Shown: one piece after another, positions 1 to 64,000 of the stretch | How positions within the stretch are numbered: position 1 is the first letter of the stretch | How the letters are laid out: the number at the start of each line of letters is the position of its first letter | Virus record (IMG/VR): IMGVR_UViG_3300040801_003393 | Coordinates: 32,001 to 96,000 of that record | Strand: one strand, 5' to 3' | Origin: a virus | DNA: 64,000 bases | Notes under the pieces: generated by a model | Databases searched by the model: none | Seen by the model: only the letters and a program-made list of their open reading frames with translations | Told to the model about the DNA's origin: nothing | Made by a program: the position numbers and the translations under genes

Positions 1-94
1 AACTCATGTTTTTCTAAGGTTATATTTTAAGGTAATAATAATTTTGAATTTAAGAAAGAATTCATTACTGTGAATTATCCAATTAACGACTTCT

Positions 95-710
95 TTATCG
101 GCTTCCAGGAGGAAGAATCATACTCTGCCCGTCGCCGGGCAAAGTCATGACAGAAAGACACCTCCAGGCGTCAGATACCATTTCGGTAGTGCCCTACTAG
201 TGGATAGCTGCTATGTCTACCCCAAGCACAAGAACCACACATTGATAAGGCGAGCCTATTTTACAATAAGCATGCTGGCGGTTGTCCTATACCAGCGTTT
301 AACCTCGACTCAAACAACGGAACCCTCAGCCAACCTCAATGTGCAAGCAGCGGCATGTTGGGTCGACGGTTGGCGATACTTAAAGTATCTCTGTTTCTTC
401 CAGAGCCGTCATCATTAGCCTTTATACACTATTTTCTAACATCCAAATGGGTTTTACGAAGGCGTATCCCATCATCGTCCTTTGGTAGGATAGTGGATGT
501 TGACCCTGCTATTGCACAAGGATTTGCGTACCTTCTCACATCAGAAAGGATTAGCAGCGCCGTTAACCGCCCGCGCCAGGGCTTTCAATAGTGTATAATG
601 GCTAATAGGTAAAGCCTGTTTGACCTAACGGTTTATCGTCCCGTAGACTAAAGTGATTTGTCCCGACCGTCCCTTCTACGGCCATTCTTGGCTGGGTGCC
701 TGTAGTTGCC
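95..710 (-). ncRNA. Putative large (~600 nt) structured non-coding RNA of unknown class
   Basis: No credible ORF. Long-range stem 414-433/587-606 (19/20 bp) encloses 438-445/494-501 and 504-508/577-581. Further stems at 365-369/406-410 and 665-670/678-683. Two stems have G.U pairs on the minus strand that would be C.A mismatches on the plus strand. Boundaries are approximate. Confidence 0.7.
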
Positions 711-1244
711 TTAAAAATTTACGCCCTGTGTACTAAATGCCTTAATAGAATCGCTATTATATTTAAAAAACATGGTAAATTCACTAATAATCCAGATACT
801 ATTTGTACTATCGCTGGAGTATTGCATGTAGTTATCAAGACCGTTGAGGTGCTCGAAAATTTTCTTTTCTACTGCTACAAATTTACCTTGACGATTAAAC
901 TTTAAAAACATAATGTTTAAATCGCCAATGTCGGCTGCGTCGTATACCTGTCCTATCCATTTATCAATGGTTGCTGACTTGCCGGTATAGAGTTGATGCC
1001 ATGTAAAGTCCTTATAGAACTTTGCTTCTGAATTAAAATATTTCCATTCCAGTGGTGGAATGATATCACCTTTAAATGCGCGAATTTGGCCTTCATGTAA
1101 AAACTCTTTTCGGTGTGCGTTTTTACCACCAACATATGCACCAGAGCTGGGAGTGCGGAGGAATGATTCGTTGTACAATTTGCACATGAAATCAGCTACT
1201 TCTTTTTCCCACCCTGATCCTTTTATTTTTGACGGTGACGGCAT
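711..1244 (-). CDS. PD-(D/E)XK nuclease, Holliday junction resolvase (Hjc)-like
   Basis: KGSGWE...GD...EAK motif; lies downstream of gp47/gp46 recombination genes. Confidence 0.7.
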   Translation of the reverse strand: MPSPSKIKGSGWEKEVADFMCKLYNESFLRTPSSGAYVGGKNAHRKEFLHEGQIRAFKGDIIPPLEWKYFNSEAKFYKDFTWHQLYTGKSATIDKWIGQVYDAADIGDLNIMFLKFNRQGKFVAVEKKIFEHLNGLDNYMQYSSDSTNSIWIISEFTMFFKYNSDSIKAFSTQGVNF

Positions 1245-2341
1245 TAGTTTGTCTCGTATCCTACACCATAATCAAAATCGACATATTGTTGTTGACATTT
1301 AAGATTGCACTCTACCCATGATTTATTTGGGTTATTCCAGGTATTAGTTAACGTTACCCATTTTTCGTCATTTAAGATTTCGATTAACGATCGTGTTTTA
1401 ATAGAGAAGTATTTTCTATTGTTTGAAAAAAAGCTATTTTCATATTTAATAGTTTTAATACCATCGCTTAATTCTTTATACGGGAAACTAACCCAGCTAC
1501 AAGGATGCACTACCCCGTCGGCACTTATATACATCCCCCGGTTACCAACTAAACACAAAGGAACTATATGTTCAGAATATTCTTTTTGGATTTTTTCAAA
1601 TCGGGTTTTATTGGTTTGCATGTACCTTTCGTTTTGGATTCGACGATCGGTTAAATGTTCTACATGGCGCTCATATCGATGCGTCGCAGAGATAAATTCC
1701 TCCCTTGGTTCGAGTGCATCGTCAATTCCATCGTACGCCTCGCCATACTTGCTGCCAAATTTTGTGCTTTTAGTCCATTGAATGGCGTCGCATCCATTTT
1801 GAATAGCCAATGATCTGATACTATCTTGGTGGTCCTGATTAAATCTAAAATATATCGCTGCCCAATTTATAAATGCCGAACTTCGATGACCCATGATGCG
1901 CATACCAGCCATGATAGAGTCAAAGTCTGAGTTTACTCGATATAAGTTATTAGAATCGTGGTCGTAACCATCAACACTAAAATTAATAGAGTCGTACTCA
2001 TTTAGAATCGATGCAAGTTCTTCCCACCAGGCGGGTTTACGATAACTACCGTTAGTAATGGTAAATGTATGGCAGCTCGGCTTAACCTCTTTAACATATT
2101 GAACAATTTCTAAAAATTCTTTATTGTAAATTGGATCACCAACATCACCACAGAAGGTAAACCGTTGTACATTAGATATAATAAATTCTGGAGTAAATGC
2201 TTCCTTAAATTCTTTTAGAGAAATGTCTTGGTTGAGCCACGGAGTTTCAGGGAATTCAGTACGCGGACATCGAGGGCACTTTAAAGTACACCGACTGCTT
2301 AATTCTATGTGCCAATGATATAATTGCCAGTTTACTGCCAT
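1244..2341 (-). CDS. Radical SAM protein with C-terminal SPASM/Twitch-like Cys domain
   Basis: CTLKCPRC motif, GDP, TNGS; C-terminal C...VHPC...C. Confidence 0.88.
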   Translation of the reverse strand: MAVNWQLYHWHIELSSRCTLKCPRCPRTEFPETPWLNQDISLKEFKEAFTPEFIISNVQRFTFCGDVGDPIYNKEFLEIVQYVKEVKPSCHTFTITNGSYRKPAWWEELASILNEYDSINFSVDGYDHDSNNLYRVNSDFDSIMAGMRIMGHRSSAFINWAAIYFRFNQDHQDSIRSLAIQNGCDAIQWTKSTKFGSKYGEAYDGIDDALEPREEFISATHRYERHVEHLTDRRIQNERYMQTNKTRFEKIQKEYSEHIVPLCLVGNRGMYISADGVVHPCSWVSFPYKELSDGIKTIKYENSFFSNNRKYFSIKTRSLIEILNDEKWVTLTNTWNNPNKSWVECNLKCQQQYVDFDYGVGYETN

Positions 2342-2856
2342 AAATCCACCCTTTTAAGTCCTGACATCTCAGTTAATTGTTTAATTTGATGAGCAAGTGT
2401 TAATATATTATATTTTGGAACCGACAAATGTTTGATCATTTGGGTATCTATTGCACCAGGATTATAAATTCTAAGGTCACAGTGACATTCGGACCTAAGG
2501 TCTCTTACCGCTTCTTGTAAAATTTTTTTATGATATCGATACATCCAGAAATTTTGATTTTTTTCTATTTCTAAACGTGGATAATCAGCAGACATACTGC
2601 CAATGGTTACAATGGTTTTTGATGGGTCATCGCTCCATAATCTTGCAAAACACTCTAATACTTTTAATTGTCCGTCATTATCATACGCGCAATTGTATAA
2701 TAAATCAGAGTCAACAAACATTTCTCCCCAAGAAGACACGTTGTGAATGTCGAAGTCAGGACGAGAAATTACTTGTACCAGATTATTTTTGTCAGATTCA
2801 TATACTTTTTTGAGACCGTCAGCCAATCCTTTTTTTCCAGTTATTAAAATGTTCAT
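2332..2856 (-). CDS. Short-chain dehydrogenase/reductase-like protein
   Basis: N-terminal ILITG..GLA Rossmann motif, IGS, YxxxK (YRYHK), NPG. Confidence 0.7.
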   Translation of the reverse strand: MNILITGKKGLADGLKKVYESDKNNLVQVISRPDFDIHNVSSWGEMFVDSDLLYNCAYDNDGQLKVLECFARLWSDDPSKTIVTIGSMSADYPRLEIEKNQNFWMYRYHKKILQEAVRDLRSECHCDLRIYNPGAIDTQMIKHLSVPKYNILTLAHQIKQLTEMSGLKRVDLWQ

Positions 2857-3755
2857 TTATATTTTTGTATAATTAAATCGTCAGTACAACCGGTACATCG
2901 AATTCGGTTACATGTAGTATAGAAAGGTAGTAATTGAAAGTCTTCAACGAGTCCTAATTCGTCGTTACGACAAACACCACTGTATACTTTTAACTTCGAA
3001 TCGATGTGTATTCTTAGGCGTCCAGCTGCACATTTCCATCCTTTCCAAAAATCAAGTTTATCGTTATGAAGAGTATTAGCATGTAACAGAAAGGTTGAAC
3101 CATCATTGGTAGTTGCTTGGCAATTATAATTTATATGATTCTGTAGGTTTTTGATAGAACTCGATGGAGTTATTTCTTCGACGTTATTCCTAAAATTTAT
3201 TTCATTGATACTATAGCTAATAGAATGCTTATCTAAGATTTCTTTATAAGTTATAATTTGTTCTTTATTCCATGGTTCATCCATCACGTTAACATGAAAA
3301 CTTTTTTCTGGACGAATCATGATCTGATTGAGCATAATGGCTGTTTCAAAGAATTTTTCAGAATTAAAAAATTCTGAATGAGTAGAAAATGTTATTGCTT
3401 CGACATGTTTACTTAGTTTTTCATAAAAGTTAAAACTAGCACTACCGTTTGATATTATTAGAATTGAATCAAAGTTTTTGAAATTTTCCCTTAACCATAT
3501 TACAAATGGTAAAAAATCTTTTACAGTGCTAATTTCCCCACCGGTGAACGTTATCTTTATAGGTAGGTCCAATATTTTAATTTGATCGTATATGTGTAAC
3601 CAAGATGATTTGAGAGTCTCAAATGAATGAAATTCTCCAAGTTTGTTGTGTAACTCCGGAGGACAATAAGAACATGCGTAATTACAATGTGAAGTTAACT
3701 CCCAAGTTATAGAGAATATATCTTTGATGGGTCTAATTTCAACAATTTGACTCAT
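2853..3755 (-). CDS. Radical SAM protein with C-terminal Cys cluster
   Basis: CNYACSYC, TFTGGE; C-terminal CAAG...C...CNRIRCTGC. Confidence 0.88.
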   Translation of the reverse strand: MSQIVEIRPIKDIFSITWELTSHCNYACSYCPPELHNKLGEFHSFETLKSSWLHIYDQIKILDLPIKITFTGGEISTVKDFLPFVIWLRENFKNFDSILIISNGSASFNFYEKLSKHVEAITFSTHSEFFNSEKFFETAIMLNQIMIRPEKSFHVNVMDEPWNKEQIITYKEILDKHSISYSINEINFRNNVEEITPSSSIKNLQNHINYNCQATTNDGSTFLLHANTLHNDKLDFWKGWKCAAGRLRIHIDSKLKVYSGVCRNDELGLVEDFQLLPFYTTCNRIRCTGCTDDLIIQKYK

Positions 3756-5509
3756 TAGTTGTTCTCGTATGTAGTAAAACCTGATTCTTTTACTACCCGC
3801 ATGGTATTATGAACTCGACTAATTAATTCGTCACGATGAGAGACCAGCCAAACTGACTTTCCACGGTCGCGAGTCATACGTTTAAGAATCTTAATAGCAG
3901 ACTCAACACCGCTAGTATCTAGGCCACTATCAACTAGTTCATCAATAAACAGCAAGTTGATATGGTTGTATAACGACTCCCATACGTCTCGGAACGCCCA
4001 TGAGAGTGATAGTATAAGCCTATTCCTCTCACCGCGAGATAAGTTATCAAAATCTAAGTCTCTACCTAAATCAGTAATTTCTACAGACAGGTCTGATAAG
4101 AATTTTACTTGATGTGGCAAACCAATCTCTTCTAGATAGTAACCTAATCTACCATTAAGATAGCTTAAATTTTGCTCAATAATCTTTTTACGAATAAAAG
4201 AATCCTTGCTAGTTAACAGGTTTAGCAAGAAGTTCTGATGCTCTTGTATTTCACTTAATCGATTTAGCTCGGTATAGTCAATTTCTTGTAATCCCTTTTT
4301 CCGCATATCTTCAATTTGTTCTTCATACGGATCGGTATCAGCTAATGCAACCTCAAGCTGGTGAGTTAATTTGTCAAGCGTATGCTTATGATCATAAACT
4401 TCAGTAATTGTAGAATAAATGGTTTTGGGCTTTTTACCTAGAACCCCAATCTCTGCAAGTCTTGCAATATGTTCTTCTTTTTGAGTTTCATTACTTAGGT
4501 ATTGTAATGCTTGCTTTGACAACTCTTCTTGTTTAGCAGCACGAATTTCTTCCTGTTTAGAATCGTGGATCTCTTGCCCGCAAGCGTGACACTTATGTTC
4601 TTCAATATGTTTTAGGTCATTCTCCAAAGAAAGTACACGTTTGTTAATATTTTCATTTTCGCGATCAATTTGTGATATCCATTTATTGCATTCATCAATT
4701 GCGGATTTGGATTTATTGTAATTTTCCAATGATTGATGTGCAAGTAGTTCCGCATCAATGTCTAGATCTATTAAATTTTCTAATTGTAATGTAATATGGT
4801 CAACGGTTTCTTTATTTTTAGCAATCCACATTTTCTGGCGTCTTTCTAAGGAAAGAATTTGCTCTTCAATATGTTGATTGGCCTTGATCGTTGCCTGTAA
4901 GCGGAATTCTTCTTCCTTGATTGCGTTTTTGGTTTCCTTGTTTAACTCTTTGAGTGCAACTGCTTTTTCTGATAGTATAGTAATACCGAGCAATTGCTCA
5001 ATGATATTTCTTTGATCATTGGTGCGCATTGACAAGAATGGCTCAGAATATGTGTTTAAAGCTAGAATATGCTTAAACATGTCGTGAGACATTTGCAGCA
5101 ATGCTTCGATTTCTCTCTGTGTGTCGCGACTATCTCCTTGTGCCTCGTCATCCTCATTACCTAATTCTACAGAATTTTTATAGAATTTGAATATAGCAGG
5201 CTTACGACCACGATGTATTTGGTATTCATCGTTGCCAATGGAGAAGTTAACGGTAATGAGCATGTTCTTACCGTTAGTCTTATTAATTAGATTGTCGCGT
5301 TTGATATTAGTTAACGCCTGCCCATATAGAGCATAACTTAAGGCATTTAGAATAGTAGTCTTACCGGTACCATTACGTGAACCGTCTGCTCCTAAATCTA
5401 AATTTTCACCTAACACAAGAGTTAAGTCGCCACGATCAAAATTTATTGATTGGGTGGCATTACCAACACTCATGAAGTTTTTTACAGTTAAATCTTTGAT
5501 ACGAATCAT
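3755..5509 (-). CDS. gp46: Recombination ATPase, T4 gp46/Rad50/SbcC-like
   Basis: KNFMSVG, Walker A NGTGKT, coiled coil with CHAC zinc hook, LSRGE signature, LLFIDE Walker B, VSH. Confidence 0.93.
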   Translation of the reverse strand: MIRIKDLTVKNFMSVGNATQSINFDRGDLTLVLGENLDLGADGSRNGTGKTTILNALSYALYGQALTNIKRDNLINKTNGKNMLITVNFSIGNDEYQIHRGRKPAIFKFYKNSVELGNEDDEAQGDSRDTQREIEALLQMSHDMFKHILALNTYSEPFLSMRTNDQRNIIEQLLGITILSEKAVALKELNKETKNAIKEEEFRLQATIKANQHIEEQILSLERRQKMWIAKNKETVDHITLQLENLIDLDIDAELLAHQSLENYNKSKSAIDECNKWISQIDRENENINKRVLSLENDLKHIEEHKCHACGQEIHDSKQEEIRAAKQEELSKQALQYLSNETQKEEHIARLAEIGVLGKKPKTIYSTITEVYDHKHTLDKLTHQLEVALADTDPYEEQIEDMRKKGLQEIDYTELNRLSEIQEHQNFLLNLLTSKDSFIRKKIIEQNLSYLNGRLGYYLEEIGLPHQVKFLSDLSVEITDLGRDLDFDNLSRGERNRLILSLSWAFRDVWESLYNHINLLFIDELVDSGLDTSGVESAIKILKRMTRDRGKSVWLVSHRDELISRVHNTMRVVKESGFTTYENN

Positions 5510-5515
5510 TTAAAT

Positions 5516-5544
5516 AGTTTAACAAGATTTGTAATATAAGTCAA
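5516..5544 (-). promoter_or_regulatory. sigma70-like promoter upstream of gp46
   Basis: TTGACT-17 nt-TAAACT on minus strand. Confidence 0.5.
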
Positions 5545-5546
5545 CA

Positions 5547-6560
5547 TTATAGAGCATTATAGATATCCATTAGTAATGCTGGTTTGAAATAATCACTTTC
5601 GATTGCTGCAATTTGTTCAGCAATAATTTTATCAACAGAATGGAATGATAATTCTTCCAAGTTATCATTTTCATGTTCTGTATTTTTTGAAGATATCAAA
5701 CTAATATCACGAAGGCTATGCTTTGTATGGAAGGTTTCCTTTATGAAGATTGCCTCTTCGTACGAAACACCAATATCTAAATGAACACGAACACTCATTT
5801 TTGGTTTTAGAATTTCGTCACCACGATCTAATAATTCAGAAAGAGTAGTTACAACATATAGTGGTTGGTTTGGCCAAGCATGAAACTCTGGTTGTTTATC
5901 CCATTCTAAAATCATACAACCGCGTTTATCGTCACCGGCGTCGGAGAAGTTATGTGGAAAGGCATTGCCGATGTAGGTAATATTCTCTCGATGTTGTCGC
6001 ATATGGAAGTGACCAGAAAATACATGTTCCACGCCACCTAACTGCTCAGTTTGAATGGTTCCGTGGTCTGGCATTTCTATTAGACTGTTTAGTTTGAAGT
6101 GTGGTAGCTCAAAATGACCAAACATGTACTTGGCCTTAATTTTCACTAGCTTCTTATAGTCGTCGCCAACGAGCCACGGAACAATCGAAACGTTACCGTG
6201 GTTAAACCAGTCGTTAACAATAGTAATATTGGGAAGATGTTTGGCCCATTCCACACCATGTATGTCACGCTTATCACGATAATAGAGGTCGTGGTTACCG
6301 GGGATGAAATAGAAATTTTCAAATGCTGCATTTAACTTTTCCAGGCTGCGTAAACTATAACTTAATGTTTGTAGATTGATAGATGCTCGATGGTGATGCC
6401 AGTCACCTAGGAACATACCGGTTTCGCAATCATGTTCTCTTGCTGTTTGTATAACCCAATCAACAAACTCTTCGCAATCCTGATTATGATTTATAGAATT
6501 TGATTTGAGACCAAAGTGGATGTCGGTAAACACTATCGCTTTTTTAAATAAATTATTCAT
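5547..6560 (-). CDS. gp47: Recombination nuclease, T4 gp47/Mre11/SbcD-like metallophosphoesterase
   Basis: DIHFG, GD, GNHD, GHFH motifs. Start moved to MNNLFKK (6560), which lies just downstream of TTGAAT-17-TATACT at 6569-6597. Confidence 0.92.
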   Translation of the reverse strand: MNNLFKKAIVFTDIHFGLKSNSINHNQDCEEFVDWVIQTAREHDCETGMFLGDWHHHRASINLQTLSYSLRSLEKLNAAFENFYFIPGNHDLYYRDKRDIHGVEWAKHLPNITIVNDWFNHGNVSIVPWLVGDDYKKLVKIKAKYMFGHFELPHFKLNSLIEMPDHGTIQTEQLGGVEHVFSGHFHMRQHRENITYIGNAFPHNFSDAGDDKRGCMILEWDKQPEFHAWPNQPLYVVTTLSELLDRGDEILKPKMSVRVHLDIGVSYEEAIFIKETFHTKHSLRDISLISSKNTEHENDNLEELSFHSVDKIIAEQIAAIESDYFKPALLMDIYNAL

Positions 6561-6593
6561 ATTTTCACAGTATAACAAATTGCAAATCTAAAT

Positions 6594-8105
6594 TCAACCG
6601 CCCATTGCTCGATATATTTCTGCATGACTATCTGAGAAACATTGGTTTCGGCGAATATCGAGTTTTTTACAATGTTCTAAAAATTGTAAACCATCTGATC
6701 CAGGCGAGTTCAACACCCTGTTTGAAAGTTGACGTAGCTCTTTGTCATTATGGTTTGCATATTTCTGAACTATAAGTTTCTTGGCCTGCTCGGTTGCGTA
6801 ATCGATACACAAAAATGTCGGATCCTCTAAGTACCACCACAAAATGTCAAGATTGGTTTCGTGGCTTAAATCAATTATATCATCGAGATAAAGTATATTT
6901 TGTAAATTAATAGTAGCAGCCAATTTTACTTTCACGGTATCTGACCTCAATGATGCAAATTTTTTTATATTTTCGTATATTACGCTCCAAGTGCCACCTC
7001 GTTCAATTTCAAATCGTTCATTGACGTTATCTACACTTAATAGAAATTCTGCGGCTTGAAAATAATGTACTATTTTAGTTATAACCGACTCTGGATATAT
7101 ACTACAGTTAGTGTTAACTTCAAGTGTAATTTCGTTTGAAATACCCTCATCAATTAGCCGGTCGATGATTGTATCAAACTTTGGGTATAAAAATGGCTCA
7201 CCCCCGAGAATATGCAAGAAGTTCAAATGTCTTAACTCTAAAATAGATTCTATAAAGTTTGATGACTGTTGTAAATTGCTTGTCTCTTTAATTAAGGTCC
7301 TTAACTTATTCTTTTCATTTTCGCTTGGTGCAAATTTTATTTCCTCAGAGGCAATTTGTGTGCTGGATCTTGGATCACATATACGACATTTAAAGTTGCA
7401 TAATGATGACGAGGACCAAGTCAAATCTCTAACCTGAACATTGTCTATCCAGCCTCGGTCTAATAAGTCTCCGTATTTTTGCATTGAGAGCTGTCGAAGG
7501 CTACTGGTTCCTTGCGATTCACTTTGCCAACAAATTGAACAGCCAGAAGGTTTTTGCCCACTAAGCAGTTGGTTCCGCAAATTTTCAAAATCTTTTCCTT
7601 TAAAGATTTTATCAAGAGATTCGTGATAAATGTTTCCAAATGATTCATTGAATCTACAACAAGGTTTTACGTTGCCGTTTGTTGAAACTTGTGCTTGAGA
7701 AAATGGCATCGCACATAATGTTTCTACATTATAAAAATTTGTATTACCAAAGGGCTTTGAATATTCAATTTGAACCTGCAATGATTGCATAGGCTCATGC
7801 CCAAACCCATATCTATCGTTAGCAACTTTTAACTCAGGTTGAAGACTGTATGGTGTAATAATTAAGATAAAAGGGGTACTAATATCAACCCGAGATATTG
7901 CACGGTGGATGTGATTTAAAAATTGTTGCTCGGGTTTGTATGCACTATACAAGATAATCCGATCATTGTTTTCAAAACGATCTTTATGAACAGAAATTAG
8001 TAAATCAAATATTGCACGATGCGTGTTTCGAAGATCAGCTAGATCAACAAAACAAAGTACGTTAAATTTTTGACTGACGAATGTTTTAAGATCGTCGATA
8101 GTCAT
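6594..8105 (-). CDS. Twitch-domain radical SAM protein with extra N-terminal module
   Basis: CAMPF...PCC...CSICW precedes CNFKCRIC; GGEPF. Confidence 0.88.
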   Translation of the reverse strand: MTIDDLKTFVSQKFNVLCFVDLADLRNTHRAIFDLLISVHKDRFENNDRIILYSAYKPEQQFLNHIHRAISRVDISTPFILIITPYSLQPELKVANDRYGFGHEPMQSLQVQIEYSKPFGNTNFYNVETLCAMPFSQAQVSTNGNVKPCCRFNESFGNIYHESLDKIFKGKDFENLRNQLLSGQKPSGCSICWQSESQGTSSLRQLSMQKYGDLLDRGWIDNVQVRDLTWSSSSLCNFKCRICDPRSSTQIASEEIKFAPSENEKNKLRTLIKETSNLQQSSNFIESILELRHLNFLHILGGEPFLYPKFDTIIDRLIDEGISNEITLEVNTNCSIYPESVITKIVHYFQAAEFLLSVDNVNERFEIERGGTWSVIYENIKKFASLRSDTVKVKLAATINLQNILYLDDIIDLSHETNLDILWWYLEDPTFLCIDYATEQAKKLIVQKYANHNDKELRQLSNRVLNSPGSDGLQFLEHCKKLDIRRNQCFSDSHAEIYRAMGG

Positions 8106-8113
8106 TGACTTTA

Positions 8114-9028
8114 TTATTCCTTAAGAAATCCATCGTCGTCTAGGTATTTTGCATCAGTATTATCATTTTCGAACTGGCGGGTCCAACTTGGAGTTAAACC
8201 ATTTGCCTCTAAAATATCGTCACGAATGTTTTGCATTTTCTTTTCAACTATTAAAACTCGGGTAAACGAATTAGTAACAACAGCCGTATAGTATGCAAAT
8301 GGATTCTGGCTTTTTGCTTCATTAAATTGTAAGCCAATTTGCGATAATTGTAGTAGAGCCTGTCCAATCATCTCGTCATTATAAGTATACCCACGCCAGT
8401 TTGATCGAGTAGCATATCTTTCGCATAGCTTAATATACATCATGGCTAGGTTAGACGTTGTCTTACCGTGAGATTTACAAAAGTGTCCGGAGGTTAAATC
8501 ACCTTTCCAGTGACTTTTCCCTACAATATAAGGCTCCCCACTTTCGTTTACACGGTAATGGAAAAATGGTGGAAATCCGCACCGCAACGGAACTAATTCT
8601 GCATCGTTAAGATCTGCCCAAGCCTTCAATTCTGATTGAGAAAGATTGCGTACATCTTCATCTAAGAGTTCATCGGTATCTTCATCTAAGAGTTCATCGA
8701 ATATTTGATTTGTTTTTGCTTTCTTGAGTTTAACCTTTTTCTTTGGAACTAGTGGTATATGTTCCTCGGTCATCACCCTAAATACAACATCGGTGTCGGC
8801 AATATCTTTAAGTTTAATCTCAGTTTCGAGTTCTTTACCTAATCGTGCTGCCCTAGCCTTTCTTGCTTCCAGAATGCGTGTTTTATTGATTTTTTTAACA
8901 TCGTCAATGATAATATCGTATTGATGATCGTTTATTGGATCACGAAACGAGCAATATGTATTTTTGCTTAAATGAATTTCTCGTAGCATATCTTTATTAT
9001 TAAGATAATTGATGCGTCGTTTAGTCAT
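8114..9028 (-). CDS. gp55: Late-transcription sigma factor, T4 gp55-like
   Basis: NYLNNKDML...NWRGYTYNDEM...NPFAYYT motifs; RBS AGAGGA before ATG 9028; adjacent to gp47/gp46. Confidence 0.85.
   Translation of the reverse strand: MTKRRINYLNNKDMLREIHLSKNTYCSFRDPINDHQYDIIIDDVKKINKTRILEARKARAARLGKELETEIKLKDIADTDVVFRVMTEEHIPLVPKKKVKLKKAKTNQIFDELLDEDTDELLDEDVRNLSQSELKAWADLNDAELVPLRCGFPPFFHYRVNESGEPYIVGKSHWKGDLTSGHFCKSHGKTTSNLAMMYIKLCERYATRSNWRGYTYNDEMIGQALLQLSQIGLQFNEAKSQNPFAYYTAVVTNSFTRVLIVEKKMQNIRDDILEANGLTPSWTRQFENDNTDAKYLDDDGFLKE
8654..8699. repeat. Direct repeat (22 nt x2, 24-nt period) encoding DELLDED twice
   Basis: atcttcatctaagagttcatcg at 8654-8675 and 8678-8699. Confidence 0.9.
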
Positions 9029-9055
9029 AATTCCTCTTATAATTACAATAGAATT

Positions 9056-9084
9056 ATTATAGTACATAATTCCGATGATGTCAA
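9056..9084 (-). promoter_or_regulatory. Consensus sigma70 promoter for the gp55-like gene
   Basis: TTGACA-17 nt-TATAAT. Confidence 0.85.
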
Positions 9085-9119
9085 CAGATTATTGATAATA
9101 TTGGGTTATTTTGATTTGA

Positions 9120-9126
9120 ATAAATA
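9120..9126 (+). promoter_or_regulatory. T4-type late promoter
   Basis: ATAAATA 24 nt upstream of the first structural gene; the same motif recurs before other late genes. Confidence 0.7.
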
Positions 9127-9150
9127 TTGCAATAAGGTAATTGTATTTAC

Positions 9151-10512
9151 ATGGCAACTGACGCAGAAAAATTAAACAATGCAATTGTTCAAAGAAGACT
9201 TTACATAGAAAGTCAACAACGCCACGGCGGGGGATATAGCGGAAAAACTGCTGACGAAATATACAGTTCACCAGAATATAAGTCGCTAACAGAACAAGTT
9301 GAAATAGCTCGTCGCGAATACCTTTCTAGCAGAGGCAACGCCAATGGGCCTGCTATTGCTGATAATTCAACAACAACAGGCAATACGGGTATATCCGAAT
9401 CAGAATTTTCCAACTTACAAACCACCGTAACGGAACGGCCTGCGCTTAACGTACAAACCTTTGCTGCAACAGAACCGGCTCCATTTAGAGGTGTAGAGAT
9501 TGGTCCTGATGGCAGCCCAATAGCCAATTCAGATGTAGACCCAGCATTACTTGGAATCGATACATCGTCGCCGTTAGGTGATTTGACGGGAGATTTTGAA
9601 AATCTAGAATTTGCCGGGCAAGACGCCGACGGAAATGATATCTTAAATGTATTGCCCGGGTCAACGGTAATCAACCCACCACCAGAACCAGAACCAGTTG
9701 AACCATATTGGGAAGATTGGCGAGTTAGGTTAAGTCTAGGGCCATCTGCTAAAATTTTATACAAAACAGAGGATCCCACCGAAGCCGGGATCCTATATCC
9801 ATTGCGTGAAACCAACGGTCTTATTTTTCCGTACACTCCAAATATTGCAATTCAATATTCAGCTAATTATGAAAATTATGATCTAACACACAGCAATTAT
9901 CGTGGATATTTTTATAGAAATTCAGTGGTACAGAACATTCTTATTACTGCAACAATGACCGCACAAGATACACAAGAAGCAAACTATTTACTAGCTTCTT
10001 TGCATTTTTTAAGATCATGTACGAAAATGTTCTATGGGCAAGATATTCAACGAGGTATGCCTCCACCGGTGGTATTTTTGCATGGGTTAGGTGAATATCA
10101 TTTTCGCAACCACCCTTGCGTAATAACTAATGTTACATATAATTTACCGAATGATGTAGATTATATTCCGGCTGGAGTACCTTCGACTGTCGTCCCGACA
10201 AATAGATTCCAGCAAGGTAGTGCGGCCCATTCGGGACACATGTCGTGGAGTGGAAAGTTGACAAGGTTAATAGGCTCGGGTCTTCGAGAAGGCGGCGAAA
10301 AAGGAACAGGAACGCAACCAAACGGTGCACCAACACAAAGTCCTGATGATTTGGCTCAATTAACTAAAATTTACGAAGGCAAGACCTATGTACCTACAAA
10401 GATTGATCTAAACTTTACAATGTTGCCAATTCAGACGCGTGATCAGGTTAGTAATGAATTCTCGTTAAAAGATTATGCAAACGGCAAACTACTCAAGAAG
10501 GGGTTCTGGTAA
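9151..10512 (+). CDS. Baseplate/tail-tube initiator-like structural protein
   Basis: IFPYTP..THSNY..PPPVVFL..PCVITNV tube-fold-like core; first gene of the baseplate cluster; low-complexity N-terminus. Confidence 0.55.
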   Translation: MATDAEKLNNAIVQRRLYIESQQRHGGGYSGKTADEIYSSPEYKSLTEQVEIARREYLSSRGNANGPAIADNSTTTGNTGISESEFSNLQTTVTERPALNVQTFAATEPAPFRGVEIGPDGSPIANSDVDPALLGIDTSSPLGDLTGDFENLEFAGQDADGNDILNVLPGSTVINPPPEPEPVEPYWEDWRVRLSLGPSAKILYKTEDPTEAGILYPLRETNGLIFPYTPNIAIQYSANYENYDLTHSNYRGYFYRNSVVQNILITATMTAQDTQEANYLLASLHFLRSCTKMFYGQDIQRGMPPPVVFLHGLGEYHFRNHPCVITNVTYNLPNDVDYIPAGVPSTVVPTNRFQQGSAAHSGHMSWSGKLTRLIGSGLREGGEKGTGTQPNGAPTQSPDDLAQLTKIYEGKTYVPTKIDLNFTMLPIQTRDQVSNEFSLKDYANGKLLKKGFW

Positions 10513-10811
10513 TGGCTACATATAGATCAACAAGTGCGTATTCAGACACGCCATTGAATGGTTTCTATTTAGATACAATGGTGAATCGACCTATTCCAAA
10601 ATTTGCCGACGACGTTATTTTTACTATTAATCAAACGTATGAGTATAGGCCAGATTTGTTAGCATATGACTTATACAATGATGCTGATTTATGGTGGGTC
10701 TTTGCCCAACGCAACCCAAATGTATTAATTAACCCGTTATTAGATTTTAAGGTAGGTGTTACTATTTTTGTACCAAAACTAACTACATTACGATCAGTAT
10801 TAGGATTCTAA
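10512..10811 (+). CDS. Baseplate wedge protein, gp53/LysM-like
   Basis: YRPDLLAYDLY...LWWVFAQRN motif. Confidence 0.75.
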   Translation: MATYRSTSAYSDTPLNGFYLDTMVNRPIPKFADDVIFTINQTYEYRPDLLAYDLYNDADLWWVFAQRNPNVLINPLLDFKVGVTIFVPKLTTLRSVLGF

Positions 10812-10812
10812 T

Positions 10813-13800
10813 ATGGCTGTCGGAAAGTTATCGAGCCCAGCGCAACAAAAATTAAAAGAGGCCATTGCAGCCCGAGAGTCTGGCGGCGCAGGTGACTTAC
10901 GTGCGGTCAATGATTTGAATTATATTGGAAGGTACCAATTTGGCGCCGCTGCATTAGAAGATACCGGATATTTAAAACCAAATGCAAGTAAAGGCGGCAA
11001 TAAATCAATCTATAATCAAACAAACTGGACCGGCAAAGATAATGTAACTAGTGTTGACAAGTTTTTAACAAACGAAGCCGCTCAAGAAAATGCAATGGAT
11101 TCGTTGTTATCGTTAAATTATCAGAGAGGTGCCAAGCTGGGTGTTATTAATGCAGACACTAGCCCTGAGGTATTGGGCGGCTTTTTATCAGCAGCTCACT
11201 TAGGCGGCGCCGGCAATGCTGCAAACTTCTTTAAGAATGGCGCTACATTTAGAGATGCATTCGGAACAAACATTGCCGAGTATGCAAAAATAGGATCAAC
11301 AGCCGTACGATCGGCGCAACAATCGTTGTCAAATTTAGTAGCGCCGCCACCAACATCAGCAGCATTAGATTTAGTAGACCCAAGAACCCCCGAGCAAATT
11401 GTAGAAGACGAAGCGAATCTAATAGACCCGCCACCTCTTGTTCCACGCACAGTTAACAGTGACGATAGCGGAGTAATGCGAATTGGAGTTAGAGGAGGGG
11501 AAGATCTAGGCTGCAAAGACTCCAGGCTTGCAAGTAGTCAACTTGCTTATGATCGCAACGAATGTCCCGAGCCAGACGTATTTGAAGTTCCGTTTTCCCC
11601 AACTCCTAATAGATTCAAAGCATTTAACACTATGACATATTCCGTTAGCCTATATATCTTAGGGCAAGAAGAATATAAACGGATGATGGCAACTGGTAAA
11701 AAATCAGTTAAAGACTTAGTATTGTTTATGCAAAGTGGTGGTATATCAAATACCCCGGGCGACGAATATAATTTTGGCGCTAAACGATCAAAACATTTTC
11801 CGCAAGATTTTTATATAGATAATTTGCAATTAAAAGGGCTAGTGTCAGGTACAGCAACCAACGCTGCACATAATGTATTTGAGATGAATTTTACGGTTAC
11901 TGAACCGGCTGGGTTAACGTTTCTAGAACGACTTCAGGCAATGATTCATGATTATCAACAAGAACTAGCACAAAAACGAGGGATGCCATTTGAATCTAAT
12001 CAGGTAAATTATGCAGCACAAACATATTTGGCTGTAATACGATTTTATGGTTATGATAAAGAAGGAAATCAGATCTCTGGCAAGGATTTAGAAACTGGAG
12101 AAACATTAAGCGATTCGGTTGCTATTGCTGAAAAATTTATTCCTTTTATGTTTACAAATATTACTTTTCGACTATCTTCCGACAAGGTAGAGTATTCATG
12201 TACCACCGTCTGTCCAAATAGTATGACGCCTTTAGATTTTACGCATGCCAGAATCCCGTTTAATGCATCCTTTCAAGGAAACACAGTTAAAGATATACTA
12301 GTTGGCAAATCTGCAACCAATGGAAACGCGGTGCAAGGGCTAACTGAAATGTTAAACGAGCATCAAAAAAAGTTAGCTAAAGATAACAAGTATGAGCATC
12401 ACGACATTTACGAGATACATTTTGAAAACGACATTGGTTTAGACACTGCAACAGTCATGCAACCCGGCTCTACTAGAGCAGAGCGTACCGGCTTTGCAAG
12501 TATTGATAACGCCACAGAAAGTTTATTAAATGACAGGTTGCAAAAAAAGTTAAGAAATTACGAAGTACGGTCTGGGATGAGTATAGTTCAATTTATAGAT
12601 TTGGTACTGAGAACCAGTTCATATATTACCGAACAGTACGAACAGCCTATAGATGAAAATACCGGCGAGCCAATGGTTGGCAATAGTAAATCTAAATATC
12701 TTAAATGGTATAAAATTAATACCGAAGTGGAATTATTAGATTTTGATAAGATTCGTAATGATTATGCTTACAAAATTAAGTATGTCATTACGCGATATAA
12801 GGTTGATAGTGTTTCAAGCCCATATTTTTCTCAATTTAATAAAGAATGTTTTGGTATTCACAAAGAATATAATTTCTGGTTTACCGGGCTTAACACTGAA
12901 GTATTAAATTTCCATCAAGATTATAACTATCTATGGTATACGTCGATTGCAGTAAAAACTGATCCTAAGATTATGGAAAAGAATATGAATAATCTAAGGT
13001 CTGTTCAGCGCCGATTTTTCGAAACTAATTCAATTATGAACGACCAGGGCGGTGAAAACAAATCTGCCGAAGGCGCAGCAAATGCCGCTAGTGAGTTGTA
13101 TAGTCCGGGAGATCAAGCAACTGCAAGATTTGAAATAGTTGGTGACCCAGATTTCATTTGTCAAAGCGAGATTTTTTATGGACCTTTACAACGATTAAAT
13201 TCTCCATCGCCGCATGCACCATTTATGCCCGACGGGTCAGTGAATTATGATTCGTCGGAAGTATTTTTTACTATAAATTATAATACAGTAGTTGACTATG
13301 ACTTATCGACTGGGTTAGCAGATGTTAACCAAAATAATTTAGGCAGGGATTTAACAACCGGAAAACCGGGTTTGTCAAAACATAGTTTCGTTTACAGAGC
13401 GAATGTAGTGACGAGCCAATTCGAAGGCGGGAAATTTACGCAGGTACTCGAAGGGACCATGATGTTTGTTCCACCAGAATGTTTGGTTGCAATAAAATCA
13501 GAATCAGTGACTAACAGAGAGGACGATGCTAGCAACACAACCGCAGAGCTATCTGGGAAATTAAATAACCCGGCCTTAAAGGTCGATTCGTTGTCTGAAT
13601 CAGACACACGACTCAAATATCCGTCGGATGCAACTGATTTGACAGATTTGACTGCAACAAACACAAACATAACAATGTCAAACGATCTTGTCATTAACAA
13701 CGGAATTGCAAGCGACACTCCACGATTAACGAAGGCCAATAACGACAGTTTAACAGTGCCGACCGCATACACGCCAACAGCTCAAGATAAGGCGAGCGCA

Positions 13801-13971
13801 ACCGAGTTATTGCAACAGGCCAGCCAGGTGGAAAGTGCCGCTAATAGGATAGCTGAAATAGACAGAAGCATAGGTGTCGATCCAAATAATGATCCTGCGT
13901 ATATTCAAGGCTTGCAATCAGCAGCAAGAATGCGTAGACGAGCTCAAGAAATATTGAGAGGGATGGCATAA
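10813..13971 (+). CDS. Baseplate hub-like protein with N-terminal lysozyme-like domain
   Basis: N-terminal ARESGG..N..YIGRYQFG..AAHLGG; C-terminal ARFEIVGDP...FTQVL hub-like region; position between gp53-like and gp5-like genes. Confidence 0.65.
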   Translation: MAVGKLSSPAQQKLKEAIAARESGGAGDLRAVNDLNYIGRYQFGAAALEDTGYLKPNASKGGNKSIYNQTNWTGKDNVTSVDKFLTNEAAQENAMDSLLSLNYQRGAKLGVINADTSPEVLGGFLSAAHLGGAGNAANFFKNGATFRDAFGTNIAEYAKIGSTAVRSAQQSLSNLVAPPPTSAALDLVDPRTPEQIVEDEANLIDPPPLVPRTVNSDDSGVMRIGVRGGEDLGCKDSRLASSQLAYDRNECPEPDVFEVPFSPTPNRFKAFNTMTYSVSLYILGQEEYKRMMATGKKSVKDLVLFMQSGGISNTPGDEYNFGAKRSKHFPQDFYIDNLQLKGLVSGTATNAAHNVFEMNFTVTEPAGLTFLERLQAMIHDYQQELAQKRGMPFESNQVNYAAQTYLAVIRFYGYDKEGNQISGKDLETGETLSDSVAIAEKFIPFMFTNITFRLSSDKVEYSCTTVCPNSMTPLDFTHARIPFNASFQGNTVKDILVGKSATNGNAVQGLTEMLNEHQKKLAKDNKYEHHDIYEIHFENDIGLDTATVMQPGSTRAERTGFASIDNATESLLNDRLQKKLRNYEVRSGMSIVQFIDLVLRTSSYITEQYEQPIDENTGEPMVGNSKSKYLKWYKINTEVELLDFDKIRNDYAYKIKYVITRYKVDSVSSPYFSQFNKECFGIHKEYNFWFTGLNTEVLNFHQDYNYLWYTSIAVKTDPKIMEKNMNNLRSVQRRFFETNSIMNDQGGENKSAEGAANAASELYSPGDQATARFEIVGDPDFICQSEIFYGPLQRLNSPSPHAPFMPDGSVNYDSSEVFFTINYNTVVDYDLSTGLADVNQNNLGRDLTTGKPGLSKHSFVYRANVVTSQFEGGKFTQVLEGTMMFVPPECLVAIKSESVTNREDDASNTTAELSGKLNNPALKVDSLSESDTRLKYPSDATDLTDLTATNTNITMSNDLVINNGIASDTPRLTKANNDSLTVPTAYTPTAQDKASATELLQQASQVESAANRIAEIDRSIGVDPNNDPAYIQGLQSAARMRRRAQEILRGMA

Positions 13972-14043
13972 TGACAGGACAAATTGCAAGTGATGTTTTT
14001 GATAGCATTGAAGTAACACTAACTAACATAGATGATTTAACAA

Positions 14044-17034
14044 ATGGCTCAGGATAACCCAGGACAAACTTTAGGATTACCAAGATCGGCCCGCAATGAT
14101 AGAGGCGGAGTTCCTGCCGACAGCGGTCCATATATTGGTGTTGTAATGGATAACAAGGATGCGACAAGGACAGGTCGCGTGCGAGTTTGGCTCAAATCGC
14201 ACAGTGCTGATGATAAGAAAAACCCTGCACATTGGCGTGTCGTCCGCTACCTCTCGCCATTTTTTGGTTATACTCCTCACGATTTATTAACCGAAGCCGA
14301 ATCAAATTTTGAAAATAATAGTCATGCATATGGTATGTGGGCCACAGCACCAGATCTCGGTGTAGAAGTGTTGTGCTTTTTTGTCGACGGCGATCCAAAC
14401 AAAGGGTACTATATCGGGTATGTCCCTCAACCACAAATGAACCACATGGTTCCCGGTACCGGAGCGCAACCAAACCCTTCAGGAGTTATTTTTAATAATG
14501 CGACGCAAGAATCTGCATTTGCAAATGCATCTCAACTACCAACAGTTGAGATGGATCGATCAAAGGAAGGAATTGAAGATAGCAAGTTTGTAGAAAGACC
14601 AAAGCCAGTGCATTCGGTGGTGGCAGCTCAGATGTGGCAGGCCGGAACAATTACAGATAATACTCGCGGCCCAATAACATCGTCTGCTCAAAGAGAATCA
14701 CCTAGTTATACATACGGAATATCTACTCCTGGAAGACCAATATTACAATCAGGATTAACTGAAGCAACTATTAAATCTGCATTAGGCAATATTTCAACAA
14801 AAGACTTAGTTGTTCAAGGTCGACGTGGTGGCCATTCGTTTATAATGGATGATGGCACCCTCGAAGGCAAAGATGTATTAATGCGGTTAAGAACATCAAC
14901 TGGTCATCAAATTTTGCTAAGTGATGACGGTGCAGTAATACACATAATGCACGCCAATGGTCAGACCTGGATAGAGTTAGGTAATGAAGGAACAGTTGAT
15001 GTTTATGCAGCAAACTCTATCAATTTACGTTCTCAAGGCGAAGTAAACATTCATGCTGACAAAAATATTAATATGCACTCTGAGCAAGATATTAGATTCT
15101 ATGCTAAGCGTGATATTAAAATGGAAAGCGATAGTGAATTTAGTATTATTGGAAAGCAAAAACTAACATCATATAGTGAAAAAGCAATTGAGGTAAAGAG
15201 TGACGGAACATTAAAGACACAGTCCGCGGCAAAAACTTCAATTAAAGCTGGAGAAAATATTGTTCAAGAAGGTAAAGAAATAAGATTAAATTGCGAAGCA
15301 GCGGATGTTACCAAGAAGCCGGCGCTAATAGAAAAAAATAATTTCTTTGATACCGTTTTTGAATTGCCGACTGGATGGGTAGCAAAGCCTGTTATGTTAA
15401 AAACAATAACTAGTAGAGCCCCATCCCACGAGCCATATGCATATCATAATCAGGGTGTACCTGTTAAGGTAAAACTTGAAGGACCAACACCTCCCCCACC
15501 GGCCCCGCCAAAGACCGCGGCAAAAGTTGAAGCAGCGGCAGAAAAACCAGTGGTTAATCCAGTGACCACCGCAGAAGTGGTTAAACAAGGACAGGCATTA
15601 GGCGAGGTTAAAGAAATTGCCGGCATGGGGAAACAAGAAGTAGTGTCAATGATTGCTCAGCAAGCTAAGAATGTTAGTCAGCCTCTTGATGCAATAACTG
15701 ATAAAGGTATAGGAAAGTTTGGCATTAAGGCCGAGACATTAGAGTCGCTGGGGCTAATTAAACCCGGGTTAGCAGACTTGAAACAATTATCTGCGGCACA
15801 ATTACAGTCATTTTTAGATGATGCGTCGGTGTTTACTGGCAAAGATGGAATTAATTCATTACAAGATATTTTAACAAGCGAAAAGTTACAAGGCACAATT
15901 GTACAAAATGGAATGGAATTTGCATTTAACGAATTAAAAGCAACCGGCATATTAACCGGCCTCGAAAAAGTACAAGACATGGCAGGTATATTAAATGGAG
16001 CAATGAATGCTAGCCCAGGCGATTTAGTGGATTGGGTTAAAGGTAAGGCCAGTGGTGCGATCAATGAAGTATTAGATGTTGCTGCAAATGCTGGTCAGTT
16101 TGCAGCAAACTTAGCAGAAAAAGCCGGAGACTTAATTAACAATTCACTGTCGGGTGTACAGGCTATTGCGGCGTCGGCTTCTAAGTCAATACATGATCTA
16201 GTAGGAACCGTAGAGAGAGCAAACGTAGATGCGGCTGTTGACAACCTAATAAGCAATGCCAAGATTCCTTCCTTTGCAACAGTGTCTAAGACTATACAAA
16301 GTCAAATTAAGTTAGCATCGGGAGAAGTTATAGGTGCAATTGACGCCGCAGGCAATTTAGTAGACGCGGCTGGTAATATTGCTGTATCTGCGCAAAATAT
16401 AACAAACAACCTGACAGGAACATTAGAAAATCTAACAGGGAACTTAGCAGGTAGTCTTGATAATCTAACAGGGAACTTAATTGGAAATGTCACTGGCAAC
16501 TTAACCGATATAACGAATAGTTTAACTGGGAGTCTAACAGATTTAACTGGTAATCTAGGTAATATAACAGACCTAACCAGCAGTTTGTCTGGCGGCTTAA
16601 CAGGTATTACTGGCAGTTTGTCTGGCGGCTTAACAGGTATTACTGGATCTGCTGGGAATGTATTTGGTTCCTCTGAGGTGGGCAATTTACCAGTCGATTC
16701 GTCAAAGTTGCTTGGAACGACGGTTAGCGTGTCTGACGTCTATAGTCCAGGCGGCGAGTCCATCACACAATCGGAGCCTGCGGTGGCCTGGGCCGACCGA
16801 TCAGCCCCTGCAGATGGTTGCTATTGCTCTAATAGAAAATATTCAAATAAAGCCGAATGCAATGCCAACGGTCATACCTGGATATGCAATAATGGGCAAG
16901 ATAAATATTACTATGATGGACAAACCTGGTTGGCTAGTCAAGGTTATAATAATACAACATTTAGAGACCCAAGCAAAAAACCATTAACTAAACCAAAGAA
17001 TAGTAAAACATTTAGTTGGGCTTCAGAATTATGA
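14044..17034 (+). CDS. Baseplate central spike, gp5/VgrG-like, with long C-terminal extension
   Basis: YIGVV...D..RTGRVRV OB fold, PDLGVEVL, GHSFIMDD, RTSTGHQ, beta-helix repeats. Confidence 0.8.
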   Translation: MAQDNPGQTLGLPRSARNDRGGVPADSGPYIGVVMDNKDATRTGRVRVWLKSHSADDKKNPAHWRVVRYLSPFFGYTPHDLLTEAESNFENNSHAYGMWATAPDLGVEVLCFFVDGDPNKGYYIGYVPQPQMNHMVPGTGAQPNPSGVIFNNATQESAFANASQLPTVEMDRSKEGIEDSKFVERPKPVHSVVAAQMWQAGTITDNTRGPITSSAQRESPSYTYGISTPGRPILQSGLTEATIKSALGNISTKDLVVQGRRGGHSFIMDDGTLEGKDVLMRLRTSTGHQILLSDDGAVIHIMHANGQTWIELGNEGTVDVYAANSINLRSQGEVNIHADKNINMHSEQDIRFYAKRDIKMESDSEFSIIGKQKLTSYSEKAIEVKSDGTLKTQSAAKTSIKAGENIVQEGKEIRLNCEAADVTKKPALIEKNNFFDTVFELPTGWVAKPVMLKTITSRAPSHEPYAYHNQGVPVKVKLEGPTPPPPAPPKTAAKVEAAAEKPVVNPVTTAEVVKQGQALGEVKEIAGMGKQEVVSMIAQQAKNVSQPLDAITDKGIGKFGIKAETLESLGLIKPGLADLKQLSAAQLQSFLDDASVFTGKDGINSLQDILTSEKLQGTIVQNGMEFAFNELKATGILTGLEKVQDMAGILNGAMNASPGDLVDWVKGKASGAINEVLDVAANAGQFAANLAEKAGDLINNSLSGVQAIAASASKSIHDLVGTVERANVDAAVDNLISNAKIPSFATVSKTIQSQIKLASGEVIGAIDAAGNLVDAAGNIAVSAQNITNNLTGTLENLTGNLAGSLDNLTGNLIGNVTGNLTDITNSLTGSLTDLTGNLGNITDLTSSLSGGLTGITGSLSGGLTGITGSAGNVFGSSEVGNLPVDSSKLLGTTVSVSDVYSPGGESITQSEPAVAWADRSAPADGCYCSNRKYSNKAECNANGHTWICNNGQDKYYYDGQTWLASQGYNNTTFRDPSKKPLTKPKNSKTFSWASEL
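16580..16646 (+). repeat. 33-bp perfect tandem duplication within an 11-aa repeat tract
   Basis: gcagtttgtctggcggcttaacaggtattactg x2; degenerate 33-nt periodicity extends back to ~16400. Confidence 0.9.
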
Positions 17035-17408
17035 CAACATTTAAAGGATTTAATACCATTGGTCAATTTAAAAAGTTTGGGTTAACTGACTTTGATCTAA
17101 TTAAGCGTGATTTATTAAATGCATTCTTAATTCGTGAGGGCGAGGTTCCAGGACGGCCCGACCTTGGATCTAAAATTTGGAACTTTGTTTTTGAACCGCT
17201 TAATAGAGAAATACGCGATCAAATTGATAACGAAGTAAGACGTATCGTCGGGTCGGACCCACGTCTAGGTATTGATCGCTTAGATATATCAACTAACCAT
17301 AATACAGTCGTTGTAGAAGTAGCCGTAACTGTCCGACCGGAAATGAGTGCAGAACGACTCATTTTAGTTTTTGATCAAAATGTAGAGTCATTAAATATCT
17401 ACTCATAA
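17031..17408 (+). CDS. gp25: Baseplate wedge gp25-like
   Basis: DLLN..IREGE..GRPDLGS.IW..VFEP..DPR; ATGA overlap with the previous stop. Confidence 0.85.
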   Translation: MTTFKGFNTIGQFKKFGLTDFDLIKRDLLNAFLIREGEVPGRPDLGSKIWNFVFEPLNREIRDQIDNEVRRIVGSDPRLGIDRLDISTNHNTVVVEVAVTVRPEMSAERLILVFDQNVESLNIYS

Positions 17409-17430
17409 ACTACCCAGTTAATTTATCTCC

Positions 17431-17437
17431 ATAAATA
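17431..17437 (+). promoter_or_regulatory. T4-type late promoter
   Basis: ATAAATA upstream of the gp6-like gene. Confidence 0.7.
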
Positions 17438-17455
17438 ATGCAACAGAGGTAAATT

Positions 17456-20400
17456 ATGGCTACTACGTCGAGGCAGACCAGTTTATTTGGTGTAGAAGAT
17501 TGGAAAAGAATTTATAAGACCTATAAAGAAGCAGATTTCCAATCGTATAATTTTGAAACATTACGCAAAACATTCATTGATTATTTGCGTCAGCACCACC
17601 CAGAAAGTTTTAACGACTATACTGAGAGCTCAGAATTTATTGCAATCTTAGATTTGATTGCATTTATGGGACAGTCGTTAAGTTTCCGTAATGATTTAAA
17701 TACCAGGGAAAACTTCTTAGATACAGCAGAACGCCGTGATTCTGTAACTCGTTTAGCGAAACTGGTAGGCTATACACCAAAACGCAATGAAGCAGCAAAT
17801 GGCTTTTTGAAAGTCGCAGCCATTTCTACGACCGAAAATATCGTAGACTATAACAGAAACCAGCTCGCAAATTCTGTCATACGTTGGAACGACAAGACCA
17901 ACGAAGATTGGCAGGAACAGTTTGCCACAGTATTAAACGCAGTATTAGTTAATAGCCAACGCATCGGTCAACCAGGCCGGTCGGCTACTATTGTTGGTGT
18001 CAAAACCGACGAATATCAGATAAGAATGGCCGAGGGCTTTTTACCAGTAATACCATTTAGCGCCACAGTTGATGGGGTTAGAATGGACTTTGAGGTAGTT
18101 AATGCTACATCAACTGGTAAAACATATTTGTATGAACCAGCACCGCGCACAAATGGTCCGTTGAACATTTTGTATCGAGACGACAAATTAGGTTTCAGTA
18201 GCCCCGACACAGGATTTTTCTTTCATTTTAAACAAGGACTATTGCAACGTCAAGATTTTACTTTATCGGATCGAATTGCTAATAGATCAGTTGACGTTAA
18301 CATTCCTGGTACAAACAACGAGGATGTTTGGCTGTATGAAATTGGTTCCGGCAGTAATACATTATGGACAGAAGTTGAAAGCATCTATTCGTCGCAGTCC
18401 TCTCAGACTGAAATTGATGATCGTAGATTTTATTCCATTACCAGTCGAACAGATGATCAAATTACATTAAACTTTGGAGATGGTGTATTTTCAACCATAC
18501 CGATCGGCACATTTAGATGTTATGCTAGATCATCCAATGGTTTAGAATATATTATTAACACCAGCGAAATACAGAATGTAGATATCGAAGTTCGATACAT
18601 TAGTAAACTTGGGAGAGCAGAAACCGCGACCTTTACTTTAGCATTAACCAACCCTGTCAGCAACGCGAAAAATAGAGAAAATTTAACCGATATTAAACGC
18701 CGAGCTCCTGCTAGATTCTATACACAGAATCGTATGGTAAATGGTGAGGATTATAACAATTTCCCATTCACAAACTATGGTAGTATTATTAAAAGCAAAG
18801 CAATTAACCGTGCAACCATTGGCACCAGCCGTTATCTTGACTTAATTGATCCAACTGGAAAATATTCAAGCATTAATACATTTGGTGCAGACGGTATGCT
18901 TTATCAGGACTTATCTGAATCGTCCTTTACATTTACCTTCAATGATCGTAATGATATACAGTCAGTAATTGTAAATCAGGTTGAGCCATTAATTAGTAAA
19001 AGAGGAACAATTCATTTTTACTATGATCAGTTCTCCCGGGTACCATTGGATACGTTAAGTATTTTCTGGAACCAGAGCACTACGTTTACAAACGAGACGA
19101 CCGGATATTTTAAAAATTCAGTAGGCACGCCATTGCCGATTGCTTCATTTGTCAACGATAACCGAAAGTATATTGTTAGTGGCGCGTTGGTTAAATTTGT
19201 ACCGCCAACTGGTTCTCACTTTAATGTCAATAATCGAATTGAACCCGGATTACCAGTGAAAGCAACGGATAAGTTGGAAATATGGGCAAGTGTTCTTGAC
19301 ATATATCTCGACGGAACAAACTTCGGTGTTGGTAACTTTGATGATGGGTCCGGCCCAATTAAACTTAATAACTTCGTACCGTCGGGTGCGGTTCCAATGG
19401 AAATTATTTTGCCTTATAAGACCGATTTACCAGCTTCGTTAGAACAAGATATGTTGGTAGAAATTGAGCTATATCGTAATTTGGGACTGGGGTACGATCA
19501 TATTAATAATGAATGGTACTTGATCACTCACGATAATATTGACCTTGATGGTGAGTTTAGTATAGTCAATGCTCGTGCAACAAACAATTTAAATAACGAT
19601 GCAAGTTGGCTAATTAAGTTTGAGTCAACCATTACAGGATATGTAGTAACTTCTAGAACACTTAACTACTATTTTGCTAGTGTATTAGAAACTAGATTTT
19701 TCTTCGAGGGTAATCGTAAAATTTACGATCCCAAGACAGGAAAAATAGTTAATGATTTTATTAAAATACTAAAAACAAATGCTGCGCCAGACGATAACCG
19801 ATCATTGAGTTCTGACATTGTATTAGATATAATTGATCAGAGTGTCGAGTCAGATGGATATATCAATGACTTCAACGTTGAGGTAAGTTTTACTGATAAT
19901 GATAGTGACGGCTTAGCAGATGATCCAGATTTCTTTAAGAAATTTGTAAACCCCGACGTTAATATAAATGACAAAAAAGTATTCTTCCAGTCAACAGTTG
20001 ACTTTGATAATCTCGAACGTTGGTTACCGGTGGCTCCAGGATCTATTAATTCAGAATACCCAACCGGCACAATTATAGGACAAGTAAAGACAGAGTATCC
20101 AGCTGGAACAGTGTTCTATGCATTTGAAGAAGATAAGTTTTATAGTTTAGATGTCAATGGAATTGCGCGAGAGGTTAACGAACGCTCGGACTATATTGCT
20201 CGGGTTGGCCGAGGGGACATACAGTTCCAGTATAGGCACAATGCGCCAGACTCAAGACGTATAAACCCTGGGGTTTCAAACATCATCGATGTATATGTTG
20301 TAACTTCCGCATATTATGAGGCTTATAGAAGATATATTCAGGATACAACAAATAGAGTTCAACAACCGGCAGCCCCAACAACTGATCAGCTAACAGTCGA

Positions 20401-20836
20401 GTTTGATGGGTTACAAGATTATCGTATGATCAGTGATAATATGATCTTAAATAGTGTTAAGTTTAAACCATTGTTTGGTGATAAGGCAGAACCTGCATTG
20501 CAGGCATTCATTAAAGTGGTAAAGTTACCTAACACGGTAATAAGCAACTCTGAGATAAAGAGTCAAATAATTTCGCATATGAATGACTATTTTGATATTA
20601 ATATTTGGGACTTTGGCGATACGTTTTATTTCTCCGAATTGTCAGCATACCTTCATAGCAAAATGGGTGACGCAATTGGGTCTGTTGTAATCATACCAAA
20701 AGATAGAACTCAACGATTTGGTAATTTATATGAAATAAAATCAGCACCCTATGAGATTTTTACTAATGCAGCAACAGTCAATGATGTTGAAATTATTGAT
20801 GCATTAACCGCAAGCAAACTACAAATTGGTAATTAA
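17456..20836 (+). CDS. gp6: Baseplate wedge gp6-like
   Basis: ENFLDTAERRDSV..LAKLVGY, FGDG, E...IK..AP..FYTQNRMVN.EDY. Confidence 0.85.
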   Translation: MATTSRQTSLFGVEDWKRIYKTYKEADFQSYNFETLRKTFIDYLRQHHPESFNDYTESSEFIAILDLIAFMGQSLSFRNDLNTRENFLDTAERRDSVTRLAKLVGYTPKRNEAANGFLKVAAISTTENIVDYNRNQLANSVIRWNDKTNEDWQEQFATVLNAVLVNSQRIGQPGRSATIVGVKTDEYQIRMAEGFLPVIPFSATVDGVRMDFEVVNATSTGKTYLYEPAPRTNGPLNILYRDDKLGFSSPDTGFFFHFKQGLLQRQDFTLSDRIANRSVDVNIPGTNNEDVWLYEIGSGSNTLWTEVESIYSSQSSQTEIDDRRFYSITSRTDDQITLNFGDGVFSTIPIGTFRCYARSSNGLEYIINTSEIQNVDIEVRYISKLGRAETATFTLALTNPVSNAKNRENLTDIKRRAPARFYTQNRMVNGEDYNNFPFTNYGSIIKSKAINRATIGTSRYLDLIDPTGKYSSINTFGADGMLYQDLSESSFTFTFNDRNDIQSVIVNQVEPLISKRGTIHFYYDQFSRVPLDTLSIFWNQSTTFTNETTGYFKNSVGTPLPIASFVNDNRKYIVSGALVKFVPPTGSHFNVNNRIEPGLPVKATDKLEIWASVLDIYLDGTNFGVGNFDDGSGPIKLNNFVPSGAVPMEIILPYKTDLPASLEQDMLVEIELYRNLGLGYDHINNEWYLITHDNIDLDGEFSIVNARATNNLNNDASWLIKFESTITGYVVTSRTLNYYFASVLETRFFFEGNRKIYDPKTGKIVNDFIKILKTNAAPDDNRSLSSDIVLDIIDQSVESDGYINDFNVEVSFTDNDSDGLADDPDFFKKFVNPDVNINDKKVFFQSTVDFDNLERWLPVAPGSINSEYPTGTIIGQVKTEYPAGTVFYAFEEDKFYSLDVNGIAREVNERSDYIARVGRGDIQFQYRHNAPDSRRINPGVSNIIDVYVVTSAYYEAYRRYIQDTTNRVQQPAAPTTDQLTVEFDGLQDYRMISDNMILNSVKFKPLFGDKAEPALQAFIKVVKLPNTVISNSEIKSQIISHMNDYFDINIWDFGDTFYFSELSAYLHSKMGDAIGSVVIIPKDRTQRFGNLYEIKSAPYEIFTNAATVNDVEIIDALTASKLQIGN

Positions 20837-20841
20837 CGACT

Positions 20842-23800
20842 ATGGCAAGAATTCGAAGTGTAGATTTTCTACCAGAGATTTTTAAAACTACAACTAACAA
20901 AAAGTTTTTAGGTTCTACTCTTGATCAGTTAATACAAGAACCAAAACTAAAGGTAACACAAGGTTATATTGGCCGCAGGTCAGGCGCTGGGGTAGGGGTC
21001 AATGACACATATCTCATTGAGCCTACAGTCAGTCGGGAAAATTATCAGTTAGAGCCAGGTATTATTTTTAATGATAAGAATGGTGTTGCAGTTGATGCAT
21101 TAACTTATCCTGGGTTAGTTGACGGGTTGAACGTGCGTGGAGCATTAGTTAATAACCACAATAGATTATTCGAAGCAGAGACCTATTCGTGGGACCCGCT
21201 GTTTAACTTTGATAAATTTGTAAATTATAGTCAATATTATTGGCTACCGGAAGGTCCGTCGTCGGTTAACGTTCAAGCTGAAGAAGTATTGCTTGAAGAT
21301 GAGTTCGATGTCTCTCGGAATGATGGTGATAGTTCATACACCTTTTCCGGTAAAGCTGGTCAAAACCCAATTTTAACTTTAGTTCGTGGTGGAACGTATA
21401 CATTTAATGTAGGACAAACTGGCCATCCATTCTGGATACAAACTGAACCCGGATTGACGGGACATGTAAGTTGGGCGGAAAATATTTCTAGTAGAGAAAT
21501 ACTCGGGGTAGTAAACAACGGTGATGATAATGGTACTATAACATTTAATGTTCCATTGAGCAACGGACAAGATTTCTACGACACACTACTTGACCTAGGT
21601 CCTGTCGACTTAGCAACAATGGTTAAATTTAATGAAATTAACCGTAAGCCACTGGACGAAATCGTTTCAATTAACGAGATCGAAAACCTCGAAAATAAAA
21701 CTATTGTATTTGTTAACCCAACGGTCGGCGATGCAACTACCTTGGGTTGGGTAATCGAGGCATTACCAAATTATGCCGACTATAGTAATAGCGGAGATTT
21801 CAGCACCACAACCGTATTGACGTCGTTGTCAGAAAGATATCAGATTTTTAAAATTTTTATTGTATATGACAACTGGGGCGAAAACCCAATTATTAATTTG
21901 GTCCCTATTCAAACTGTAAATCAGTTTGAGAAGTTTACTATTCAATATGGACCAGTGTATAGTAATATCGGCTTTTATAAAAATTCCTCCGGTGTATTTG
22001 AACAAATTCCGAGAATAACTGCACCACTTGACCAACTATTCTACCAAGACGGCAACAATGAAGATATCTTTGGTGTTATTAACTTAGTTGACGCAAACGA
22101 ATCAGCTACTTTGTTTATTTCAGATATCATTGGAAATGATTCTTATACTAGCCCAAATGGCGTCGAGTTTACTAACGGTCTTAAAGTAAAATTTAGAGGC
22201 GATGTAGTTCCAGCAGAATATACCAACGAAGAGTATTATGTAGAAGGTGTAGGCACATCTATTAAGCTATTACCGGTAAGAGATTTTATTACGCCTGAGC
22301 CATATACTAAAAATGCATCAGATCCATTTGACTCGTTGCCATACGATTCCATTGCATATGATGGTAGTTTAAACTCACCGCTTGAAGAAGATTACTTAAC
22401 GATTAATAGAGCCAGTCAGGATCTGAACGCTTGGACTAGATCAAATCGTTGGTTCCATATTGATGTATTGCAAAAGTCGGCAGACTATAACAATGTAACA
22501 TTGGTTGTAGATCAGACTAGTAGAGCAAAGCGACCAATAATTGAATTCGAATCAAACTTGCAACTTTTTAACTTCGGCGCGGTTGCAAAAACACCCGTTA
22601 ATGTAATAGATACAAAAGAAGTAGATGCATTAAGTAACGTTCATGGTAGTCTGGGTTATGCAGTCGACGGATTTATTTTGTCCGAGGGCTCACGTATAAT
22701 CTTTGCAGCCGATACTGACCCGAATGTAAAAAATAAAATTTTTAATGTATCGTTTGAGGACCTGGACAATAGCGGAACAGAAACGTTAGTTTTAACGTTG
22801 GCCGAAGATGGCAACGTAGTTGAAGACGACGTAGTATTGGTTACCAGTGGATTAACGCAGCAAGGAAAAACATACCACTTTAGTAACAATCAGTGGGTAT
22901 TAGCACAGCAAAAGAATAGTGTAAACCAGCCACCGTTATTTGATATTTTTGACAACGACAATATTAGTTTCTCTGATATTTCAAAATACCAAGCATCAAC
23001 ATTTAAAGGAAGCAAACTTTTTAGTTATGCAATTGGTAACGGTTCAAACGATATTGTATTAGGGTTCCCACTACAGTATCTAAACATTGGCAACCTTGGC
23101 GATATTGTTTTTGAAAATAACTTGTATATAGATACATTTTTGTATGTTGAAAATTCAGTCAGCCAGGAACTTCCAATTAGCAGTGGATTTGTTAAGCAGT
23201 TCTCATCAGCAACAGAGTACAATTGGCGCATTGGTTGGACTAGATCTGCAGAAAGAATGTATGTCCCTCAAGTGTTTAACTTTACATATACCGGAGCACC
23301 ATTACAATTAGATGTAACACCAAGAACAGATTTAGAAGTCCCGTCTATTAAAATATTTGTTAACAACTCTTTTGTTCCGTCAACAGATTATGCAGTAACG
23401 ACGCATGACAGGGGAACGACGATTGCATTTAATGAAATTGTTGCTACAGATTCAAAAGTAGAGGTGCTAATTTACTCTGACGAGGTTAGCGACATCGGTT
23501 ACTATGAAGTGCCACGAAACCTGTCACAGAATATTTTTAATGAAAATACAGATAGGTTGACATTAGGAACAATTAGAAATCACTATAATAGCCTAGCACA
23601 AAATATTTTAAACCTAGTAGGAAATATCAACGGTGCTAATAACATTAGAGACCTAGGCAATGTTTCGAGTTACGGCGATATTATAATACAGCATGCCGCA
23701 CCGTTAGCATTGGCTGCTAAGTTTATTCGCACACGAGAGTACGACCTGTTTGAGGCAATTAAATTCAATGGTCGGTATTACGAAAAGTACAAGAATCAAT

Positions 23801-26800
23801 TATTAGATTGGGTGCAAAAAAACGATATTGCAGATCTTTCAATTGACGAAATTTTAGAACATGCAGTAGCAAATATTACGGCTGGTAAAACCCTCGACCA
23901 TGCATTTTATAATTCAGATATGTTACCAGCCGGCAATGATTACGACGTTGTAACCCATCAAATTACAGCGATCAGTACAGATACATTCGATATCATTAAT
24001 GTATATGATTTTACAAAGGCCAACTCGAAAGCCATATTAGTATATCTTAACGATACGCTGTTGGTTAAAGATCATGACTATATTGTAGCTGACGACGGCC
24101 CAAGGATAACACTATTAATCGACTCAAACATTGACGATATTTTGACAATAAAAGAGTACAGGGACACAGCTGGGTCAATGTTGCCTGCCACCCCAACCAA
24201 GTTGGGTTTGTATCCAAAGTATCTGCCAGAAAAGTTTGTAGACAATACATTCATTACACCAACTGAAGTTATTAGGGGTCACGACGGATCTATAACCGTT
24301 GCATTCGGTGACCTTAGAGATGACGTTTTGTTAGAATTTGAACGTCGCATATACAATAACATCAAGGTCAATGATAATATTCCGTTGTTATCTGATGATG
24401 TTATACCAGGACAGTATCGTAATACTGGTTATTCAGATATTGAAATAACAGAAATTCTGTCACCGTCATTCTTATCTTGGGTTGGTTGGAACCGACTTGA
24501 TTATAGGGAGCAAGACTATAGAGCAAATGATAGTCGCACCTGGAACTATAGCTCTTCGAGTAGCGTAATAGATGATTCTCTCTTAAAAGGTCATTGGCGT
24601 GGAGTATTCAAATATTTCTATGATACAGACGCTCCACATACACGACCATGGGAAATGTTAGGTTTAACTGAAGAGCCATCCTGGTGGGAAAATCAGTACG
24701 GTCCTGCACCATATACATCAGGCAACTTAGTTCTATGGGATGATCTAGAAGCTGGTATAATCCGGGACCCAAATGGAGAGTATATTGACGAAAGATATAT
24801 TCGTCCAGGACTAACAGATATAATTCCTGTCGACGGCGAAGGTAATTTACTAACGCCAATGGAAACGGTTGTTAAGACCTATTCGTCATACAACTTTAAA
24901 AAATCCTGGAGAATCGGCGATTTGGCACCAGTTGAGGCTGCCTGGAGACGTTCTTCATTATGGCCGTTCGCAGTACAACGATTGTTGGCCCTAACTAAGC
25001 CAGCACAATATTTTGCACTAATGGCTGACAGAGATCGTTACACATATAACGAGGAACTTCAGCAGTACCTATTAGATGGAAGATACCGTCTTGATTCTCG
25101 AGCAATCGAAGTATTAACATCGGATACTCCAAAACACAGTTACATTAACTGGATTATTGAATACAATAAACATTATGGTTATAACTCGGCTGACGAATTA
25201 GTTGAGAGTTTAAGTAACCTTGATGTTAACCTTTGCTATAGAATGGGCTCATTCACTGATAAGAATAGACTGAAGATTTTTACAGATAAGAGCTCGCCAG
25301 ATTCTACTAACAATAGTTTACTCCTACCAGATGAAAGCTATAACTTGTTACTGTATAGAAACCAACCATTTGACGAAATTATATATTCATCGGTTATTGT
25401 ACAAAGAGTTGAAGACGGATATTCAGTATTTGGTAACTCAACAACTGACCCGTATTTTAAAATAATGCAGAGCATTCCAAATGGAAACTTTAAAACTTTC
25501 CAAATTGGTCGAACAACAAAGTCAGCAACAACTATTAGAGTTCCGCAGGACTTTAGAGATTCTGTAGTTTACATTCCATACGGATACGTCTTCTCCAATA
25601 AGCACCAGGTAGTAGATTTCTTAGTAAGTTACGGTGAATACTTGTCTCGTGTTGGTGTCAAATTTAACAACAGTCAAGATACAGTAGATCTCGATTGGAC
25701 ACAAATGGCCAAGGAGTTTATATACTGGGTTGATCAGGGTTGGAGTATTGGAAGTGTTATTAACCTAAACCCAACAGCAGAATCATTGGAGTTTGAGCGA
25801 GAGTTAGCAATTGTTGATAGTTTACTTAATTTAGCAGTTAATGAGCAACCTCTCGATCAAAACAATATACCATTGGCGCCTGCTGATTATGTAATCGATC
25901 GACTTGAGAATAACTTTAAGTTGACGACACTCAATGATCGCATTTTAAGTTACCTAAATCTCCAGTTAACCAGCTTCGAACACTTGTTAATATTAGATAA
26001 CACAAGTATTTTCAATGATGTAATTTATTCGCCAGTGACCGGAGTCAGGCAGAACCGAGTTAAACTTGTTGGCTATACAGTTAACGAGTGGAACGGTCAA
26101 CTTGATGCGCAAGGATTTTTATTTAGTGACAATAAAATTGATGAATGGGTCTACACAAAATCCTATAGTAAAGGAAGCATTGTTAAGTTTAAGAATTCAT
26201 ATTGGACTGCAATAAAACCAATAAACCCATCGGAGATGTTTGATTACGACGCATGGGTTAAGATCGAGCCTAGCGATATATCAACTGGATTGTTATCTAA
26301 CCTAGCTACAAAGTCTGATCAAATGTTGCAATTCTATAACAATAAAACTGCAAACCTTGAATCAGATGCAGATTTGTTGGCATTAGGTTTAACTGGTTTT
26401 AGACCTCGTGAGTATATGTCATCATTGGATCTAGACGACATCTCGCAGGTAAACATCTATAGTGACTTAATAAAACAAAAAGGAACTTTAGACAGTTTAG
26501 GAATGTTTAAGAACATAACACTAAACGGAAACAAAACTGAATATAAGATTTTCGAAAACTGGGCAATACGTCGGGCACAATATGGTGCAACTGCGTCGCG
26601 AGCTTATTTTGAATTGCAACTAGACGAAGCGCAGCATAACGCAAATCCAACGTCAATTGCTATAGTAAATGGCCCAACTGAAGTAACAGATGCTGACCAG
26701 AAAGTTACTCTGAATCAGATTTACAAACAAAGTGTAAAGCATACCTCAAAAGATATTTTACCTTTGTTAACTGAAAAAGTTACAGACGTAAGTCTACCAT

Positions 26801-29800
26801 ATGCTGGATTTGTTGACTTTGAAGATGTAGATTTCTATACCTTCTCGTTAGATACGTTTGAAACCATTGACGCAAATTTAAGTGATATAATTGATAGTAC
26901 ACTAATTTGGGTCGCTAAAGATACAGATTATGACTGGAACGTATATCGTGTTACCGCTATAAGTCCGCCTGTTGTTCGAGTGCAAGATAACTTAAATGGA
27001 ACTTTAACAATTGAGTTTGCAGCACCACACCAGCTAACAGCAAATACAGTTATTATTATCAAGTATTTTGATAGTCAGATAGATGGAACATATCGAGTTA
27101 ATGGAATTGTTAACGAAAAGAAGGTACAAGTCAATGGATCATTGTTAGAAGATCAAACAGTAATTGAAGATGAAGTTGGCTCGGCGTTTAAGTTAGTGTC
27201 AGTTAGGGTTGATTACCCATCATCAATTGTAGACTCGCCATTTGACAAGCAATTATTTGCTGATGATCGTATTTGGGTTAACAATGACGGTGGATTAGCG
27301 AGAGTATATGAGAAAGAACGTGCGTTTACTTCAGTTGGATCACTCGAGTCAACTGTATCTTCGAGCGAGTCTGATTTTGGATCAGCAATTGCGCAAGGAA
27401 GAAACAATACCGGGGCAATAGTTGGCGACGTGCTTAATAATGGTAGCAAAGGTATACTTTATTGCTATAATAAGGCTACAGCATCAGAATATATTTTACA
27501 TAGCTTATTAGACTTATCGCATTTACCAGTTAACCATTTAGGAAAAACGCTAGCAATGGCAACCAATGTTGCTGCGGTAGCGGCTGATGGCATGGTAGCA
27601 ATTATTAATCGTAATGTTGCTAAGGACGTATTTGAGTTTACACAAATATTACCAGAATACCCAAGTGGGTTTGGTCAGGCAATTACAATAAGTGCCGATG
27701 AACGTTGGTTGTTTATTACCGAGTACGAGCAATTTTCCGATGACCCATATCTGACTCTTGATACGCAACGGTTGCACATTTACCAGCAAATTAAATATCA
27801 GGACCAGGAAGTCACCTATACTGCCACCGGAACACAAACACAGTTTGAATTAGAAGGATATGTTGTAATAGGTACAACAGCGTCGGCAAATAATCAGGTA
27901 ACTGTTACAGTTAATGGAAATAAAGTAACAAATTATGTTGTAAATGGGCCAACTATACAATTTACATCTGCACCACCAGCTGGCGCCATTGTAAATATTC
28001 GTCGTAACGATATACAAACATTTGAAAGTGACGGTTCAACTACTACATTTACAGTTAATGGACTGCATGCTATTAACGGCATTGAGTCTATTTCTGTATA
28101 TGTTGAGAATAAGATTTTACGTCCGAACGAGGACTATACCTTTAGTGGCATAGATTTAGAATTGTTAGTTGCACCACCAGCAGGAGATGCAATAACCGTA
28201 AGAACGGGCAACTATTATGTCGAAGTGTCGGAGATAGATTTTAACGTTGATGATGCACAATATGGTTTATCCATTGATGTTGGCGAAGATGCCCAACAAA
28301 TAGTTGTTGGCGCACCTGGACTTTCTGAACATGGGCCAAGTAGTACAACCGTTAATAATGTTGGGCGAGTTATACTTTACAATAGAGCAGTTGAACGGTT
28401 TGTTGCTACAATAGATGGGCAAGCCGGCGTTACAACTTTACGCACACCTAAGGCAACATCTCAAGTTTGGGTGAATGGTGTACCTCTAGAGCCTGCACAG
28501 TTTAATAAAAACCCACAGTATACAATAAGTGGAAATATTATAACCTTAACTGGTGTTGAAATTAAGGCAGGTGATTTTATTGATGTTGACATTAATGATT
28601 TCATAGACTATCAAACATTAGATATAAACGTCCCACGTGAAGATGCTCTTTTTGGTAGCGCAGTTAGCCTATGTCGTTCGGAGTGTGCATTGTATGTAGG
28701 TGCACCTGGCGACATAATCTCAGGGAAGAAAGATGCAGGTTCAGTGACACGATTTGTTAATATGTCAAGAATGACTGGGGTACTAGTTGGTACAAATCAA
28801 AATCCAACAGTCACAGTTGGCGATTCAATTAGAGTTAACAACGTTGAGGTTATTTTTACCAACACGAATGTTGAACAAGTAGCTACCGACATTAATAATA
28901 CGTTAATACCTAACGTACGAGCATATGTAAGTGATGGATACTTGGTTATTGAACTTAAAAATAAAGAAGTAGCATCTTTAGCTAATAGGTTGAAAGTTAC
29001 ACCTGGGCGGTCAGCAATCAATAACGACATTGAGGCGTTTAATAACTTAGGTTTAGCTCCATATCAGTATACTCAAACAATTACCGCTCCAGATCCAGAG
29101 AGTTTTGGTCGATTCGGAAATGCTGTACAAATTGATTATAACATGAATCAGTTGTATGTTGCAGCCGAGAACATGAGTGCGAAAAAGATTGCTATATTTG
29201 ATAATAGAGAGACAACGTTTGACGGAAGAACTTTACGATTTGTTGATATATACGATCGATCTGGTGTAGTTTATACATATGATGTTCTACGTGACGAGAC
29301 TAGATTTACTCCAGGTAAACTAGCATATGGTGAACAAGTATACGACTTTAAATTGCAAAATTCAAATGGATTTGGCCAACGCATTAGTGTAGTTGATGGA
29401 CTAATGATGGTGGGTTCACCAGGATATGACGAGCCAACTGTTGATGCTGGTAGGGTTGCATTGTTCTATAACTTCAAGCGTAAGCTGACCTGGACTGACA
29501 TTAAAGTTGAACAGCCTAGAACAGACGTAACGTTAATTAATAGCGCATTTATCTACGACTACACAACAAGTCAAGTAAAACAATACCTTGACTATATCGA
29601 TCCATTGAATGGAAAAATACTAGGCCCAGCAGCACAAAACCTAGATTACATTCGCGGCGACGATCCAGCACAATACATGGCCTCTACCGAAGGCCCATTA
29701 TGGGGCGAAGCACAAGTTGGCCAAATGTGGTGGGATACATCTACGGTACGATTCCTAGACTATTTCCAGGATGATATTAAGCGCGGTTTGAAACGATGGG

Positions 29801-32800
29801 GTAAAACTTTCCCAGGTAGTTCCATTGATGTTTACGAATGGGTAGAGTCAAGTCTTCCACCAGCACGTTATACTGGCGAAGGCGAAGTGTATGACTTAAA
29901 CAAATATGTTTCTGTAACATTAGTCAATGAGCAACGTATCATTGAGAGCAAACATTACTTCTGGGTTAAGGGTATATCGCAGGTAAACAAAAATGCATAT
30001 AAGACACTCGGCGCCGAAGCAGTTGCTACATACATCGAAACACCAAGTGCGTCGGGTCTGCCGTATCTGGCATTAATAAATGCAAGTACAATCGGAATGT
30101 TTAATATGACATCCGAGATTGATGTTAAAAATGTTATCTTGCATGTTGAATATGATAAGGTACGCAATGATAGCAAAGTATTTGTAGAGTTTGATCTATT
30201 GCGTGAAGGAGACGAAAGAGATACACTATCTCCTAGCGTATATAAAAAGATGCTAGATAGTTTCTGCGGAGTTGACTCGTTAGGAAACGCGGTTCCAGAT
30301 ATTAATCTAACCATTACTGATAGATACGGAATTGACTTTAGACCACGCAAGTCTATGTTTGTAGATAGGTTTGCAGCATTGTCAATGTATATACAAAAAG
30401 TCAATGGCATAATTGCACAGTATCCGGTTGCTGAATCTAAGGTATATCCTTTACTGAATAGTAAAGAAGAACCGCCTGCTGCTAACACAGGAGCATGGGA
30501 TCTTCGCGTTGCAGACAATGCAGAATTATCGTATCAGAACTTTAATATTGTTCCTGCAGGATACAAGTATTTGGTAGAAATTGATAGCAACAACAATGGC
30601 CTGTGGTCAATATATGAAGTTCAAGCAAATAAAACGTTACAGTTGATTGTAGTACAAAGTTATGATACAAGACAGTTTTGGAACTATATTAACTGGTACG
30701 CAGATGACTTTAATCCATTGACTAAACCAGATATTGTTGTTGACACTTATGCGCAACTATTGACTATCGTTAAAGAAGAAGGTCGTGTTGCTAGAGTAAA
30801 CTTGAACGCAAATGGTAACTGGGAAATATATCGTTGCCAAAACAATATTTGGGAACGTGTAGGTCTACAAAACGGAACCATTGCCTTCTCGACGCAGTTG
30901 TACGATTATTCTCTCGGTAGGTTTGGCTTTGATAACGAAGTTTTTGATGCGCAATATTTTGATCAGGAACCAGTAATCGAACTGCGTAATATTTTACGTT
31001 CAATCAATGAGGAAATATTAGTAGGCGACTTAGCTCTTGAACGCAACAATGTTCTAATAGCGGTGTTCAAGTATATTCTGTCAGAACAACAAAACGTAGA
31101 TTGGTTATATAAAACATCATTGATTGATGTTTCGCATAAAGTTAGAACATTAGATTCATTTTCAGTCTATCAGAAAGAAAATCAGAATTATGTTATCGAC
31201 TATATCAACGAAGCTAAACCATATCATACAAAAATTAAAGAATTCCGACTCGGCTACGACGGGTTTGACCAGTATAACGGTTTGGTAACTGACTTTGATT
31301 GTCCATCATACTATGATTCAGAGTTCGATCAATTTATTAGTCCAATTCTTGACGATGGTGCAATTTTAGTAACAGACCCAAGTAATAAAGCACCAACTGA
31401 TCCAATTTGGGGAGAATTCCCATGGAGTTCCTGGTACTCAAATTATAAATTGCAAATCAGTGTAATCGAGGTACTAGACGGTGGCGCTGGATACACTATT
31501 CCACCACAGGTTAAGATTGTTGGTGATTGCGAAGAACCTGCTATTTTAGAAGCCCGTGTTAGTGGTAGCGGACAAATTACAGAGGTTCGTGTAATAACGC
31601 CAGGGTGTGGTTATTTGGATACTCCAGTTATAACATTCATAGGTGGTAACGGCAGTGGCGCTTCAGCAAAAGCAGTTATGCGTAATGATCTAGTTAGATC
31701 ATTTACTTTAACCATAAAATATGACCGTTACGAATATACATCCTCGGTCTTAAACTGGGAAGATACAGTTACACGAAATATTGATGATTTAATAAGATTC
31801 AACAATACCGTATACCGGGTCAAAGAATCAAATAACGATTTAACTTTTGTGTCGAGCAAATACGAAGAAGTTAATATCGAAGAATTGTCGGGTATTGATC
31901 GTACTGTCGGGTATTATGTACCGGATGTTAATAAACCAGGATTAGATTTATCGTTACTTGTTGACGGTATTGTGTTCCCGGGAGTACAGGTTGATGGCCC
32001 TGGATTTAATTTAAGTTCTGGATTTGATGTTCAGTTTTGGGATACAGATCTGTTTGATAGTATTGTATATGGTCCAGAAGGATACCCAACGTATCCTGCA
32101 AGTGCAATAGATACAATATACGAAAGTTCATTCCTAGACGGATATCTAGGAACACGGGCAACAGATATAAATGTAGACGGTGGAGAATTTATTGATGTTT
32201 ATCATTCCCACGCCCCAGAGGAGCTAGTTCCTGGCTCAATGTTTGATACATTAAGCATTAGTGTTTACTCTCGCCCAGGTGCTGATTGGTTAAATGATGG
32301 TCATAGTTATGCATATCTAGCAGAAACATTTAATGTAACTACAGTTCCGGCAATGGTGAGTTTTGCAAATATTGCAGAATACCCAATTACTGTATTTGTA
32401 GTAAACGCAACAACAAAACGTACCCTATACGAAACTATAGATTTTACCGTTGATTGGATTAATCAGACAGTGTTAATAACTGATGATATAGCAATTAACG
32501 ATAACGTTAAGGTTTTTATTAGTGAAATTGGCGGTGGTGATCAACTTCACCGAGAAATTATATTTGGTAACGAAGTAGTCAATGATCGTTACGAAATTCC
32601 AGTTAATGCGTCTGAAATTAAAGAAGTTATTGTTTTTGCTAACGGAGTAAGATTGCAGAACATAACAGTTGAGGCGATTGATAGCTATAGTTCAAATGTG
32701 GTGTTCTCAGACACATTAACAGCGAATGAGTTTGTAACAATAACAGTATTTGGTATTAGCTCCCCATACGATGAGAATTATTTGCAGACATTTACGTTTG

Positions 32801-34392
32801 TTGCTGGGGCCGAGAACATTTCAGTTTATAATAATGCATTCTTCAACGAAGACTTCTTCTCGGGCGGTAGTACACAATTACTCAACGACTATATTCTCCC
32901 ACCAGGACAGTTATCTGGGATGAATAAAATGAATGCTGTAGTTGAGCTCAATGGATTCCGTTTACGTCCGCCAGAGGCATTACGACACTATGCAGCGAGC
33001 ACACAGACAGTCTTTACATTGCCAGTTACTGGTGATATACCTCAGATGTCTATAGCTAACAATGAAGTGCATGTTTTTGTTAATGATGAGTTGCAGACCG
33101 AAGGGATAGATTATACCTTGTCTGCAACTACAGATTTAGCGGTGTATAATAGTGCGTTCTTTAACAATGCATTCTTCTCGTCGCCTGACTCAACACCGGC
33201 CAGGTTTGTAACATTCTTTGTACCACCAGGCGCTGATACAAAAGTTGATGTATATGTAACTACGGCCGCCGAATATTCCTGGCTCGGAGACGAAGTAATA
33301 ATTCATGTACCTACGGCAATTGATGATATAGTTGGCGTTACAGTTTATGGTGATACTAGAGAACTAGATCTACTAACTGAAGTGTTTGTTGGCCCGACGG
33401 TGCTTGAAGAAGAAGAAATTGATTTGTTTGGTGATCGTTTTGACTATGTACCGTTCGATTATGAGACCGGTATTAATATTGCCTACAACGTATTTAATTT
33501 AAGCAAACAAGGGGTCACAAACCCAGAGAGACTCTGGGTTACATTAAATGGACAACGGCTAGCAGCAAACGATGATTATATCATTGATGTTAGCGGAAAC
33601 TTAATTTTAACAATGCCACTATTAGCAGATACAGACGTATTGGCAATTACATCAATGACTGACAGCGTTGTAACAAATGGAGTTGCATTCCGAATCTTTA
33701 AAGATATGCGTGATAATTACGCTGCATATAGTTTAAGTGAATCACATGTTACATATTTGACGCAGCCACTGGCAGTAGATGATGATGTTATATATGTACA
33801 CGATGCAAGTGTTATTGCAGCGCCAAACCTAACACAGAACAGATTTGGTATTGTAATAATTGATGGCGAACGTATTACGTTTAGAGTAAGAGATTTAGGT
33901 ACTAATACGCTTAGTGGGTTGCGTCGTGGAACCGCCGGCACTGGTGCAGCCGCGCACGACATTGGCGCAGATGTTAGTGATGCTTCATCAAAAGCAATCA
34001 TTCCAGGTACATTTAGTTCCGGCCGAGCATATACATATCTAACACAAGATTGGAATACCAGTGATGACGTTATATATGTCCACGACGCAACTGAAGCAGG
34101 ATTGAATGTATATGATGTTGTAGGGTTTGGCACAGTTACAATTGATGGACTTGATGGATATCATGTACGCTTTACAAGCCGCGATCCAATTACTAACACA
34201 ATTAGTGGCTTAACAATTGTTGCAAATGATGCCGGGATCACACCAGCAATTCCAGCAACTATTGGTAAGAGCGCCAAAGTTTATGACGTGGGCCGCGAAA
34301 AAGTATGGTACGCACAGGGAGCGGTAACTGCAAGTAATGGGATTCCGTTGCAGGAGCAAAATACTCCGGCCGCACAATTTATTAGAAATTAA
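20842..34392 (+). CDS. Giant (4516 aa) virion baseplate/tail-associated protein (gp7-like position)
   Basis: Uninterrupted ORF after gp6; YINEAKPYHTKI motif, FG-GAP/beta-propeller-like repeats, Ig-like repeats (VYVNG...DY), GGAGY..PP.V repeats. Confidence 0.75.
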   Translation: MARIRSVDFLPEIFKTTTNKKFLGSTLDQLIQEPKLKVTQGYIGRRSGAGVGVNDTYLIEPTVSRENYQLEPGIIFNDKNGVAVDALTYPGLVDGLNVRGALVNNHNRLFEAETYSWDPLFNFDKFVNYSQYYWLPEGPSSVNVQAEEVLLEDEFDVSRNDGDSSYTFSGKAGQNPILTLVRGGTYTFNVGQTGHPFWIQTEPGLTGHVSWAENISSREILGVVNNGDDNGTITFNVPLSNGQDFYDTLLDLGPVDLATMVKFNEINRKPLDEIVSINEIENLENKTIVFVNPTVGDATTLGWVIEALPNYADYSNSGDFSTTTVLTSLSERYQIFKIFIVYDNWGENPIINLVPIQTVNQFEKFTIQYGPVYSNIGFYKNSSGVFEQIPRITAPLDQLFYQDGNNEDIFGVINLVDANESATLFISDIIGNDSYTSPNGVEFTNGLKVKFRGDVVPAEYTNEEYYVEGVGTSIKLLPVRDFITPEPYTKNASDPFDSLPYDSIAYDGSLNSPLEEDYLTINRASQDLNAWTRSNRWFHIDVLQKSADYNNVTLVVDQTSRAKRPIIEFESNLQLFNFGAVAKTPVNVIDTKEVDALSNVHGSLGYAVDGFILSEGSRIIFAADTDPNVKNKIFNVSFEDLDNSGTETLVLTLAEDGNVVEDDVVLVTSGLTQQGKTYHFSNNQWVLAQQKNSVNQPPLFDIFDNDNISFSDISKYQASTFKGSKLFSYAIGNGSNDIVLGFPLQYLNIGNLGDIVFENNLYIDTFLYVENSVSQELPISSGFVKQFSSATEYNWRIGWTRSAERMYVPQVFNFTYTGAPLQLDVTPRTDLEVPSIKIFVNNSFVPSTDYAVTTHDRGTTIAFNEIVATDSKVEVLIYSDEVSDIGYYEVPRNLSQNIFNENTDRLTLGTIRNHYNSLAQNILNLVGNINGANNIRDLGNVSSYGDIIIQHAAPLALAAKFIRTREYDLFEAIKFNGRYYEKYKNQLLDWVQKNDIADLSIDEILEHAVANITAGKTLDHAFYNSDMLPAGNDYDVVTHQITAISTDTFDIINVYDFTKANSKAILVYLNDTLLVKDHDYIVADDGPRITLLIDSNIDDILTIKEYRDTAGSMLPATPTKLGLYPKYLPEKFVDNTFITPTEVIRGHDGSITVAFGDLRDDVLLEFERRIYNNIKVNDNIPLLSDDVIPGQYRNTGYSDIEITEILSPSFLSWVGWNRLDYREQDYRANDSRTWNYSSSSSVIDDSLLKGHWRGVFKYFYDTDAPHTRPWEMLGLTEEPSWWENQYGPAPYTSGNLVLWDDLEAGIIRDPNGEYIDERYIRPGLTDIIPVDGEGNLLTPMETVVKTYSSYNFKKSWRIGDLAPVEAAWRRSSLWPFAVQRLLALTKPAQYFALMADRDRYTYNEELQQYLLDGRYRLDSRAIEVLTSDTPKHSYINWIIEYNKHYGYNSADELVESLSNLDVNLCYRMGSFTDKNRLKIFTDKSSPDSTNNSLLLPDESYNLLLYRNQPFDEIIYSSVIVQRVEDGYSVFGNSTTDPYFKIMQSIPNGNFKTFQIGRTTKSATTIRVPQDFRDSVVYIPYGYVFSNKHQVVDFLVSYGEYLSRVGVKFNNSQDTVDLDWTQMAKEFIYWVDQGWSIGSVINLNPTAESLEFERELAIVDSLLNLAVNEQPLDQNNIPLAPADYVIDRLENNFKLTTLNDRILSYLNLQLTSFEHLLILDNTSIFNDVIYSPVTGVRQNRVKLVGYTVNEWNGQLDAQGFLFSDNKIDEWVYTKSYSKGSIVKFKNSYWTAIKPINPSEMFDYDAWVKIEPSDISTGLLSNLATKSDQMLQFYNNKTANLESDADLLALGLTGFRPREYMSSLDLDDISQVNIYSDLIKQKGTLDSLGMFKNITLNGNKTEYKIFENWAIRRAQYGATASRAYFELQLDEAQHNANPTSIAIVNGPTEVTDADQKVTLNQIYKQSVKHTSKDILPLLTEKVTDVSLPYAGFVDFEDVDFYTFSLDTFETIDANLSDIIDSTLIWVAKDTDYDWNVYRVTAISPPVVRVQDNLNGTLTIEFAAPHQLTANTVIIIKYFDSQIDGTYRVNGIVNEKKVQVNGSLLEDQTVIEDEVGSAFKLVSVRVDYPSSIVDSPFDKQLFADDRIWVNNDGGLARVYEKERAFTSVGSLESTVSSSESDFGSAIAQGRNNTGAIVGDVLNNGSKGILYCYNKATASEYILHSLLDLSHLPVNHLGKTLAMATNVAAVAADGMVAIINRNVAKDVFEFTQILPEYPSGFGQAITISADERWLFITEYEQFSDDPYLTLDTQRLHIYQQIKYQDQEVTYTATGTQTQFELEGYVVIGTTASANNQVTVTVNGNKVTNYVVNGPTIQFTSAPPAGAIVNIRRNDIQTFESDGSTTTFTVNGLHAINGIESISVYVENKILRPNEDYTFSGIDLELLVAPPAGDAITVRTGNYYVEVSEIDFNVDDAQYGLSIDVGEDAQQIVVGAPGLSEHGPSSTTVNNVGRVILYNRAVERFVATIDGQAGVTTLRTPKATSQVWVNGVPLEPAQFNKNPQYTISGNIITLTGVEIKAGDFIDVDINDFIDYQTLDINVPREDALFGSAVSLCRSECALYVGAPGDIISGKKDAGSVTRFVNMSRMTGVLVGTNQNPTVTVGDSIRVNNVEVIFTNTNVEQVATDINNTLIPNVRAYVSDGYLVIELKNKEVASLANRLKVTPGRSAINNDIEAFNNLGLAPYQYTQTITAPDPESFGRFGNAVQIDYNMNQLYVAAENMSAKKIAIFDNRETTFDGRTLRFVDIYDRSGVVYTYDVLRDETRFTPGKLAYGEQVYDFKLQNSNGFGQRISVVDGLMMVGSPGYDEPTVDAGRVALFYNFKRKLTWTDIKVEQPRTDVTLINSAFIYDYTTSQVKQYLDYIDPLNGKILGPAAQNLDYIRGDDPAQYMASTEGPLWGEAQVGQMWWDTSTVRFLDYFQDDIKRGLKRWGKTFPGSSIDVYEWVESSLPPARYTGEGEVYDLNKYVSVTLVNEQRIIESKHYFWVKGISQVNKNAYKTLGAEAVATYIETPSASGLPYLALINASTIGMFNMTSEIDVKNVILHVEYDKVRNDSKVFVEFDLLREGDERDTLSPSVYKKMLDSFCGVDSLGNAVPDINLTITDRYGIDFRPRKSMFVDRFAALSMYIQKVNGIIAQYPVAESKVYPLLNSKEEPPAANTGAWDLRVADNAELSYQNFNIVPAGYKYLVEIDSNNNGLWSIYEVQANKTLQLIVVQSYDTRQFWNYINWYADDFNPLTKPDIVVDTYAQLLTIVKEEGRVARVNLNANGNWEIYRCQNNIWERVGLQNGTIAFSTQLYDYSLGRFGFDNEVFDAQYFDQEPVIELRNILRSINEEILVGDLALERNNVLIAVFKYILSEQQNVDWLYKTSLIDVSHKVRTLDSFSVYQKENQNYVIDYINEAKPYHTKIKEFRLGYDGFDQYNGLVTDFDCPSYYDSEFDQFISPILDDGAILVTDPSNKAPTDPIWGEFPWSSWYSNYKLQISVIEVLDGGAGYTIPPQVKIVGDCEEPAILEARVSGSGQITEVRVITPGCGYLDTPVITFIGGNGSGASAKAVMRNDLVRSFTLTIKYDRYEYTSSVLNWEDTVTRNIDDLIRFNNTVYRVKESNNDLTFVSSKYEEVNIEELSGIDRTVGYYVPDVNKPGLDLSLLVDGIVFPGVQVDGPGFNLSSGFDVQFWDTDLFDSIVYGPEGYPTYPASAIDTIYESSFLDGYLGTRATDINVDGGEFIDVYHSHAPEELVPGSMFDTLSISVYSRPGADWLNDGHSYAYLAETFNVTTVPAMVSFANIAEYPITVFVVNATTKRTLYETIDFTVDWINQTVLITDDIAINDNVKVFISEIGGGDQLHREIIFGNEVVNDRYEIPVNASEIKEVIVFANGVRLQNITVEAIDSYSSNVVFSDTLTANEFVTITVFGISSPYDENYLQTFTFVAGAENISVYNNAFFNEDFFSGGSTQLLNDYILPPGQLSGMNKMNAVVELNGFRLRPPEALRHYAASTQTVFTLPVTGDIPQMSIANNEVHVFVNDELQTEGIDYTLSATTDLAVYNSAFFNNAFFSSPDSTPARFVTFFVPPGADTKVDVYVTTAAEYSWLGDEVIIHVPTAIDDIVGVTVYGDTRELDLLTEVFVGPTVLEEEEIDLFGDRFDYVPFDYETGINIAYNVFNLSKQGVTNPERLWVTLNGQRLAANDDYIIDVSGNLILTMPLLADTDVLAITSMTDSVVTNGVAFRIFKDMRDNYAAYSLSESHVTYLTQPLAVDDDVIYVHDASVIAAPNLTQNRFGIVIIDGERITFRVRDLGTNTLSGLRRGTAGTGAAAHDIGADVSDASSKAIIPGTFSSGRAYTYLTQDWNTSDDVIYVHDATEAGLNVYDVVGFGTVTIDGLDGYHVRFTSRDPITNTISGLTIVANDAGITPAIPATIGKSAKVYDVGREKVWYAQGAVTASNGIPLQEQNTPAAQFIRN

Positions 34393-34406
34393 CGATATTT
34401 TAGAGG

Positions 34407-34413
34407 ATAAATA
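34407..34413 (+). promoter_or_regulatory. T4-type late promoter
   Basis: ATAAATA 6 nt before ATG 34420. Confidence 0.65.
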
Positions 34414-34419
34414 ACGTAC

Positions 34420-34569
34420 ATGGATAATAAAGATAACAAAAGCCAAGTCCCTCAGCAGGAACCAAAAAAGAAACCTGATGAGCTTAGCGGTATACAAGTT
34501 GACGAGTTTGTTAAGATTTTTGACCCAAACTCAAGTGAGGTTTTTGTTGCTAAACGAGGTGAATCTTAA
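34420..34569 (+). CDS. 49-aa protein (not in ORF track) resembling the N-terminus of the next gene
   Basis: MDNKDNKSQVPQQEPKKKPDELSGIQVDEFVKIFDPNSSEVFVAKRGES; TAATG coupling to 34569. Confidence 0.7.
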   Translation: MDNKDNKSQVPQQEPKKKPDELSGIQVDEFVKIFDPNSSEVFVAKRGES

Positions 34570-35177
34570 TGTTCGACCGTAGTGTATTAAAGATAGATGG
34601 GTTTTTGAAAATATACGACCCAAATAATAACGAAATTTTTGTAGACCAGCATAATGCTATTCATTATGAAAACTTCTCTGAATCGTTAGCATACTCTTTA
34701 GCAAACAAGAATTTAGGGTATATCTATCAAATGAGTTTTGGTAACGGCGGCACTAGTGTTGACCCCACTGGGTTAATAACTTACCTTCCGCCAAATGTTA
34801 CAGGACAGAATGCAGATTTATATAACCAAACCTACTCAAAAGTAGTAGATGATAATTCAACTGCTAATACCGATACTTCTCGAAATAATTTAACGGTGCT
34901 GCATACACCTGGAAAGGTATACACTGACATTTTGGTAAGTTGTTTGTTAGATTATGGTGAACCAATTGGGCAGCAGGCATTTGATAATAGCACGCAACTC
35001 GACGGTCAATTTGTATTTGATGAATTGGGATTGAAAAGTTGGTACGGGTCAGCATCAGATTTGCGATTAATTACTCATGTAGTTTTTCACCCGGTTCAAA
35101 AGGCCTTGAATAGACAGATCCAAATCGACTACACAGTTCGTATACAAACACTAACGAACTTAACAACGGCTGCATAA
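34569..35177 (+). CDS. Virion structural protein (tail/baseplate-associated)
   Basis: FGNGG, FDELGL, LITHVVFHPVQK; within the late structural cluster. Confidence 0.6.
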   Translation: MFDRSVLKIDGFLKIYDPNNNEIFVDQHNAIHYENFSESLAYSLANKNLGYIYQMSFGNGGTSVDPTGLITYLPPNVTGQNADLYNQTYSKVVDDNSTANTDTSRNNLTVLHTPGKVYTDILVSCLLDYGEPIGQQAFDNSTQLDGQFVFDELGLKSWYGSASDLRLITHVVFHPVQKALNRQIQIDYTVRIQTLTNLTTAA

Positions 35178-35198
35178 TAACGGAATATTATAATGCAG

Positions 35199-35205
35199 AT
35201 AAATA
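35199..35205 (+). promoter_or_regulatory. T4-type late promoter
   Basis: ATAAATA upstream of 35231. Confidence 0.65.
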
Positions 35206-35230
35206 AAGGTAATTACGGAGTTTATTAAAA

Positions 35231-36727
35231 ATGGCGTATACGATTAACTTAACAGATGGTACAATCCTAACCACAGTGGCAGATGGTACTATTAATACCG
35301 ATACTAGTATGGTTATTATCGGAAAAAACTATGCTGGTTACGGAGAATTTTTGGGCGAAAACTTTGTACGTTTGCTCGAAAATAGCGCAAATGCAACAGC
35401 ACCTGCAAACCCATTGCGCGGTCAACTTTGGTTTGACACTAGTGATGGCGTTTTAAAGGTGTACAATGGATCTACTTTTAAGAATTTAGGTTCAGCAGCA
35501 ACATCTGCAACAGCACCGGCTACAGGCGTAGTTGGTGATTTATGGTTTGATCCGGTTAATTCCCAGTTAAACGTATATGATGGTGCGAACTGGATTTTAG
35601 TAGGACCAAGTTTTACAGCAGGAACAGGGACTACAGGAGCAATACCTGATATTATTGCTGATACTATTGCTGTTGATCATATCGTTGTAAAGTTTTATGT
35701 CGAAGACGATATTGTTGGGATTTTGAGCAAAGATGCTGCATTTACTCCAGGTACGCCAATTCCAGGATTTACTCAAATTTTCCCAGGATTTAACTTAGCA
35801 ACTAGCATTGGTGGCGAAACATTAGAATTTGTTGGCACAGCCACCGATTCTAATGCATTAGGCGGCCTAGCTAGCTCGCAGTATTTGCGCTCAGATGCAA
35901 ATGATACCACATCCGGTACGCTTAAGATTTTAAATGATGTTGGTTTATATGTTGGTGCTGATGACGACGGTCGACTTTATGTTGATACCGTCGATTTGTA
36001 TTTGCAAAACCAGACTAACAACGGAGACATCCATTTCCGTGTCAATGACGGTGGCGTCAATAAGACAGTATTGACCATTGACGGACCGTCAGGCAAGGCG
36101 TTATTATATGGTGATCCTACTGTAAACTTAGGCGTTGCAACAAAACAGTATGTTGATAACTCAATTACAACAGCAATTGGCGGTGGCATTACCGGTGTAT
36201 TAAAAGCAGACGGATCAGTTGATATTGCTGGTATTTTGCGTCCAGATGCAAATAACACAAGAGATTTAGGAACATCGGTGCGTAAGTTTGCAACGGTATA
36301 TGCAACTACGTTTAACGGAACCTCAACAACCGCACAATACGCTGACTTAGCAGAACGTTTTGCGTCAGACGAAGCATACGCACCCGGAACAGTAGTTGAA
36401 TTGGGTGGCGAAGCAGAAATCACAAAAGCGGTCAATGAATTAAGTGATCGTGTTTTCGGTGTTATTAGTTCTCAGGCAGCATATTTAATGAACGCCGCCG
36501 CTGGCGACGATGTGACGCACCCGGCAGTAGCAATGAACGGACGTGTTCCGGTTAGAGTGATCGGCAAAGTTCGAAAAGGTGATAGATTGGTATCTGCTGG
36601 TGCAGGGCTAGCTCGTGCTGTGAAGGAAGATGAAGCAGTTACTTCGTTTCACGTAATTGGTCGTTCGCTAGAAGATAAAACGACATCCGGCGAAGGCGTG
36701 GTCGAAGCGGTAGTTCGAATTAACTAA
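35231..36727 (+). CDS. Tail fibre/baseplate protein with C-terminal chaperone-like domain
   Basis: GKNYAGYGE..ENF, two G(Q/D)LWFD repeats, ATKQYVD, C-terminal YADLAE...GRVPV. Confidence 0.65.
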   Translation: MAYTINLTDGTILTTVADGTINTDTSMVIIGKNYAGYGEFLGENFVRLLENSANATAPANPLRGQLWFDTSDGVLKVYNGSTFKNLGSAATSATAPATGVVGDLWFDPVNSQLNVYDGANWILVGPSFTAGTGTTGAIPDIIADTIAVDHIVVKFYVEDDIVGILSKDAAFTPGTPIPGFTQIFPGFNLATSIGGETLEFVGTATDSNALGGLASSQYLRSDANDTTSGTLKILNDVGLYVGADDDGRLYVDTVDLYLQNQTNNGDIHFRVNDGGVNKTVLTIDGPSGKALLYGDPTVNLGVATKQYVDNSITTAIGGGITGVLKADGSVDIAGILRPDANNTRDLGTSVRKFATVYATTFNGTSTTAQYADLAERFASDEAYAPGTVVELGGEAEITKAVNELSDRVFGVISSQAAYLMNAAAGDDVTHPAVAMNGRVPVRVIGKVRKGDRLVSAGAGLARAVKEDEAVTSFHVIGRSLEDKTTSGEGVVEAVVRIN

Positions 36728-36821
36728 TGACATATATAAACGGCAACAGAACTAGATTAATAAAATTATCTGCGTTGCTGTATGAACGATATATATTAAA
36801 AAATAGCAGGAAATATAAAAT

Positions 36822-38435
36822 ATGACTTACGTGACTGGTGGAACCATCGACGATGGCGACTATAATTTATTTATTTCAGGGACAACCACTGGAGCAGCAA
36901 ACCATTCGGTCCAGAACCTTAATTCACTTTGGTCCGCTGGCACAGGTGATAGGGGTTATGGTCAAGGTGGTTCGATAGCAGCGGTTTCTGCAGGTACAAC
37001 CATTACTGCAACACAGTGGGCGAATTTGTTTAACAGGATTAACACAATTGCGTCACATCAAGGGTCAACAGTTACAAGTCACCCTGCCCCATCTACCGGC
37101 GATGATATTGTTGCATACAATACATTGAACGGAGCAATTACTACAATTTGGAATAACCGATTAAATTGTGCAGCGTCAGGTACTACAATTACAGCGGGCG
37201 GATCGGTTAATAGAACAACAGCGTGGGCATCGACACTAACGTTTGTTATGTCGGTACAATTTGCTAGCGTATCGCAACGTCGCTATTTCTTTAACACTGG
37301 TGGAAGGGTTAATATTTCACTATCCCGATCTGGTGGTGATGCAACTACTAAAAATTCGTCCTGGACAAGTTTATTGAGTGCATGCGGAACATTAGTGTTA
37401 ACTGCTGCCTCTGGTGCAAACCAAGCTAACATTGCTGGTACAAACTATTTTGGTTTTAACAAGATTGGTGGGTCAGGCACAGAAGTTACATTAGCAACCA
37501 ATATTGGCTTTCACAACTTAACTTCCACTTATCAAACAGTATTTTTAAAAAGCAGCACAACCGCACTCTATACAGAAAACCAAGTGCGTGTTCGCGCTCG
37601 CACAAATGGCAACAATGTTGAATTTGAAGTTCAATTAACAGATAACGACGATGACCAAGGCCCAGATGATGTTGTAAATGGAACAACAAATTGTACGTTA
37701 ACTGCTATACCAGCAGCAACAACTCACATTGGTAACAGTTGGGGCACCGTTACTTTATCTGGGACTCAGTCTGGACCTGACATTCCGGTATTTACCGACC
37801 CGGGGATTTTTTATGTTGGCGAAGAATTTACCAGCACAGGTGCATCTGCAATTAACTTACCACCAGACATCGAAGAAGGCGATGTTGTGTTATTCTTGCA
37901 GGTAGAGAATGACGGTGCTATTGCGCCACCAACCGGTTCAACGGCATTAGTTAGCAACAGCTTTATTATGATGTCGAGAGTCTCTCGGTATGTTGTTCCG
38001 GCGTCACCACCTGCCACATTACCAGGTTTCACCTCATCAGGCGGAGGTGTGATAGCTATTGCTTTTAGAGGAGTTGATCCTACTAACCCGATTGATGTAG
38101 TATCTACGGCATTAGGTGGACAGCCATTTGGCGCATCTTGGAGCTCACCGGATGTTACTACAACTGTGGCAGATGCAATGGTAGTTCGATTTGTGGCTAC
38201 CATGCACCAGCTCCCAACTTTTATGCAATACGTAACTAGTATATCAATACCGGGTCAAGAGGGCCAGGCCTGGGTTGAGCTTAAGAATGACCCGCTTGTA
38301 AATATGGTTCGTGCTGATGCGGCATGGTACAAGCAAGCATCTGCAGGCCCAACTGGCACAGCATTGTGGACAGAAACGCCGAACCAAAATAGATACTGGT
38401 TCTCATATACGGTTGCTTTAAAACCTGCACCATAA
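36822..38435 (+). CDS. Tail fibre-like protein
   Basis: G/T/S-rich; GYGQ, RYFFNTGG; distinct C-terminal domain. Confidence 0.55.
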   Translation: MTYVTGGTIDDGDYNLFISGTTTGAANHSVQNLNSLWSAGTGDRGYGQGGSIAAVSAGTTITATQWANLFNRINTIASHQGSTVTSHPAPSTGDDIVAYNTLNGAITTIWNNRLNCAASGTTITAGGSVNRTTAWASTLTFVMSVQFASVSQRRYFFNTGGRVNISLSRSGGDATTKNSSWTSLLSACGTLVLTAASGANQANIAGTNYFGFNKIGGSGTEVTLATNIGFHNLTSTYQTVFLKSSTTALYTENQVRVRARTNGNNVEFEVQLTDNDDDQGPDDVVNGTTNCTLTAIPAATTHIGNSWGTVTLSGTQSGPDIPVFTDPGIFYVGEEFTSTGASAINLPPDIEEGDVVLFLQVENDGAIAPPTGSTALVSNSFIMMSRVSRYVVPASPPATLPGFTSSGGGVIAIAFRGVDPTNPIDVVSTALGGQPFGASWSSPDVTTTVADAMVVRFVATMHQLPTFMQYVTSISIPGQEGQAWVELKNDPLVNMVRADAAWYKQASAGPTGTALWTETPNQNRYWFSYTVALKPAP

Positions 38436-38451
38436 TTTTTTACCAAATTGA

Positions 38452-38490
38452 ATAATGTAAAGGGTAATTTGCCCTTTACATTATCTTTTT
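38452..38490 (+). terminator. Intrinsic terminator ending the structural operon
   Basis: 13-bp perfect stem ataatgtaaaggg/ccctttacattat followed by cttttt. Confidence 0.75.
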
Positions 38491-38503
38491 AATATGTTAT
38501 ACT
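38475..38503 (+). promoter_or_regulatory. sigma70-like promoter for the modification island
   Basis: TTTACA-17 nt-TATACT with extended -10 TG. Confidence 0.55.
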
Positions 38504-38523
38504 TTAATGTAACGAGGTATAAC

Positions 38524-38841
38524 ATGTCTAACCAAGATTCCTTAGTTGCTCAAATCAAATATCGGTTTGATCACGAAGCAGCCAAAAAAACACTTAAAGA
38601 AAAATATGAAGCCAAAATGCTTTTTGCAGCGTTTGGCGGAATGTGGCGAGCCGGCCCAAATCTACTGTCAACACTGAACTTATTACACAGTGGCGTATCC
38701 GATGAAGCCGTGTTAGTCGACGAATATGGAAATCCCTGTAAAGTAAATGTTTTGTTGCTTAAAACTGAAGCAATGTCCCGTTGGCAGGAACAAATGAATG
38801 CCTGGTTGATAGAATTTGAAGAATTGCAAAGGCAACGATGA
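38524..38841 (+). CDS. Hypothetical protein
   Basis: GAGG RBS before ATG 38524; coupled to the next gene. Confidence 0.65.
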   Translation: MSNQDSLVAQIKYRFDHEAAKKTLKEKYEAKMLFAAFGGMWRAGPNLLSTLNLLHSGVSDEAVLVDEYGNPCKVNVLLLKTEAMSRWQEQMNAWLIEFEELQRQR

Positions 38842-39665
38842 GCCAGGGATTCTTAATATTTGCGTTCAATAATGGAACATTTGATTATGTGAAGCAAGCA
38901 TTTTGGCTTGCTGATCGTATATCACATTTCCTAAACAAACCAGTAACTATAGTATCTGACGAAGAAAGCATCAAAGGTAAACATACCAATCATAATATAA
39001 TACTAACCGTTACGGATTCGTATAGTAATAGAAGTTTTCAACAAGCAGATAATAAGAATGTATCCCGTTGGTTCAATGGTAATCGATATCAAGCCTATGA
39101 GTTAAGTCCATACGATGAGACAATAATCGTCGATAGTGATTATGTAATTTGTTCCGATCAGTTAAATCTGTTATTTGATCAGGGCAATGATTTTTTAACA
39201 CATAGATTTGTATTAGACGCTGCTTTTAAAAAAAGTTTTGATGCATTTGAAACATTCGGGCAATTACAAATGCCACACTATTGGGCAACAGTTTTGTTCT
39301 TTAGGAAATCTCAATATGCAAAAAATATTTTTGATTTAGTTTCAATGATTCGAAACAATTACAAATACTATAGTGAATTGTATAAATTCCCATCTACACC
39401 TTATCGCAATGATCATGCAGTTAGTATTGCACAAATTATTGCAAATGGGCATAGAATAGAGTCGGTGCCAACAATAGCCTGGAGTCTTTTGACATTACCG
39501 TATGATGCAACAGTAACCCCCATAAATGATGTAACATTTGATATTTCGTATGAAAAATGGAACAGAAACAGAATGATGCCGTTGCGCAATAGAATTTCTG
39601 GAGTTGATTTTCATTGTATGAATAAGTTCGTTCTTGAGGAAATTATTGATGCCGATAAAAGATGA
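38838..39665 (+). CDS. GT-A fold glycosyltransferase-like protein
   Basis: SPYDETIIVDSDY (DxD), YWATVLFF, RND. Confidence 0.65.
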   Translation: MSQGFLIFAFNNGTFDYVKQAFWLADRISHFLNKPVTIVSDEESIKGKHTNHNIILTVTDSYSNRSFQQADNKNVSRWFNGNRYQAYELSPYDETIIVDSDYVICSDQLNLLFDQGNDFLTHRFVLDAAFKKSFDAFETFGQLQMPHYWATVLFFRKSQYAKNIFDLVSMIRNNYKYYSELYKFPSTPYRNDHAVSIAQIIANGHRIESVPTIAWSLLTLPYDATVTPINDVTFDISYEKWNRNRMMPLRNRISGVDFHCMNKFVLEEIIDADKR

Positions 39666-40464
39666 GCGAGGATACCTAATTGTCGCCTATAATACAGGGT
39701 CGGTAGACTATGTTTCATGTGCAGAAGCTTGTGCAAAAAGTATTCGACTACATACGCCAAATGCAAAAATAGCGATACTTGGAAACGATAACATTATAAC
39801 AGAAGCATCTGATGTGTTTGATTTTAAAATACCAGCCCCATATCCAGTAGGAGAAAATGGTTTCGAAGTAGATTGGCAAATTGCATGGGCAAGTCCGTTC
39901 CGCCAAACAATTAAAATCGAAGCAGATATGATAATACCTCATAGTATAGATCATTGGTGGACAATGTTAGAAAAAAAAGATGTTGTATTAACCATTGGTG
40001 CTAGAGACGTTTACGGCAACGCTTCTGATGTTAGATATTATAGAAAAGTATTTGATGAAAACAACTTGCCTGATGTTTATAACGCAATTACATATTGGAG
40101 GTATAGTAAAACGGCAATTGACTTTTTTACATTAGTTAGAAATATTTTCCAAAATTGGAAAGAGATTCAACCAAGCATTAAGTTGGGTTTAAGTGATGTA
40201 GGCACGACTGACCTGGTATATGCAATTGCTGCTAAAATGTTTGGAGTAGAAGAAGTTACATTGCCAAATACGTCATATCCAACACTGGTTCATATGCGTG
40301 GAAAGATTAATAATTTGATACAAGAAGATTGGACAAAAGAGTTAACATGGGAACTGGATAAATCACATATAAGAATTAACACAATCGACCAAATATATCC
40401 ATTCCATTATATAGTTAAGGGGTTTAGTAAAGAATTAAATGAGCACTACAAACAATTTTTTTGA
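39649..40464 (+). CDS. GT-A fold glycosyltransferase-like protein (paralogue of the previous gene)
   Basis: GYLIVA..DYV, SPFRQTIKIEADM, VHM. Confidence 0.6.
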   Translation: MPIKDERGYLIVAYNTGSVDYVSCAEACAKSIRLHTPNAKIAILGNDNIITEASDVFDFKIPAPYPVGENGFEVDWQIAWASPFRQTIKIEADMIIPHSIDHWWTMLEKKDVVLTIGARDVYGNASDVRYYRKVFDENNLPDVYNAITYWRYSKTAIDFFTLVRNIFQNWKEIQPSIKLGLSDVGTTDLVYAIAAKMFGVEEVTLPNTSYPTLVHMRGKINNLIQEDWTKELTWELDKSHIRINTIDQIYPFHYIVKGFSKELNEHYKQFF

Positions 40465-40783
40465 GGCGTTAAAGTTAATAGAACAACCAAAAAAGGTTGA
40501 TATATTCTTTCGTTTATATTATAATGAAATTACCGGACTTCCACTTTATTATTCAATGGAAGATCTTGAAGGACCTTACATAGAAATTTCTAAAGAAGAG
40601 TTTGCGTTAGCAGACTTCAACGTGTTTATTAAAGATGGAAAGATTAAGAAAAAGAAAATGCTTTCTATAGGGAAGTTGGTTCCAAGTAATGTGGGATATC
40701 AAGTCCATAAAGATGATATATCTATAATAGACAATACTTCAAATAGATTTTGGAATAATAAGACCTATGACGCAGACGATTGA
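40439..40783 (+). CDS. Hypothetical protein
   Basis: ORF overlapping both neighbours within the operon. Confidence 0.65.
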   Translation: MSTTNNFFEALKLIEQPKKVDIFFRLYYNEITGLPLYYSMEDLEGPYIEISKEEFALADFNVFIKDGKIKKKKMLSIGKLVPSNVGYQVHKDDISIIDNTSNRFWNNKTYDADD

Positions 40784-41708
40784 TATTGCAGACCTAGATG
40801 TTGTATTTCTGACCTATGATGAACCATTAAAGGAAGAGTTCTGGGTTAAAATTAAAAACATGGTGCCGTGGGCAGTTCGAGTCGATGGTGTTAAGGGAAG
40901 TGATGCTGCCCACAAAGCAGCGGCAGATGCAGCACAAACAGATCGATTTATACTAATTGATGGAGATAATTTACCAGATCCAGAATTCTTTAATTTGGTA
41001 TTAGAATTCCCAAATAATGAGTATAATAATGCGGTATTTCGATGGCGAGCACGGAATCATATTAACGGACTAATGTACGGCAACGGTGGAATTTCGTGCT
41101 GGACAAAAGAGTTCGTATATAATATGAAAACACACGAAGCATCTGTGGGTAACGATGAAACTGATATTGAGTTTTGCTTTGACCCGTTATATTGGCCGAT
41201 GCATGATTGCTATTCCACCACCCACCCAAATCAATCTGCAATGCATGCATGGCGCGCAGGGTTTCGCGAAGGAGTAAAGATGTGCCTTAATAAAGGAGCA
41301 TTGCCTACCATTGGTGAGTTTAAAGATGCAGTTCACAAGCGCAATATGGACCATTTAAGTATTTGGCATAATGTTGGCCTTGACGTTGATAATGGCGCCT
41401 GGGCAATTCTTGGAGCAAGGCAAGGTACTCGGTTAACTATGTTTAAAGAATGGAATTATAAACAAGTACACGACTTTGATCACTTAAATACTTTGTTCAT
41501 TGAGTTAACCAGTGCATTTGAACCCAATTGTGTTTTGGATGAAATCGAACGACTAGGTGAAGAATTAGCATCGCAGTTAGATTTACCAATGTGCGTATTA
41601 ACACCCAATCAAAGCAAATTCTTCAAACATCATTATCGGAGTAACTGGCGCAATCGTGGTCCAATGGTTAGAGAGATTGATGTTATTCGCGAGGAAGAAG
41701 GCTGGTGA
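40767..41708 (+). CDS. Glycosyltransferase-like protein (GT-A, DGD motif)
   Basis: LDVVFLTYDEP, ILIDGDN, NGLMYGNGG, AWRAGFREG. Confidence 0.6.
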   Translation: MTQTIDIADLDVVFLTYDEPLKEEFWVKIKNMVPWAVRVDGVKGSDAAHKAAADAAQTDRFILIDGDNLPDPEFFNLVLEFPNNEYNNAVFRWRARNHINGLMYGNGGISCWTKEFVYNMKTHEASVGNDETDIEFCFDPLYWPMHDCYSTTHPNQSAMHAWRAGFREGVKMCLNKGALPTIGEFKDAVHKRNMDHLSIWHNVGLDVDNGAWAILGARQGTRLTMFKEWNYKQVHDFDHLNTLFIELTSAFEPNCVLDEIERLGEELASQLDLPMCVLTPNQSKFFKHHYRSNWRNRGPMVREIDVIREEEGW

Positions 41709-43078
41709 ATAAATCAAAATTTTTAACTGACGCTGAGTCGATGAGGAAGAAGTTAGATAATATAAGCCCTTCTCTATGCTTAGCGAAATGGAAGCAAGTA
41801 AGTTTACATTTACCAACCGGTCTGAATAACTCGTGCTACCACCCACCATTGCATAAAATTCCAGTAGATGAAATTCGACGCAATCCAGCTGCATTACATA
41901 ACACGCCACACAAAAAAGAAATGCGCAGGCAAATGATGAATGGAGAAAGACCTGCTGAATGTTCCTATTGCTGGAATATGGAAGACAATAGAAAGTTAAG
42001 TGATCGGCATTATCGTTCAGGCGAACCGTGGGCAGCTAAGGACTTTGACGCGATTGTTGCAAACCCAGACGCAGATGTCGTTCCTTCGTATGTAGAAGTG
42101 AACTTTAACCATGCGTGCAACTTGGCGTGTTCTTACTGCTCACCTCAATTTTCATCAACTTGGATGCAACAAGCAAAATCTTTAGGAGCTTATCCAACAA
42201 CTACACCTCATAATGATCCTCAGTATTTCACTGGTGATCGTCGGCCTATTCCAAATCGTGAGGATAATCCGTATGTGGAAGCGTTTTGGAAATGGTGGCC
42301 AGATCTCTACAAAGATTTAATACATTTCCGTATGACCGGTGGTGAGCCACTTATGGATAAAAACACTTACAAGGTGTTTGACTATGTATTGGAGAACCCA
42401 AAAAAAGATTTACATTTAAATGTAACTTCTAACTTTTCTGTTGATCATGAACTGTGGTGCAAGTATTATGACTACGTCAAACACTTGTGCAACGGACAGA
42501 TTGAACATTTTATGCAATATGTTTCTTTGGATTGCTTTGGCAAGCAAGCAGAGTATTTACGTGCCGGAATGGATTTTGGAACAGTTTGGCAACGAGTGCA
42601 TCAATTTTTAGCAGGCATACCCGAATATAGTAGCATCACATTTATTATTACGATGAATAATTTGTCTATCCACTCGTTTAGACAGTTGCTCGAAGGGATT
42701 TTGCAATTACGGCAATCATATAGCAGAACGTATCAACGTGTATGGTTTGACACACCTGTATTACGAACTCCCGCTTGGCAGAGTTTACAAGTATTGCCCG
42801 ATCATTATGCTGATCAGTTGCAAGAAATACACGATTGGATGTTAGAGAATCTCGAAACACCAGATAACCCTTTTAAAGGATTTAAGGATTACGAGGCACA
42901 TAGACTAGACCGAGACATTGCCTGGATGCGTAATGGCACAGATAACTTAGTGCAAAAGAAAGCAGATTTTTATCGATTTTTCTCCGAATACGATAAGCGC
43001 CATAACTATAACTTTGAAAAAACTTTTCCAGAACTTCAACCCTTTTGGGAAGAATGTAAGTATTACGCTACCGTTTAG
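41705..43078 (+). CDS. N-terminal Twitch radical SAM protein
   Basis: CLAKW..SCYH..CSYCW, then CNLACSYC; TGGEP. Confidence 0.9.
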   Translation: MNKSKFLTDAESMRKKLDNISPSLCLAKWKQVSLHLPTGLNNSCYHPPLHKIPVDEIRRNPAALHNTPHKKEMRRQMMNGERPAECSYCWNMEDNRKLSDRHYRSGEPWAAKDFDAIVANPDADVVPSYVEVNFNHACNLACSYCSPQFSSTWMQQAKSLGAYPTTTPHNDPQYFTGDRRPIPNREDNPYVEAFWKWWPDLYKDLIHFRMTGGEPLMDKNTYKVFDYVLENPKKDLHLNVTSNFSVDHELWCKYYDYVKHLCNGQIEHFMQYVSLDCFGKQAEYLRAGMDFGTVWQRVHQFLAGIPEYSSITFIITMNNLSIHSFRQLLEGILQLRQSYSRTYQRVWFDTPVLRTPAWQSLQVLPDHYADQLQEIHDWMLENLETPDNPFKGFKDYEAHRLDRDIAWMRNGTDNLVQKKADFYRFFSEYDKRHNYNFEKTFPELQPFWEECKYYATV

Positions 43079-43115
43079 TAAATACAAAAACCACATAAAA
43101 TAAAGGGAGAAAACA

Positions 43116-43376
43116 ATGGTAGATGTAGTGACGTCCGCGAACGAAGAATTGTACCGCCGAGCATTTGCAATTATGCAAAATCACACAATGGAATGTATTG
43201 AAGAAACAGTTACAGATATGGCACAATTACTGGCAAAAGTTTGCTGTGCATTTGGTGTACCGCAAGACGAAATACTAAATCAAATTACTATAGAACAATT
43301 CGACTATCATTTAAGAAAAATACTTGACAGCAAGGATTGTATGTGCAATAATAATTCGCATGACTCTAAGAAATAA
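43116..43376 (+). CDS. Hypothetical 86-aa Cys-containing protein
   Basis: GGGAG RBS; GTAAATA late-promoter variant at 43078-43084. Confidence 0.6.
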   Translation: MVDVVTSANEELYRRAFAIMQNHTMECIEETVTDMAQLLAKVCCAFGVPQDEILNQITIEQFDYHLRKILDSKDCMCNNNSHDSKK

Positions 43377-44718
43377 AACTCGAGAAACTGATTTACAAAT
43401 AAAACAACACCTGGATAGTTTTAGCCCGTCACTGTGCCTGGCAAAATGGTATAACGCCACTATATGGCTCGGTAGCGGACAAACCACTTCATGCCATCAC
43501 CCACCCGCACACCAAATTAGTGTTAGCGACATTGGGCGCAATCCAAAAGCAATACATAATACCAAAGAGAAGAAAGAGCAGCGGTCCCAAATGTTGCGTG
43601 GTGAAAGGCCAGCCGGATGTGATTATTGTTGGAAGATAGAAGACATCGACTCGGAAAAGATTTCAGACCGTGTTTATAAGTCAGTCATTTATAACGACGA
43701 TGATTTAGAATTTGCGGTGGGACAGAATCCAAACAATGACTTTGACCTTAAAACCCTAGAAATTGCCTTTGACCGAACTTGTAATTTTGCATGTTCATAT
43801 TGTAATCCTGCTTTTTCGTCTGAATGGGTTAAAGATATAAAGAATAATGGGCCCTATTCCAATTTGAAATCCGATGGGAGAAATCACTTTACTCACGCAC
43901 ATGATTCGGCCCAGCCGTTTAAATTAGATGAAGAGAATCCTTATGTTGAGGCATTCTTTAAATGGTGGGAAAGTGATTTGCATAAAACTCTATTTGAGTT
44001 AAGATTAACTGGTGGCGAGCCTTTGATGTCTCCATATACATGGAGATTATTTGATTGGTTTATACAACATAAGTCAAAAATGCGGTTTGCAATCAATAGC
44101 AACCTAGGAGCAAAAGATTCCTTAATTGATAAGTTGATAGAAACATCACACGCTATTGAGGACTTCCATCTTTATACTTCAAACGAGAGTATGTATGAAC
44201 ATGCAGAGTATATTCGTGACGGGTTAATTTGGGATCAATGGGATAAAAACGTTAATAGGATAATAGAAGAAGGCAACATTAAAGGGTTCCATATGATGTG
44301 TACCATTAACGCATTATGTTTAGAATCGTTGCCAGACTTCCTAGATTATCTATTAGACCTTAAACGAAAGTATGGAAAAGATTTCCCAACGTTTACGTTA
44401 AATATTTTACGATTCCCTAGTTTCCAGAGTCCATTGGTACTTCCGTTGGAGTTGCGTGGGTTTTTTCGTAAAAGATTGTACGATTGGTTAGTGGCTAATC
44501 AAAATAATGATCTACTTCATCAAATGGAAATTAATCAAGTTAATAGACTAATAGACTATTTAGATGTTGTAAAAACACCGCACAACAATGTATTCGATAT
44601 AGAATCATTATTGCATAATGACTTTTATCATTTCTATAAGCAATATGATGAGCGCCGCCGCAAGAATTTTACAGAAACATTCTCTCAAATAGCATCCTGG
44701 TACCGGAGTTTAAAATGA
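43360..44718 (+). CDS. N-terminal Twitch radical SAM protein
   Basis: CLAKW..SCHH..CDYCW, CNFACSYC, TGGEP; ATG 43360 follows TTGACA-17-AATAAT at 43324-43352. Confidence 0.9.
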   Translation: MTLRNKTRETDLQIKQHLDSFSPSLCLAKWYNATIWLGSGQTTSCHHPPAHQISVSDIGRNPKAIHNTKEKKEQRSQMLRGERPAGCDYCWKIEDIDSEKISDRVYKSVIYNDDDLEFAVGQNPNNDFDLKTLEIAFDRTCNFACSYCNPAFSSEWVKDIKNNGPYSNLKSDGRNHFTHAHDSAQPFKLDEENPYVEAFFKWWESDLHKTLFELRLTGGEPLMSPYTWRLFDWFIQHKSKMRFAINSNLGAKDSLIDKLIETSHAIEDFHLYTSNESMYEHAEYIRDGLIWDQWDKNVNRIIEEGNIKGFHMMCTINALCLESLPDFLDYLLDLKRKYGKDFPTFTLNILRFPSFQSPLVLPLELRGFFRKRLYDWLVANQNNDLLHQMEINQVNRLIDYLDVVKTPHNNVFDIESLLHNDFYHFYKQYDERRRKNFTETFSQIASWYRSLK

Positions 44719-46379
44719 ATTTAAAAGAAATTCTATCTAAGATAGAAACAGAATACGATGTGATTACAATTATTGAACTAAATCAATGGCGCGAGTTGCC
44801 TTTTTATAAACGAGAATCCTGGTTAAAGAAAGCGTTATACCAAGCAAGGAAAGATGTTTATCAAAATAAAGAAAGAATTGTGCTGACGTTAACGGTTGAT
44901 TACCAGGCAGATTTAATTTTAGAAATTGTAGAGCGTCTTATATTTGAAATTGATATTAGTGATTTTTTTGTTACATTCATTACTAATCTTAATCTATCCA
45001 GCGACCGAATTTCAATAATTAGGTGTGATAACCCAGTTATAACTGTCGTTGATGGCGATGATGTAGAAATGAAATTGATTAAAAAACTTTCCCCGGGATA
45101 TATTTCCATCGCACCAGAAAAAAGAGATATATCTACATTGACTAATTCACAGGCAAATTTACTTTTAGAAAGTGAGACATTTTGTATGTATCCTTGGATA
45201 CATTTACATGCATACCCAACAGGCGAAGCCTGGCCATGTTGTCATGCTGAGAGATCTCCAGGAGAACTTGGTTCCTGTCGGGAACAATCACTTCAGGAAT
45301 TGTGGAATAGTCCGAAACAAAAGCAGCTAAGAAAAGACATGTTAGCCGGGGTCCCAAATAGTTATTGTATTCGTTGTTATGAACGGGAAAAAAGTGGATT
45401 TTTTTCTGGCAGGCAATGTGCCAATAAACACCACGGTCACCATATAAATCGAGTTGATCATACAAAAGAGGACGGGCATTTAGATCAATTCGAAATGACA
45501 TATTGGGATATTCGTTTTTCTAATTTGTGTAATCTTAAATGTCGCTCATGCGGACATATATTTTCATCTACTTGGTATCAAGATCAAGTTGCATTGGCCG
45601 GACCGGATTGGGGCAAGAAAAATAAACCGTTACAAATTGCTGGACGTTACGAAGGAGATTTATTCCAGCAACTATTAGAACATGTTGATCGTGTTGAACA
45701 AATATATTTTGCAGGTGGTGAACCATTGATGATGGAAGAGCATTACGCTATATTAGATGAACTTGAAAAGCGTAATATGTTCCATGTTCGGTTAATTTAC
45801 AATACAAATTTTACAAAAACAAAATTTAAGGATAGAGAGGTTTTTGATTATTGGCGTAAGTTTAAGTCAGTGTCGGTCGGCGCAAGTTTAGACGCAATGG
45901 GTCCGAGAGCAGAGTACATACGATCTGGAACTAAGTGGGAAACAATAGAATCCAATCGCAAGCGAATGATGGAAATTTGCCCTGAGGTAGACTTCTATGT
46001 TAGTGCTACTCTTAGTATCATGAACGCATTGCATTTGCCCGATTTCCATCGCGAATGGGTAGATAAAGGTTTTATTAGAGGACAAGACTTTAATGTTAAT
46101 ATTCTTCAGGATCCGGCATTTTATCGAATCGATATTGCGCCTCAAGAAATGAAGAAAGAAATCGAACACCGATATATAGAACACCTACTTTGGCTCAAGG
46201 GGCAAGATCACATTGAGCGTGCAACCAATGGATTTGAAAGTGCTATTAGATATATGAATGCAACAGATAACTCATACCTAATAGGTAAATTTTGGGAGAG
46301 AACTCTGCAATTAGATGAACTGCGCAATGAATGTATATATGATTATATTCCTGAGTTGAAGAGGTTACACAATGACTGA
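44715..46379 (+). CDS. Twitch radical SAM protein with extra N-terminal module
   Basis: CMYPW..PCC..CIRC, CNLKCRSC, AGGEP. Confidence 0.9.
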   Translation: MNLKEILSKIETEYDVITIIELNQWRELPFYKRESWLKKALYQARKDVYQNKERIVLTLTVDYQADLILEIVERLIFEIDISDFFVTFITNLNLSSDRISIIRCDNPVITVVDGDDVEMKLIKKLSPGYISIAPEKRDISTLTNSQANLLLESETFCMYPWIHLHAYPTGEAWPCCHAERSPGELGSCREQSLQELWNSPKQKQLRKDMLAGVPNSYCIRCYEREKSGFFSGRQCANKHHGHHINRVDHTKEDGHLDQFEMTYWDIRFSNLCNLKCRSCGHIFSSTWYQDQVALAGPDWGKKNKPLQIAGRYEGDLFQQLLEHVDRVEQIYFAGGEPLMMEEHYAILDELEKRNMFHVRLIYNTNFTKTKFKDREVFDYWRKFKSVSVGASLDAMGPRAEYIRSGTKWETIESNRKRMMEICPEVDFYVSATLSIMNALHLPDFHREWVDKGFIRGQDFNVNILQDPAFYRIDIAPQEMKKEIEHRYIEHLLWLKGQDHIERATNGFESAIRYMNATDNSYLIGKFWERTLQLDELRNECIYDYIPELKRLHND

Positions 46380-47949
46380 GTATCGACGATTAGCCACAAT
46401 AAATGCCAATGAATTTAGGTCAAAGTTCGAACTTATTAAAGAACTAAAAAAATATTATAAAGAAGAATATCAAAATGACGAAAGAATAGTTGTTAACATC
46501 AATGAAACATTTAATAATAGCATCTACGGTGACCATCTTTCGATGTTACAACTTGCATTGAATGATATTGATATATCAAACTTTTTTATTCTAGTTAATA
46601 GTAATGATAACAATATTAAAGAACATGTTAAGTGGGTTACTGATAACCTGAGTTACGATACAGTTTCTGTGCAAATTTCAGAAACCAACAATGATAGATA
46701 CCAGGCAACAAGATCCCAATTAAAAACCAGATATCCTCAATTAAATATCCCAACTGAGTCTTTTTGTGTGTTGCCATGGATTAGTCTTGAAGCCGGGCCA
46801 ATTGGCACGGTTCGTCCTTGTTGCTTAACAGACGACGAAATAAAAGACGAGTACGACCAACCTTATACGTTAACAGAAAATTCACTGAGCGAAATACATA
46901 ATTCAGAGTGGATGCAAATTTTACGTTCAGAATTTCTTCAGGGTAAGAAGCCAACGACTTGTCGAAAGTGCTGGGACACAGAAGCCGCAGGTATTAAAAG
47001 CAAGAGACAACATATGCAAGACCGGTTAAAGGAGATCCTGGCTACGGAAATAAAATGGACAGAAGATGCAAAATCACTAATGTTTCTTGATTTAAAACTT
47101 GGAAATATCTGCAACTTAAAGTGCCGTATTTGCGGAAGTTGGTCTAGTTCAACTTTTGCTACAGAAGAATTAGAACAAGTTAAAAGTAAGAAAGATAGTT
47201 GGCATTATGTAATGCTATCGCAAGGACGCTGGCCGCGTACATCGCCACACTTTTGGGAAGACCTATATAAGATGAGTTCAGACTTGCGGTATATTGAATT
47301 TACCGGTGGTGAACCATTTATGATTAAAGAGCACTTTGCATATTTGCAATACCTAGTCGACCAGGGTTTTGCACAAAACATCGAAATACATTATAACACA
47401 AATGGAACACAGTGGCCAGAAGAGCATATACACTTATGGAAACATTTTAAGTTAGTTGAAATTGCTTTCTCAATTGACAATATTGGAATTCGATTCGAAT
47501 ACGAAAGAACAAATGCTACGTGGCCGGAGGTTGTTTATAACCTAAAACATTTCTTTGAACTGCGTAACAAAAACAAAAATATTCAGTTGCAATTATGTAC
47601 AACCATTAATATTTATAATGTTTTGTACTTAGAAAGCATCTGCCATTGGGAATTTTTTGATAAGTTTGATTTTGTTTATTGGAATATGTTACATAATAGC
47701 CCAGAAAATTGCATTCAAGCGTTGCCGCCTTCAGTGAAGTCCGCTGTGGCTGCAACACTACGTCGCGCGAAGGTTGACGAAAAAACTCGTCAAGAGTTTG
47801 ATAAAGTCATTGAATTCATGAATAGATCAAACGGTGTGTTTCCTAAAGCAGTTACAGATCGAATCGACGAATTAGATGAGAGAAGAGACCATAGTTTGCG
47901 TTCTACTCATCCCGAATTATATAGGCTCTTATATGAAGAGGCCAACTAA
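46372..47949 (+). CDS. Twitch radical SAM protein with extra N-terminal module
   Basis: CVLPW..PCC..CRKCW, CNLKCRIC, TGGEP. Confidence 0.9.
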   Translation: MTEYRRLATINANEFRSKFELIKELKKYYKEEYQNDERIVVNINETFNNSIYGDHLSMLQLALNDIDISNFFILVNSNDNNIKEHVKWVTDNLSYDTVSVQISETNNDRYQATRSQLKTRYPQLNIPTESFCVLPWISLEAGPIGTVRPCCLTDDEIKDEYDQPYTLTENSLSEIHNSEWMQILRSEFLQGKKPTTCRKCWDTEAAGIKSKRQHMQDRLKEILATEIKWTEDAKSLMFLDLKLGNICNLKCRICGSWSSSTFATEELEQVKSKKDSWHYVMLSQGRWPRTSPHFWEDLYKMSSDLRYIEFTGGEPFMIKEHFAYLQYLVDQGFAQNIEIHYNTNGTQWPEEHIHLWKHFKLVEIAFSIDNIGIRFEYERTNATWPEVVYNLKHFFELRNKNKNIQLQLCTTINIYNVLYLESICHWEFFDKFDFVYWNMLHNSPENCIQALPPSVKSAVAATLRRAKVDEKTRQEFDKVIEFMNRSNGVFPKAVTDRIDELDERRDHSLRSTHPELYRLLYEEAN

Positions 47950-49261
47950 TAAACCAGATAATTTGTGTATGGCTCCTTGGACCCATACATATCTTTCTCC
48001 GCAAACAGAACGACGAATGTGTTGTGCAAGTAGAGAACCAGCACAGAACTTTGAGCAGTACATTGATACTGCCGCAGGGTCTGGCCAGTATGAACCATTA
48101 ACTCTTGAAGAGCACTGGAATGGTGATCATATGCGTTCAGTACGTCGACGTATGATGTACGGAGAAATATTGCCAGAGTGTGAGGTATGCAATCATAAGT
48201 TATTAAACACTGATGTTTACCGTGATTACTTCTGGCATCTATTTAAACACAAGTATGATGACATATGGGACTTAACCGACGAGTCGGGCTATACAGAGAT
48301 GGAACCGATTAGTTGGGACTATAGATTTTCAAACTTGTGTAACTTTGCATGTATGCAATGTGGTGATATGCTAAGTTCGCAATGGGAAGCGGAAGAGCGC
48401 AAACATGATATGATTAACTGGCACGATTCTAAAAATAATTGGATGAAGCCAGAGATACGTTCTCAAATTAAAGACTTTCAAGTAACACAAATCAACGAAG
48501 AATTTTCCAAAGCAGTTGAAGAACATCGAGTAGAAGAAATATACTGGGTTGGTGGTGAGCCGTTGATGATGGAAGAACACTGGCGGTATATGAAACGTAT
48601 TGTTGACTTAAATGACGGCGGAAGAGTTTATGCAAGATACAATACAAACTTGTCGAGAGTAGAGTACAAAGGAGTACATTTGTATCGAGATATATTACCA
48701 TATATTCGTGACTGGCAAATATGTGCAAGCATTGATGGGTTAGGCGAAATAGGCGAGTATATACGTTACGGGTTAAGCGAATCGGTATTTTTAGACAATT
48801 ACTATGCAGGACTGGAGATTGCAAAGAACCCTCGCAACATGCGGTTGGATTTTACTTTAACCCTGCCAGGATTATTTTGCATGAAGGATATGTTTAATTT
48901 AAGTAAAGAAACAAATACAACCTTATTGTCAAAAGTAACATTTGCGTTTAGCCCAGACATTATGATGTCACCACTTATGTTACCACGTACAATACTAGAA
49001 CGAATAGTTAAAGAGTTCTTAACATGGGCAGATAATGAGGGCTGGGATAATAATCAACGCCCATTAATTGATGTATTGCAAAACTTATTAAATCGTCCTA
49101 CGTTTGAGGAACGGTGGCCAGAACAATTTAGAGAAGGCCAAGTTAAAGGTAAAAATCGTACTAAACGGATCGAGTCGATTAGGTTGCAATCTTGCACCTT
49201 AGAAGATATACTTAGAACAGAGGACACGGAAGCATATGAATGGTACAAAAGTATTGCTTGA
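47933..49261 (+). CDS. N-terminal Twitch radical SAM protein
   Basis: CMAPW..MCC..CEVC, CNFACMQC, VGGEP. Confidence 0.9.
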   Translation: MKRPTNKPDNLCMAPWTHTYLSPQTERRMCCASREPAQNFEQYIDTAAGSGQYEPLTLEEHWNGDHMRSVRRRMMYGEILPECEVCNHKLLNTDVYRDYFWHLFKHKYDDIWDLTDESGYTEMEPISWDYRFSNLCNFACMQCGDMLSSQWEAEERKHDMINWHDSKNNWMKPEIRSQIKDFQVTQINEEFSKAVEEHRVEEIYWVGGEPLMMEEHWRYMKRIVDLNDGGRVYARYNTNLSRVEYKGVHLYRDILPYIRDWQICASIDGLGEIGEYIRYGLSESVFLDNYYAGLEIAKNPRNMRLDFTLTLPGLFCMKDMFNLSKETNTTLLSKVTFAFSPDIMMSPLMLPRTILERIVKEFLTWADNEGWDNNQRPLIDVLQNLLNRPTFEERWPEQFREGQVKGKNRTKRIESIRLQSCTLEDILRTEDTEAYEWYKSIA

Positions 49262-50339
49262 TGAGATTGAAATTCAATTAAGAAACATCGATACTGGGCA
49301 CTTACATACAATTTACATTGATGTATTTGATACCTCGCTATCGAGAAAATGGTATGCAGCATTAAACGGGTTATTAGAAAATAAGAATCACCTGGAAAAG
49401 AATTATTGCTTCATGGGTTTTGCTGATTATGCTCGCAATGGCGAGTATATACTAAACAAAGTTAACGAGTCTATTGCTGCTATTAATGAGGCAGACTTAG
49501 GATACGTCATAAACGATAACTTTACAATGGACAATTCGCTTGAAAGCGGAGAAGTCGGGCCTAACCTCCCAGGACGAAAAATTATACACGACAAGTTTAA
49601 TTGGCTCCATCGATACTTTGAAGACCTTCAAGGAACGTTTGGCCACGGCGGTAGCGGTTCATCATTTTATAACCGTGCTGATCCCAAAACAAAATGGCAT
49701 ATACGTCAACTTAATTTGCTTTGTCACGAATTTGAAAGTTGGGCACTATCGTATAGAAAAGTAATTGAAGCGCCCGAGTGGCAACGTCCATCGACATTAA
49801 TGTGTTGGATAAATGCTCCGCGCTTTGAATTAACAGAAGAAGATTATGAAAGTTTTGGAATTGAAACATTAAATCGTCCGTATGGTGGTGTACACGTTGG
49901 TGTAAATAAAGCAGTCGGAAAGCACCACTGGGAGGTTTTTGTTGACGAGGGCGATGCATATGATCGATCCAAGGATGAAACCGTAACCTCAGTATTACGA
50001 CCGCAATCACAAGCCGCTGGAGACTTTGATATTGAGTGGGGAAAAGGTGTTGCTGAATTTAGTTTCCATAAAGAAAAAATAGAAAAGTTTCAGCAATGGC
50101 TTATTAAAAACGGATGGGATCCAGAAGATAAAAGTTTAACAATTGGACATCCACAAGTAGGACAAGTTAATTTGATTAAATCGTTTGGTACCAGTGATCC
50201 TGCTACCGGCTGGGAAATTTTAAATAATCACCTAGATGTTTACTCGGTTCATACTAGTGAAGCAAGAGCGGAGTATCCATACCATTGGTCCGATAAGGAT
50301 TATATGGAGCAACAAGTAAAGGCATTAGGAGGCAGGTAA
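49236..50339 (+). CDS. Hypothetical protein in the rSAM operon
   Basis: 367-aa ORF overlapping the upstream gene; LHRYFE and LCHEFE His/Glu motifs. Confidence 0.7.
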   Translation: MNGTKVLLDEIEIQLRNIDTGHLHTIYIDVFDTSLSRKWYAALNGLLENKNHLEKNYCFMGFADYARNGEYILNKVNESIAAINEADLGYVINDNFTMDNSLESGEVGPNLPGRKIIHDKFNWLHRYFEDLQGTFGHGGSGSSFYNRADPKTKWHIRQLNLLCHEFESWALSYRKVIEAPEWQRPSTLMCWINAPRFELTEEDYESFGIETLNRPYGGVHVGVNKAVGKHHWEVFVDEGDAYDRSKDETVTSVLRPQSQAAGDFDIEWGKGVAEFSFHKEKIEKFQQWLIKNGWDPEDKSLTIGHPQVGQVNLIKSFGTSDPATGWEILNNHLDVYSVHTSEARAEYPYHWSDKDYMEQQVKALGGR

Positions 50340-50443
50340 TGTTTAATTGGATAAAAAGAATAATTAATAAAATTAAACTAGAAGTTCGTTATCGAAAAAA
50401 GATGAAAGAACTAAAAAAGAAAGACCCGTTTATCTATAAATGA
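50339..50443 (+). CDS. 34-aa basic peptide ending DPFIYK (not in ORF track)
   Basis: MFNWIKRIINKIKLEVRYRKKMKELKKKDPFIYK; TAATG and ATGA overlaps on both sides; AGGAGG upstream. Confidence 0.75.
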   Translation: MFNWIKRIINKIKLEVRYRKKMKELKKKDPFIYK

Positions 50444-51957
50444 AAAATATATTAGGAATATCGGCTGGATTCCATGACGCAGGGCTTTCAGTAATAAGTC
50501 CGGCCGGCGACATTTTGTTTGCAAGTCACGCCGAGAGATTTTCAAAGAAAAAACATGACGCTGAAATGTGTACGCATATGGTAAATTATGCAATGCAGTT
50601 TGGCGAAGTTGATACGATTGCATATTATGAAAGGCCATGGTTAAAAAACTTAAGAATGGTCAGGTCAGGCCAAGGGGCTGATTCGCCATGGCAATTAAAA
50701 AATGTATTAAATAAACATTTGTTTTTTCATCCAAAGTTAGTCAACAATGCAAATTTAAAGGCATTCGGTCATCATCTATCACACGCAGCAGCAGGCTTTC
50801 AAACCTCGCCGTTTGATGATGCCACTGTGCTTGTTATTGATGCAATTGGTGAGTTTGATACAGTTAGTGTTTGGAATGCATGGTACGATAAAAAAGGTAA
50901 TGCACAATACAAACTGCGGTGGAGGATGAAGTACCCAGATTCTATTGGTATGTTTTATTCGGCTATGACTAAGTTCGTGGGATTACGCCCAATGGACGAA
51001 GAGTACATTTTAATGGGTATGGCTGCATACGGAAAAAATATCGAAGTAGTTGGAAAGATGGCTGATCGCTTTTTAGCAGTACCAGACCCATCACATGAGC
51101 CATTCACTTTTAAGGATAATTTACATATCGGAGTTGACACCGACTGGATACAAAAAGAACATATCTCTGATTTTGATATTGCTATGGCCACCCAAGAAAT
51201 ATTAGAATGGCAATTACATCGAATCATGCTGAAGAGTATGCAATATCGGAACTCTGGAAATTTAGTTTATATGGGTGGTGTAGCATTAAACTGTTTAGCA
51301 AATAGAGCCCTCGGACGATACTATAAAGATGTCTGGATTATGCCAAACCCAGGCGATGCTGGTTCAAGTTTAGGTGCAGCAGCCCTAGCCTATAAAAAGA
51401 AACTTAACTGGAAAGATGCATATCTCGGTTATAACATCGAGGGCGAGTATCCAGTTAAACCTATAATTGATGAATTGATAGTTAATAAGATTGTTGGTGT
51501 AGCAAATGGTCGAGCCGAGTTTGGGCCAAGAGCATTAGGCAATAGATCTTTACTGGCAGATCCACGCGGCCACGATATTAAAGACAAAGTTAATGAAATT
51601 AAACGCAGGCAACAATTCCGCCCATTTGCTCCAGTCATACTTGAAGAACATGTGCGTGAATATTTCAATATGCCAACCGGGTTTAATACATCACCGTATA
51701 TGCAAGTCGTTGCCAAGTGTAAGCGCCCAGATGAGTTTCCAGCGATCATACATGCCGACGGTACTAGTCGAGTACAAACGGTTGCTAATGATGGTTCCGG
51801 CATAAGAAAATTATTAGAAGCCTGGAAAGTTTATACCGGCTGTCCTATGCTACTAAACACATCACTGAACATTCGTGGCGAACCAATGGTTAATGATGTT
51901 AGTGACGCAAAACGATTTGAAGATTTGTATAAAGTAAAGGTTTTTACAAGTGTTTGA
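50440..51957 (+). CDS. Carbamoyltransferase, NodU/CmcH family
   Basis: LGIS..FHD, ERF..KKH, HHLSHA, GGVALN, EFGPRALGNRS, FRPFAP, LNTSLN. Confidence 0.93.
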   Translation: MKNILGISAGFHDAGLSVISPAGDILFASHAERFSKKKHDAEMCTHMVNYAMQFGEVDTIAYYERPWLKNLRMVRSGQGADSPWQLKNVLNKHLFFHPKLVNNANLKAFGHHLSHAAAGFQTSPFDDATVLVIDAIGEFDTVSVWNAWYDKKGNAQYKLRWRMKYPDSIGMFYSAMTKFVGLRPMDEEYILMGMAAYGKNIEVVGKMADRFLAVPDPSHEPFTFKDNLHIGVDTDWIQKEHISDFDIAMATQEILEWQLHRIMLKSMQYRNSGNLVYMGGVALNCLANRALGRYYKDVWIMPNPGDAGSSLGAAALAYKKKLNWKDAYLGYNIEGEYPVKPIIDELIVNKIVGVANGRAEFGPRALGNRSLLADPRGHDIKDKVNEIKRRQQFRPFAPVILEEHVREYFNMPTGFNTSPYMQVVAKCKRPDEFPAIIHADGTSRVQTVANDGSGIRKLLEAWKVYTGCPMLLNTSLNIRGEPMVNDVSDAKRFEDLYKVKVFTSV

Positions 51958-53578
51958 CATTTTTTACATCCACAATCCACCACACGGAAGACTTGCTAGC
52001 ATTGCTAAGCAGGTAGAAACAATAGCAGATGCCCGATCAGCGGCAAAAACCCGTTACTGTTGGGTTGTGGATGGCTTTAATAATTACGATGATTTTGATT
52101 TTCTATGGGAACCAAAACCCTGGGAAGCCAATCGAGATCACGTATGGCCGTCACAGCATCAACAGCATGGCGGAACAATGTTGCTAACAAAAGATTGGGG
52201 AGGGGATACAAACTATAACCATCCTGTTGTTCCCCGCGTAACTGCACCCAACATCATTTATTTAGACATAGGCAATTCTGAATCAGACGAACAATACGAC
52301 ATACTTCAAAAGCAGTTTAACATAGTTAAGACGCGGTTTATAGCAGATTACCACGGTACGCTAAAACGTGTTATTAGTAAGATTGAAGAACCATATGTTT
52401 GGGTTATTGGTTCTGTTTGTGACTACGAAGAGTTTGATTTTACTTGGCACCCAAGCGAATGGCAAAGAGATATGTTGCATGTATTTCCGTCGAGCGAACA
52501 AAAGTTTGGAGATACGTTTTATATCCCAGTACAAAAATTCAAAGAAAACCCAGGAGAACTATTAGAATGGTTTGACACAATCTGTTTCCAAGATCAAACC
52601 GTACCTCGATTTGCCCCGCCTATTGTTTACAAGTCAAAGACCGATACAATTGCTGAGTTAGCTAAGTCAGCAAAGTTCAATGGACCAATTGGTGTATTAA
52701 CAACTGATCCAACTCTGCAAATGTATCCTGAAGTAGTCCCGGCAATTAATCTTTGGAGGAAAGAAACAAGAACGATCGTTCCAATAACAAAGAGTCATTC
52801 TATTGCAGTATTTCCTCGTGATGCTTTAGCAGATGTTAAACATGAAGTCTATGATTACCCCTACATTGATAAATCGCTAGAAAACAAATACGGTGAGCCA
52901 CCGCTTGATGTAGTATTTTTAAGCAACGGCGAAACAAATGCCGAAGAAAATTTAGCATACCTCAAAGAACATTTGCCAGAGAAAATGACATTACATGAAG
53001 TGTCTGGTATCAATGGTCGTGTTGCAGCATATCAAGCATGTGCTGAGGCGGCCAACACTGACTGGTTGTTTATTGTTTGGGGTAAGTTAAAGATCAATAA
53101 ACATTTTGATTGGTCTTGGCAGCCAGATCGGTTCCAGCAAGCAAAGCATTATATCTTCTATGCTCGCAACCCAGTAACTAATTTAGTTTATGGACACATG
53201 GGAATGGCTGCGTACAATAAACGATTAACATTAAAGAACGATGGTAGCGGCTTAGATTTTATCATGTCCCAACCGCATGAGGTTGTACCGTTATTGTCTG
53301 GTACAGCCGAGTATGCCCATAATCCGTGGATGGCCTGGCGCACCTCATTTCGAGAGGTGTTGAAGTTAAAAAGTTTTGAGAAAACCGATGCCAAAGCAGC
53401 CACTCGACTTAACAGTTGGATGACCGTTGGCGATGGAGAATTTGGACAGTGGTCTTTGTTGGGCGCTAAAGACGGAATTGATTATTACAAGTCAGTTAAT
53501 GGTAACTTTGAAAGTCTGAAATTGAGTTATGAGTGGGCCTGGCTTCGCGAACGATTTGACAAACTTTATCCTGGATAA
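51950..53578 (+). CDS. Multi-repeat glycosyltransferase-like protein
   Basis: Three internal FD(F/W).W.P repeats; C-terminal domain resembles 40767-41708. Confidence 0.6.
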   Translation: MFDIFYIHNPPHGRLASIAKQVETIADARSAAKTRYCWVVDGFNNYDDFDFLWEPKPWEANRDHVWPSQHQQHGGTMLLTKDWGGDTNYNHPVVPRVTAPNIIYLDIGNSESDEQYDILQKQFNIVKTRFIADYHGTLKRVISKIEEPYVWVIGSVCDYEEFDFTWHPSEWQRDMLHVFPSSEQKFGDTFYIPVQKFKENPGELLEWFDTICFQDQTVPRFAPPIVYKSKTDTIAELAKSAKFNGPIGVLTTDPTLQMYPEVVPAINLWRKETRTIVPITKSHSIAVFPRDALADVKHEVYDYPYIDKSLENKYGEPPLDVVFLSNGETNAEENLAYLKEHLPEKMTLHEVSGINGRVAAYQACAEAANTDWLFIVWGKLKINKHFDWSWQPDRFQQAKHYIFYARNPVTNLVYGHMGMAAYNKRLTLKNDGSGLDFIMSQPHEVVPLLSGTAEYAHNPWMAWRTSFREVLKLKSFEKTDAKAATRLNSWMTVGDGEFGQWSLLGAKDGIDYYKSVNGNFESLKLSYEWAWLRERFDKLYPG

Positions 53579-54593
53579 ACTCAACTTCCTCGAGCGTAAG
53601 TTCAGGATAAAACGGCAATGAGATACTACACTTAGATAGTCGTGTACTAGTATCGCCGCCATAGTAGGGTAGCGCAGCAAATAACCCAACGGTATGTAAC
53701 GGATTGGAGTAATGAACTCTGGCTTCAATGCCGTTGCGATACAATTCGTTTAATACATAATCACGATTATCAACTTGTATAACAAATTTATGCAATGCAT
53801 GCTTGTTGATGTTATCTAGAGTAATCATTGTCTTAATGTTATTTGCATTAAATGCATCTATCCATTTTAATGCAATTTGTTTTCTAGCCGCTTGCCACTG
53901 GTCAAGGTATTTTGTTTTTACCATGAGCATAGCACAATCCATTTCGTTCATACGCGAGTTTGACCCAGGCATTAAATGCACATATCTCTTCCCGTGCGCT
54001 CGGTAATTTAGTGCATACTCGTATAGTTCATCGTCGTTAGTAACAATAGCACCACCGTTGCCGTAGTTTGGAAGGTTCTTAGTCGGATCAAAACTTATAG
54101 CGGTAGTAGTTGACATGCGATGACAGTTGTTGCTAAGCCAATGCTGAGCACCATCTTCAACCAAACATCCTTGATTTAATCGGTCAGGCAATGCAATACC
54201 GTGCAAGCCAACACCAACTATAATGTCAAAAGCATGTTGCTCGGGAGGTAGAATAACACCATCCTCATCGCAATCGGCCAAACAAATATCCCAACCAGCA
54301 GTGACAAAGGCATTGATAGTAGCAGGGAATGTATAAGATGGCAATAGAGCATACTTGCCATTCTCTTTATAGTAACGAGCAATAATTTCTAGAGCATTTG
54401 TACCGCTGCCGCAAGTAACAGCATACGGCATTTGATTTTTTATAGCCAACCAATCTTCAAACTGCTCAGTATACGGACCATCAAGCAGTCGTCCAGTTTC
54501 GGCTACTGTGGCATACGCAGTCATTAGTTCTTCTTTGTGTAAAAGAAACTGCCGACTAAGGTTGTTAAATGGAATTTGTTTTGAGCCAGTCAT
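53496..54593 (-). CDS. DegT/DnrJ/EryC1/StrS PLP-dependent sugar aminotransferase
   Basis: SGTNAL, EDGAQ, SFDPTKNL..GNGG, NSRM, SLPFYPEL. Confidence 0.92.
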   Translation of the reverse strand: MTGSKQIPFNNLSRQFLLHKEELMTAYATVAETGRLLDGPYTEQFEDWLAIKNQMPYAVTCGSGTNALEIIARYYKENGKYALLPSYTFPATINAFVTAGWDICLADCDEDGVILPPEQHAFDIIVGVGLHGIALPDRLNQGCLVEDGAQHWLSNNCHRMSTTTAISFDPTKNLPNYGNGGAIVTNDDELYEYALNYRAHGKRYVHLMPGSNSRMNEMDCAMLMVKTKYLDQWQAARKQIALKWIDAFNANNIKTMITLDNINKHALHKFVIQVDNRDYVLNELYRNGIEARVHYSNPLHTVGLFAALPYYGGDTSTRLSKCSISLPFYPELTLEEVEFIQDKVCQIVREARPTHNSISDFQSYH

Positions 54594-55503
54594 AGTATAA
54601 AGTTAACCCTTTTTCTAGAGGGGTGCCGTCGGGCAACCCAAGATGTTCTTTAGCAGAAGCAATATTTAGACCACCACGCTTAGGGTAGGATGCATCGCGA
54701 GGATTGATTTTAATATGTCCTGCACCGACCAACTCAATAATAGTTTCGGCTGCATGCAATAACGTTTGTGGATGCCCGCTTGTTACATTAAATGTTCCTG
54801 GAACTCTTCTGGTTGCAGCCTGAACGATGCCTTGAGTAATATCGTCAATATAAGTGAAGTCTAGTGTTTCGCCAGCACCACAAACATTCAATTCTTTGTT
54901 TTCTATTGCTGACTTGAAGAAAAGACTTATTACCCGTTCAGTAACATCCATTGGGCCATACACTGCACTAGGACGAATAACCGTTACTGTACCACCAGAG
55001 GTCTCTGCCCAGAGTCTACATAACTGCTCTCCAGCCAGTTTATAGATACCATATGCGGAGGTAGGGTTGCACGGATCGTTTTCAGTCGGAGGCTCCGCAG
55101 GAAAGTCACCATACACCATTGAACTACTGATATAAACAAAGTGAGAAGCAATACCGCGACAAGCCGATAGTACATTATGCAACCCAACGGTCATTGTACT
55201 GATGCCCTGCTCGGGATATTGACTAACCAGTGCCGCTCTTGGATAGGCAGCTAAATGTATAACAACATCTGGTTTTATTCTTTTAATTGCTGCTGATACT
55301 TTGTCTCGATCGCTAATATGAATTGAGTAAACATTTTTCAAATCGTTGCCAAGTCGTAGCTGCAAAAGTTTTTGATATTTTGACGACGGCATGATATTGT
55401 AGCAATCGAAGTTATCAATGATGTTTACTTTATTATTGTGTTTTAACTGATTAAAAACATGGGAGCCAATAAACCCAGCACCGCCAACTAATAGGTATTT
55501 CAT
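54565..55503 (-). CDS. NAD-dependent NDP-sugar epimerase/dehydratase
   Basis: GGAGFIG, HLAA, SSSMVYG, YGIYK, VYGP, DFTYIDD. Confidence 0.92.
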   Translation of the reverse strand: MKYLLVGGAGFIGSHVFNQLKHNNKVNIIDNFDCYNIMPSSKYQKLLQLRLGNDLKNVYSIHISDRDKVSAAIKRIKPDVVIHLAAYPRAALVSQYPEQGISTMTVGLHNVLSACRGIASHFVYISSSMVYGDFPAEPPTENDPCNPTSAYGIYKLAGEQLCRLWAETSGGTVTVIRPSAVYGPMDVTERVISLFFKSAIENKELNVCGAGETLDFTYIDDITQGIVQAATRRVPGTFNVTSGHPQTLLHAAETIIELVGAGHIKINPRDASYPKRGGLNIASAKEHLGLPDGTPLEKGLTLYYDWLKTNSI

Positions 55504-55796
55504 TATAAAAACCTTAATTTAAATTCAACAATTTTTTCTTCGTCAGTTGGATCGAGAATACCATATAACCGAACTATTTCTACTCCGCTTAGGTCCAGGC
55601 CAACTTTGTCACCAAATGGATTTTCAACTTCTTCAATTTCAAATTTAGCGCAGTTTTCTAATAGCCATTTGTTTCTTGGGTGATTGTTTTGCGCAATAGA
55701 AAACATAACGTCTAATAAATCTCGATCTTCTCGTTTGTATTCCTCGACCACCCCGGGTAGATTATCTAGGTTTAAGGTAGCTAACAGAACACGCAT
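55503..55796 (-). CDS. Hypothetical protein
   Basis: ORF coupled to both neighbours. Confidence 0.6.
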   Translation of the reverse strand: MRVLLATLNLDNLPGVVEEYKREDRDLLDVMFSIAQNNHPRNKWLLENCAKFEIEEVENPFGDKVGLDLSGVEIVRLYGILDPTDEEKIVEFKLRFL

Positions 55797-56686
55797 CAGA
55801 CTGCCATTTTAGCAGAGATCGTTTCGTGATGTTTGTAGTTTTGTAGAACGATATCATTCATTGTAAACTGATTGATATCTTTGATATCTGGATTTAGCCA
55901 TAGCGTTGGCAAAGGATATTCTTCCCTTGATAACTGTTCTTGAACTGCATCGAAATGGTTGTTATAGATATGTGCGTCACCAATCGTATGTATAAACTCA
56001 CCAGGCTGTAATTCAGTAACCTGTGCTAGCATGTAAGTTAGAAGCGAATACGACGCGATATTAAACGGAACGCCAAGGAACATATCAGCTGAACGTTGAT
56101 ACATATGACAAGAGAGCTTATTGTCGTTTGATACATAAAACTGGGCTAGCAAATGACACGGCGGCAAAGCCATCTCAGGTAGCTCGCCTGGGTTCCATGC
56201 AGATAAAATATGACGACGGCTATACGGATTTTTCTTTAAATCGTTTATTAGATTCTGAATTTGATCAACGTGGTTGACTGCACAAACCACTACATCGTTT
56301 TCGTTTTCGGCTCTTGCATATGGAGAGAAGTGAGCCCAGCTTCGCCATTGTACTCCATATACTCGGCCCAAGTCCCCTGAGAACTTGCCCCCTTTCCAAT
56401 ATTCTGCGTTAGCATTATCAGTCCAGATGGTACGCTTGTTGAGGTCTCGAGTACCATGGAGTATTTCGGCGAGCCGGCGCTCATCCCCCGACCCTTCTAA
56501 GAACCAGAGCAGTTCGGAAACAACAGATTTCCATGCAAGTTTTTTAGTAGTGACTGCTGGAAAAGATTCTGTTAAGTCATAACGCATTTGCATTCCGAAT
56601 ATTCCACGAGTACCAACACCAGTTCGATCAGTGCGGTCTTCACCATCGTTTAATATACGTTCTAATGCGTCGTGATACTGCTTCAT
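55796..56686 (-). CDS. thyA: Thymidylate synthase (ThyA type)
   Basis: DRTGVGT, ELLWF, YGVQWR, MALPPCH, YQRSADMFLGVPFN, GDAHIY. Confidence 0.97.
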   Translation of the reverse strand: MKQYHDALERILNDGEDRTDRTGVGTRGIFGMQMRYDLTESFPAVTTKKLAWKSVVSELLWFLEGSGDERRLAEILHGTRDLNKRTIWTDNANAEYWKGGKFSGDLGRVYGVQWRSWAHFSPYARAENENDVVVCAVNHVDQIQNLINDLKKNPYSRRHILSAWNPGELPEMALPPCHLLAQFYVSNDNKLSCHMYQRSADMFLGVPFNIASYSLLTYMLAQVTELQPGEFIHTIGDAHIYNNHFDAVQEQLSREEYPLPTLWLNPDIKDINQFTMNDIVLQNYKHHETISAKMAV

Positions 56687-57141
56687 TTCCTTTTCCAGAT
56701 TTGATAATTGTGAGTTAGGCATAGTTGATCTCGCACTAACTCAAACTCTTCAGTGATACGGGTTAAGTCAATTCCAGTATCACATACAAATGTATTTCTT
56801 ATTTTCGATAAATGAATCTCGTCAATTTGATCAAACAAAGATTCAAATAATCTTGCACCGCCTATACACCAGTCAACGTTATACTGTTCCAAGTCTTTAA
56901 TTGTTTTACATTGTATAACATTTTCCGGAAGAGGTAAATCTGATTGGCTAATAACTATGTTCGTTCGATTTGGTAGCGGCTTTGGAATGCCTTTGCTCTC
57001 CCAAGTCCCCCTGCCCATAACAATAGTTTTTCCAGTTGTTAGTTCTTTAAACCTGAGTAGGTCCGTCTCTTGCTTTGGCCATGGCATTGCGCCATTAAAG
57101 CCGATACCACCTAAGCGGTCACATGCTAATATTGCTTTCAT
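56683..57141 (-). CDS. folA: Dihydrofolate reductase
   Basis: GIG..MPW..D..RFK.LT, MGRGTW, PLPNR, IGGA; adjacent to thyA. Confidence 0.95.
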   Translation of the reverse strand: MKAILACDRLGGIGFNGAMPWPKQETDLLRFKELTTGKTIVMGRGTWESKGIPKPLPNRTNIVISQSDLPLPENVIQCKTIKDLEQYNVDWCIGGARLFESLFDQIDEIHLSKIRNTFVCDTGIDLTRITEEFELVRDQLCLTHNYQIWKRK

Positions 57142-57449
57142 TATAGTTTATGTAAAATTTTCTCGGTTTCTCGTTGTACTTCAATTGCCACGTTTTCAAC
57201 GTCAACAAAAAAGTCCATGGCATACACCGAACTGTTAGATTCGTGTATAATTTCAGAAAGGATTTCTTCAATTTCATCGTTGCTAAACCCATTCTGTCTA
57301 AATTCTAGAACGTTAACAGGCTTCGGATCAACAGACTGATCTATAAAATGAATAATGATGCGGTTGATAAAATGCATAGGAATGTTTGTTTTATCAACCG
57401 CATCGATTAATTCCTCCCATTGCGCAAGATGTTTATTATCTGCAAGCAT
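57141..57449 (-). CDS. Hypothetical protein
   Basis: ORF within the operon. Confidence 0.65.
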   Translation of the reverse strand: MLADNKHLAQWEELIDAVDKTNIPMHFINRIIIHFIDQSVDPKPVNVLEFRQNGFSNDEIEEILSEIIHESNSSVYAMDFFVDVENVAIEVQRETEKILHKL

Positions 57450-57460
57450 GAGAGCAGTTG

Positions 57461-58144
57461 TTATTTAGACGCCTCAACAGAGTCGCTTACTACCACTGGT
57501 GCATCAGTTGCTGATGCTTTTTTGGTGGTTGTTTTTTTGGCAGCTTTGGTACGTGCTGGTTTCTTAGGACGTGGAGAAGAGTCTAATTGATAGGCTTCTT
57601 CAAGTAGCCGTTTGCTTTCAGCAATCATTACATTTGCTTCAGCTTCCATTTGTGAAGCCTGCGCCAATCGTTGCTTAGCTAATGTAGCATCATCAAGTAC
57701 AGGTTCATTAACTGGTGCTTCAGTTTTCTTCATGGGATCAGCAAACCCAGCATTCTGATCGAGGTCGGCCATTTTTTGTGCCGCTTCCGATCCCGCTTCC
57801 ATACCATTTAAAATGGTATTGAGTTCGTCTAACCTAACGTGGCTTGAAACGTTTGGTGTAACAATTACTTGGTTGGTCGGAACCTTTTTAATCATACCTT
57901 CACGATGTAAGGTTTGTAAGATTGGACGACCGTCGGGTAGTAAGTTACGAAACAATGGTTCAGAAAGCTCTTTTGCTTCTTGACCGGGCGCCGATTCAAT
58001 CACTTTCATGATGGTATCGTGGAATGCTTTTGGAAGTGTTTCGGGATACACAACCAGGCACATATGGTCTTCGCCCGGTACTTGCCTATAAATAATGGCG
58101 ACCTTTCGATCGCCATGTTTCCCAATGTGCTTTATGAATGCCAT
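57461..58144 (-). CDS. Hypothetical protein with basic K/A-rich C-terminal tail
   Basis: Start MAFIKH with GGAGG RBS. Confidence 0.7.
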   Translation of the reverse strand: MAFIKHIGKHGDRKVAIIYRQVPGEDHMCLVVYPETLPKAFHDTIMKVIESAPGQEAKELSEPLFRNLLPDGRPILQTLHREGMIKKVPTNQVIVTPNVSSHVRLDELNTILNGMEAGSEAAQKMADLDQNAGFADPMKKTEAPVNEPVLDDATLAKQRLAQASQMEAEANVMIAESKRLLEEAYQLDSSPRPKKPARTKAAKKTTTKKASATDAPVVVSDSVEASK

Positions 58145-58145
58145 A

Positions 58146-58418
58146 TTAGGCCTCCGTGGTCTCTTCTGTTGTTTCTTCTGCTTCAGTGGCCTGCGGCTGC
58201 GGAGCAATCGATTGTAAGAATGAAGTTAGTCGGGTGTAGGTGTTTCCAACTACTGCCATCTCTTCAGCACGAAATGCACCACGACGTGCAACCACGTCAA
58301 TGATTTGCTTTAAATTAGCAAGGTCGTTAAGAGTTAAGGAAACTGGAGCAGCCGCGGAAGTAACGGCCTCTTCGGAAGCGCCAGCATCAGTAACTTCGGT
58401 ATTGGTATCTTCTAACAT
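58146..58418 (-). CDS. Hypothetical acidic protein
   Basis: AGAGG RBS; TTAAATA late-promoter variant at 58451-58457. Confidence 0.7.
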   Translation of the reverse strand: MLEDTNTEVTDAGASEEAVTSAAAPVSLTLNDLANLKQIIDVVARRGAFRAEEMAVVGNTYTRLTSFLQSIAPQPQATEAEETTEETTEA

Positions 58419-58490
58419 AAAAATCCTCTTGTGGTTAAATTATATGCTATTATTTAACACAATAGCAACCCACGAAAGAATTTTTTGATG

Positions 58491-58769
58491 TTAGAAGAAC
58501 AGGGAGAAGAGTGTAGCCTCGGCCGGATTTTCGAAACCAATGAATCGATTTTGGATTATAAATCGGGTCCCGTTATCTTGTTGATCAACTAGTGCGATTC
58601 GTCCGTCGGTATTTTTAATGAGCCACTGTAGCAAGTCTGGGAAGTCAATCTCTGACTTTAACTCCATTTTGATAAAATGGTCTGGCATAACCTTTAGGAA
58701 ACGAAGCCGATGCCAATCAATCGGCTTCGTTTCCTCAAGCATTGCTTCAAAGTCGATATCGCTGCTCAT
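58491..58769 (-). CDS. Hypothetical protein
   Basis: Start MSSDIDF immediately after the vWA gene stop; C-terminal IGFENPAEATLF. Confidence 0.6.
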   Translation of the reverse strand: MSSDIDFEAMLEETKPIDWHRLRFLKVMPDHFIKMELKSEIDFPDLLQWLIKNTDGRIALVDQQDNGTRFIIQNRFIGFENPAEATLFSLFF

Positions 58770-58770
58770 G

Positions 58771-60066
58771 TTATGCTGCATTCTTCTGGCGATGATCTTC
58801 ATAGTAAGTGGTAGTACCAAACGGTGCTTCAATAGTGTTGCTACCGTGGATGATCCAAAGCGTATCGCAGAAGTCCGGATCACCCCAGCTACCAAACGGG
58901 TAACCGTCAGTGAACACAACCAACCGATCGAAGTCAATTTCGGCCTCTTTCAGGTGGTTGAAGATTGGCTCAAAGTCGGTGCCACCAAAGCCACCAAGTT
59001 CATACTCAGCCATATCACCAATATCGTCGCTAGTGTAGTCAACCGGGTTATGGACTCGCGTGTCGAAGCAGAACACGTGGATCTTGTACGCAGTGAACGC
59101 CTCCATGCAGCCCTGTACTTCGCTTAGGAAGTCAACCAGCATCTTCTGGCTAATCGAACCGGAAGTATCGATAGCCACTGCGATGTTAACCTCTTCGCCC
59201 GGGTTCATACCAGGCATGATAGCGTCCATGTGCCAACCGCGACGTGACTGACGCATCCAAGTATAGTCGTCCTTGATTGCGCTAGTGAGCGACATGTTGA
59301 GCAGCTCACGCCAGTTCATCTGGGGCTCAGTCAGGTCCTTCAGCATCTTCTTGACGTTGCCAGGAATGTTGCCGGCGTTCGGTTCGTTGTTGGCCGCGTT
59401 GATCACAGCCTCCTTGAACTCGTCGCGGATAGCATCACGCTCTGCTTTGGAGAGCTTCGGGCGATCGTTACCATCACCCTCGTCACCTTCGCCGTCGCCC
59501 TCGCCCTCGCCTTCGCCAAGATGGTCGTCAAGGAGTTTGTCAAGCAGATCGCTCAGGTTGATCTTTTCAGCTTTGTCGTACAGCTCGTCGTAAATCTCTT
59601 CCGACGACTTACCGTTGTACTGAGGATCGTGTAGGATCTCAATAGTCGTGATCTTGCGACCCACGTTATGTTTGATCAGGTCGGCGTTGACGCAGTAGTC
59701 GTTCGCGATGTTCCAAAGACCAGGATCGCGATCATTGCGGCGACCAAAGTGATCATAAACGCAGTGGAGGACCTCGTGACCAAACCCGAATTCCAGTTCT
59801 TTCTGGTCCAGCATGTTCACGAAGCGAGAATTGTAATAGAAGTGCCGCCCGTCAGTCGCAAGCGTCGGCAGCCACTCATCAGCGTTAACCAGTTTGAGCC
59901 GAGTAGCAAGGTTACCGAAGAACGCCTGCTTGAGCAGAAGTGCAACACGAGCACCAATCAGTTTCTCGCGAGCCTGGTTGTCGACCTTGGGGTCCATTGG
60001 ACCAATCAGGTCCTTAAACTTGTCCATACGGTTCGAAGTCGTGCCGTTGTTGGCTTTAGCTGACAT
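58771..60066 (-). CDS. Putative metallopeptidase + vWA domain protein (DUF2201-like)
   Basis: TLATDG, HEVLH (HExxH), acidic linker, DTSGS MIDAS, GGTDF, FTDG. Confidence 0.88.
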   Translation of the reverse strand: MSAKANNGTTSNRMDKFKDLIGPMDPKVDNQAREKLIGARVALLLKQAFFGNLATRLKLVNADEWLPTLATDGRHFYYNSRFVNMLDQKELEFGFGHEVLHCVYDHFGRRNDRDPGLWNIANDYCVNADLIKHNVGRKITTIEILHDPQYNGKSSEEIYDELYDKAEKINLSDLLDKLLDDHLGEGEGEGDGEGDEGDGNDRPKLSKAERDAIRDEFKEAVINAANNEPNAGNIPGNVKKMLKDLTEPQMNWRELLNMSLTSAIKDDYTWMRQSRRGWHMDAIMPGMNPGEEVNIAVAIDTSGSISQKMLVDFLSEVQGCMEAFTAYKIHVFCFDTRVHNPVDYTSDDIGDMAEYELGGFGGTDFEPIFNHLKEAEIDFDRLVVFTDGYPFGSWGDPDFCDTLWIIHGSNTIEAPFGTTTYYEDHRQKNAA

Positions 60067-60090
60067 CACGTTCTCCTATTTAATATGCAT

Positions 60091-60119
60091 ATTATACTGG
60101 GTTGCCACCCAAAAGTCAA
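60091..60119 (-). promoter_or_regulatory. sigma70 early promoter
   Basis: TTGACT-17-TATAAT. Confidence 0.85.
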
Positions 60120-60155
60120 CGATTTTTAGTATTTAAAAGTATTAAGATGGTTGCG

Positions 60156-60431
60156 CTAAGTTATTGATTTTGCTTGCAGTTTTACCCAGAAAAATTCGCC
60201 CAAATCAACCGTTTTGTCCTCACCACTCCCACAGTTCTTAATGTACTGTACACCGTTATGATCTTCTTTCCAAACCCGCATGCTATATTGAATCAATACC
60301 CACTCAATAGAGGCACGGCTTCGATCCTTGTTGAAATTTCGGATATGGTACCTGTAAATACCAGGTTCAATCCTGTAAGTACCATACTGGGCCGGTACCA
60401 AAAGTTCATGGTAGAGCGTAGCCTCAGCCAT
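60156..60431 (-). CDS. Hypothetical protein
   Basis: GGAGG RBS; AT-richer than its neighbours. Confidence 0.6.
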   Translation of the reverse strand: MAEATLYHELLVPAQYGTYRIEPGIYRYHIRNFNKDRSRASIEWVLIQYSMRVWKEDHNGVQYIKNCGSGEDKTVDLGEFFWVKLQAKSIT

Positions 60432-60445
60432 TCATATCCTCCATC

Positions 60446-60473
60446 AAAAAGGGAGGGGCATTGCACCCCTCCC
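60446..60473 (-). terminator. Intrinsic terminator after the AAA ATPase gene
   Basis: GGGAGGGG-tgcaatg-CCCCTCCC-TTTTT. Confidence 0.85.
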
Positions 60474-60484
60474 AATTCGCCTTC

Positions 60485-61579
60485 TTATTCGGAGGCGTTG
60501 ATGATGTACTTACCGTACCGCTTGTGGAACTCGTCGAAGTTCTTCAGCTTGGTCGGAAGGATCGGGAGGTTGTAAGTGGTCAGTGCAACCCGAGCACCCA
60601 TAACCACGAGTTCAACCTCGAAGTTGTCCATCATGAAGCGGAAGAAGTTATCCGCCATCTTGTGGAAGTCGGCGTCCTTCATACCGTTCTTCAGTGCATC
60701 CTTCAGCTCGTAACACATCGAAACCACCAGCGAGTACATCGCGCTGACTTCGTTGACTTCGAGCTTCTTCACCTTGCCCTCAAGGATGTCGACCGGGTTG
60801 GGCATCTTGCCAGCAACCTTACGGTGTGCAGCGAACTTGACAGCAAGCCCTTCGCCAACCGTACCAGCAACCAGGTCAACCATGGTGCGATCGTCCAGGT
60901 TGTCGTCTGCGATCAGGTCGGACACGAAGCTCCAGCTACGCGGAGTAGCAAACGAGCGGCTCGAGCTCTTCGGATCGAAGTCGTACAGGTCGTTCTTCGC
61001 AAAGTTCAGGTAACCGACGACGTCTTTGTGTACGTCGTGCGTTACAGCCCACTCGAACCAGCTAGCGAAGTCTACGCGCATCTCCAGGTGGATGAAGCGG
61101 TTAGCCAGCGGAGTCGGCATACGGAAGGTAACACCCTTGTCCGACTCGCGGTTGCCAGCAGCAATGATCACGACGTTGTCGGGCAGTTTGTAACGGCCGA
61201 TACCGCGGTTCAGGATCAGCTGGTAGGCCGCAGCCAACACGCTCGGGGGAGCCGAGTTCATCTCGTCCAGGAACAGGACGACCATCGGATACTGGCTAGC
61301 CAGTTCCTCGTCCGGCAGGTCGATCGGGGGAGCCCAATCCATTTTGCCGAGGTCCTTGTTGTAGAACGGAATGCCTCGGATGTCAGTCGGTTCCATCTGA
61401 CCCAGTCGCAGGTCGATCATAAAACCGTCATGGTCTTTGGCAATGCCTTCAACCAGTTCTGACTTGCCAATGCCCGGAGGACCCCAAAGGAAGATCGGGC
61501 GTTTCACCGCGAACGCACGCTCGATAGATTTGCGAGCTTCAACTGCGGTTACGGTACGGTTCTCGCTTACATGCGACAT
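60485..61579 (-). CDS. MoxR-like AAA+ ATPase
   Basis: GPPGIGKS, LFLDEMN, AAGNR, LANRF, TPRSW. Confidence 0.92.
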   Translation of the reverse strand: MSHVSENRTVTAVEARKSIERAFAVKRPIFLWGPPGIGKSELVEGIAKDHDGFMIDLRLGQMEPTDIRGIPFYNKDLGKMDWAPPIDLPDEELASQYPMVVLFLDEMNSAPPSVLAAAYQLILNRGIGRYKLPDNVVIIAAGNRESDKGVTFRMPTPLANRFIHLEMRVDFASWFEWAVTHDVHKDVVGYLNFAKNDLYDFDPKSSSRSFATPRSWSFVSDLIADDNLDDRTMVDLVAGTVGEGLAVKFAAHRKVAGKMPNPVDILEGKVKKLEVNEVSAMYSLVVSMCYELKDALKNGMKDADFHKMADNFFRFMMDNFEVELVVMGARVALTTYNLPILPTKLKNFDEFHKRYGKYIINASE

Positions 61580-61613
61580 GGATTGTTGCTCCTGTTTCGT
61601 TTAACGTGAGTGT

Positions 61614-61642
61614 ATTATAGTTGACCTGCGTTACAGTGTCAA
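61614..61642 (-). promoter_or_regulatory. sigma70 early promoter
   Basis: TTGACA-17-TATAAT. Confidence 0.88.
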
Positions 61643-61750
61643 CCAAAGAATGAAAGAAATTTCAGCTACCGCTACCCCAACTACGAGCAGAAAGCCCATG
61701 CGACGCGCACTAGCATCAGAAAGATTATCAAACCAAGTCCAACCAGACAT
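61631..61750 (-). CDS. 39-aa single-pass membrane peptide (not in ORF track)
   Basis: MSGWTWFDNLSDASARRMGFLLVVGVAVAEISFILWLTL; AGGAG RBS; own promoter. Confidence 0.7.
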   Translation of the reverse strand: MSGWTWFDNLSDASARRMGFLLVVGVAVAEISFILWLTL

Positions 61751-61792
61751 TGCTTTCTCCTGTTCTGGGTTGTTTTTGCAGTTCATGTGCAT

Positions 61793-61821
61793 ATTATAGT
61801 GGTATTGACTGCAAGTGTCAA
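61793..61821 (-). promoter_or_regulatory. sigma70 early promoter
   Basis: TTGACA-17-TATAAT. Confidence 0.88.
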
Positions 61822-61862
61822 TGCCAAAATAGTAATTAAAAGTACGAATTTTTCTTTAATAA

Positions 61863-61890
61863 AATCAATGACTTAGCTAAGTTATTGAAA
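61863..61890. promoter_or_regulatory. Palindromic pair of IHF-like boxes
   Basis: AATCAAtgacTTA (+) and TTTCAAtaacTTA (-) match WATCAAN4TTR (the second with one mismatch); another copy at 60157-60169. Confidence 0.55.
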
Positions 61891-61907
61891 AATAAGAGGT
61901 TTTTTGC

Positions 61908-62324
61908 TTACTCTTGCCCTTCAAAAGGGTCATGCCGGATGTCTAGGCCCTTATGCTGCCCTTGACTGTACTTGGCCCAGAATGCGTCAGAGTTAACGTT
62001 TCGGTTTTTTGGGTTGGATGATAGACCCTTTGCACCATGTTGTTTCTTTGCAATATTAAGGGCTTTGGTGTACAGCATTTTCCCTAATCCCTGCCTACGA
62101 GCCTCGCGGGCTAAGAATACGTTTTCGATACTTGGATATCCTTTTACTTCAAGTCCGATGTCGATAACTCCGATTTGGTTTGGATACTTGAATATGCGTT
62201 GATATGTTTCTGGCAAAGAATCGCGATCAATGTCAAGATCGCTCAGAACATGAATGCGAAAACCATTCTGTCCGTATTGTTCTGTTTTGTATTCCACATT
62301 GTGGGCAAATTCGTATAATCGCAT
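61908..62324 (-). CDS. GNAT-family acetyltransferase
   Basis: RRQGLGKMLY acetyl-CoA motif A, N...AFW; ATAAATA at 62329-62335. Confidence 0.75.
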   Translation of the reverse strand: MRLYEFAHNVEYKTEQYGQNGFRIHVLSDLDIDRDSLPETYQRIFKYPNQIGVIDIGLEVKGYPSIENVFLAREARRQGLGKMLYTKALNIAKKQHGAKGLSSNPKNRNVNSDAFWAKYSQGQHKGLDIRHDPFEGQE

Positions 62325-62343
62325 ATTGTATTTATTTGATCAT

Positions 62344-62367
62344 AAAAAACCCCGCCGAAGCGGGGTT
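62344..62367 (-). terminator. Intrinsic terminator after the porin gene
   Basis: AACCCCGC-TTCG-GCGGGGTT-TTTT. Confidence 0.9.
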
Positions 62368-62410
62368 AAGACAGTCCATTGCGAGCCTTTAACTGTGGTT
62401 GGCTCAATTA

Positions 62411-63391
62411 TTAGAAGTCGTGACGCATACCAACATTGAATACGCCGACTTCGGTCCCAGATGCATCGTCCGTAATGTCCTGGTAATTTACATACACTTT
62501 GGTACGCTTACTGAAGTGATGCTGACCTTCAACAGTCCAGGTGGTCTGATCAAGGACGGTGCCCCAATCGTACTGCTGGTAGCCAACTAGTACGGTGTTG
62601 TTGCCAAAGTCAGCCGCACCACCAACTGCATACATCTGCCCGTCGTCCACGCCAGCGACGTTTACGTCAAGGTTTTCGTAACCGGCATTTACACGCCAGT
62701 TGTTTGCACCACCAAATTCATAAGCTGCACCAACAGTAATAACTTCAACGTCGCGAAGCGCAGGGATGCTGGTGTCCTGTGCCAAGGTAGAACCAGTAAC
62801 ATAACCGATGCCAATGTAAGCATCGTAACCTTCATAAGTTACGCGATATTCCTGCAAGTCAACATTTTCTTCGTTTGCTACAACAGCATTGTCACCGTCC
62901 ATAACGACGCTAACAGAACCTTGGAATCCAGCAAAAGTAGGAGTAACATAATTTACACCATTGCCATATACACCACTAAAGGTGAAATCGTTTGAACGTC
63001 CTTCAAACTGGTCGATGGTAGCATCACCAATGCCAGCGGCAAGTGTGTCGTACCGACCAAGGCGAACAGCACCGAATGTTTCGTTACTCAAGCCCATATA
63101 CATCTGGTCAACTTCAAGTGCGGATCCGCTGGTATTGTAACCACGGATCCCAGGACCTTCTTCACCGTTGATGTCAAAGCTGAAGAAACCAAACGCAGTA
63201 GTACCGTTGCCCAGGTCTTCGCTTACTTCAATCCCAACTTCAGAATCGCCAAATACGACGTCAGATCCTGAAGCATCACCGCTGTACATTTCAACAGCGC
63301 CTTCCATAGTACCGAAGAGTGTAACCTCGGCTGTTGCGGCAACCGGTGCCACTGCGACCGCGACCGCAGCCGCAATATATGATAGTTTCAT
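62411..63391 (-). CDS. Gram-negative outer-membrane porin
   Basis: Signal peptide, VTLFG, SEDLGNG, FGAVRLGR, HHFSKRTKVY, C-terminal GMRHDF beta-signal. Confidence 0.9.
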   Translation of the reverse strand: MKLSYIAAAVAVAVAPVAATAEVTLFGTMEGAVEMYSGDASGSDVVFGDSEVGIEVSEDLGNGTTAFGFFSFDINGEEGPGIRGYNTSGSALEVDQMYMGLSNETFGAVRLGRYDTLAAGIGDATIDQFEGRSNDFTFSGVYGNGVNYVTPTFAGFQGSVSVVMDGDNAVVANEENVDLQEYRVTYEGYDAYIGIGYVTGSTLAQDTSIPALRDVEVITVGAAYEFGGANNWRVNAGYENLDVNVAGVDDGQMYAVGGAADFGNNTVLVGYQQYDWGTVLDQTTWTVEGQHHFSKRTKVYVNYQDITDDASGTEVGVFNVGMRHDF

Positions 63392-63397
63392 TATTAA

Positions 63398-63895
63398 TTA
63401 ATCTCCTAGTTTTTCAATTTTAATGTTAGCTTTTTGAAGAAACTCAATTCCGGCTGTGTTGCGATATAACTCTTGATAATACACTTCACTGATTCCGGCC
63501 TGGTGGATAAGTTTAGCGCATTCAATACAAGGCGAATGGGTGCAAAACATAACAGCACCCTGCCCCGAAATTGGACTTTTTGCTAACTTGGCAATTGCAT
63601 TTGATTCGGCATGCAAAACTTCTGGCTTGGTTACAAGTTTGTAACGTCGACCGTTGTCATCCTGATATGGCCATTTCTCATCAATTGTTTCTGGGTCGAG
63701 CCAAGCACCAGCGTCTGGATCCATGTACTCAATATTTTCGCAAGCATTGTCCCATCCACTGGGAGTACCATTATAGCCAAATACTAAATTGTTGTCATTG
63801 ACAATAACGGCGCCAACCTTCAGCCTCACTGCATGAGAGCAGTTAGCAAAAGAGTGAGCGTTTTCCATGTATGCTTTTTTGAGTTTGTCTTTCAT
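63398..63895 (-). CDS. cd: dCMP deaminase
   Basis: VGAVI, GYNG, LHAESNAI, SPCIECAK. Confidence 0.93.
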   Translation of the reverse strand: MKDKLKKAYMENAHSFANCSHAVRLKVGAVIVNDNNLVFGYNGTPSGWDNACENIEYMDPDAGAWLDPETIDEKWPYQDDNGRRYKLVTKPEVLHAESNAIAKLAKSPISGQGAVMFCTHSPCIECAKLIHQAGISEVYYQELYRNTAGIEFLQKANIKIEKLGD

Positions 63896-63907
63896 AAGCT
63901 AATACTA

Positions 63908-63936
63908 ATTATACTAGTAATAACCAGGCCGTGCAA
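63908..63936 (-). promoter_or_regulatory. sigma70-like promoter
   Basis: TTGCAC-17-TATAAT. Confidence 0.65.
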
Positions 63937-64000
63937 TTTCTTTGGCTATTTTGCTACACGGTGTTACATTTATACAACATGAAAAGGGAAATGGCGCATT

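What the first reader, a model, noticed from the sequence alone, without database searches (positions are those of the whole stretch)
95..710. Candidate large structured phage ncRNA (~600 nt), apparently co-transcribed with the recombination-nuclease operon
Seen: a gene-dense genome leaves >600 nt without a credible ORF, and the stretch is visibly more GC-rich than its flanks and packed with nested complementarity. A 20-bp long-range helix (414-433/587-606, one mismatch) closes two multibranch domains (438-445/494-501 with inner hairpins; 504-508/577-581). A three-way junction 365-410 holds GATACT/AGTATC and CTCTG/CAGAG arms. Other hairpins include GCUGG-UAUAGGACAACCG-CCAGC, UACC-GAAAU-GGUA and ACUUUGCCC/GGGCAGAGU. 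G.U wobbles in two stems point to the minus strand. The element starts right after the TAA of the PD-(D/E)XK nuclease, with no terminator between them. I could not match it by eye to RNase P, tmRNA or group I/II intron consensus motifs. Inference: a ribozyme-sized RNA or RNP scaffold, possibly partnering the resolvase or gp46/47 in recombination-dependent replication or packaging.
Basis: partly seen in the sequence, partly recalled or inferred. Interest (0 to 1): 0.85.

Follow-up and report, generated by a model that had tools for sequence, protein, structure and literature searches.

The report
Enlarged twin-box Polynucleobacter-1 phage RNA
The gene-free stretch behind a small nuclease gene of this uncultured giant T4-like phage encodes a real, large folded RNA on the minus strand: a divergent, enlarged member of a widespread phage RNA family of which only the first third is catalogued (Rfam Polynucleobacter-1) and whose function is still unknown.

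Summary
Window 95-710 has no credible ORF and is more GC-rich than its flanks. Its minus strand folds far better than shuffles (z -5.8, against -2.2 for the plus strand). The 20-bp long-range helix is there. Window 437-581(-) is a full-length match to the orphan Rfam motif Polynucleobacter-1 (54 bits, cut-off 37).

That motif is only the 5' third of a conserved ~430-500-nt RNA with three predicted pseudoknots. I found it in more than 120 uncultured T4-like phage contigs, always between the gp46 recombination genes and a converging baseplate-hub gene. This scan has described the family before on other DNA ("twin-box RNA").

The window's copy is a lone, divergent, enlarged member (~600-740 nt). 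It keeps the conserved-loop hairpin, the GUUGU pseudoknot strand, the UUUGCCC hairpin and two near-identical boxes (CCUGGAGG / CCUGGAAG).

The upstream gene here is a PDDEXK nuclease. Most relatives have a GIY-YIG nuclease there instead. Relatives with either nuclease carry the same box word, so the nuclease is unlikely to read the boxes.

Function is unknown. No partner sequence for the boxes turned up nearby or in six phage records. Expression is untested, because no RNA run holds this sequence.

The parts
711..1244 (-). 177-aa PDDEXK_15 (Hjc-like) nuclease gene directly upstream of the RNA. It occupies the position that a 142-aa SegE-type GIY-YIG gene holds in most relatives.
   Evidence: Pfam PF24608 E 5e-22; PHROG 244 'RusA-like Holliday junction resolvase'. 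The GD..EAK motif is intact in the translation. Homologues stand upstream of the RNA in L009, L023 and L126.
617..710 (-). GC-rich variable spacer or leader between the nuclease stop codon and the conserved RNA.
   Evidence: In a near-relative contig (run X1), 617-702 is replaced by 54 unrelated bases while both flanks stay alike. No promoter-like or terminator-like site on the minus strand here.
586..607 (-). 5' strand of the long closing helix. UUAGCC (600-605) corresponds to the family's short AGCU/GGCU closing helix. 587-599 is a window-specific 12-bp extension.
   Evidence: Inverted repeat I1, 20 nt, 95% complementary; present in the MFE fold. Homology of the outer part is inferred from the alignment and the consensus.
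437..581 (-). Polynucleobacter-1 motif (Rfam RF01718), full length: hairpins P1-P3 and the P4 domain with the core CACUAUCC..GGACGAUGAU (471-495).
   Evidence: cmscan 54 bits against a cut-off of 37, E 7.6e-10, model 1-141 of 141. nhmmer profile of 68 non-window relatives, E 7e-8.
413..435 (-). 3' strand of the long closing helix, holding the family-conserved AAAGGCUAA block (415-423).
   Evidence: A near-relative has an uncompensated A>U at 422 and another lacks 421, so the extension is tolerant or weakly constrained.
361..410 (-). Three-way junction. GACGG/CCGUC closes the hairpins CUCUG..CAGAG (389-405) and GAUACU..AGUAUC (375-389). The closing helix matches the family's P5 (GCGG/CCGC, GUGG/CCAC, AGGG/CCCU in relatives).
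   Evidence: A relative carries a 14-nt insertion inside the GAUACU hairpin, and another has A>G at 388, giving G.U with U376.
314..320 (-). CCGUUGU: 5' strand of the family's pseudoknot with the ACAAC of the conserved hairpin loop.
   Evidence: In the family, columns 230-232 covary with 258-260 (UA:54/CG:32; GC:47/AU:34; UA:74/GC:8). The window keeps both strands, and nhmmer aligns them.
303..311 (-). X1-like segment GAGUCGAGG. Its GAGU repeats the GAGU of the 3' strand of the UUUGCCC hairpin and could pair with GACUU (142-146) instead.
   Evidence: In the family, X1 'NAAGAC' carries the same N as the hairpin's 3' strand 'NAAG' in 78 of 87 sequences. The window case is read from the sequence and is an inference.
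274..296 (-). Hairpin GCUGG / CCAGC with the conserved 13-nt loop UAUAGGACAACCG, the hallmark of the uncatalogued 3' domain.
   Evidence: CM R1, built without the window, matches 276-294 at E 0.0037 in the 381-nt stretch downstream of the Rfam hit. The nhmmer full-length profile hit runs from 576 to 276, E 4.6e-10. Stem pairs covary in the family.
161..168 (-). Box 1, CCUGGAGG.
   Evidence: CM R1 aligns this place with the family's ACUC-box1. Coordinates.
122..145 (-). Hairpin ACUUUGCCC-GGCGAC-GGGCAGAGU, homologous to the family's CUUUGCCC..GGGCAAAG hairpin between the two boxes.
   Evidence: (CM R1 hit 96-231, E 0.025, model 1-128).
102..109 (-). Box 2, CCUGGAAG, identical to box 1 at 7 of 8 positions.
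   Evidence: In the family the two 7-mers are identical in about 97 loci and differ between loci.
1..101 (-). AT-rich tail. The probable 3' end is at two hairpins at L001:1028-1067 (window 3 to -36), so the window's edge cuts the element.
   Evidence: Relatives also carry one or two hairpins 100-130 nt after box 2. The end itself is inferred; no RNA data.

Best explanation
Window ~95-607 (minus strand), with a variable leader up to 710 and a tail that probably runs past the window's first base, is the gene for a large multi-domain non-coding RNA. It is a divergent, enlarged member of a family carried once per record in the six records checked, all uncultured T4-like phages (some ~345 kb), at a fixed place: after the gp46-type recombination genes and a small nuclease gene, facing a converging baseplate-hub gene. 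The family's 5' third is the orphan Rfam motif Polynucleobacter-1. The uncatalogued 3' two-thirds hold covarying helices, three predicted pseudoknots and two single-stranded 7-nt 'boxes' that flank a GC-rich hairpin and are identical within each phage but differ between phages.

Inferred working, not shown. The RNA is made as the 3' end of the early/middle recombination operon and then acts in trans as a compact folded RNA. The two matched boxes are its reading heads for two copies (or two sites) of one sequence-matched partner not encoded nearby. A segment (X1) that mimics the 3' strand of the inter-box hairpin may let the 3' domain switch between two pairings.
For: Identity. RF01718 at 437-581(-), 54 bits against a cut-off of 37. 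Minus-strand fold z -5.8 against -2.2 for the plus strand.

Family. The pattern scan found at least 120 viral loci. Conservation runs ~430 nt past the upstream ORF. Rfam matches only the first ~140 nt of a typical member.

Homology of the window's 3' part. The nhmmer profile of 68 non-window members hits C1:32576-32276 at E 4.6e-10, through GGUAUAGGACAACCGCC. The UUUGCCC hairpin hit is collinear. CM R1 gives E 0.0037 and 0.025 in the downstream 381 nt. Blocks GGCUAA..CGGCUCUG..CAACCG..GGGUUCCGUUG are shared with the divergent members L022, L045 and L071.

Structure. Covariation score is 0.306 against 0.102 in shuffles, 0 of 500 as high. Mutual information recovers the Rfam helices, three long-range pairings, the box1 = box2 identity (GG:48/AA:38, no mixed states at position 1) and X1 = hairpin 3' strand.

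Synteny. gp46-like, nuclease, RNA, converging baseplate hub, in both the family and the window. One copy per record in six records.

Near-relatives in four DNA runs keep the RNA, with G.U-compatible changes on the minus strand only.

PDDEXK-type loci L009 and L126 carry AGAUAAU, as do 18 GIY-YIG loci. GIY-YIG is single-copy in the complete genome G001 and absent from the sequenced parts of the PDDEXK-type records G000 and G005.
Against: No transcript evidence of any kind: no RNA run holds the sequence. Strand and ends rest on computation.

The window's 3' half matches the family only weakly. The full-window CM search gives E 0.6, and the 3' nhmmer hits alone give E 0.07-0.5 genome-wide. The window's boxes differ at one position, unlike about 97 family members. 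No close relative of this enlarged variant was found, so its extra helices (the 12-bp extension, the three-way junction) have no covariation support, and two relatives show uncompensated changes in the extension.

For the trans-partner idea, no complement of the box is enriched in cis, within ~7 kb of flanks, or at a conserved place in one complete and five partial phage records. The partner is therefore hypothetical. The closest protein pair with different boxes still differs at 7 residues, so a protein reader is not excluded by that test.
Confidence: 0.75

Rival explanations
1. The RNA is the working partner of the adjacent small nuclease, as a guide, scaffold or inhibitor. Its two identical boxes would serve the two halves of a dimeric junction-cutting enzyme.
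For: A small nuclease gene lies directly upstream in about 102 of 110 resolved loci (98 GIY-YIG, 4 PDDEXK) and one gene further upstream in at least four more. Two unrelated nuclease folds occupy the same slot. The GIY-YIG gene is single-copy and fixed, unlike a typical homing endonuclease. The 142-aa GIY-YIG protein has little beyond the catalytic domain. No pair of identical proteins with different boxes was found.
Against: The same box word AGAUAAU occurs behind both PDDEXK and GIY-YIG nucleases. A reader of the box would then have evolved the same specificity twice. Both nucleases also fit a plain role as the junction resolvase of the gp46/47 recombination module. A weak hint for that role: no T4 gp49-type Endonuclease_7 was detected in the 99%-complete relative G001, but the control genomes did not ring either. 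A 7-nt guide is too short for DNA targeting.
Confidence: 0.1
2. It acts only in cis, as a structured 3' end of the recombination operon that stabilises the mRNA against 3' exonucleases or insulates converging early and late transcription.
For: It lies at a convergent junction of transcription units in the window and in the complete relative G001. There is no own promoter signal. Hairpins follow the tail.
Against: About 430 nt with three predicted pseudoknots, invariant loops and sequence-matched boxes is far more than termination or stabilisation needs. The upstream gene can be swapped or separated by an inserted gene without loss of the RNA.
Confidence: 0.08
3. It is a replication-origin transcript (an R-loop primer as at T4 oriF/oriG), with the direct-repeat boxes and the AT-rich tail acting at the DNA level.
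For: It sits next to replication and recombination genes. Two direct repeats about 51 bp apart flank a GC-rich palindrome and are followed by an AT/A-rich tract.
Against: Helices covary as RNA pairs, including G.U. The locus is a convergent junction, not a divergent one, and cumulative GC skew in the complete relative shows no extremum there. There is one copy per record. No reverse transcriptase in G001.
Confidence: 0.05
4. It is the remnant or 3' part of a self-splicing intron or other mobile element carrying a homing endonuclease gene.
For: The commonest neighbour matches the SegE GIY-YIG family. Pyrimidine-rich ACUC/AUCU precede the boxes.
Against: No group I or group II Rfam match, even at E 1. 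No split host gene: the downstream gene varies in identity and strand. Fixed single-copy position. The nuclease start codon overlaps the stop codon of the upstream radical-SAM gene.
Confidence: 0.02

Closest known systems
Polynucleobacter-1 RNA motif (Rfam RF01718; Weinberg et al. 2010, Genome Biol 11:R31, PMC2864571)
   Same: Window 437-581(-) is a full-length match above the gathering score. The 2010 supplement already notes that the motif lies downstream of a conserved gene family related to a cyanophage gene and is common in fresh-water and estuary metagenomes.
   Different: The Rfam model covers 141 nt. The conserved RNA is ~430-500 nt, and ~600+ nt here. The 3' two-thirds (conserved-loop hairpin, pseudoknots, twin boxes) are not in Rfam 15. 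In 2010 no purified phage carried it and it was filed as possibly cis-regulatory. It is now seen to be a phage gene at a fixed locus.
GOLLD, ROOL and OLE large ornate RNAs (Rfam RF01998, RF03087; cryo-EM: Nature 2025, PMC12286853)
   Same: Large, intricately folded, phage- or prophage-associated non-coding RNAs of unknown biochemical function, found by comparative genomics.
   Different: No sequence or structure match. Different hosts and contexts. Nothing here shows multimer formation. GOLLD and ROOL are not described as having sequence-matched twin boxes (my own knowledge).
HEARO / omega RNA of IscB, and TnpB reRNA (nuclease-associated structured RNAs)
   Same: A structured RNA in fixed adjacency to a small nuclease gene.
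   Different: No Rfam match. The variable part is 7 nt and present twice, not a 15-20-nt guide at one end. The same RNA and box occur with two unrelated nuclease folds. No transposon ends.
T4 gene 60 translational bypass signal
   Same: Two matched short words about 50 nt apart flanking a hairpin. In most members the box reads sense codon + UAA/UGA.
   Different: No ORF runs into box 1 (median 7 open codons upstream), and a stop codon follows box 2 as well, so bypass would gain nothing. This is a resemblance only.

Membership tests
Polynucleobacter-1 (RF01718) | Covariance-model score at or above the curated gathering score over the full model | tested here: met
   54 bits against 37, model 1-141 of 141, E 7.6e-10
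Polynucleobacter-1 (RF01718) | Conserved core CACUAUCC-loop-GGACGAnGAU inside the P4 closing helix | tested here: met
   Window 471-495. P4 arms 438-445/494-501 pair 8 of 8. The loop is one base longer than in the main family.
Polynucleobacter-1 (RF01718) | Lies downstream of the GOS11034-type gene (seen here as the small SegE-type GIY-YIG gene; the equation of the two is my inference) | tested here: not met
   The upstream gene is a PDDEXK_15 nuclease, and no SegE_GIY-YIG is in the 110-kb record. The locus is otherwise the same.
Full-length 'twin-box' phage RNA (this scan's own family; not published as far as I could find) | Hairpin with the conserved 13-nt loop UAnnGGACAACCG, and an upstream GUUGU able to pair with ACAAC | tested here: met
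   Window 274-296 and 314-320. CM R1 E 0.0037. The nhmmer alignment includes both.
Full-length 'twin-box' phage RNA | GC-rich hairpin CUUUGCCC..GGGCAAAG flanked by two identical 7-nt boxes | tested here: inconclusive
   The hairpin is present (122-145). The boxes CCUGGAGG / CCUGGAAG match at 7 of 8, not fully. Another divergent member, L045, also differs at one position.
Full-length 'twin-box' phage RNA | Pseudoknot between the loop of the hairpin before GUUGU and a segment after the conserved-loop hairpin (UUAGCGU / ACGCUAA in the family) | tested here: inconclusive
   The window has two candidates in the right topology: CACAUUGA (336-343) with UCAAUGUG (238-245), 8 of 8, and GCUGCU (346-351) with AGCAGC (207-212). 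Neither has covariation support.
Full-length 'twin-box' phage RNA | Synteny: gp46-like ATPase, small nuclease, RNA, converging baseplate-hub gene | tested here: met
   Two radical-SAM genes and a 174-aa gene are inserted between gp46 and the nuclease in the window.
Group I / group II introns | Match to intron core models; split host gene around the element | tested here: not met
   No Rfam match at E up to 1. Flanking genes are intact and unrelated.
RNase P RNA, tmRNA, GOLLD, ROOL, HEARO, OLE, raiA | Match to the Rfam model | tested here: not met
   cmscan of the whole window at gathering scores, and of 1-5000 at E up to 1, gave only RF01718. ARAGORN found no tmRNA or tRNA in the window.

The most novel reading that the evidence does not exclude
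The family is a new class of phage RNA device. A knotted core holds two identical, freely evolving 7-8-nt single strands that capture two copies (or two sites) of a sequence-matched nucleic acid made elsewhere, by phage or host. An internal mimic (X1 against the hairpin's 3' strand) switches the 3' domain between two pairings. The window's copy, with GGAG/GGAA-type boxes and extra helices, would be a re-targeted variant.
Probability: 0.2. Interest if true: 0.85.

Novelty: new variant of a known kind. Interest (0 to 1): 0.6.

Why it matters
Large RNAs with many conserved unpaired bases and several pseudoknots are rare. The few classes solved so far turned out to be ribozymes, RNP cores or unexpected RNA assemblies. 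This one is carried by giant T4-like phages that are abundant in lakes and seas, at a fixed place beside the recombination genes. Only its first third has been catalogued, since 2010, and with no function.

The rule that two 7-nt words change together yet have no complement anywhere nearby is not explained by any mechanism I know. The window adds a natural outlier: extra helices, a different neighbouring nuclease, and boxes that differ at one position.

Tried and rejected
1. blastn of the window RNA and of a typical member against 50,697 GenBank phage records: no match.

2. Search for close relatives of the window's enlarged variant:
- The exact 21-mer of its core in viral contigs gave 0 matches.
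- The nuclease protein in metagenome contigs found no relative.
- The 7-nt-loop core pattern in metagenome contigs gave 85 matches, none a family member by nhmmer.

3. Core pattern in 185,579 species genomes: 120 capped matches, none a full-length member. This is uninformative on hosts.

4. Sequencing runs: no RNA holder listed. The four DNA holders were laid for variants only.

5. Complement of the box:
- No positional enrichment within -1.5 to +2 kb.
- No covarying cis partner in any RNA region, with or without G.U. The U-rich strand of P4 can pair with most boxes, but equally well with permuted boxes.
- No enrichment in 715 kb of flanks.
- No conserved context in six phage records.
- An apparent hit at the GIY-YIG start was a coding coincidence, the Trp-Tyr-Tyr-Gln codons.

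6. tRNA reading of the box. The positions that would face tRNA 32, 37 and 38 do not fit tRNA rules. The ±7-kb loci hold no tRNA genes. Rejected as unsupported.

7. Translational bypass or a small ORF: no conserved frame.

8. Reverse-transcription template: no RVT_1 in the 99%-complete relative.

9. Origin: no skew extremum, and a convergent junction.

10. T4 late promoter TATAAATA upstream of the RNA: 0 of 86 loci.

11. RNAalifold on the raw MAFFT alignment of the 3' domain gave a poor structure because one hairpin strand was misaligned. I supplied the helices by hand instead.

12. Plus-strand ORFs of 72 and 78 aa: no family.
Full report
WHAT IS IN THE WINDOW

The window is bases 32001-96000 of a 110,538-bp IMG/VR virus record estimated to be 31% complete. 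On the minus strand a gp46-like ATPase gene (3755-5509) is followed by:
- a radical-SAM gene;
- a 174-aa gene;
- a radical-SAM/SPASM gene;
- a 177-aa PDDEXK_15 (Hjc-like) nuclease gene (711-1244).

After the nuclease stop codon, about 800 nt hold no credible gene, until a 70-aa minus-strand ORF that lies outside the window. Beyond that a baseplate-hub gene converges on the plus strand. The two plus-strand ORFs inside the gap (72 and 78 aa) have no family support.

CHECK OF THE OBSERVATION

GC is 0.46-0.50 across 101-700 and 0.28-0.40 in the flanks. The minus strand of 95-710 folds to -214.7 kcal/mol (z -5.8 against dinucleotide shuffles). The plus strand gives z -2.2.

The listed hairpins are in the MFE fold.

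One pairing, 504-508/577-581, conflicts with the Rfam structure for the same bases.

PARTLY KNOWN: THE RFAM HIT

cmscan finds one family in the whole window: Polynucleobacter-1 (RF01718) at 437-581 on the minus strand, at 54 bits against a cut-off of 37, covering model positions 1-141. Only the 2010 discovery paper in the searchable library mentions this motif. Its supplement says the motif lies downstream of a conserved gene family with a cyanophage relative and was not found in any purified phage.

THE MOTIF IS THE FIRST THIRD OF A MUCH LARGER RNA

In 98 of 110 loci with a resolved upstream ORF, a ~142-aa SegE-type GIY-YIG gene ends 85-115 nt before the core on the same strand. At least 310-560 nt with no ORF of 80 aa or more follow the core in nearly all loci.

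Alignment of 87 distinct loci shows conserved blocks for ~430 nt. In a typical member Rfam matches only the first 142 nt, at 118 bits.

Mutual information on that alignment recovers the Rfam helices and adds:
- a pairing of the 5' leader with the P3 loop;
- a hairpin-loop pseudoknot, UUAGCGU with ACGCUAA (CG:69/UA:15; GC:65/AU:19);
- a pseudoknot of GUUGU with the ACAAC of an otherwise invariant 13-nt loop (UA:54/CG:32; GC:47/AU:34);
- two nested helices around that loop.

On a separate 52-sequence alignment of the 3' domain, the three helices I named score 0.306 for covariation against 0.102 in shuffles (0 of 500 as high). They pair in 89.9% of cells against 40-60% when the partner is slid by 1-3 columns.

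TWIN BOXES (A LEAD FROM EARLIER NOTES OF THIS SCAN, RE-TESTED HERE)

The 7-mer after ACUC and the 7-mer after AUCU, about 51 nt apart and flanking the hairpin CUUUGCCC..GGGCAAAG, are identical in about 97 loci. They differ between loci: GGAUAAU, AGAUAAU, GGAUGAA, AGAUGAG, GCAUAAU, GAAUAAU, AGCAGAA, GUCGAAA. At the most variable positions there are no mixed states (GG:48/AA:38; AA:50/GG:36).

The boxes are the ends of two ~30-nt look-alike modules: AAGUG(UG)AC..CAA.YUCY + box.

I also found a second identity-type covariation. The base N in X1 'NAAGAC', just after GUUGU, equals the N of the hairpin's 3' strand 'NAAG' in 78 of 87 sequences. X1 can therefore form a 5-bp alternative helix with the hairpin's 5' strand. 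This suggests either a two-state fold or a base triple. I cannot tell which.

WHAT READS THE BOXES

I could not find a reader.
- No complement is enriched at any position within -1.5 to +2 kb.
- No region of the RNA pairs with a locus's own box better than with other loci's boxes.
- 715 kb of flanks show no enrichment.
- In one 99%-complete and five partial phage records, no box or anti-box occurrence shares a conserved context across records with different boxes.
- There is no reverse transcriptase in the complete relative.
- No ORF runs into the boxes.
- The positions do not fit pairing with a tRNA anticodon loop (my reasoning).

THE NEIGHBOURING NUCLEASE

The window's PDDEXK_15 nuclease replaces the GIY-YIG gene at the same slot. 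So do its homologues in L009, L023 and L126 (44-51% identity), each followed at once by a typical compact RNA; the full-length copies, L009 and L126, score 254-309 bits.

The complete relative G001 has exactly one SegE_GIY-YIG gene, the one beside the RNA. The PDDEXK-type records G000 and G005 have none in their sequenced parts. No T4 gp49-type Endonuclease_7 was detected in G001, but the control genomes did not ring, so this is weak.

L009 and L126 (PDDEXK) carry AGAUAAU/AGAUAAU, the same word as 18 GIY-YIG loci.

I therefore read the nuclease as a fixed, replaceable member of the gp46/47 recombination module, probably a junction resolvase. That role is an inference. The test of identical proteins with different boxes could not be made: the closest such pair differs at 7 residues.

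HOW THE WINDOW'S COPY FITS THE FAMILY

It is an outlier. A profile of 68 non-window members matches C1:32576-32276 (window 576-276) at E 4.6e-10, through CCGUUGU and GGUAUAGGACAACCGCC. The UUUGCCC hairpin is a separate, collinear, weak hit.

A covariance model of the 3' domain, built without the window, finds the conserved-loop hairpin (276-294, E 0.0037) and a full-model alignment of 96-231 (E 0.025) when only the 381 nt downstream of the Rfam hit are searched. Over the whole window these are not significant (E 0.6).

The window shares the blocks GGCUAA..CGGCUCUG..CAACCG..GGGUUCCGUUG with the divergent members L022, L045 and L071.
- The outer six pairs of the 20-bp helix (UUAGCC/GGCUAA) correspond to the family's short AGCU/GGCU closing helix. 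The inner 12 bp are an extension of this lineage.

The boxes are CCUGGAGG (161-168) and CCUGGAAG (102-109), matching at 7 of 8. No close relative of this variant was found in viral or metagenome contigs.

NEAR-RELATIVES IN PUBLIC DNA RUNS

Four runs from four studies hold short contigs 90-100% alike.
- Four A>G changes (103, 388, 501, 507) keep pairs as G.U on the minus strand only.
- One relative has a 14-nt insertion in the GAUACU hairpin.
- One replaces 617-702 with 54 other bases, so the first ~95 nt after the nuclease are a variable spacer.
- Changes at 421 and 422 in the helix extension are not compensated.

ENDS AND EXPRESSION

No sigma-70-like promoter or terminator lies between the nuclease and the RNA. 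No T4 late-promoter word lies upstream in 86 loci. Co-transcription with the operon followed by processing is the simplest reading, but it is untested.

Downstream, the GC-rich fold ends near 95. An AT-rich tail leads to two hairpins at L001:1028-1067, which straddle the window's first base. Relatives have similar tail hairpins 100-130 nt after box 2.

No RNA run holds the sequence, so expression is not addressed either way.

VERDICT

This is a real RNA gene. It is a member of RF01718 by score and a divergent, enlarged member of the uncatalogued full-length family that this scan has met repeatedly on other genomes.

Function is unknown. My preferred working model is a trans-acting knotted RNA whose two matched boxes engage a sequence-matched partner, possibly gated by the X1 switch. 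This is inference.

The rivals are less likely for the reasons given under each: partner of the nuclease, cis-acting operon end, origin transcript, and intron remnant.

Noticed in passing
window 20842-34392 (+): A single open reading frame of 4,516 aa. A weak nhmmer match of the RNA's 3' profile (window 31503-31575, E 0.03) falls inside it and is a chance match in coding sequence.
   Followed up: partly
window 1244-3755 (-): Two radical-SAM genes (one with a SPASM domain) and a 174-aa gene with no family are inserted between the gp46-like gene and the nuclease. Relatives have only an ~84-aa gene there. This may be a peptide- or nucleotide-modifying cassette inside the recombination operon.
   Followed up: no
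window 74-80 (-): UUGGAUAAUUC: the family's commonest box word, GGAUAAU, stands 22 nt downstream of the window's own box 2, in the AT-rich tail. It could be a vestigial box or chance (roughly 0.06 expected).
   Followed up: partly
window 198-205 and 491-498; 274-283 and 565-574: The RNA repeats AUCCACUA (the motif core) once more in its 3' domain. The P1 loop GGCGGUU is complementary to the invariant AACCGCC of the conserved-loop hairpin (10 nt, 90%). These are possible lineage-specific tertiary contacts, without covariation data.
   Followed up: no
L001:756-968 (-), i.e. just outside the window's start: A 70-aa Cys/His-rich ORF with its own promoter-like site follows the RNA tail. No family was found.
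   Followed up: partly
G001 (record behind L008), 287.9-308 kb: The 345-kb, 99%-complete relative carries 28 tRNA genes and a permuted tmRNA (tag ANDEQFALAA). These phages bring a large set of translation RNAs besides the twin-box RNA.
   Followed up: no
G003 (record behind L045), 87164-87240: A tRNA with anticodon CUA (reads UAG) in a phage whose twin-box RNA is also divergent. This may indicate stop-codon reassignment or suppression.
   Followed up: no
G000:C1:96074-96149 (just past the window's end): tRNA-Thr(UGU), the only tRNA in the 110-kb record.
   Followed up: no

Follow-up and report, generated by a model that had tools for sequence, protein, structure and literature searches.

Directly 3' of its tail-fibre genes, this uncultured giant phage carries a tightly coupled plus-strand operon that occupies 38.5 to 55.5 kb of the window (the whole 64,000-nucleotide stretch of viral DNA analysed) and in which transferase-like genes and a carbamoyltransferase accompany five radical SAM enzymes (rSAMs). 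We propose, at about an even chance of being right, that the island encodes soluble, cytoplasmic enzymes which build a sugar-bearing molecule and tailor it by radical chemistry, with a virion protein of the adjacent fibre genes as its most likely acceptor. What carries this reading is which genes are present, the families they belong to, their co-conservation, the intact Fe-S ligands, and a recurrent link with sugar genes. We infer what each rSAM does chemically, in which order the steps run, and what the target is.

Layout and small genes of the island

A terminator-like plus-strand hairpin (38452 to 38484), made up of a 15-bp stem and the T-run CTTTTTAATA, sits between the last tail gene, which ends at 38435, and g01, parting the island from the tail-fibre genes. 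The genes that follow are on the plus strand unless stated otherwise. Neighbours overlap by 1 to 32 nt, except for a 37-nt gap before g07 and a 74-nt overlap in the ORF calls of g10 and g11, where the true g11 start probably lies about 60 nt later. At the far end, a minus-strand pair encoding a DegT aminotransferase and an SDR meets the operon head-on, with an 83-nt overlap with the last plus-strand gene. ORFs and family matches thus bear out the gene content and layout of the preliminary description, which had claimed a modification island of about 17 kb after the tail genes, starting right after the fibre terminator and tightly overlapping. The start that it gave, 38524, is the better-supported ATG of g01, with a GAGG ribosome-binding site; the ORF call begins at 38494. 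To the genes it listed can be added g12 and a 34-aa micro-ORF (50339 to 50443).

None of the island proteins has a transmembrane helix. There is no enrichment of the T4-type late promoter TATAAATA, a sigma-70 promoter scan gave matches at chance level, an Rfam search found no RNA within the island, and at the DNA level none of 50,697 phage records matched the island. The nucleotide-metabolism genes thyA and DHFR adjoin the island.

g01 (38524 to 38841) encodes a small conserved protein of about 105 aa with homologs in 58 loci, and g04 (40439 to 40783) a protein of 114 aa without Cys. The 86-aa, Cys-rich ORF g07 (43116 to 43376) has a strong ribosome-binding site but is lineage specific, with one homolog (in locus L034), and sits between g06 and g08 at a hot spot for insertions. 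The 367-aa product of g12 (49236 to 50339) is confidently modelled (pLDDT 85) as a cyclophilin-like beta-barrel with a helical insert. VIA gave a middling cyclophilin-like match, Foldseek found none in the PDB, the protein atlas held no usable match, and the BFVD relatives are uncharacterised phage proteins only. A relationship of g12 to DUF6071, SGNH-like by eye, was considered, and the comparison shows none.

Transferase-like genes and their companions

The paralogs g02 (38838 to 39665; 275 aa) and g03 (39634 to 40464; 276 aa; phrog_1903) probably encode GT-A/GT8-like nucleotide-sugar transferases. A DxD-like motif (LDADY in the g02 consensus) is conserved in both families, and the protein atlas leads from both to Nucleotid_trans/GT8 clusters (score 0.96, 178 to 180 shared features). 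Two results count against a glycan reading: a Pfam scan of 23 g02-family members gave no GT or other match, and hhalign of g02/g03 against the GT8 pair of Vibrio phage K566 was non-significant (probability <2%). Comparison with the DUF6071 protein of RsoM2USA by hhalign was also non-significant, and a search with a profile of the g03 family found only close, unnamed orthologs; g03 has >6,000 database relatives.

Fold comparison and a DxD motif suggest that g05 (40767 to 41708; 313 aa) has an N-terminal GT-A, or nucleotide-diphospho-sugar-transferase, fold and a helical C-terminal part. The motif, D65-G66-D67-N68, is invariant in 25 sequences. With residues 4 to 149, the top VIA matches are all GT-A or nucleotidyltransferase chains (Z 5.2 to 7.4, rmsd 3.2 to 4.9 Å, 108 to 142 aligned). 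The chlorovirus PBCV-1 protein A64R is among the structural matches, with a Foldseek probability of up to 0.85 but an E value of 0.1 (g05 model pLDDT 73). Against a glycan reading, g05 scores below the Pfam Glycos_transf_2 gathering thresholds (16.6 and 17.5 bits versus 23.3 and 27). PDB sequence-profile searches with g02, g03, g05, and g12 yielded chance matches only. g14 (51950 to 53578; 542 aa), found in a subset of lineages, has a C-terminal half homologous to g05 (hhalign 99.6%) in which the DxD is replaced. Of the four GT-like genes initially claimed, then, g05 stands as a probable GT-A-fold protein with a DxD, g14 lacks that motif, and g02 and g03 have a motif and no Pfam match.

The product of g13 (50440 to 51957) is a NodU/CmcH-family carbamoyltransferase (phrog_1601, E 6e-100) in which Carbam_trans_N and Carbam_trans_C are both above cut-off (131 and 172 bits; Pfam E 1e-50 and 9e-38). 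It is a family member only, as assignment as a NodU ortholog fails at 131 bits against the NF041651 cut-off of 1,000. The 34-aa micro-ORF is translationally coupled to g13 via an ATGA overlap; its basic product, ending ...DPFIYK, is 70 to 80% identical across loci, has no Pfam match, and may resemble DUF5989/SxtK.

On the minus strand, g15 (53496 to 54593) encodes a DegT/DnrJ/EryC1 PLP aminotransferase with an SFDPTK lysine motif (Pfam 188.8 bits, E 2e-55), and g16 (54565 to 55503) an extended SDR with GxxGxxG and YxxxK (Pfam E 3e-41). NDP-hexose 4,6-dehydratases carry a catalytic Asp-Glu dyad. That identity was rejected for g16, which reaches 120 bits against the 365 of TIGR01181 and has SSSMVYG where dehydratases have TDEVYG; its sequence suggests a GalE-like epimerase or oxidoreductase. 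The Pfam matches confirm the carbamoyltransferase and the aminotransferase as first described and identify the gene first called an epimerase as an SDR. The reading of the last two as an NDP-amino-sugar pair fares less well: both genes are present, but only about 12 of the 27 informative loci have such a pair, which is therefore an accessory part.

The radical SAM enzymes and their genomic company

The five rSAMs are encoded by g06 (41705 to 43078; 321 bits), g08 (43361 to 44718; 310 bits), g09 (44715 to 46379; 405 bits), g10 (46372 to 47949; 332 bits), and g11 (47876 to 49261; 271 bits). A sixth copy, of the g10 type, lies 37 kb away on the minus strand (6594 to 8105; 251 bits). All six belong to the NCBIfam family NF033640 (N_Twi_rSAM), whose curated cut-off is 170 bits for the whole protein over the full model, and the island five match model positions 1 to 398. 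Read from the ATG at 43361, g08 has 452 aa, which is the median length of its orthologs; its ORF call begins at 43324. g09 carries at its N terminus an additional module of about 125 aa that is also present in g10 and the sixth copy.

Each of the six has four invariant N-terminal Cys, then CX3CX2C, and a GGEP motif, and the N-terminal domain aligns with the Twitch domain of BtrN (E 5e-5). The five Twitch-rSAM ORFs proposed from the DNA are thereby upheld, and the cluster cysteines, whose conservation had been named as a check, are essentially invariant: the seven Fe-S ligands are 95 to 100% conserved in 54 to 66 orthologs per enzyme, at 50 to 64% identity. A full SPASM domain would have 7 or 8 Cys and two auxiliary clusters; here the N-terminal domain has four conserved Cys, and the Pfam SPASM match spans this half-domain. 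The best matches of the core in a PDB sequence search are viperin-like enzymes (E 3e-7). This similarity is confined to the rSAM core, and the viperin/pVip model NF038283 gives 17 to 37 bits against a cut-off of 180. Weak NCBIfam matches are to sactipeptide and other maturases. The placement of the Twitch domain before the core is a layout already catalogued as NF033640. A literature search found no paper on NF033640 or on such arrays and no assayed member, which counts against the glycan reading.

Why would a phage carry five such enzymes? Each paralog forms its own clade (support 0.95 to 1.0), and the copies are therefore not redundant. Nor is the near-tandem array exceptional, as had been thought; it is standard among related uncultured jumbo phages, in at least 80 contigs, and so no peculiarity of this one. 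Among the IMG/VR jumbo-phage loci that span the core, nine core genes are kept in 57 of 57, in identical order in 54, and at 50 to 65% identity across many lineages. This arrangement is far beyond chance, and the co-conservation on which the original proposal had staked itself holds. g13 is present in 42 of 54 loci, and fibre homologs lie upstream of the island in 37 of 37.

The family reaches well beyond these phages, with >7,000 database relatives for one island rSAM. Four of the five paralogs have a Bdellovibrionota sister clade; such genomes hold about 8 to 21 copies each, and in some predatory bacteria the expanded family makes up as much as about 1% of genes. N_Twi_rSAM genes also adjoin glycosyltransferase, DegT, SDR, or RmlC-type genes elsewhere, in three contexts: a Bacteriovoracaceae MAG, a Pelagibacterales MAG, and Vibrio phage K566. 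In the bacterial locus L097 the family is accompanied by a g05-like gene, two GT2, DegT, and SDR; L116 has GT2, GT7, SDR, RmlC-like, and TPP genes; and K566 has two GT8 genes interleaved with its rSAM genes. The preliminary description had proposed a pathway for a glycan or other modification on the virion, the host surface or phage DNA, and these contexts support its carbohydrate link. Against the glycan reading, most Bdellovibrionota arrays have housekeeping or mobile-element genes as neighbours and lack nearby sugar genes, and their flanks (PhoH, GGDEF, Obg, S9 peptidase, FtsH, Mfd, integrase, and T4SS genes) yield no substrate clue. Among cultured phages, K566 and Ralstonia phage RsoM2USA, which has a g08 ortholog and a carbamoyltransferase, carry reduced versions of the island. 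The "Moraphages" have core GTs (PMC12619734) and probably represent another lineage, because no rSAM is mentioned for them.

Candidate functions

How might these proteins work together? GT-A-type transferases (g05 and probably g02 and g03) would attach sugars. The five N-Twitch rSAMs would each split SAM to a 5'-deoxyadenosyl radical and then abstract an unactivated sugar C-H, leading to oxidation, epimerisation, dehydration, or similar, as with BtrN (PMC3791736), HygY (PMC8611816), and NeoN (as cited in PMC10991966), Twitch rSAMs that act on aminoglycoside sugars. The carbamoyltransferase and its 34-aa partner peptide may O-carbamoylate a hydroxyl, while in some lineages the GalE-like SDR and the DegT aminotransferase could contribute an amino-sugar branch. 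The acceptor would be a virion protein encoded by the neighbouring fibre genes. The lack of any membrane protein and the constant place of the island after those genes lean toward such a cytoplasmic target.

Known systems resemble the island in part. It shares with other NF033640 members the four-Cys N-terminal Twitch, CX3CX2C, and GGEP, but its subtypes are five, fixed and ancient, and they share an operon with transferases and a carbamoyltransferase. Like BtrN, HygY, NeoN, and BlsE, its rSAMs have one auxiliary [4Fe-4S] Twitch domain, and a DegT aminotransferase is a partner as BtrS is for BtrN; in the island, however, the Twitch domain precedes the SAM core rather than following it, and similarity is at the superfamily level (BlsE E 0.002 to 0.003). 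PBCV-1 A64R, the Mimivirus fibril sugars, and mycobacteriophage capsid and tail glycosylation (PMC10527164) involve, as the island probably does, soluble virus-encoded GT-A enzymes and amino-sugar genes beside structural genes, but without rSAM or carbamoyltransferase. Marine pelagimyophages (PMC7029224) have rSAM cassettes and GTs beside tail-fibre genes, in a region that is hypervariable and of guessed function, whereas the island is strictly conserved in content and order.

The authors of that study read their host-recognition clusters as modifying the O-chain. Could the island rewire the host nucleotide-sugar pool or modify LPS or capsule precursors in the cytoplasm, altering the surface so as to keep out superinfecting phages or stop progeny from adsorbing to debris? 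DegT and SDR are typical of O-antigen sugar genes, and L097 and L116 resemble polysaccharide loci. This seems quite unlikely, with no flippase, polymerase, polyprenyl-phosphate transferase, or membrane protein in the island and a strictly conserved nine-gene core, unlike hypervariable surface-modification cassettes. Very unlikely, in our view, is that the rSAMs modify a protein or peptide by cross-links or epimerisation, be it the fibre proteins or g01/g04, with the GT-like proteins secondary. SPASM/Twitch enzymes do modify peptides more often, most of those characterised being peptide maturases, and this counts against the glycan reading. The weak maturase matches, the position 3' of the fibre genes, the Bdellovibrionota arrays without sugar genes, and the N-terminal module of g09, g10, and the sixth copy, which could be a recognition domain, also fit. 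Yet no conserved precursor-like peptide with a repeat or Cys-rich core is found (g07 is lineage specific and g01 and g04 are ordinary small proteins), no RRE or leader peptidase was detected, and the three further contexts join the family to GTs.

Phage GTs are known to act on modified bases, where carbamoyl groups are known as well (Pyle 2024, as cited in PMC12619734), and a soluble island abutting thyA and DHFR might hypermodify phage DNA, by glycosylating and/or carbamoylating bases, against restriction. That is highly improbable: the ThyA homolog has the dUMP-type PFNIAS Asn and lies beside DHFR, like an ordinary thymidylate synthase; no hydroxymethylase, TET/JBP, DNA kinase, or DpdA was seen within the window, with 31% of the genome available; and the module to which the island is attached is the structural one, not that for replication. 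An equally slim chance attaches to a diffusible small molecule, either a metabolite resembling an aminoglycoside or nucleoside, or a nucleotide analogue of the viperin kind for host takeover. Twitch rSAM, DegT, and carbamoyltransferase together mirror butirosin/tobramycin-type chemistry (BtrN, PMC3791736), the best PDB sequence matches of the core are viperin-like, and the family is expanded in predators. The viperin model score is far below its cut-off, though, there is no gene for a cyclitol or sugar synthase, an exporter, or self-resistance, and having three or four transferase-like genes points to polymer or protein glycosylation. Two features of position bear on the virion-glycan reading itself. 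Module boundaries often collect accessory genes, and the island sits at such a boundary, which counts against it; the terminator counts against assumed co-expression with the structural genes.

A bolder, unlikely extension of the virion-glycan reading is that the five N-Twitch subtypes are a new class of radical glycan or glycoprotein editors acting serially on an assembled virion sugar chain, an ancient toolkit common to giant phages and predatory Bdellovibrionota that decorates structures used to attack Gram-negative cells. RsoM2USA and K566, cultured and with reduced versions of the island, make the question testable. If the virion-glycan reading is true, virus-encoded glycosylation, so far from chloroviruses, mimiviruses, and mycobacteriophages, would extend to aquatic jumbo phages, and the island may be a source of new C-H-functionalising carbohydrate enzymes. 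Uncultured giant phages of a very abundant group would be devoting about 12 to 17 kb to oxygen-sensitive radical chemistry for an exotic carbamoylated glycan, and the NF033640 family, widespread in some predatory bacteria, would have its first function.

The island and its setting

The source record, whose positions 32001-96000 make up the window, is 110.5 kb long with a CheckV completeness of 31%, which implies a genome of about 350 kb. Its plus strand carries the structural module, including a 4,516-aa ORF and three fibre-type genes: t1 (34569-35177, +), t2 (35231-36727, +), which has a Peptidase_G2 intramolecular-chaperone domain, and t3 (36822-38435, +). At about 34% identity, the baseplate wedge protein (17456-20836) resembles its counterparts in Atu_ph07, GAP32, and other jumbo myophages. 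The 4,516-aa protein, a single ORF (20842-34392, +), shows a weak match to the T7 tail-fibre N-terminal domain at residues 2324-2388 and a hint of FG-GAP repeats. More t2-like fibre paralogs lie on the same contig outside the window (G000:C1:3971-7633 and 14293-16140), and GC content is 0.49 at 58000-62000, against about 0.38 in the rest of the window.

Downstream of t3 is a terminator-like element, a 15-bp hairpin with a T-run (38452-38484). The island then opens with g01, a small protein whose start is better placed at the ATG at 38524, behind a GAGG ribosome-binding site. After the paralogous g02 and g03 (hhalign, 98.6%), another small protein, g04, and the GT-A-like g05 come the genes for five radical SAM (rSAM) enzymes, g06, g08, g09, g10, and g11, followed by g12, a 34-aa micro-ORF, the carbamoyltransferase g13, and g14. 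The latter overlaps the convergent DegT gene g15 by 83 nt, and beyond g15 lie the SDR gene g16, a 97-aa ORF, thyA, and the gene for DHFR. The plus-strand genes overlap by 1 to 32 nt, except for the 74 nt shared by the g10 and g11 ORF calls; g11 likely starts later than called. A strong ribosome-binding site precedes the small gene g07 (43116-43376), which has a homolog in one locus only. Gene g08 probably begins at the ATG at 43361, giving 452 aa, the median length of its orthologs. The gap between g06 and g08 (43079-43376) is an insertion hot spot (L015, L018, L034, L038-L040, L056, and L057 among the compared loci), holding an 86-aa Cys-rich ORF with a strong ribosome-binding site in this phage and an SDR-like gene or additional rSAMs in other lineages. 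Both in gene content and in layout, the ~17-kb island of rSAMs, carbamoyltransferase, aminotransferase, and epimerase-like gene that the preliminary description placed after the tail genes is confirmed.

How widely is this arrangement shared? Database relatives of g09 number more than 7,000, many at 55 to 60% identity and on contigs of up to 329 kb. For synteny, 80 IMG/VR loci were fetched. Nine core genes (g02, g03, g05, the five rSAMs, and g12) occur in every one of the 57 loci covering the stretch from g02 to g12, in the same order in 54 of them. The carbamoyltransferase g13 comes next in 42 of 54 informative loci, and the micro-ORF that overlaps its start is 70 to 80% identical across loci. 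An upstream fibre homolog was found in 37 of 37 loci, and g14, g15, and g16 in about 12 to 13 of 27. Five rSAM matches were counted in 48 of the 80 loci and six or seven in 21. Two contigs of 153 and 335 kb (L085 and L098), assigned by binning to Candidatus Neomarinimicrobiota, also show the phage order g01-g02-g03-g05-g06; they probably come from jumbo phages and reached a bacterial MAG through a binning error.

The radical SAM enzymes and their bacterial relatives

Each island rSAM carries the motif CX3CX2C and, ahead of it, C-x18-C(C)-x41..46-C-x2-C, and the Pfam SPASM match precedes the Radical_SAM match. All five, together with a sixth copy (6594-8105, -), are full-length members of the NCBIfam family NF033640 (N_Twi_rSAM), scoring 251 to 405 bits against a cut-off of 170 bits, so the inverted domain layout is already catalogued. 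A literature search found no paper on this family. A profile of the six paralogs matched viperin-like, SkfB, and MoaA cores in the PDB, and its N-terminal part matched the Twitch domain of BtrN (E 5e-5). Because the N-terminal domain has only four conserved cysteines, it would hold one auxiliary cluster (Twitch) rather than form a full SPASM domain. The seven ligand cysteines are all 95 to 100% conserved among 54 to 66 non-identical orthologs per subtype (mean identity, 50 to 64%). Each subtype keeps one further cysteine, at a location of its own, that could serve as an H-atom donor by analogy with NeoN and HygY. The sixth copy, 37 kb away from the island, belongs with g10 by type, scoring 227 bits against the g10 HMM, and shares with g09 and g10 an additional N-terminal module of about 125 aa.

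In a 130-sequence tree, every phage rSAM subtype forms a clade (support, 0.95 to 1.0). Four have a Bdellovibrionota sister clade (support, 0.93 to 1.0 in the case of g08, g09, and g11, 0.67 in that of g06). One bacterial copy falls within the g10 clade, to which the window's sixth copy is sister. This pattern indicates that the five subtypes are older than the divergence of the phage and bacterial copies. The family is greatly expanded in the predatory Bdellovibrionota, whose genomes carry about 8 to 21 copies each above the NF033640 cut-off, in tandem arrays of up to seven; a complete 1.9-Mb Bdellovibrionales chromosome (G001) has 16 and another genome (G004) has 21, and none of 14 control genomes passed the cut-off. 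Many of the arrays, which include those at L087 and L129-L132, have housekeeping or integrase/T4SS genes as neighbours, with no sugar genes nearby.

The remaining island proteins

What do the other genes encode? In g05, D65-G-D67-N68 is invariant. Its model (pLDDT 73) gave as top VIA matches, over residues 4 to 149, only GT-A/nucleotidyltransferase folds (Z 5.2 to 7.4), and Foldseek returned the PBCV-1 capsid glycosyltransferase A64R (probability up to 0.85, E 0.1); matches to Pfam GT2 were under threshold. The C-terminal half of g14 is homologous to g05 (hhalign, 99.6%) and lacks the DxD. A DxD-like motif is retained in g02 and g03, whose N-terminal strand pattern we take to be typical of GT8; formal glycosyltransferase tests of this pair (PDB profiles, Pfam, hhalign, and the protein atlas) were negative or gave no clear assignment. 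The g12 model is confident (pLDDT 85, pTM 0.85), and its fold is cyclophilin-like rather than SGNH, a barrel interrupted by a helical insert (Z 8 to 9.5, about 130 to 150 residues aligned); its significant relatives are all uncharacterised phage proteins, one in Atu_ph07. The DegT protein g15 retains its PLP-binding lysine motif. The SDR g16 has GxxGxxG and YxxxK, with SSSMVYG where a dehydratase dyad is expected, which makes it GalE-like rather than a 4,6-dehydratase. No island protein contains a hydrophobic 19-mer above 1.4 (Kyte-Doolittle), implying that the island encodes no flippase, polymerase, or lipid-linked step.

A putative glycan pathway and its acceptor

Within the island, the sugar-type partners of the rSAMs are g13, g15, g16, and the GT-like genes. 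Similar company is kept elsewhere. A Bacteriovoracaceae MAG (L097) carries a g05-like gene, an rSAM, two Pfam-significant GT2 genes, DegT, SDR, and a second rSAM, and a Pelagibacterales MAG (L116) carries GT2, GT7, at least one N-Twitch rSAM, SDR, an RmlC-like epimerase, and a TPP enzyme, as well as another rSAM and SDR. In Vibrio phage K566, four distant family copies are interleaved with two Pfam-significant GT8 proteins. Ralstonia phage RsoM2USA (L002, genes 199 to 203) encodes a g08 ortholog (54% identity), a carbamoyltransferase (46%), and three DUF6071 paralogs. RsoM2USA is a cultured jumbo phage, in which these genes form a mini-cassette; the DUF6071 paralogs have GCSMTYG, GGSSN, and DHPL motifs and look SGNH-like by eye. 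Weighing against the sugar link are the many Bdellovibrionota arrays, described above, that lack neighbouring sugar genes.

The best-supported reading is that a glycan is made and radically tailored in the cytoplasm. The island transferases would attach sugars, each of the five distinct Twitch rSAMs would functionalise a specific unactivated C-H, a keto sugar from an rSAM or the SDR could be aminated by g15, and g13 would carbamoylate a hydroxyl. BtrS likewise aminates following the BtrN step, and Twitch rSAM precedents include BlsE and AprD4. For action on sugars, there is precedent in the dehydrogenase BtrN (PMC3791736) and the epimerase HygY (PMC8611816), and in the epimerase NeoN (cited in PMC10991966).

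What, then, receives the glycan? The soluble enzymes and the constant adjacency of fibre genes lead us to favour virion proteins, an argument weakened by the terminator ahead of the island and by its position at a module boundary. Among the rivals, the enzymes might instead rewire host-glycan precursors, the rSAMs might modify proteins, or the product might be a small molecule. DNA hypermodification is a further rival, against which stands thyA, which has the dUMP-type Asn and is paired with DHFR, so that no base-activating enzyme was seen in the roughly one-third of the genome covered. The pathway proposed earlier for a glycan or other modification of the virion, host surface, or phage DNA is supported in part, its link to sugars being strengthened by the sugar genes beside the family elsewhere. 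On this reading, the island is a variant of virus-encoded glycan machinery built around the N_Twi_rSAM family.
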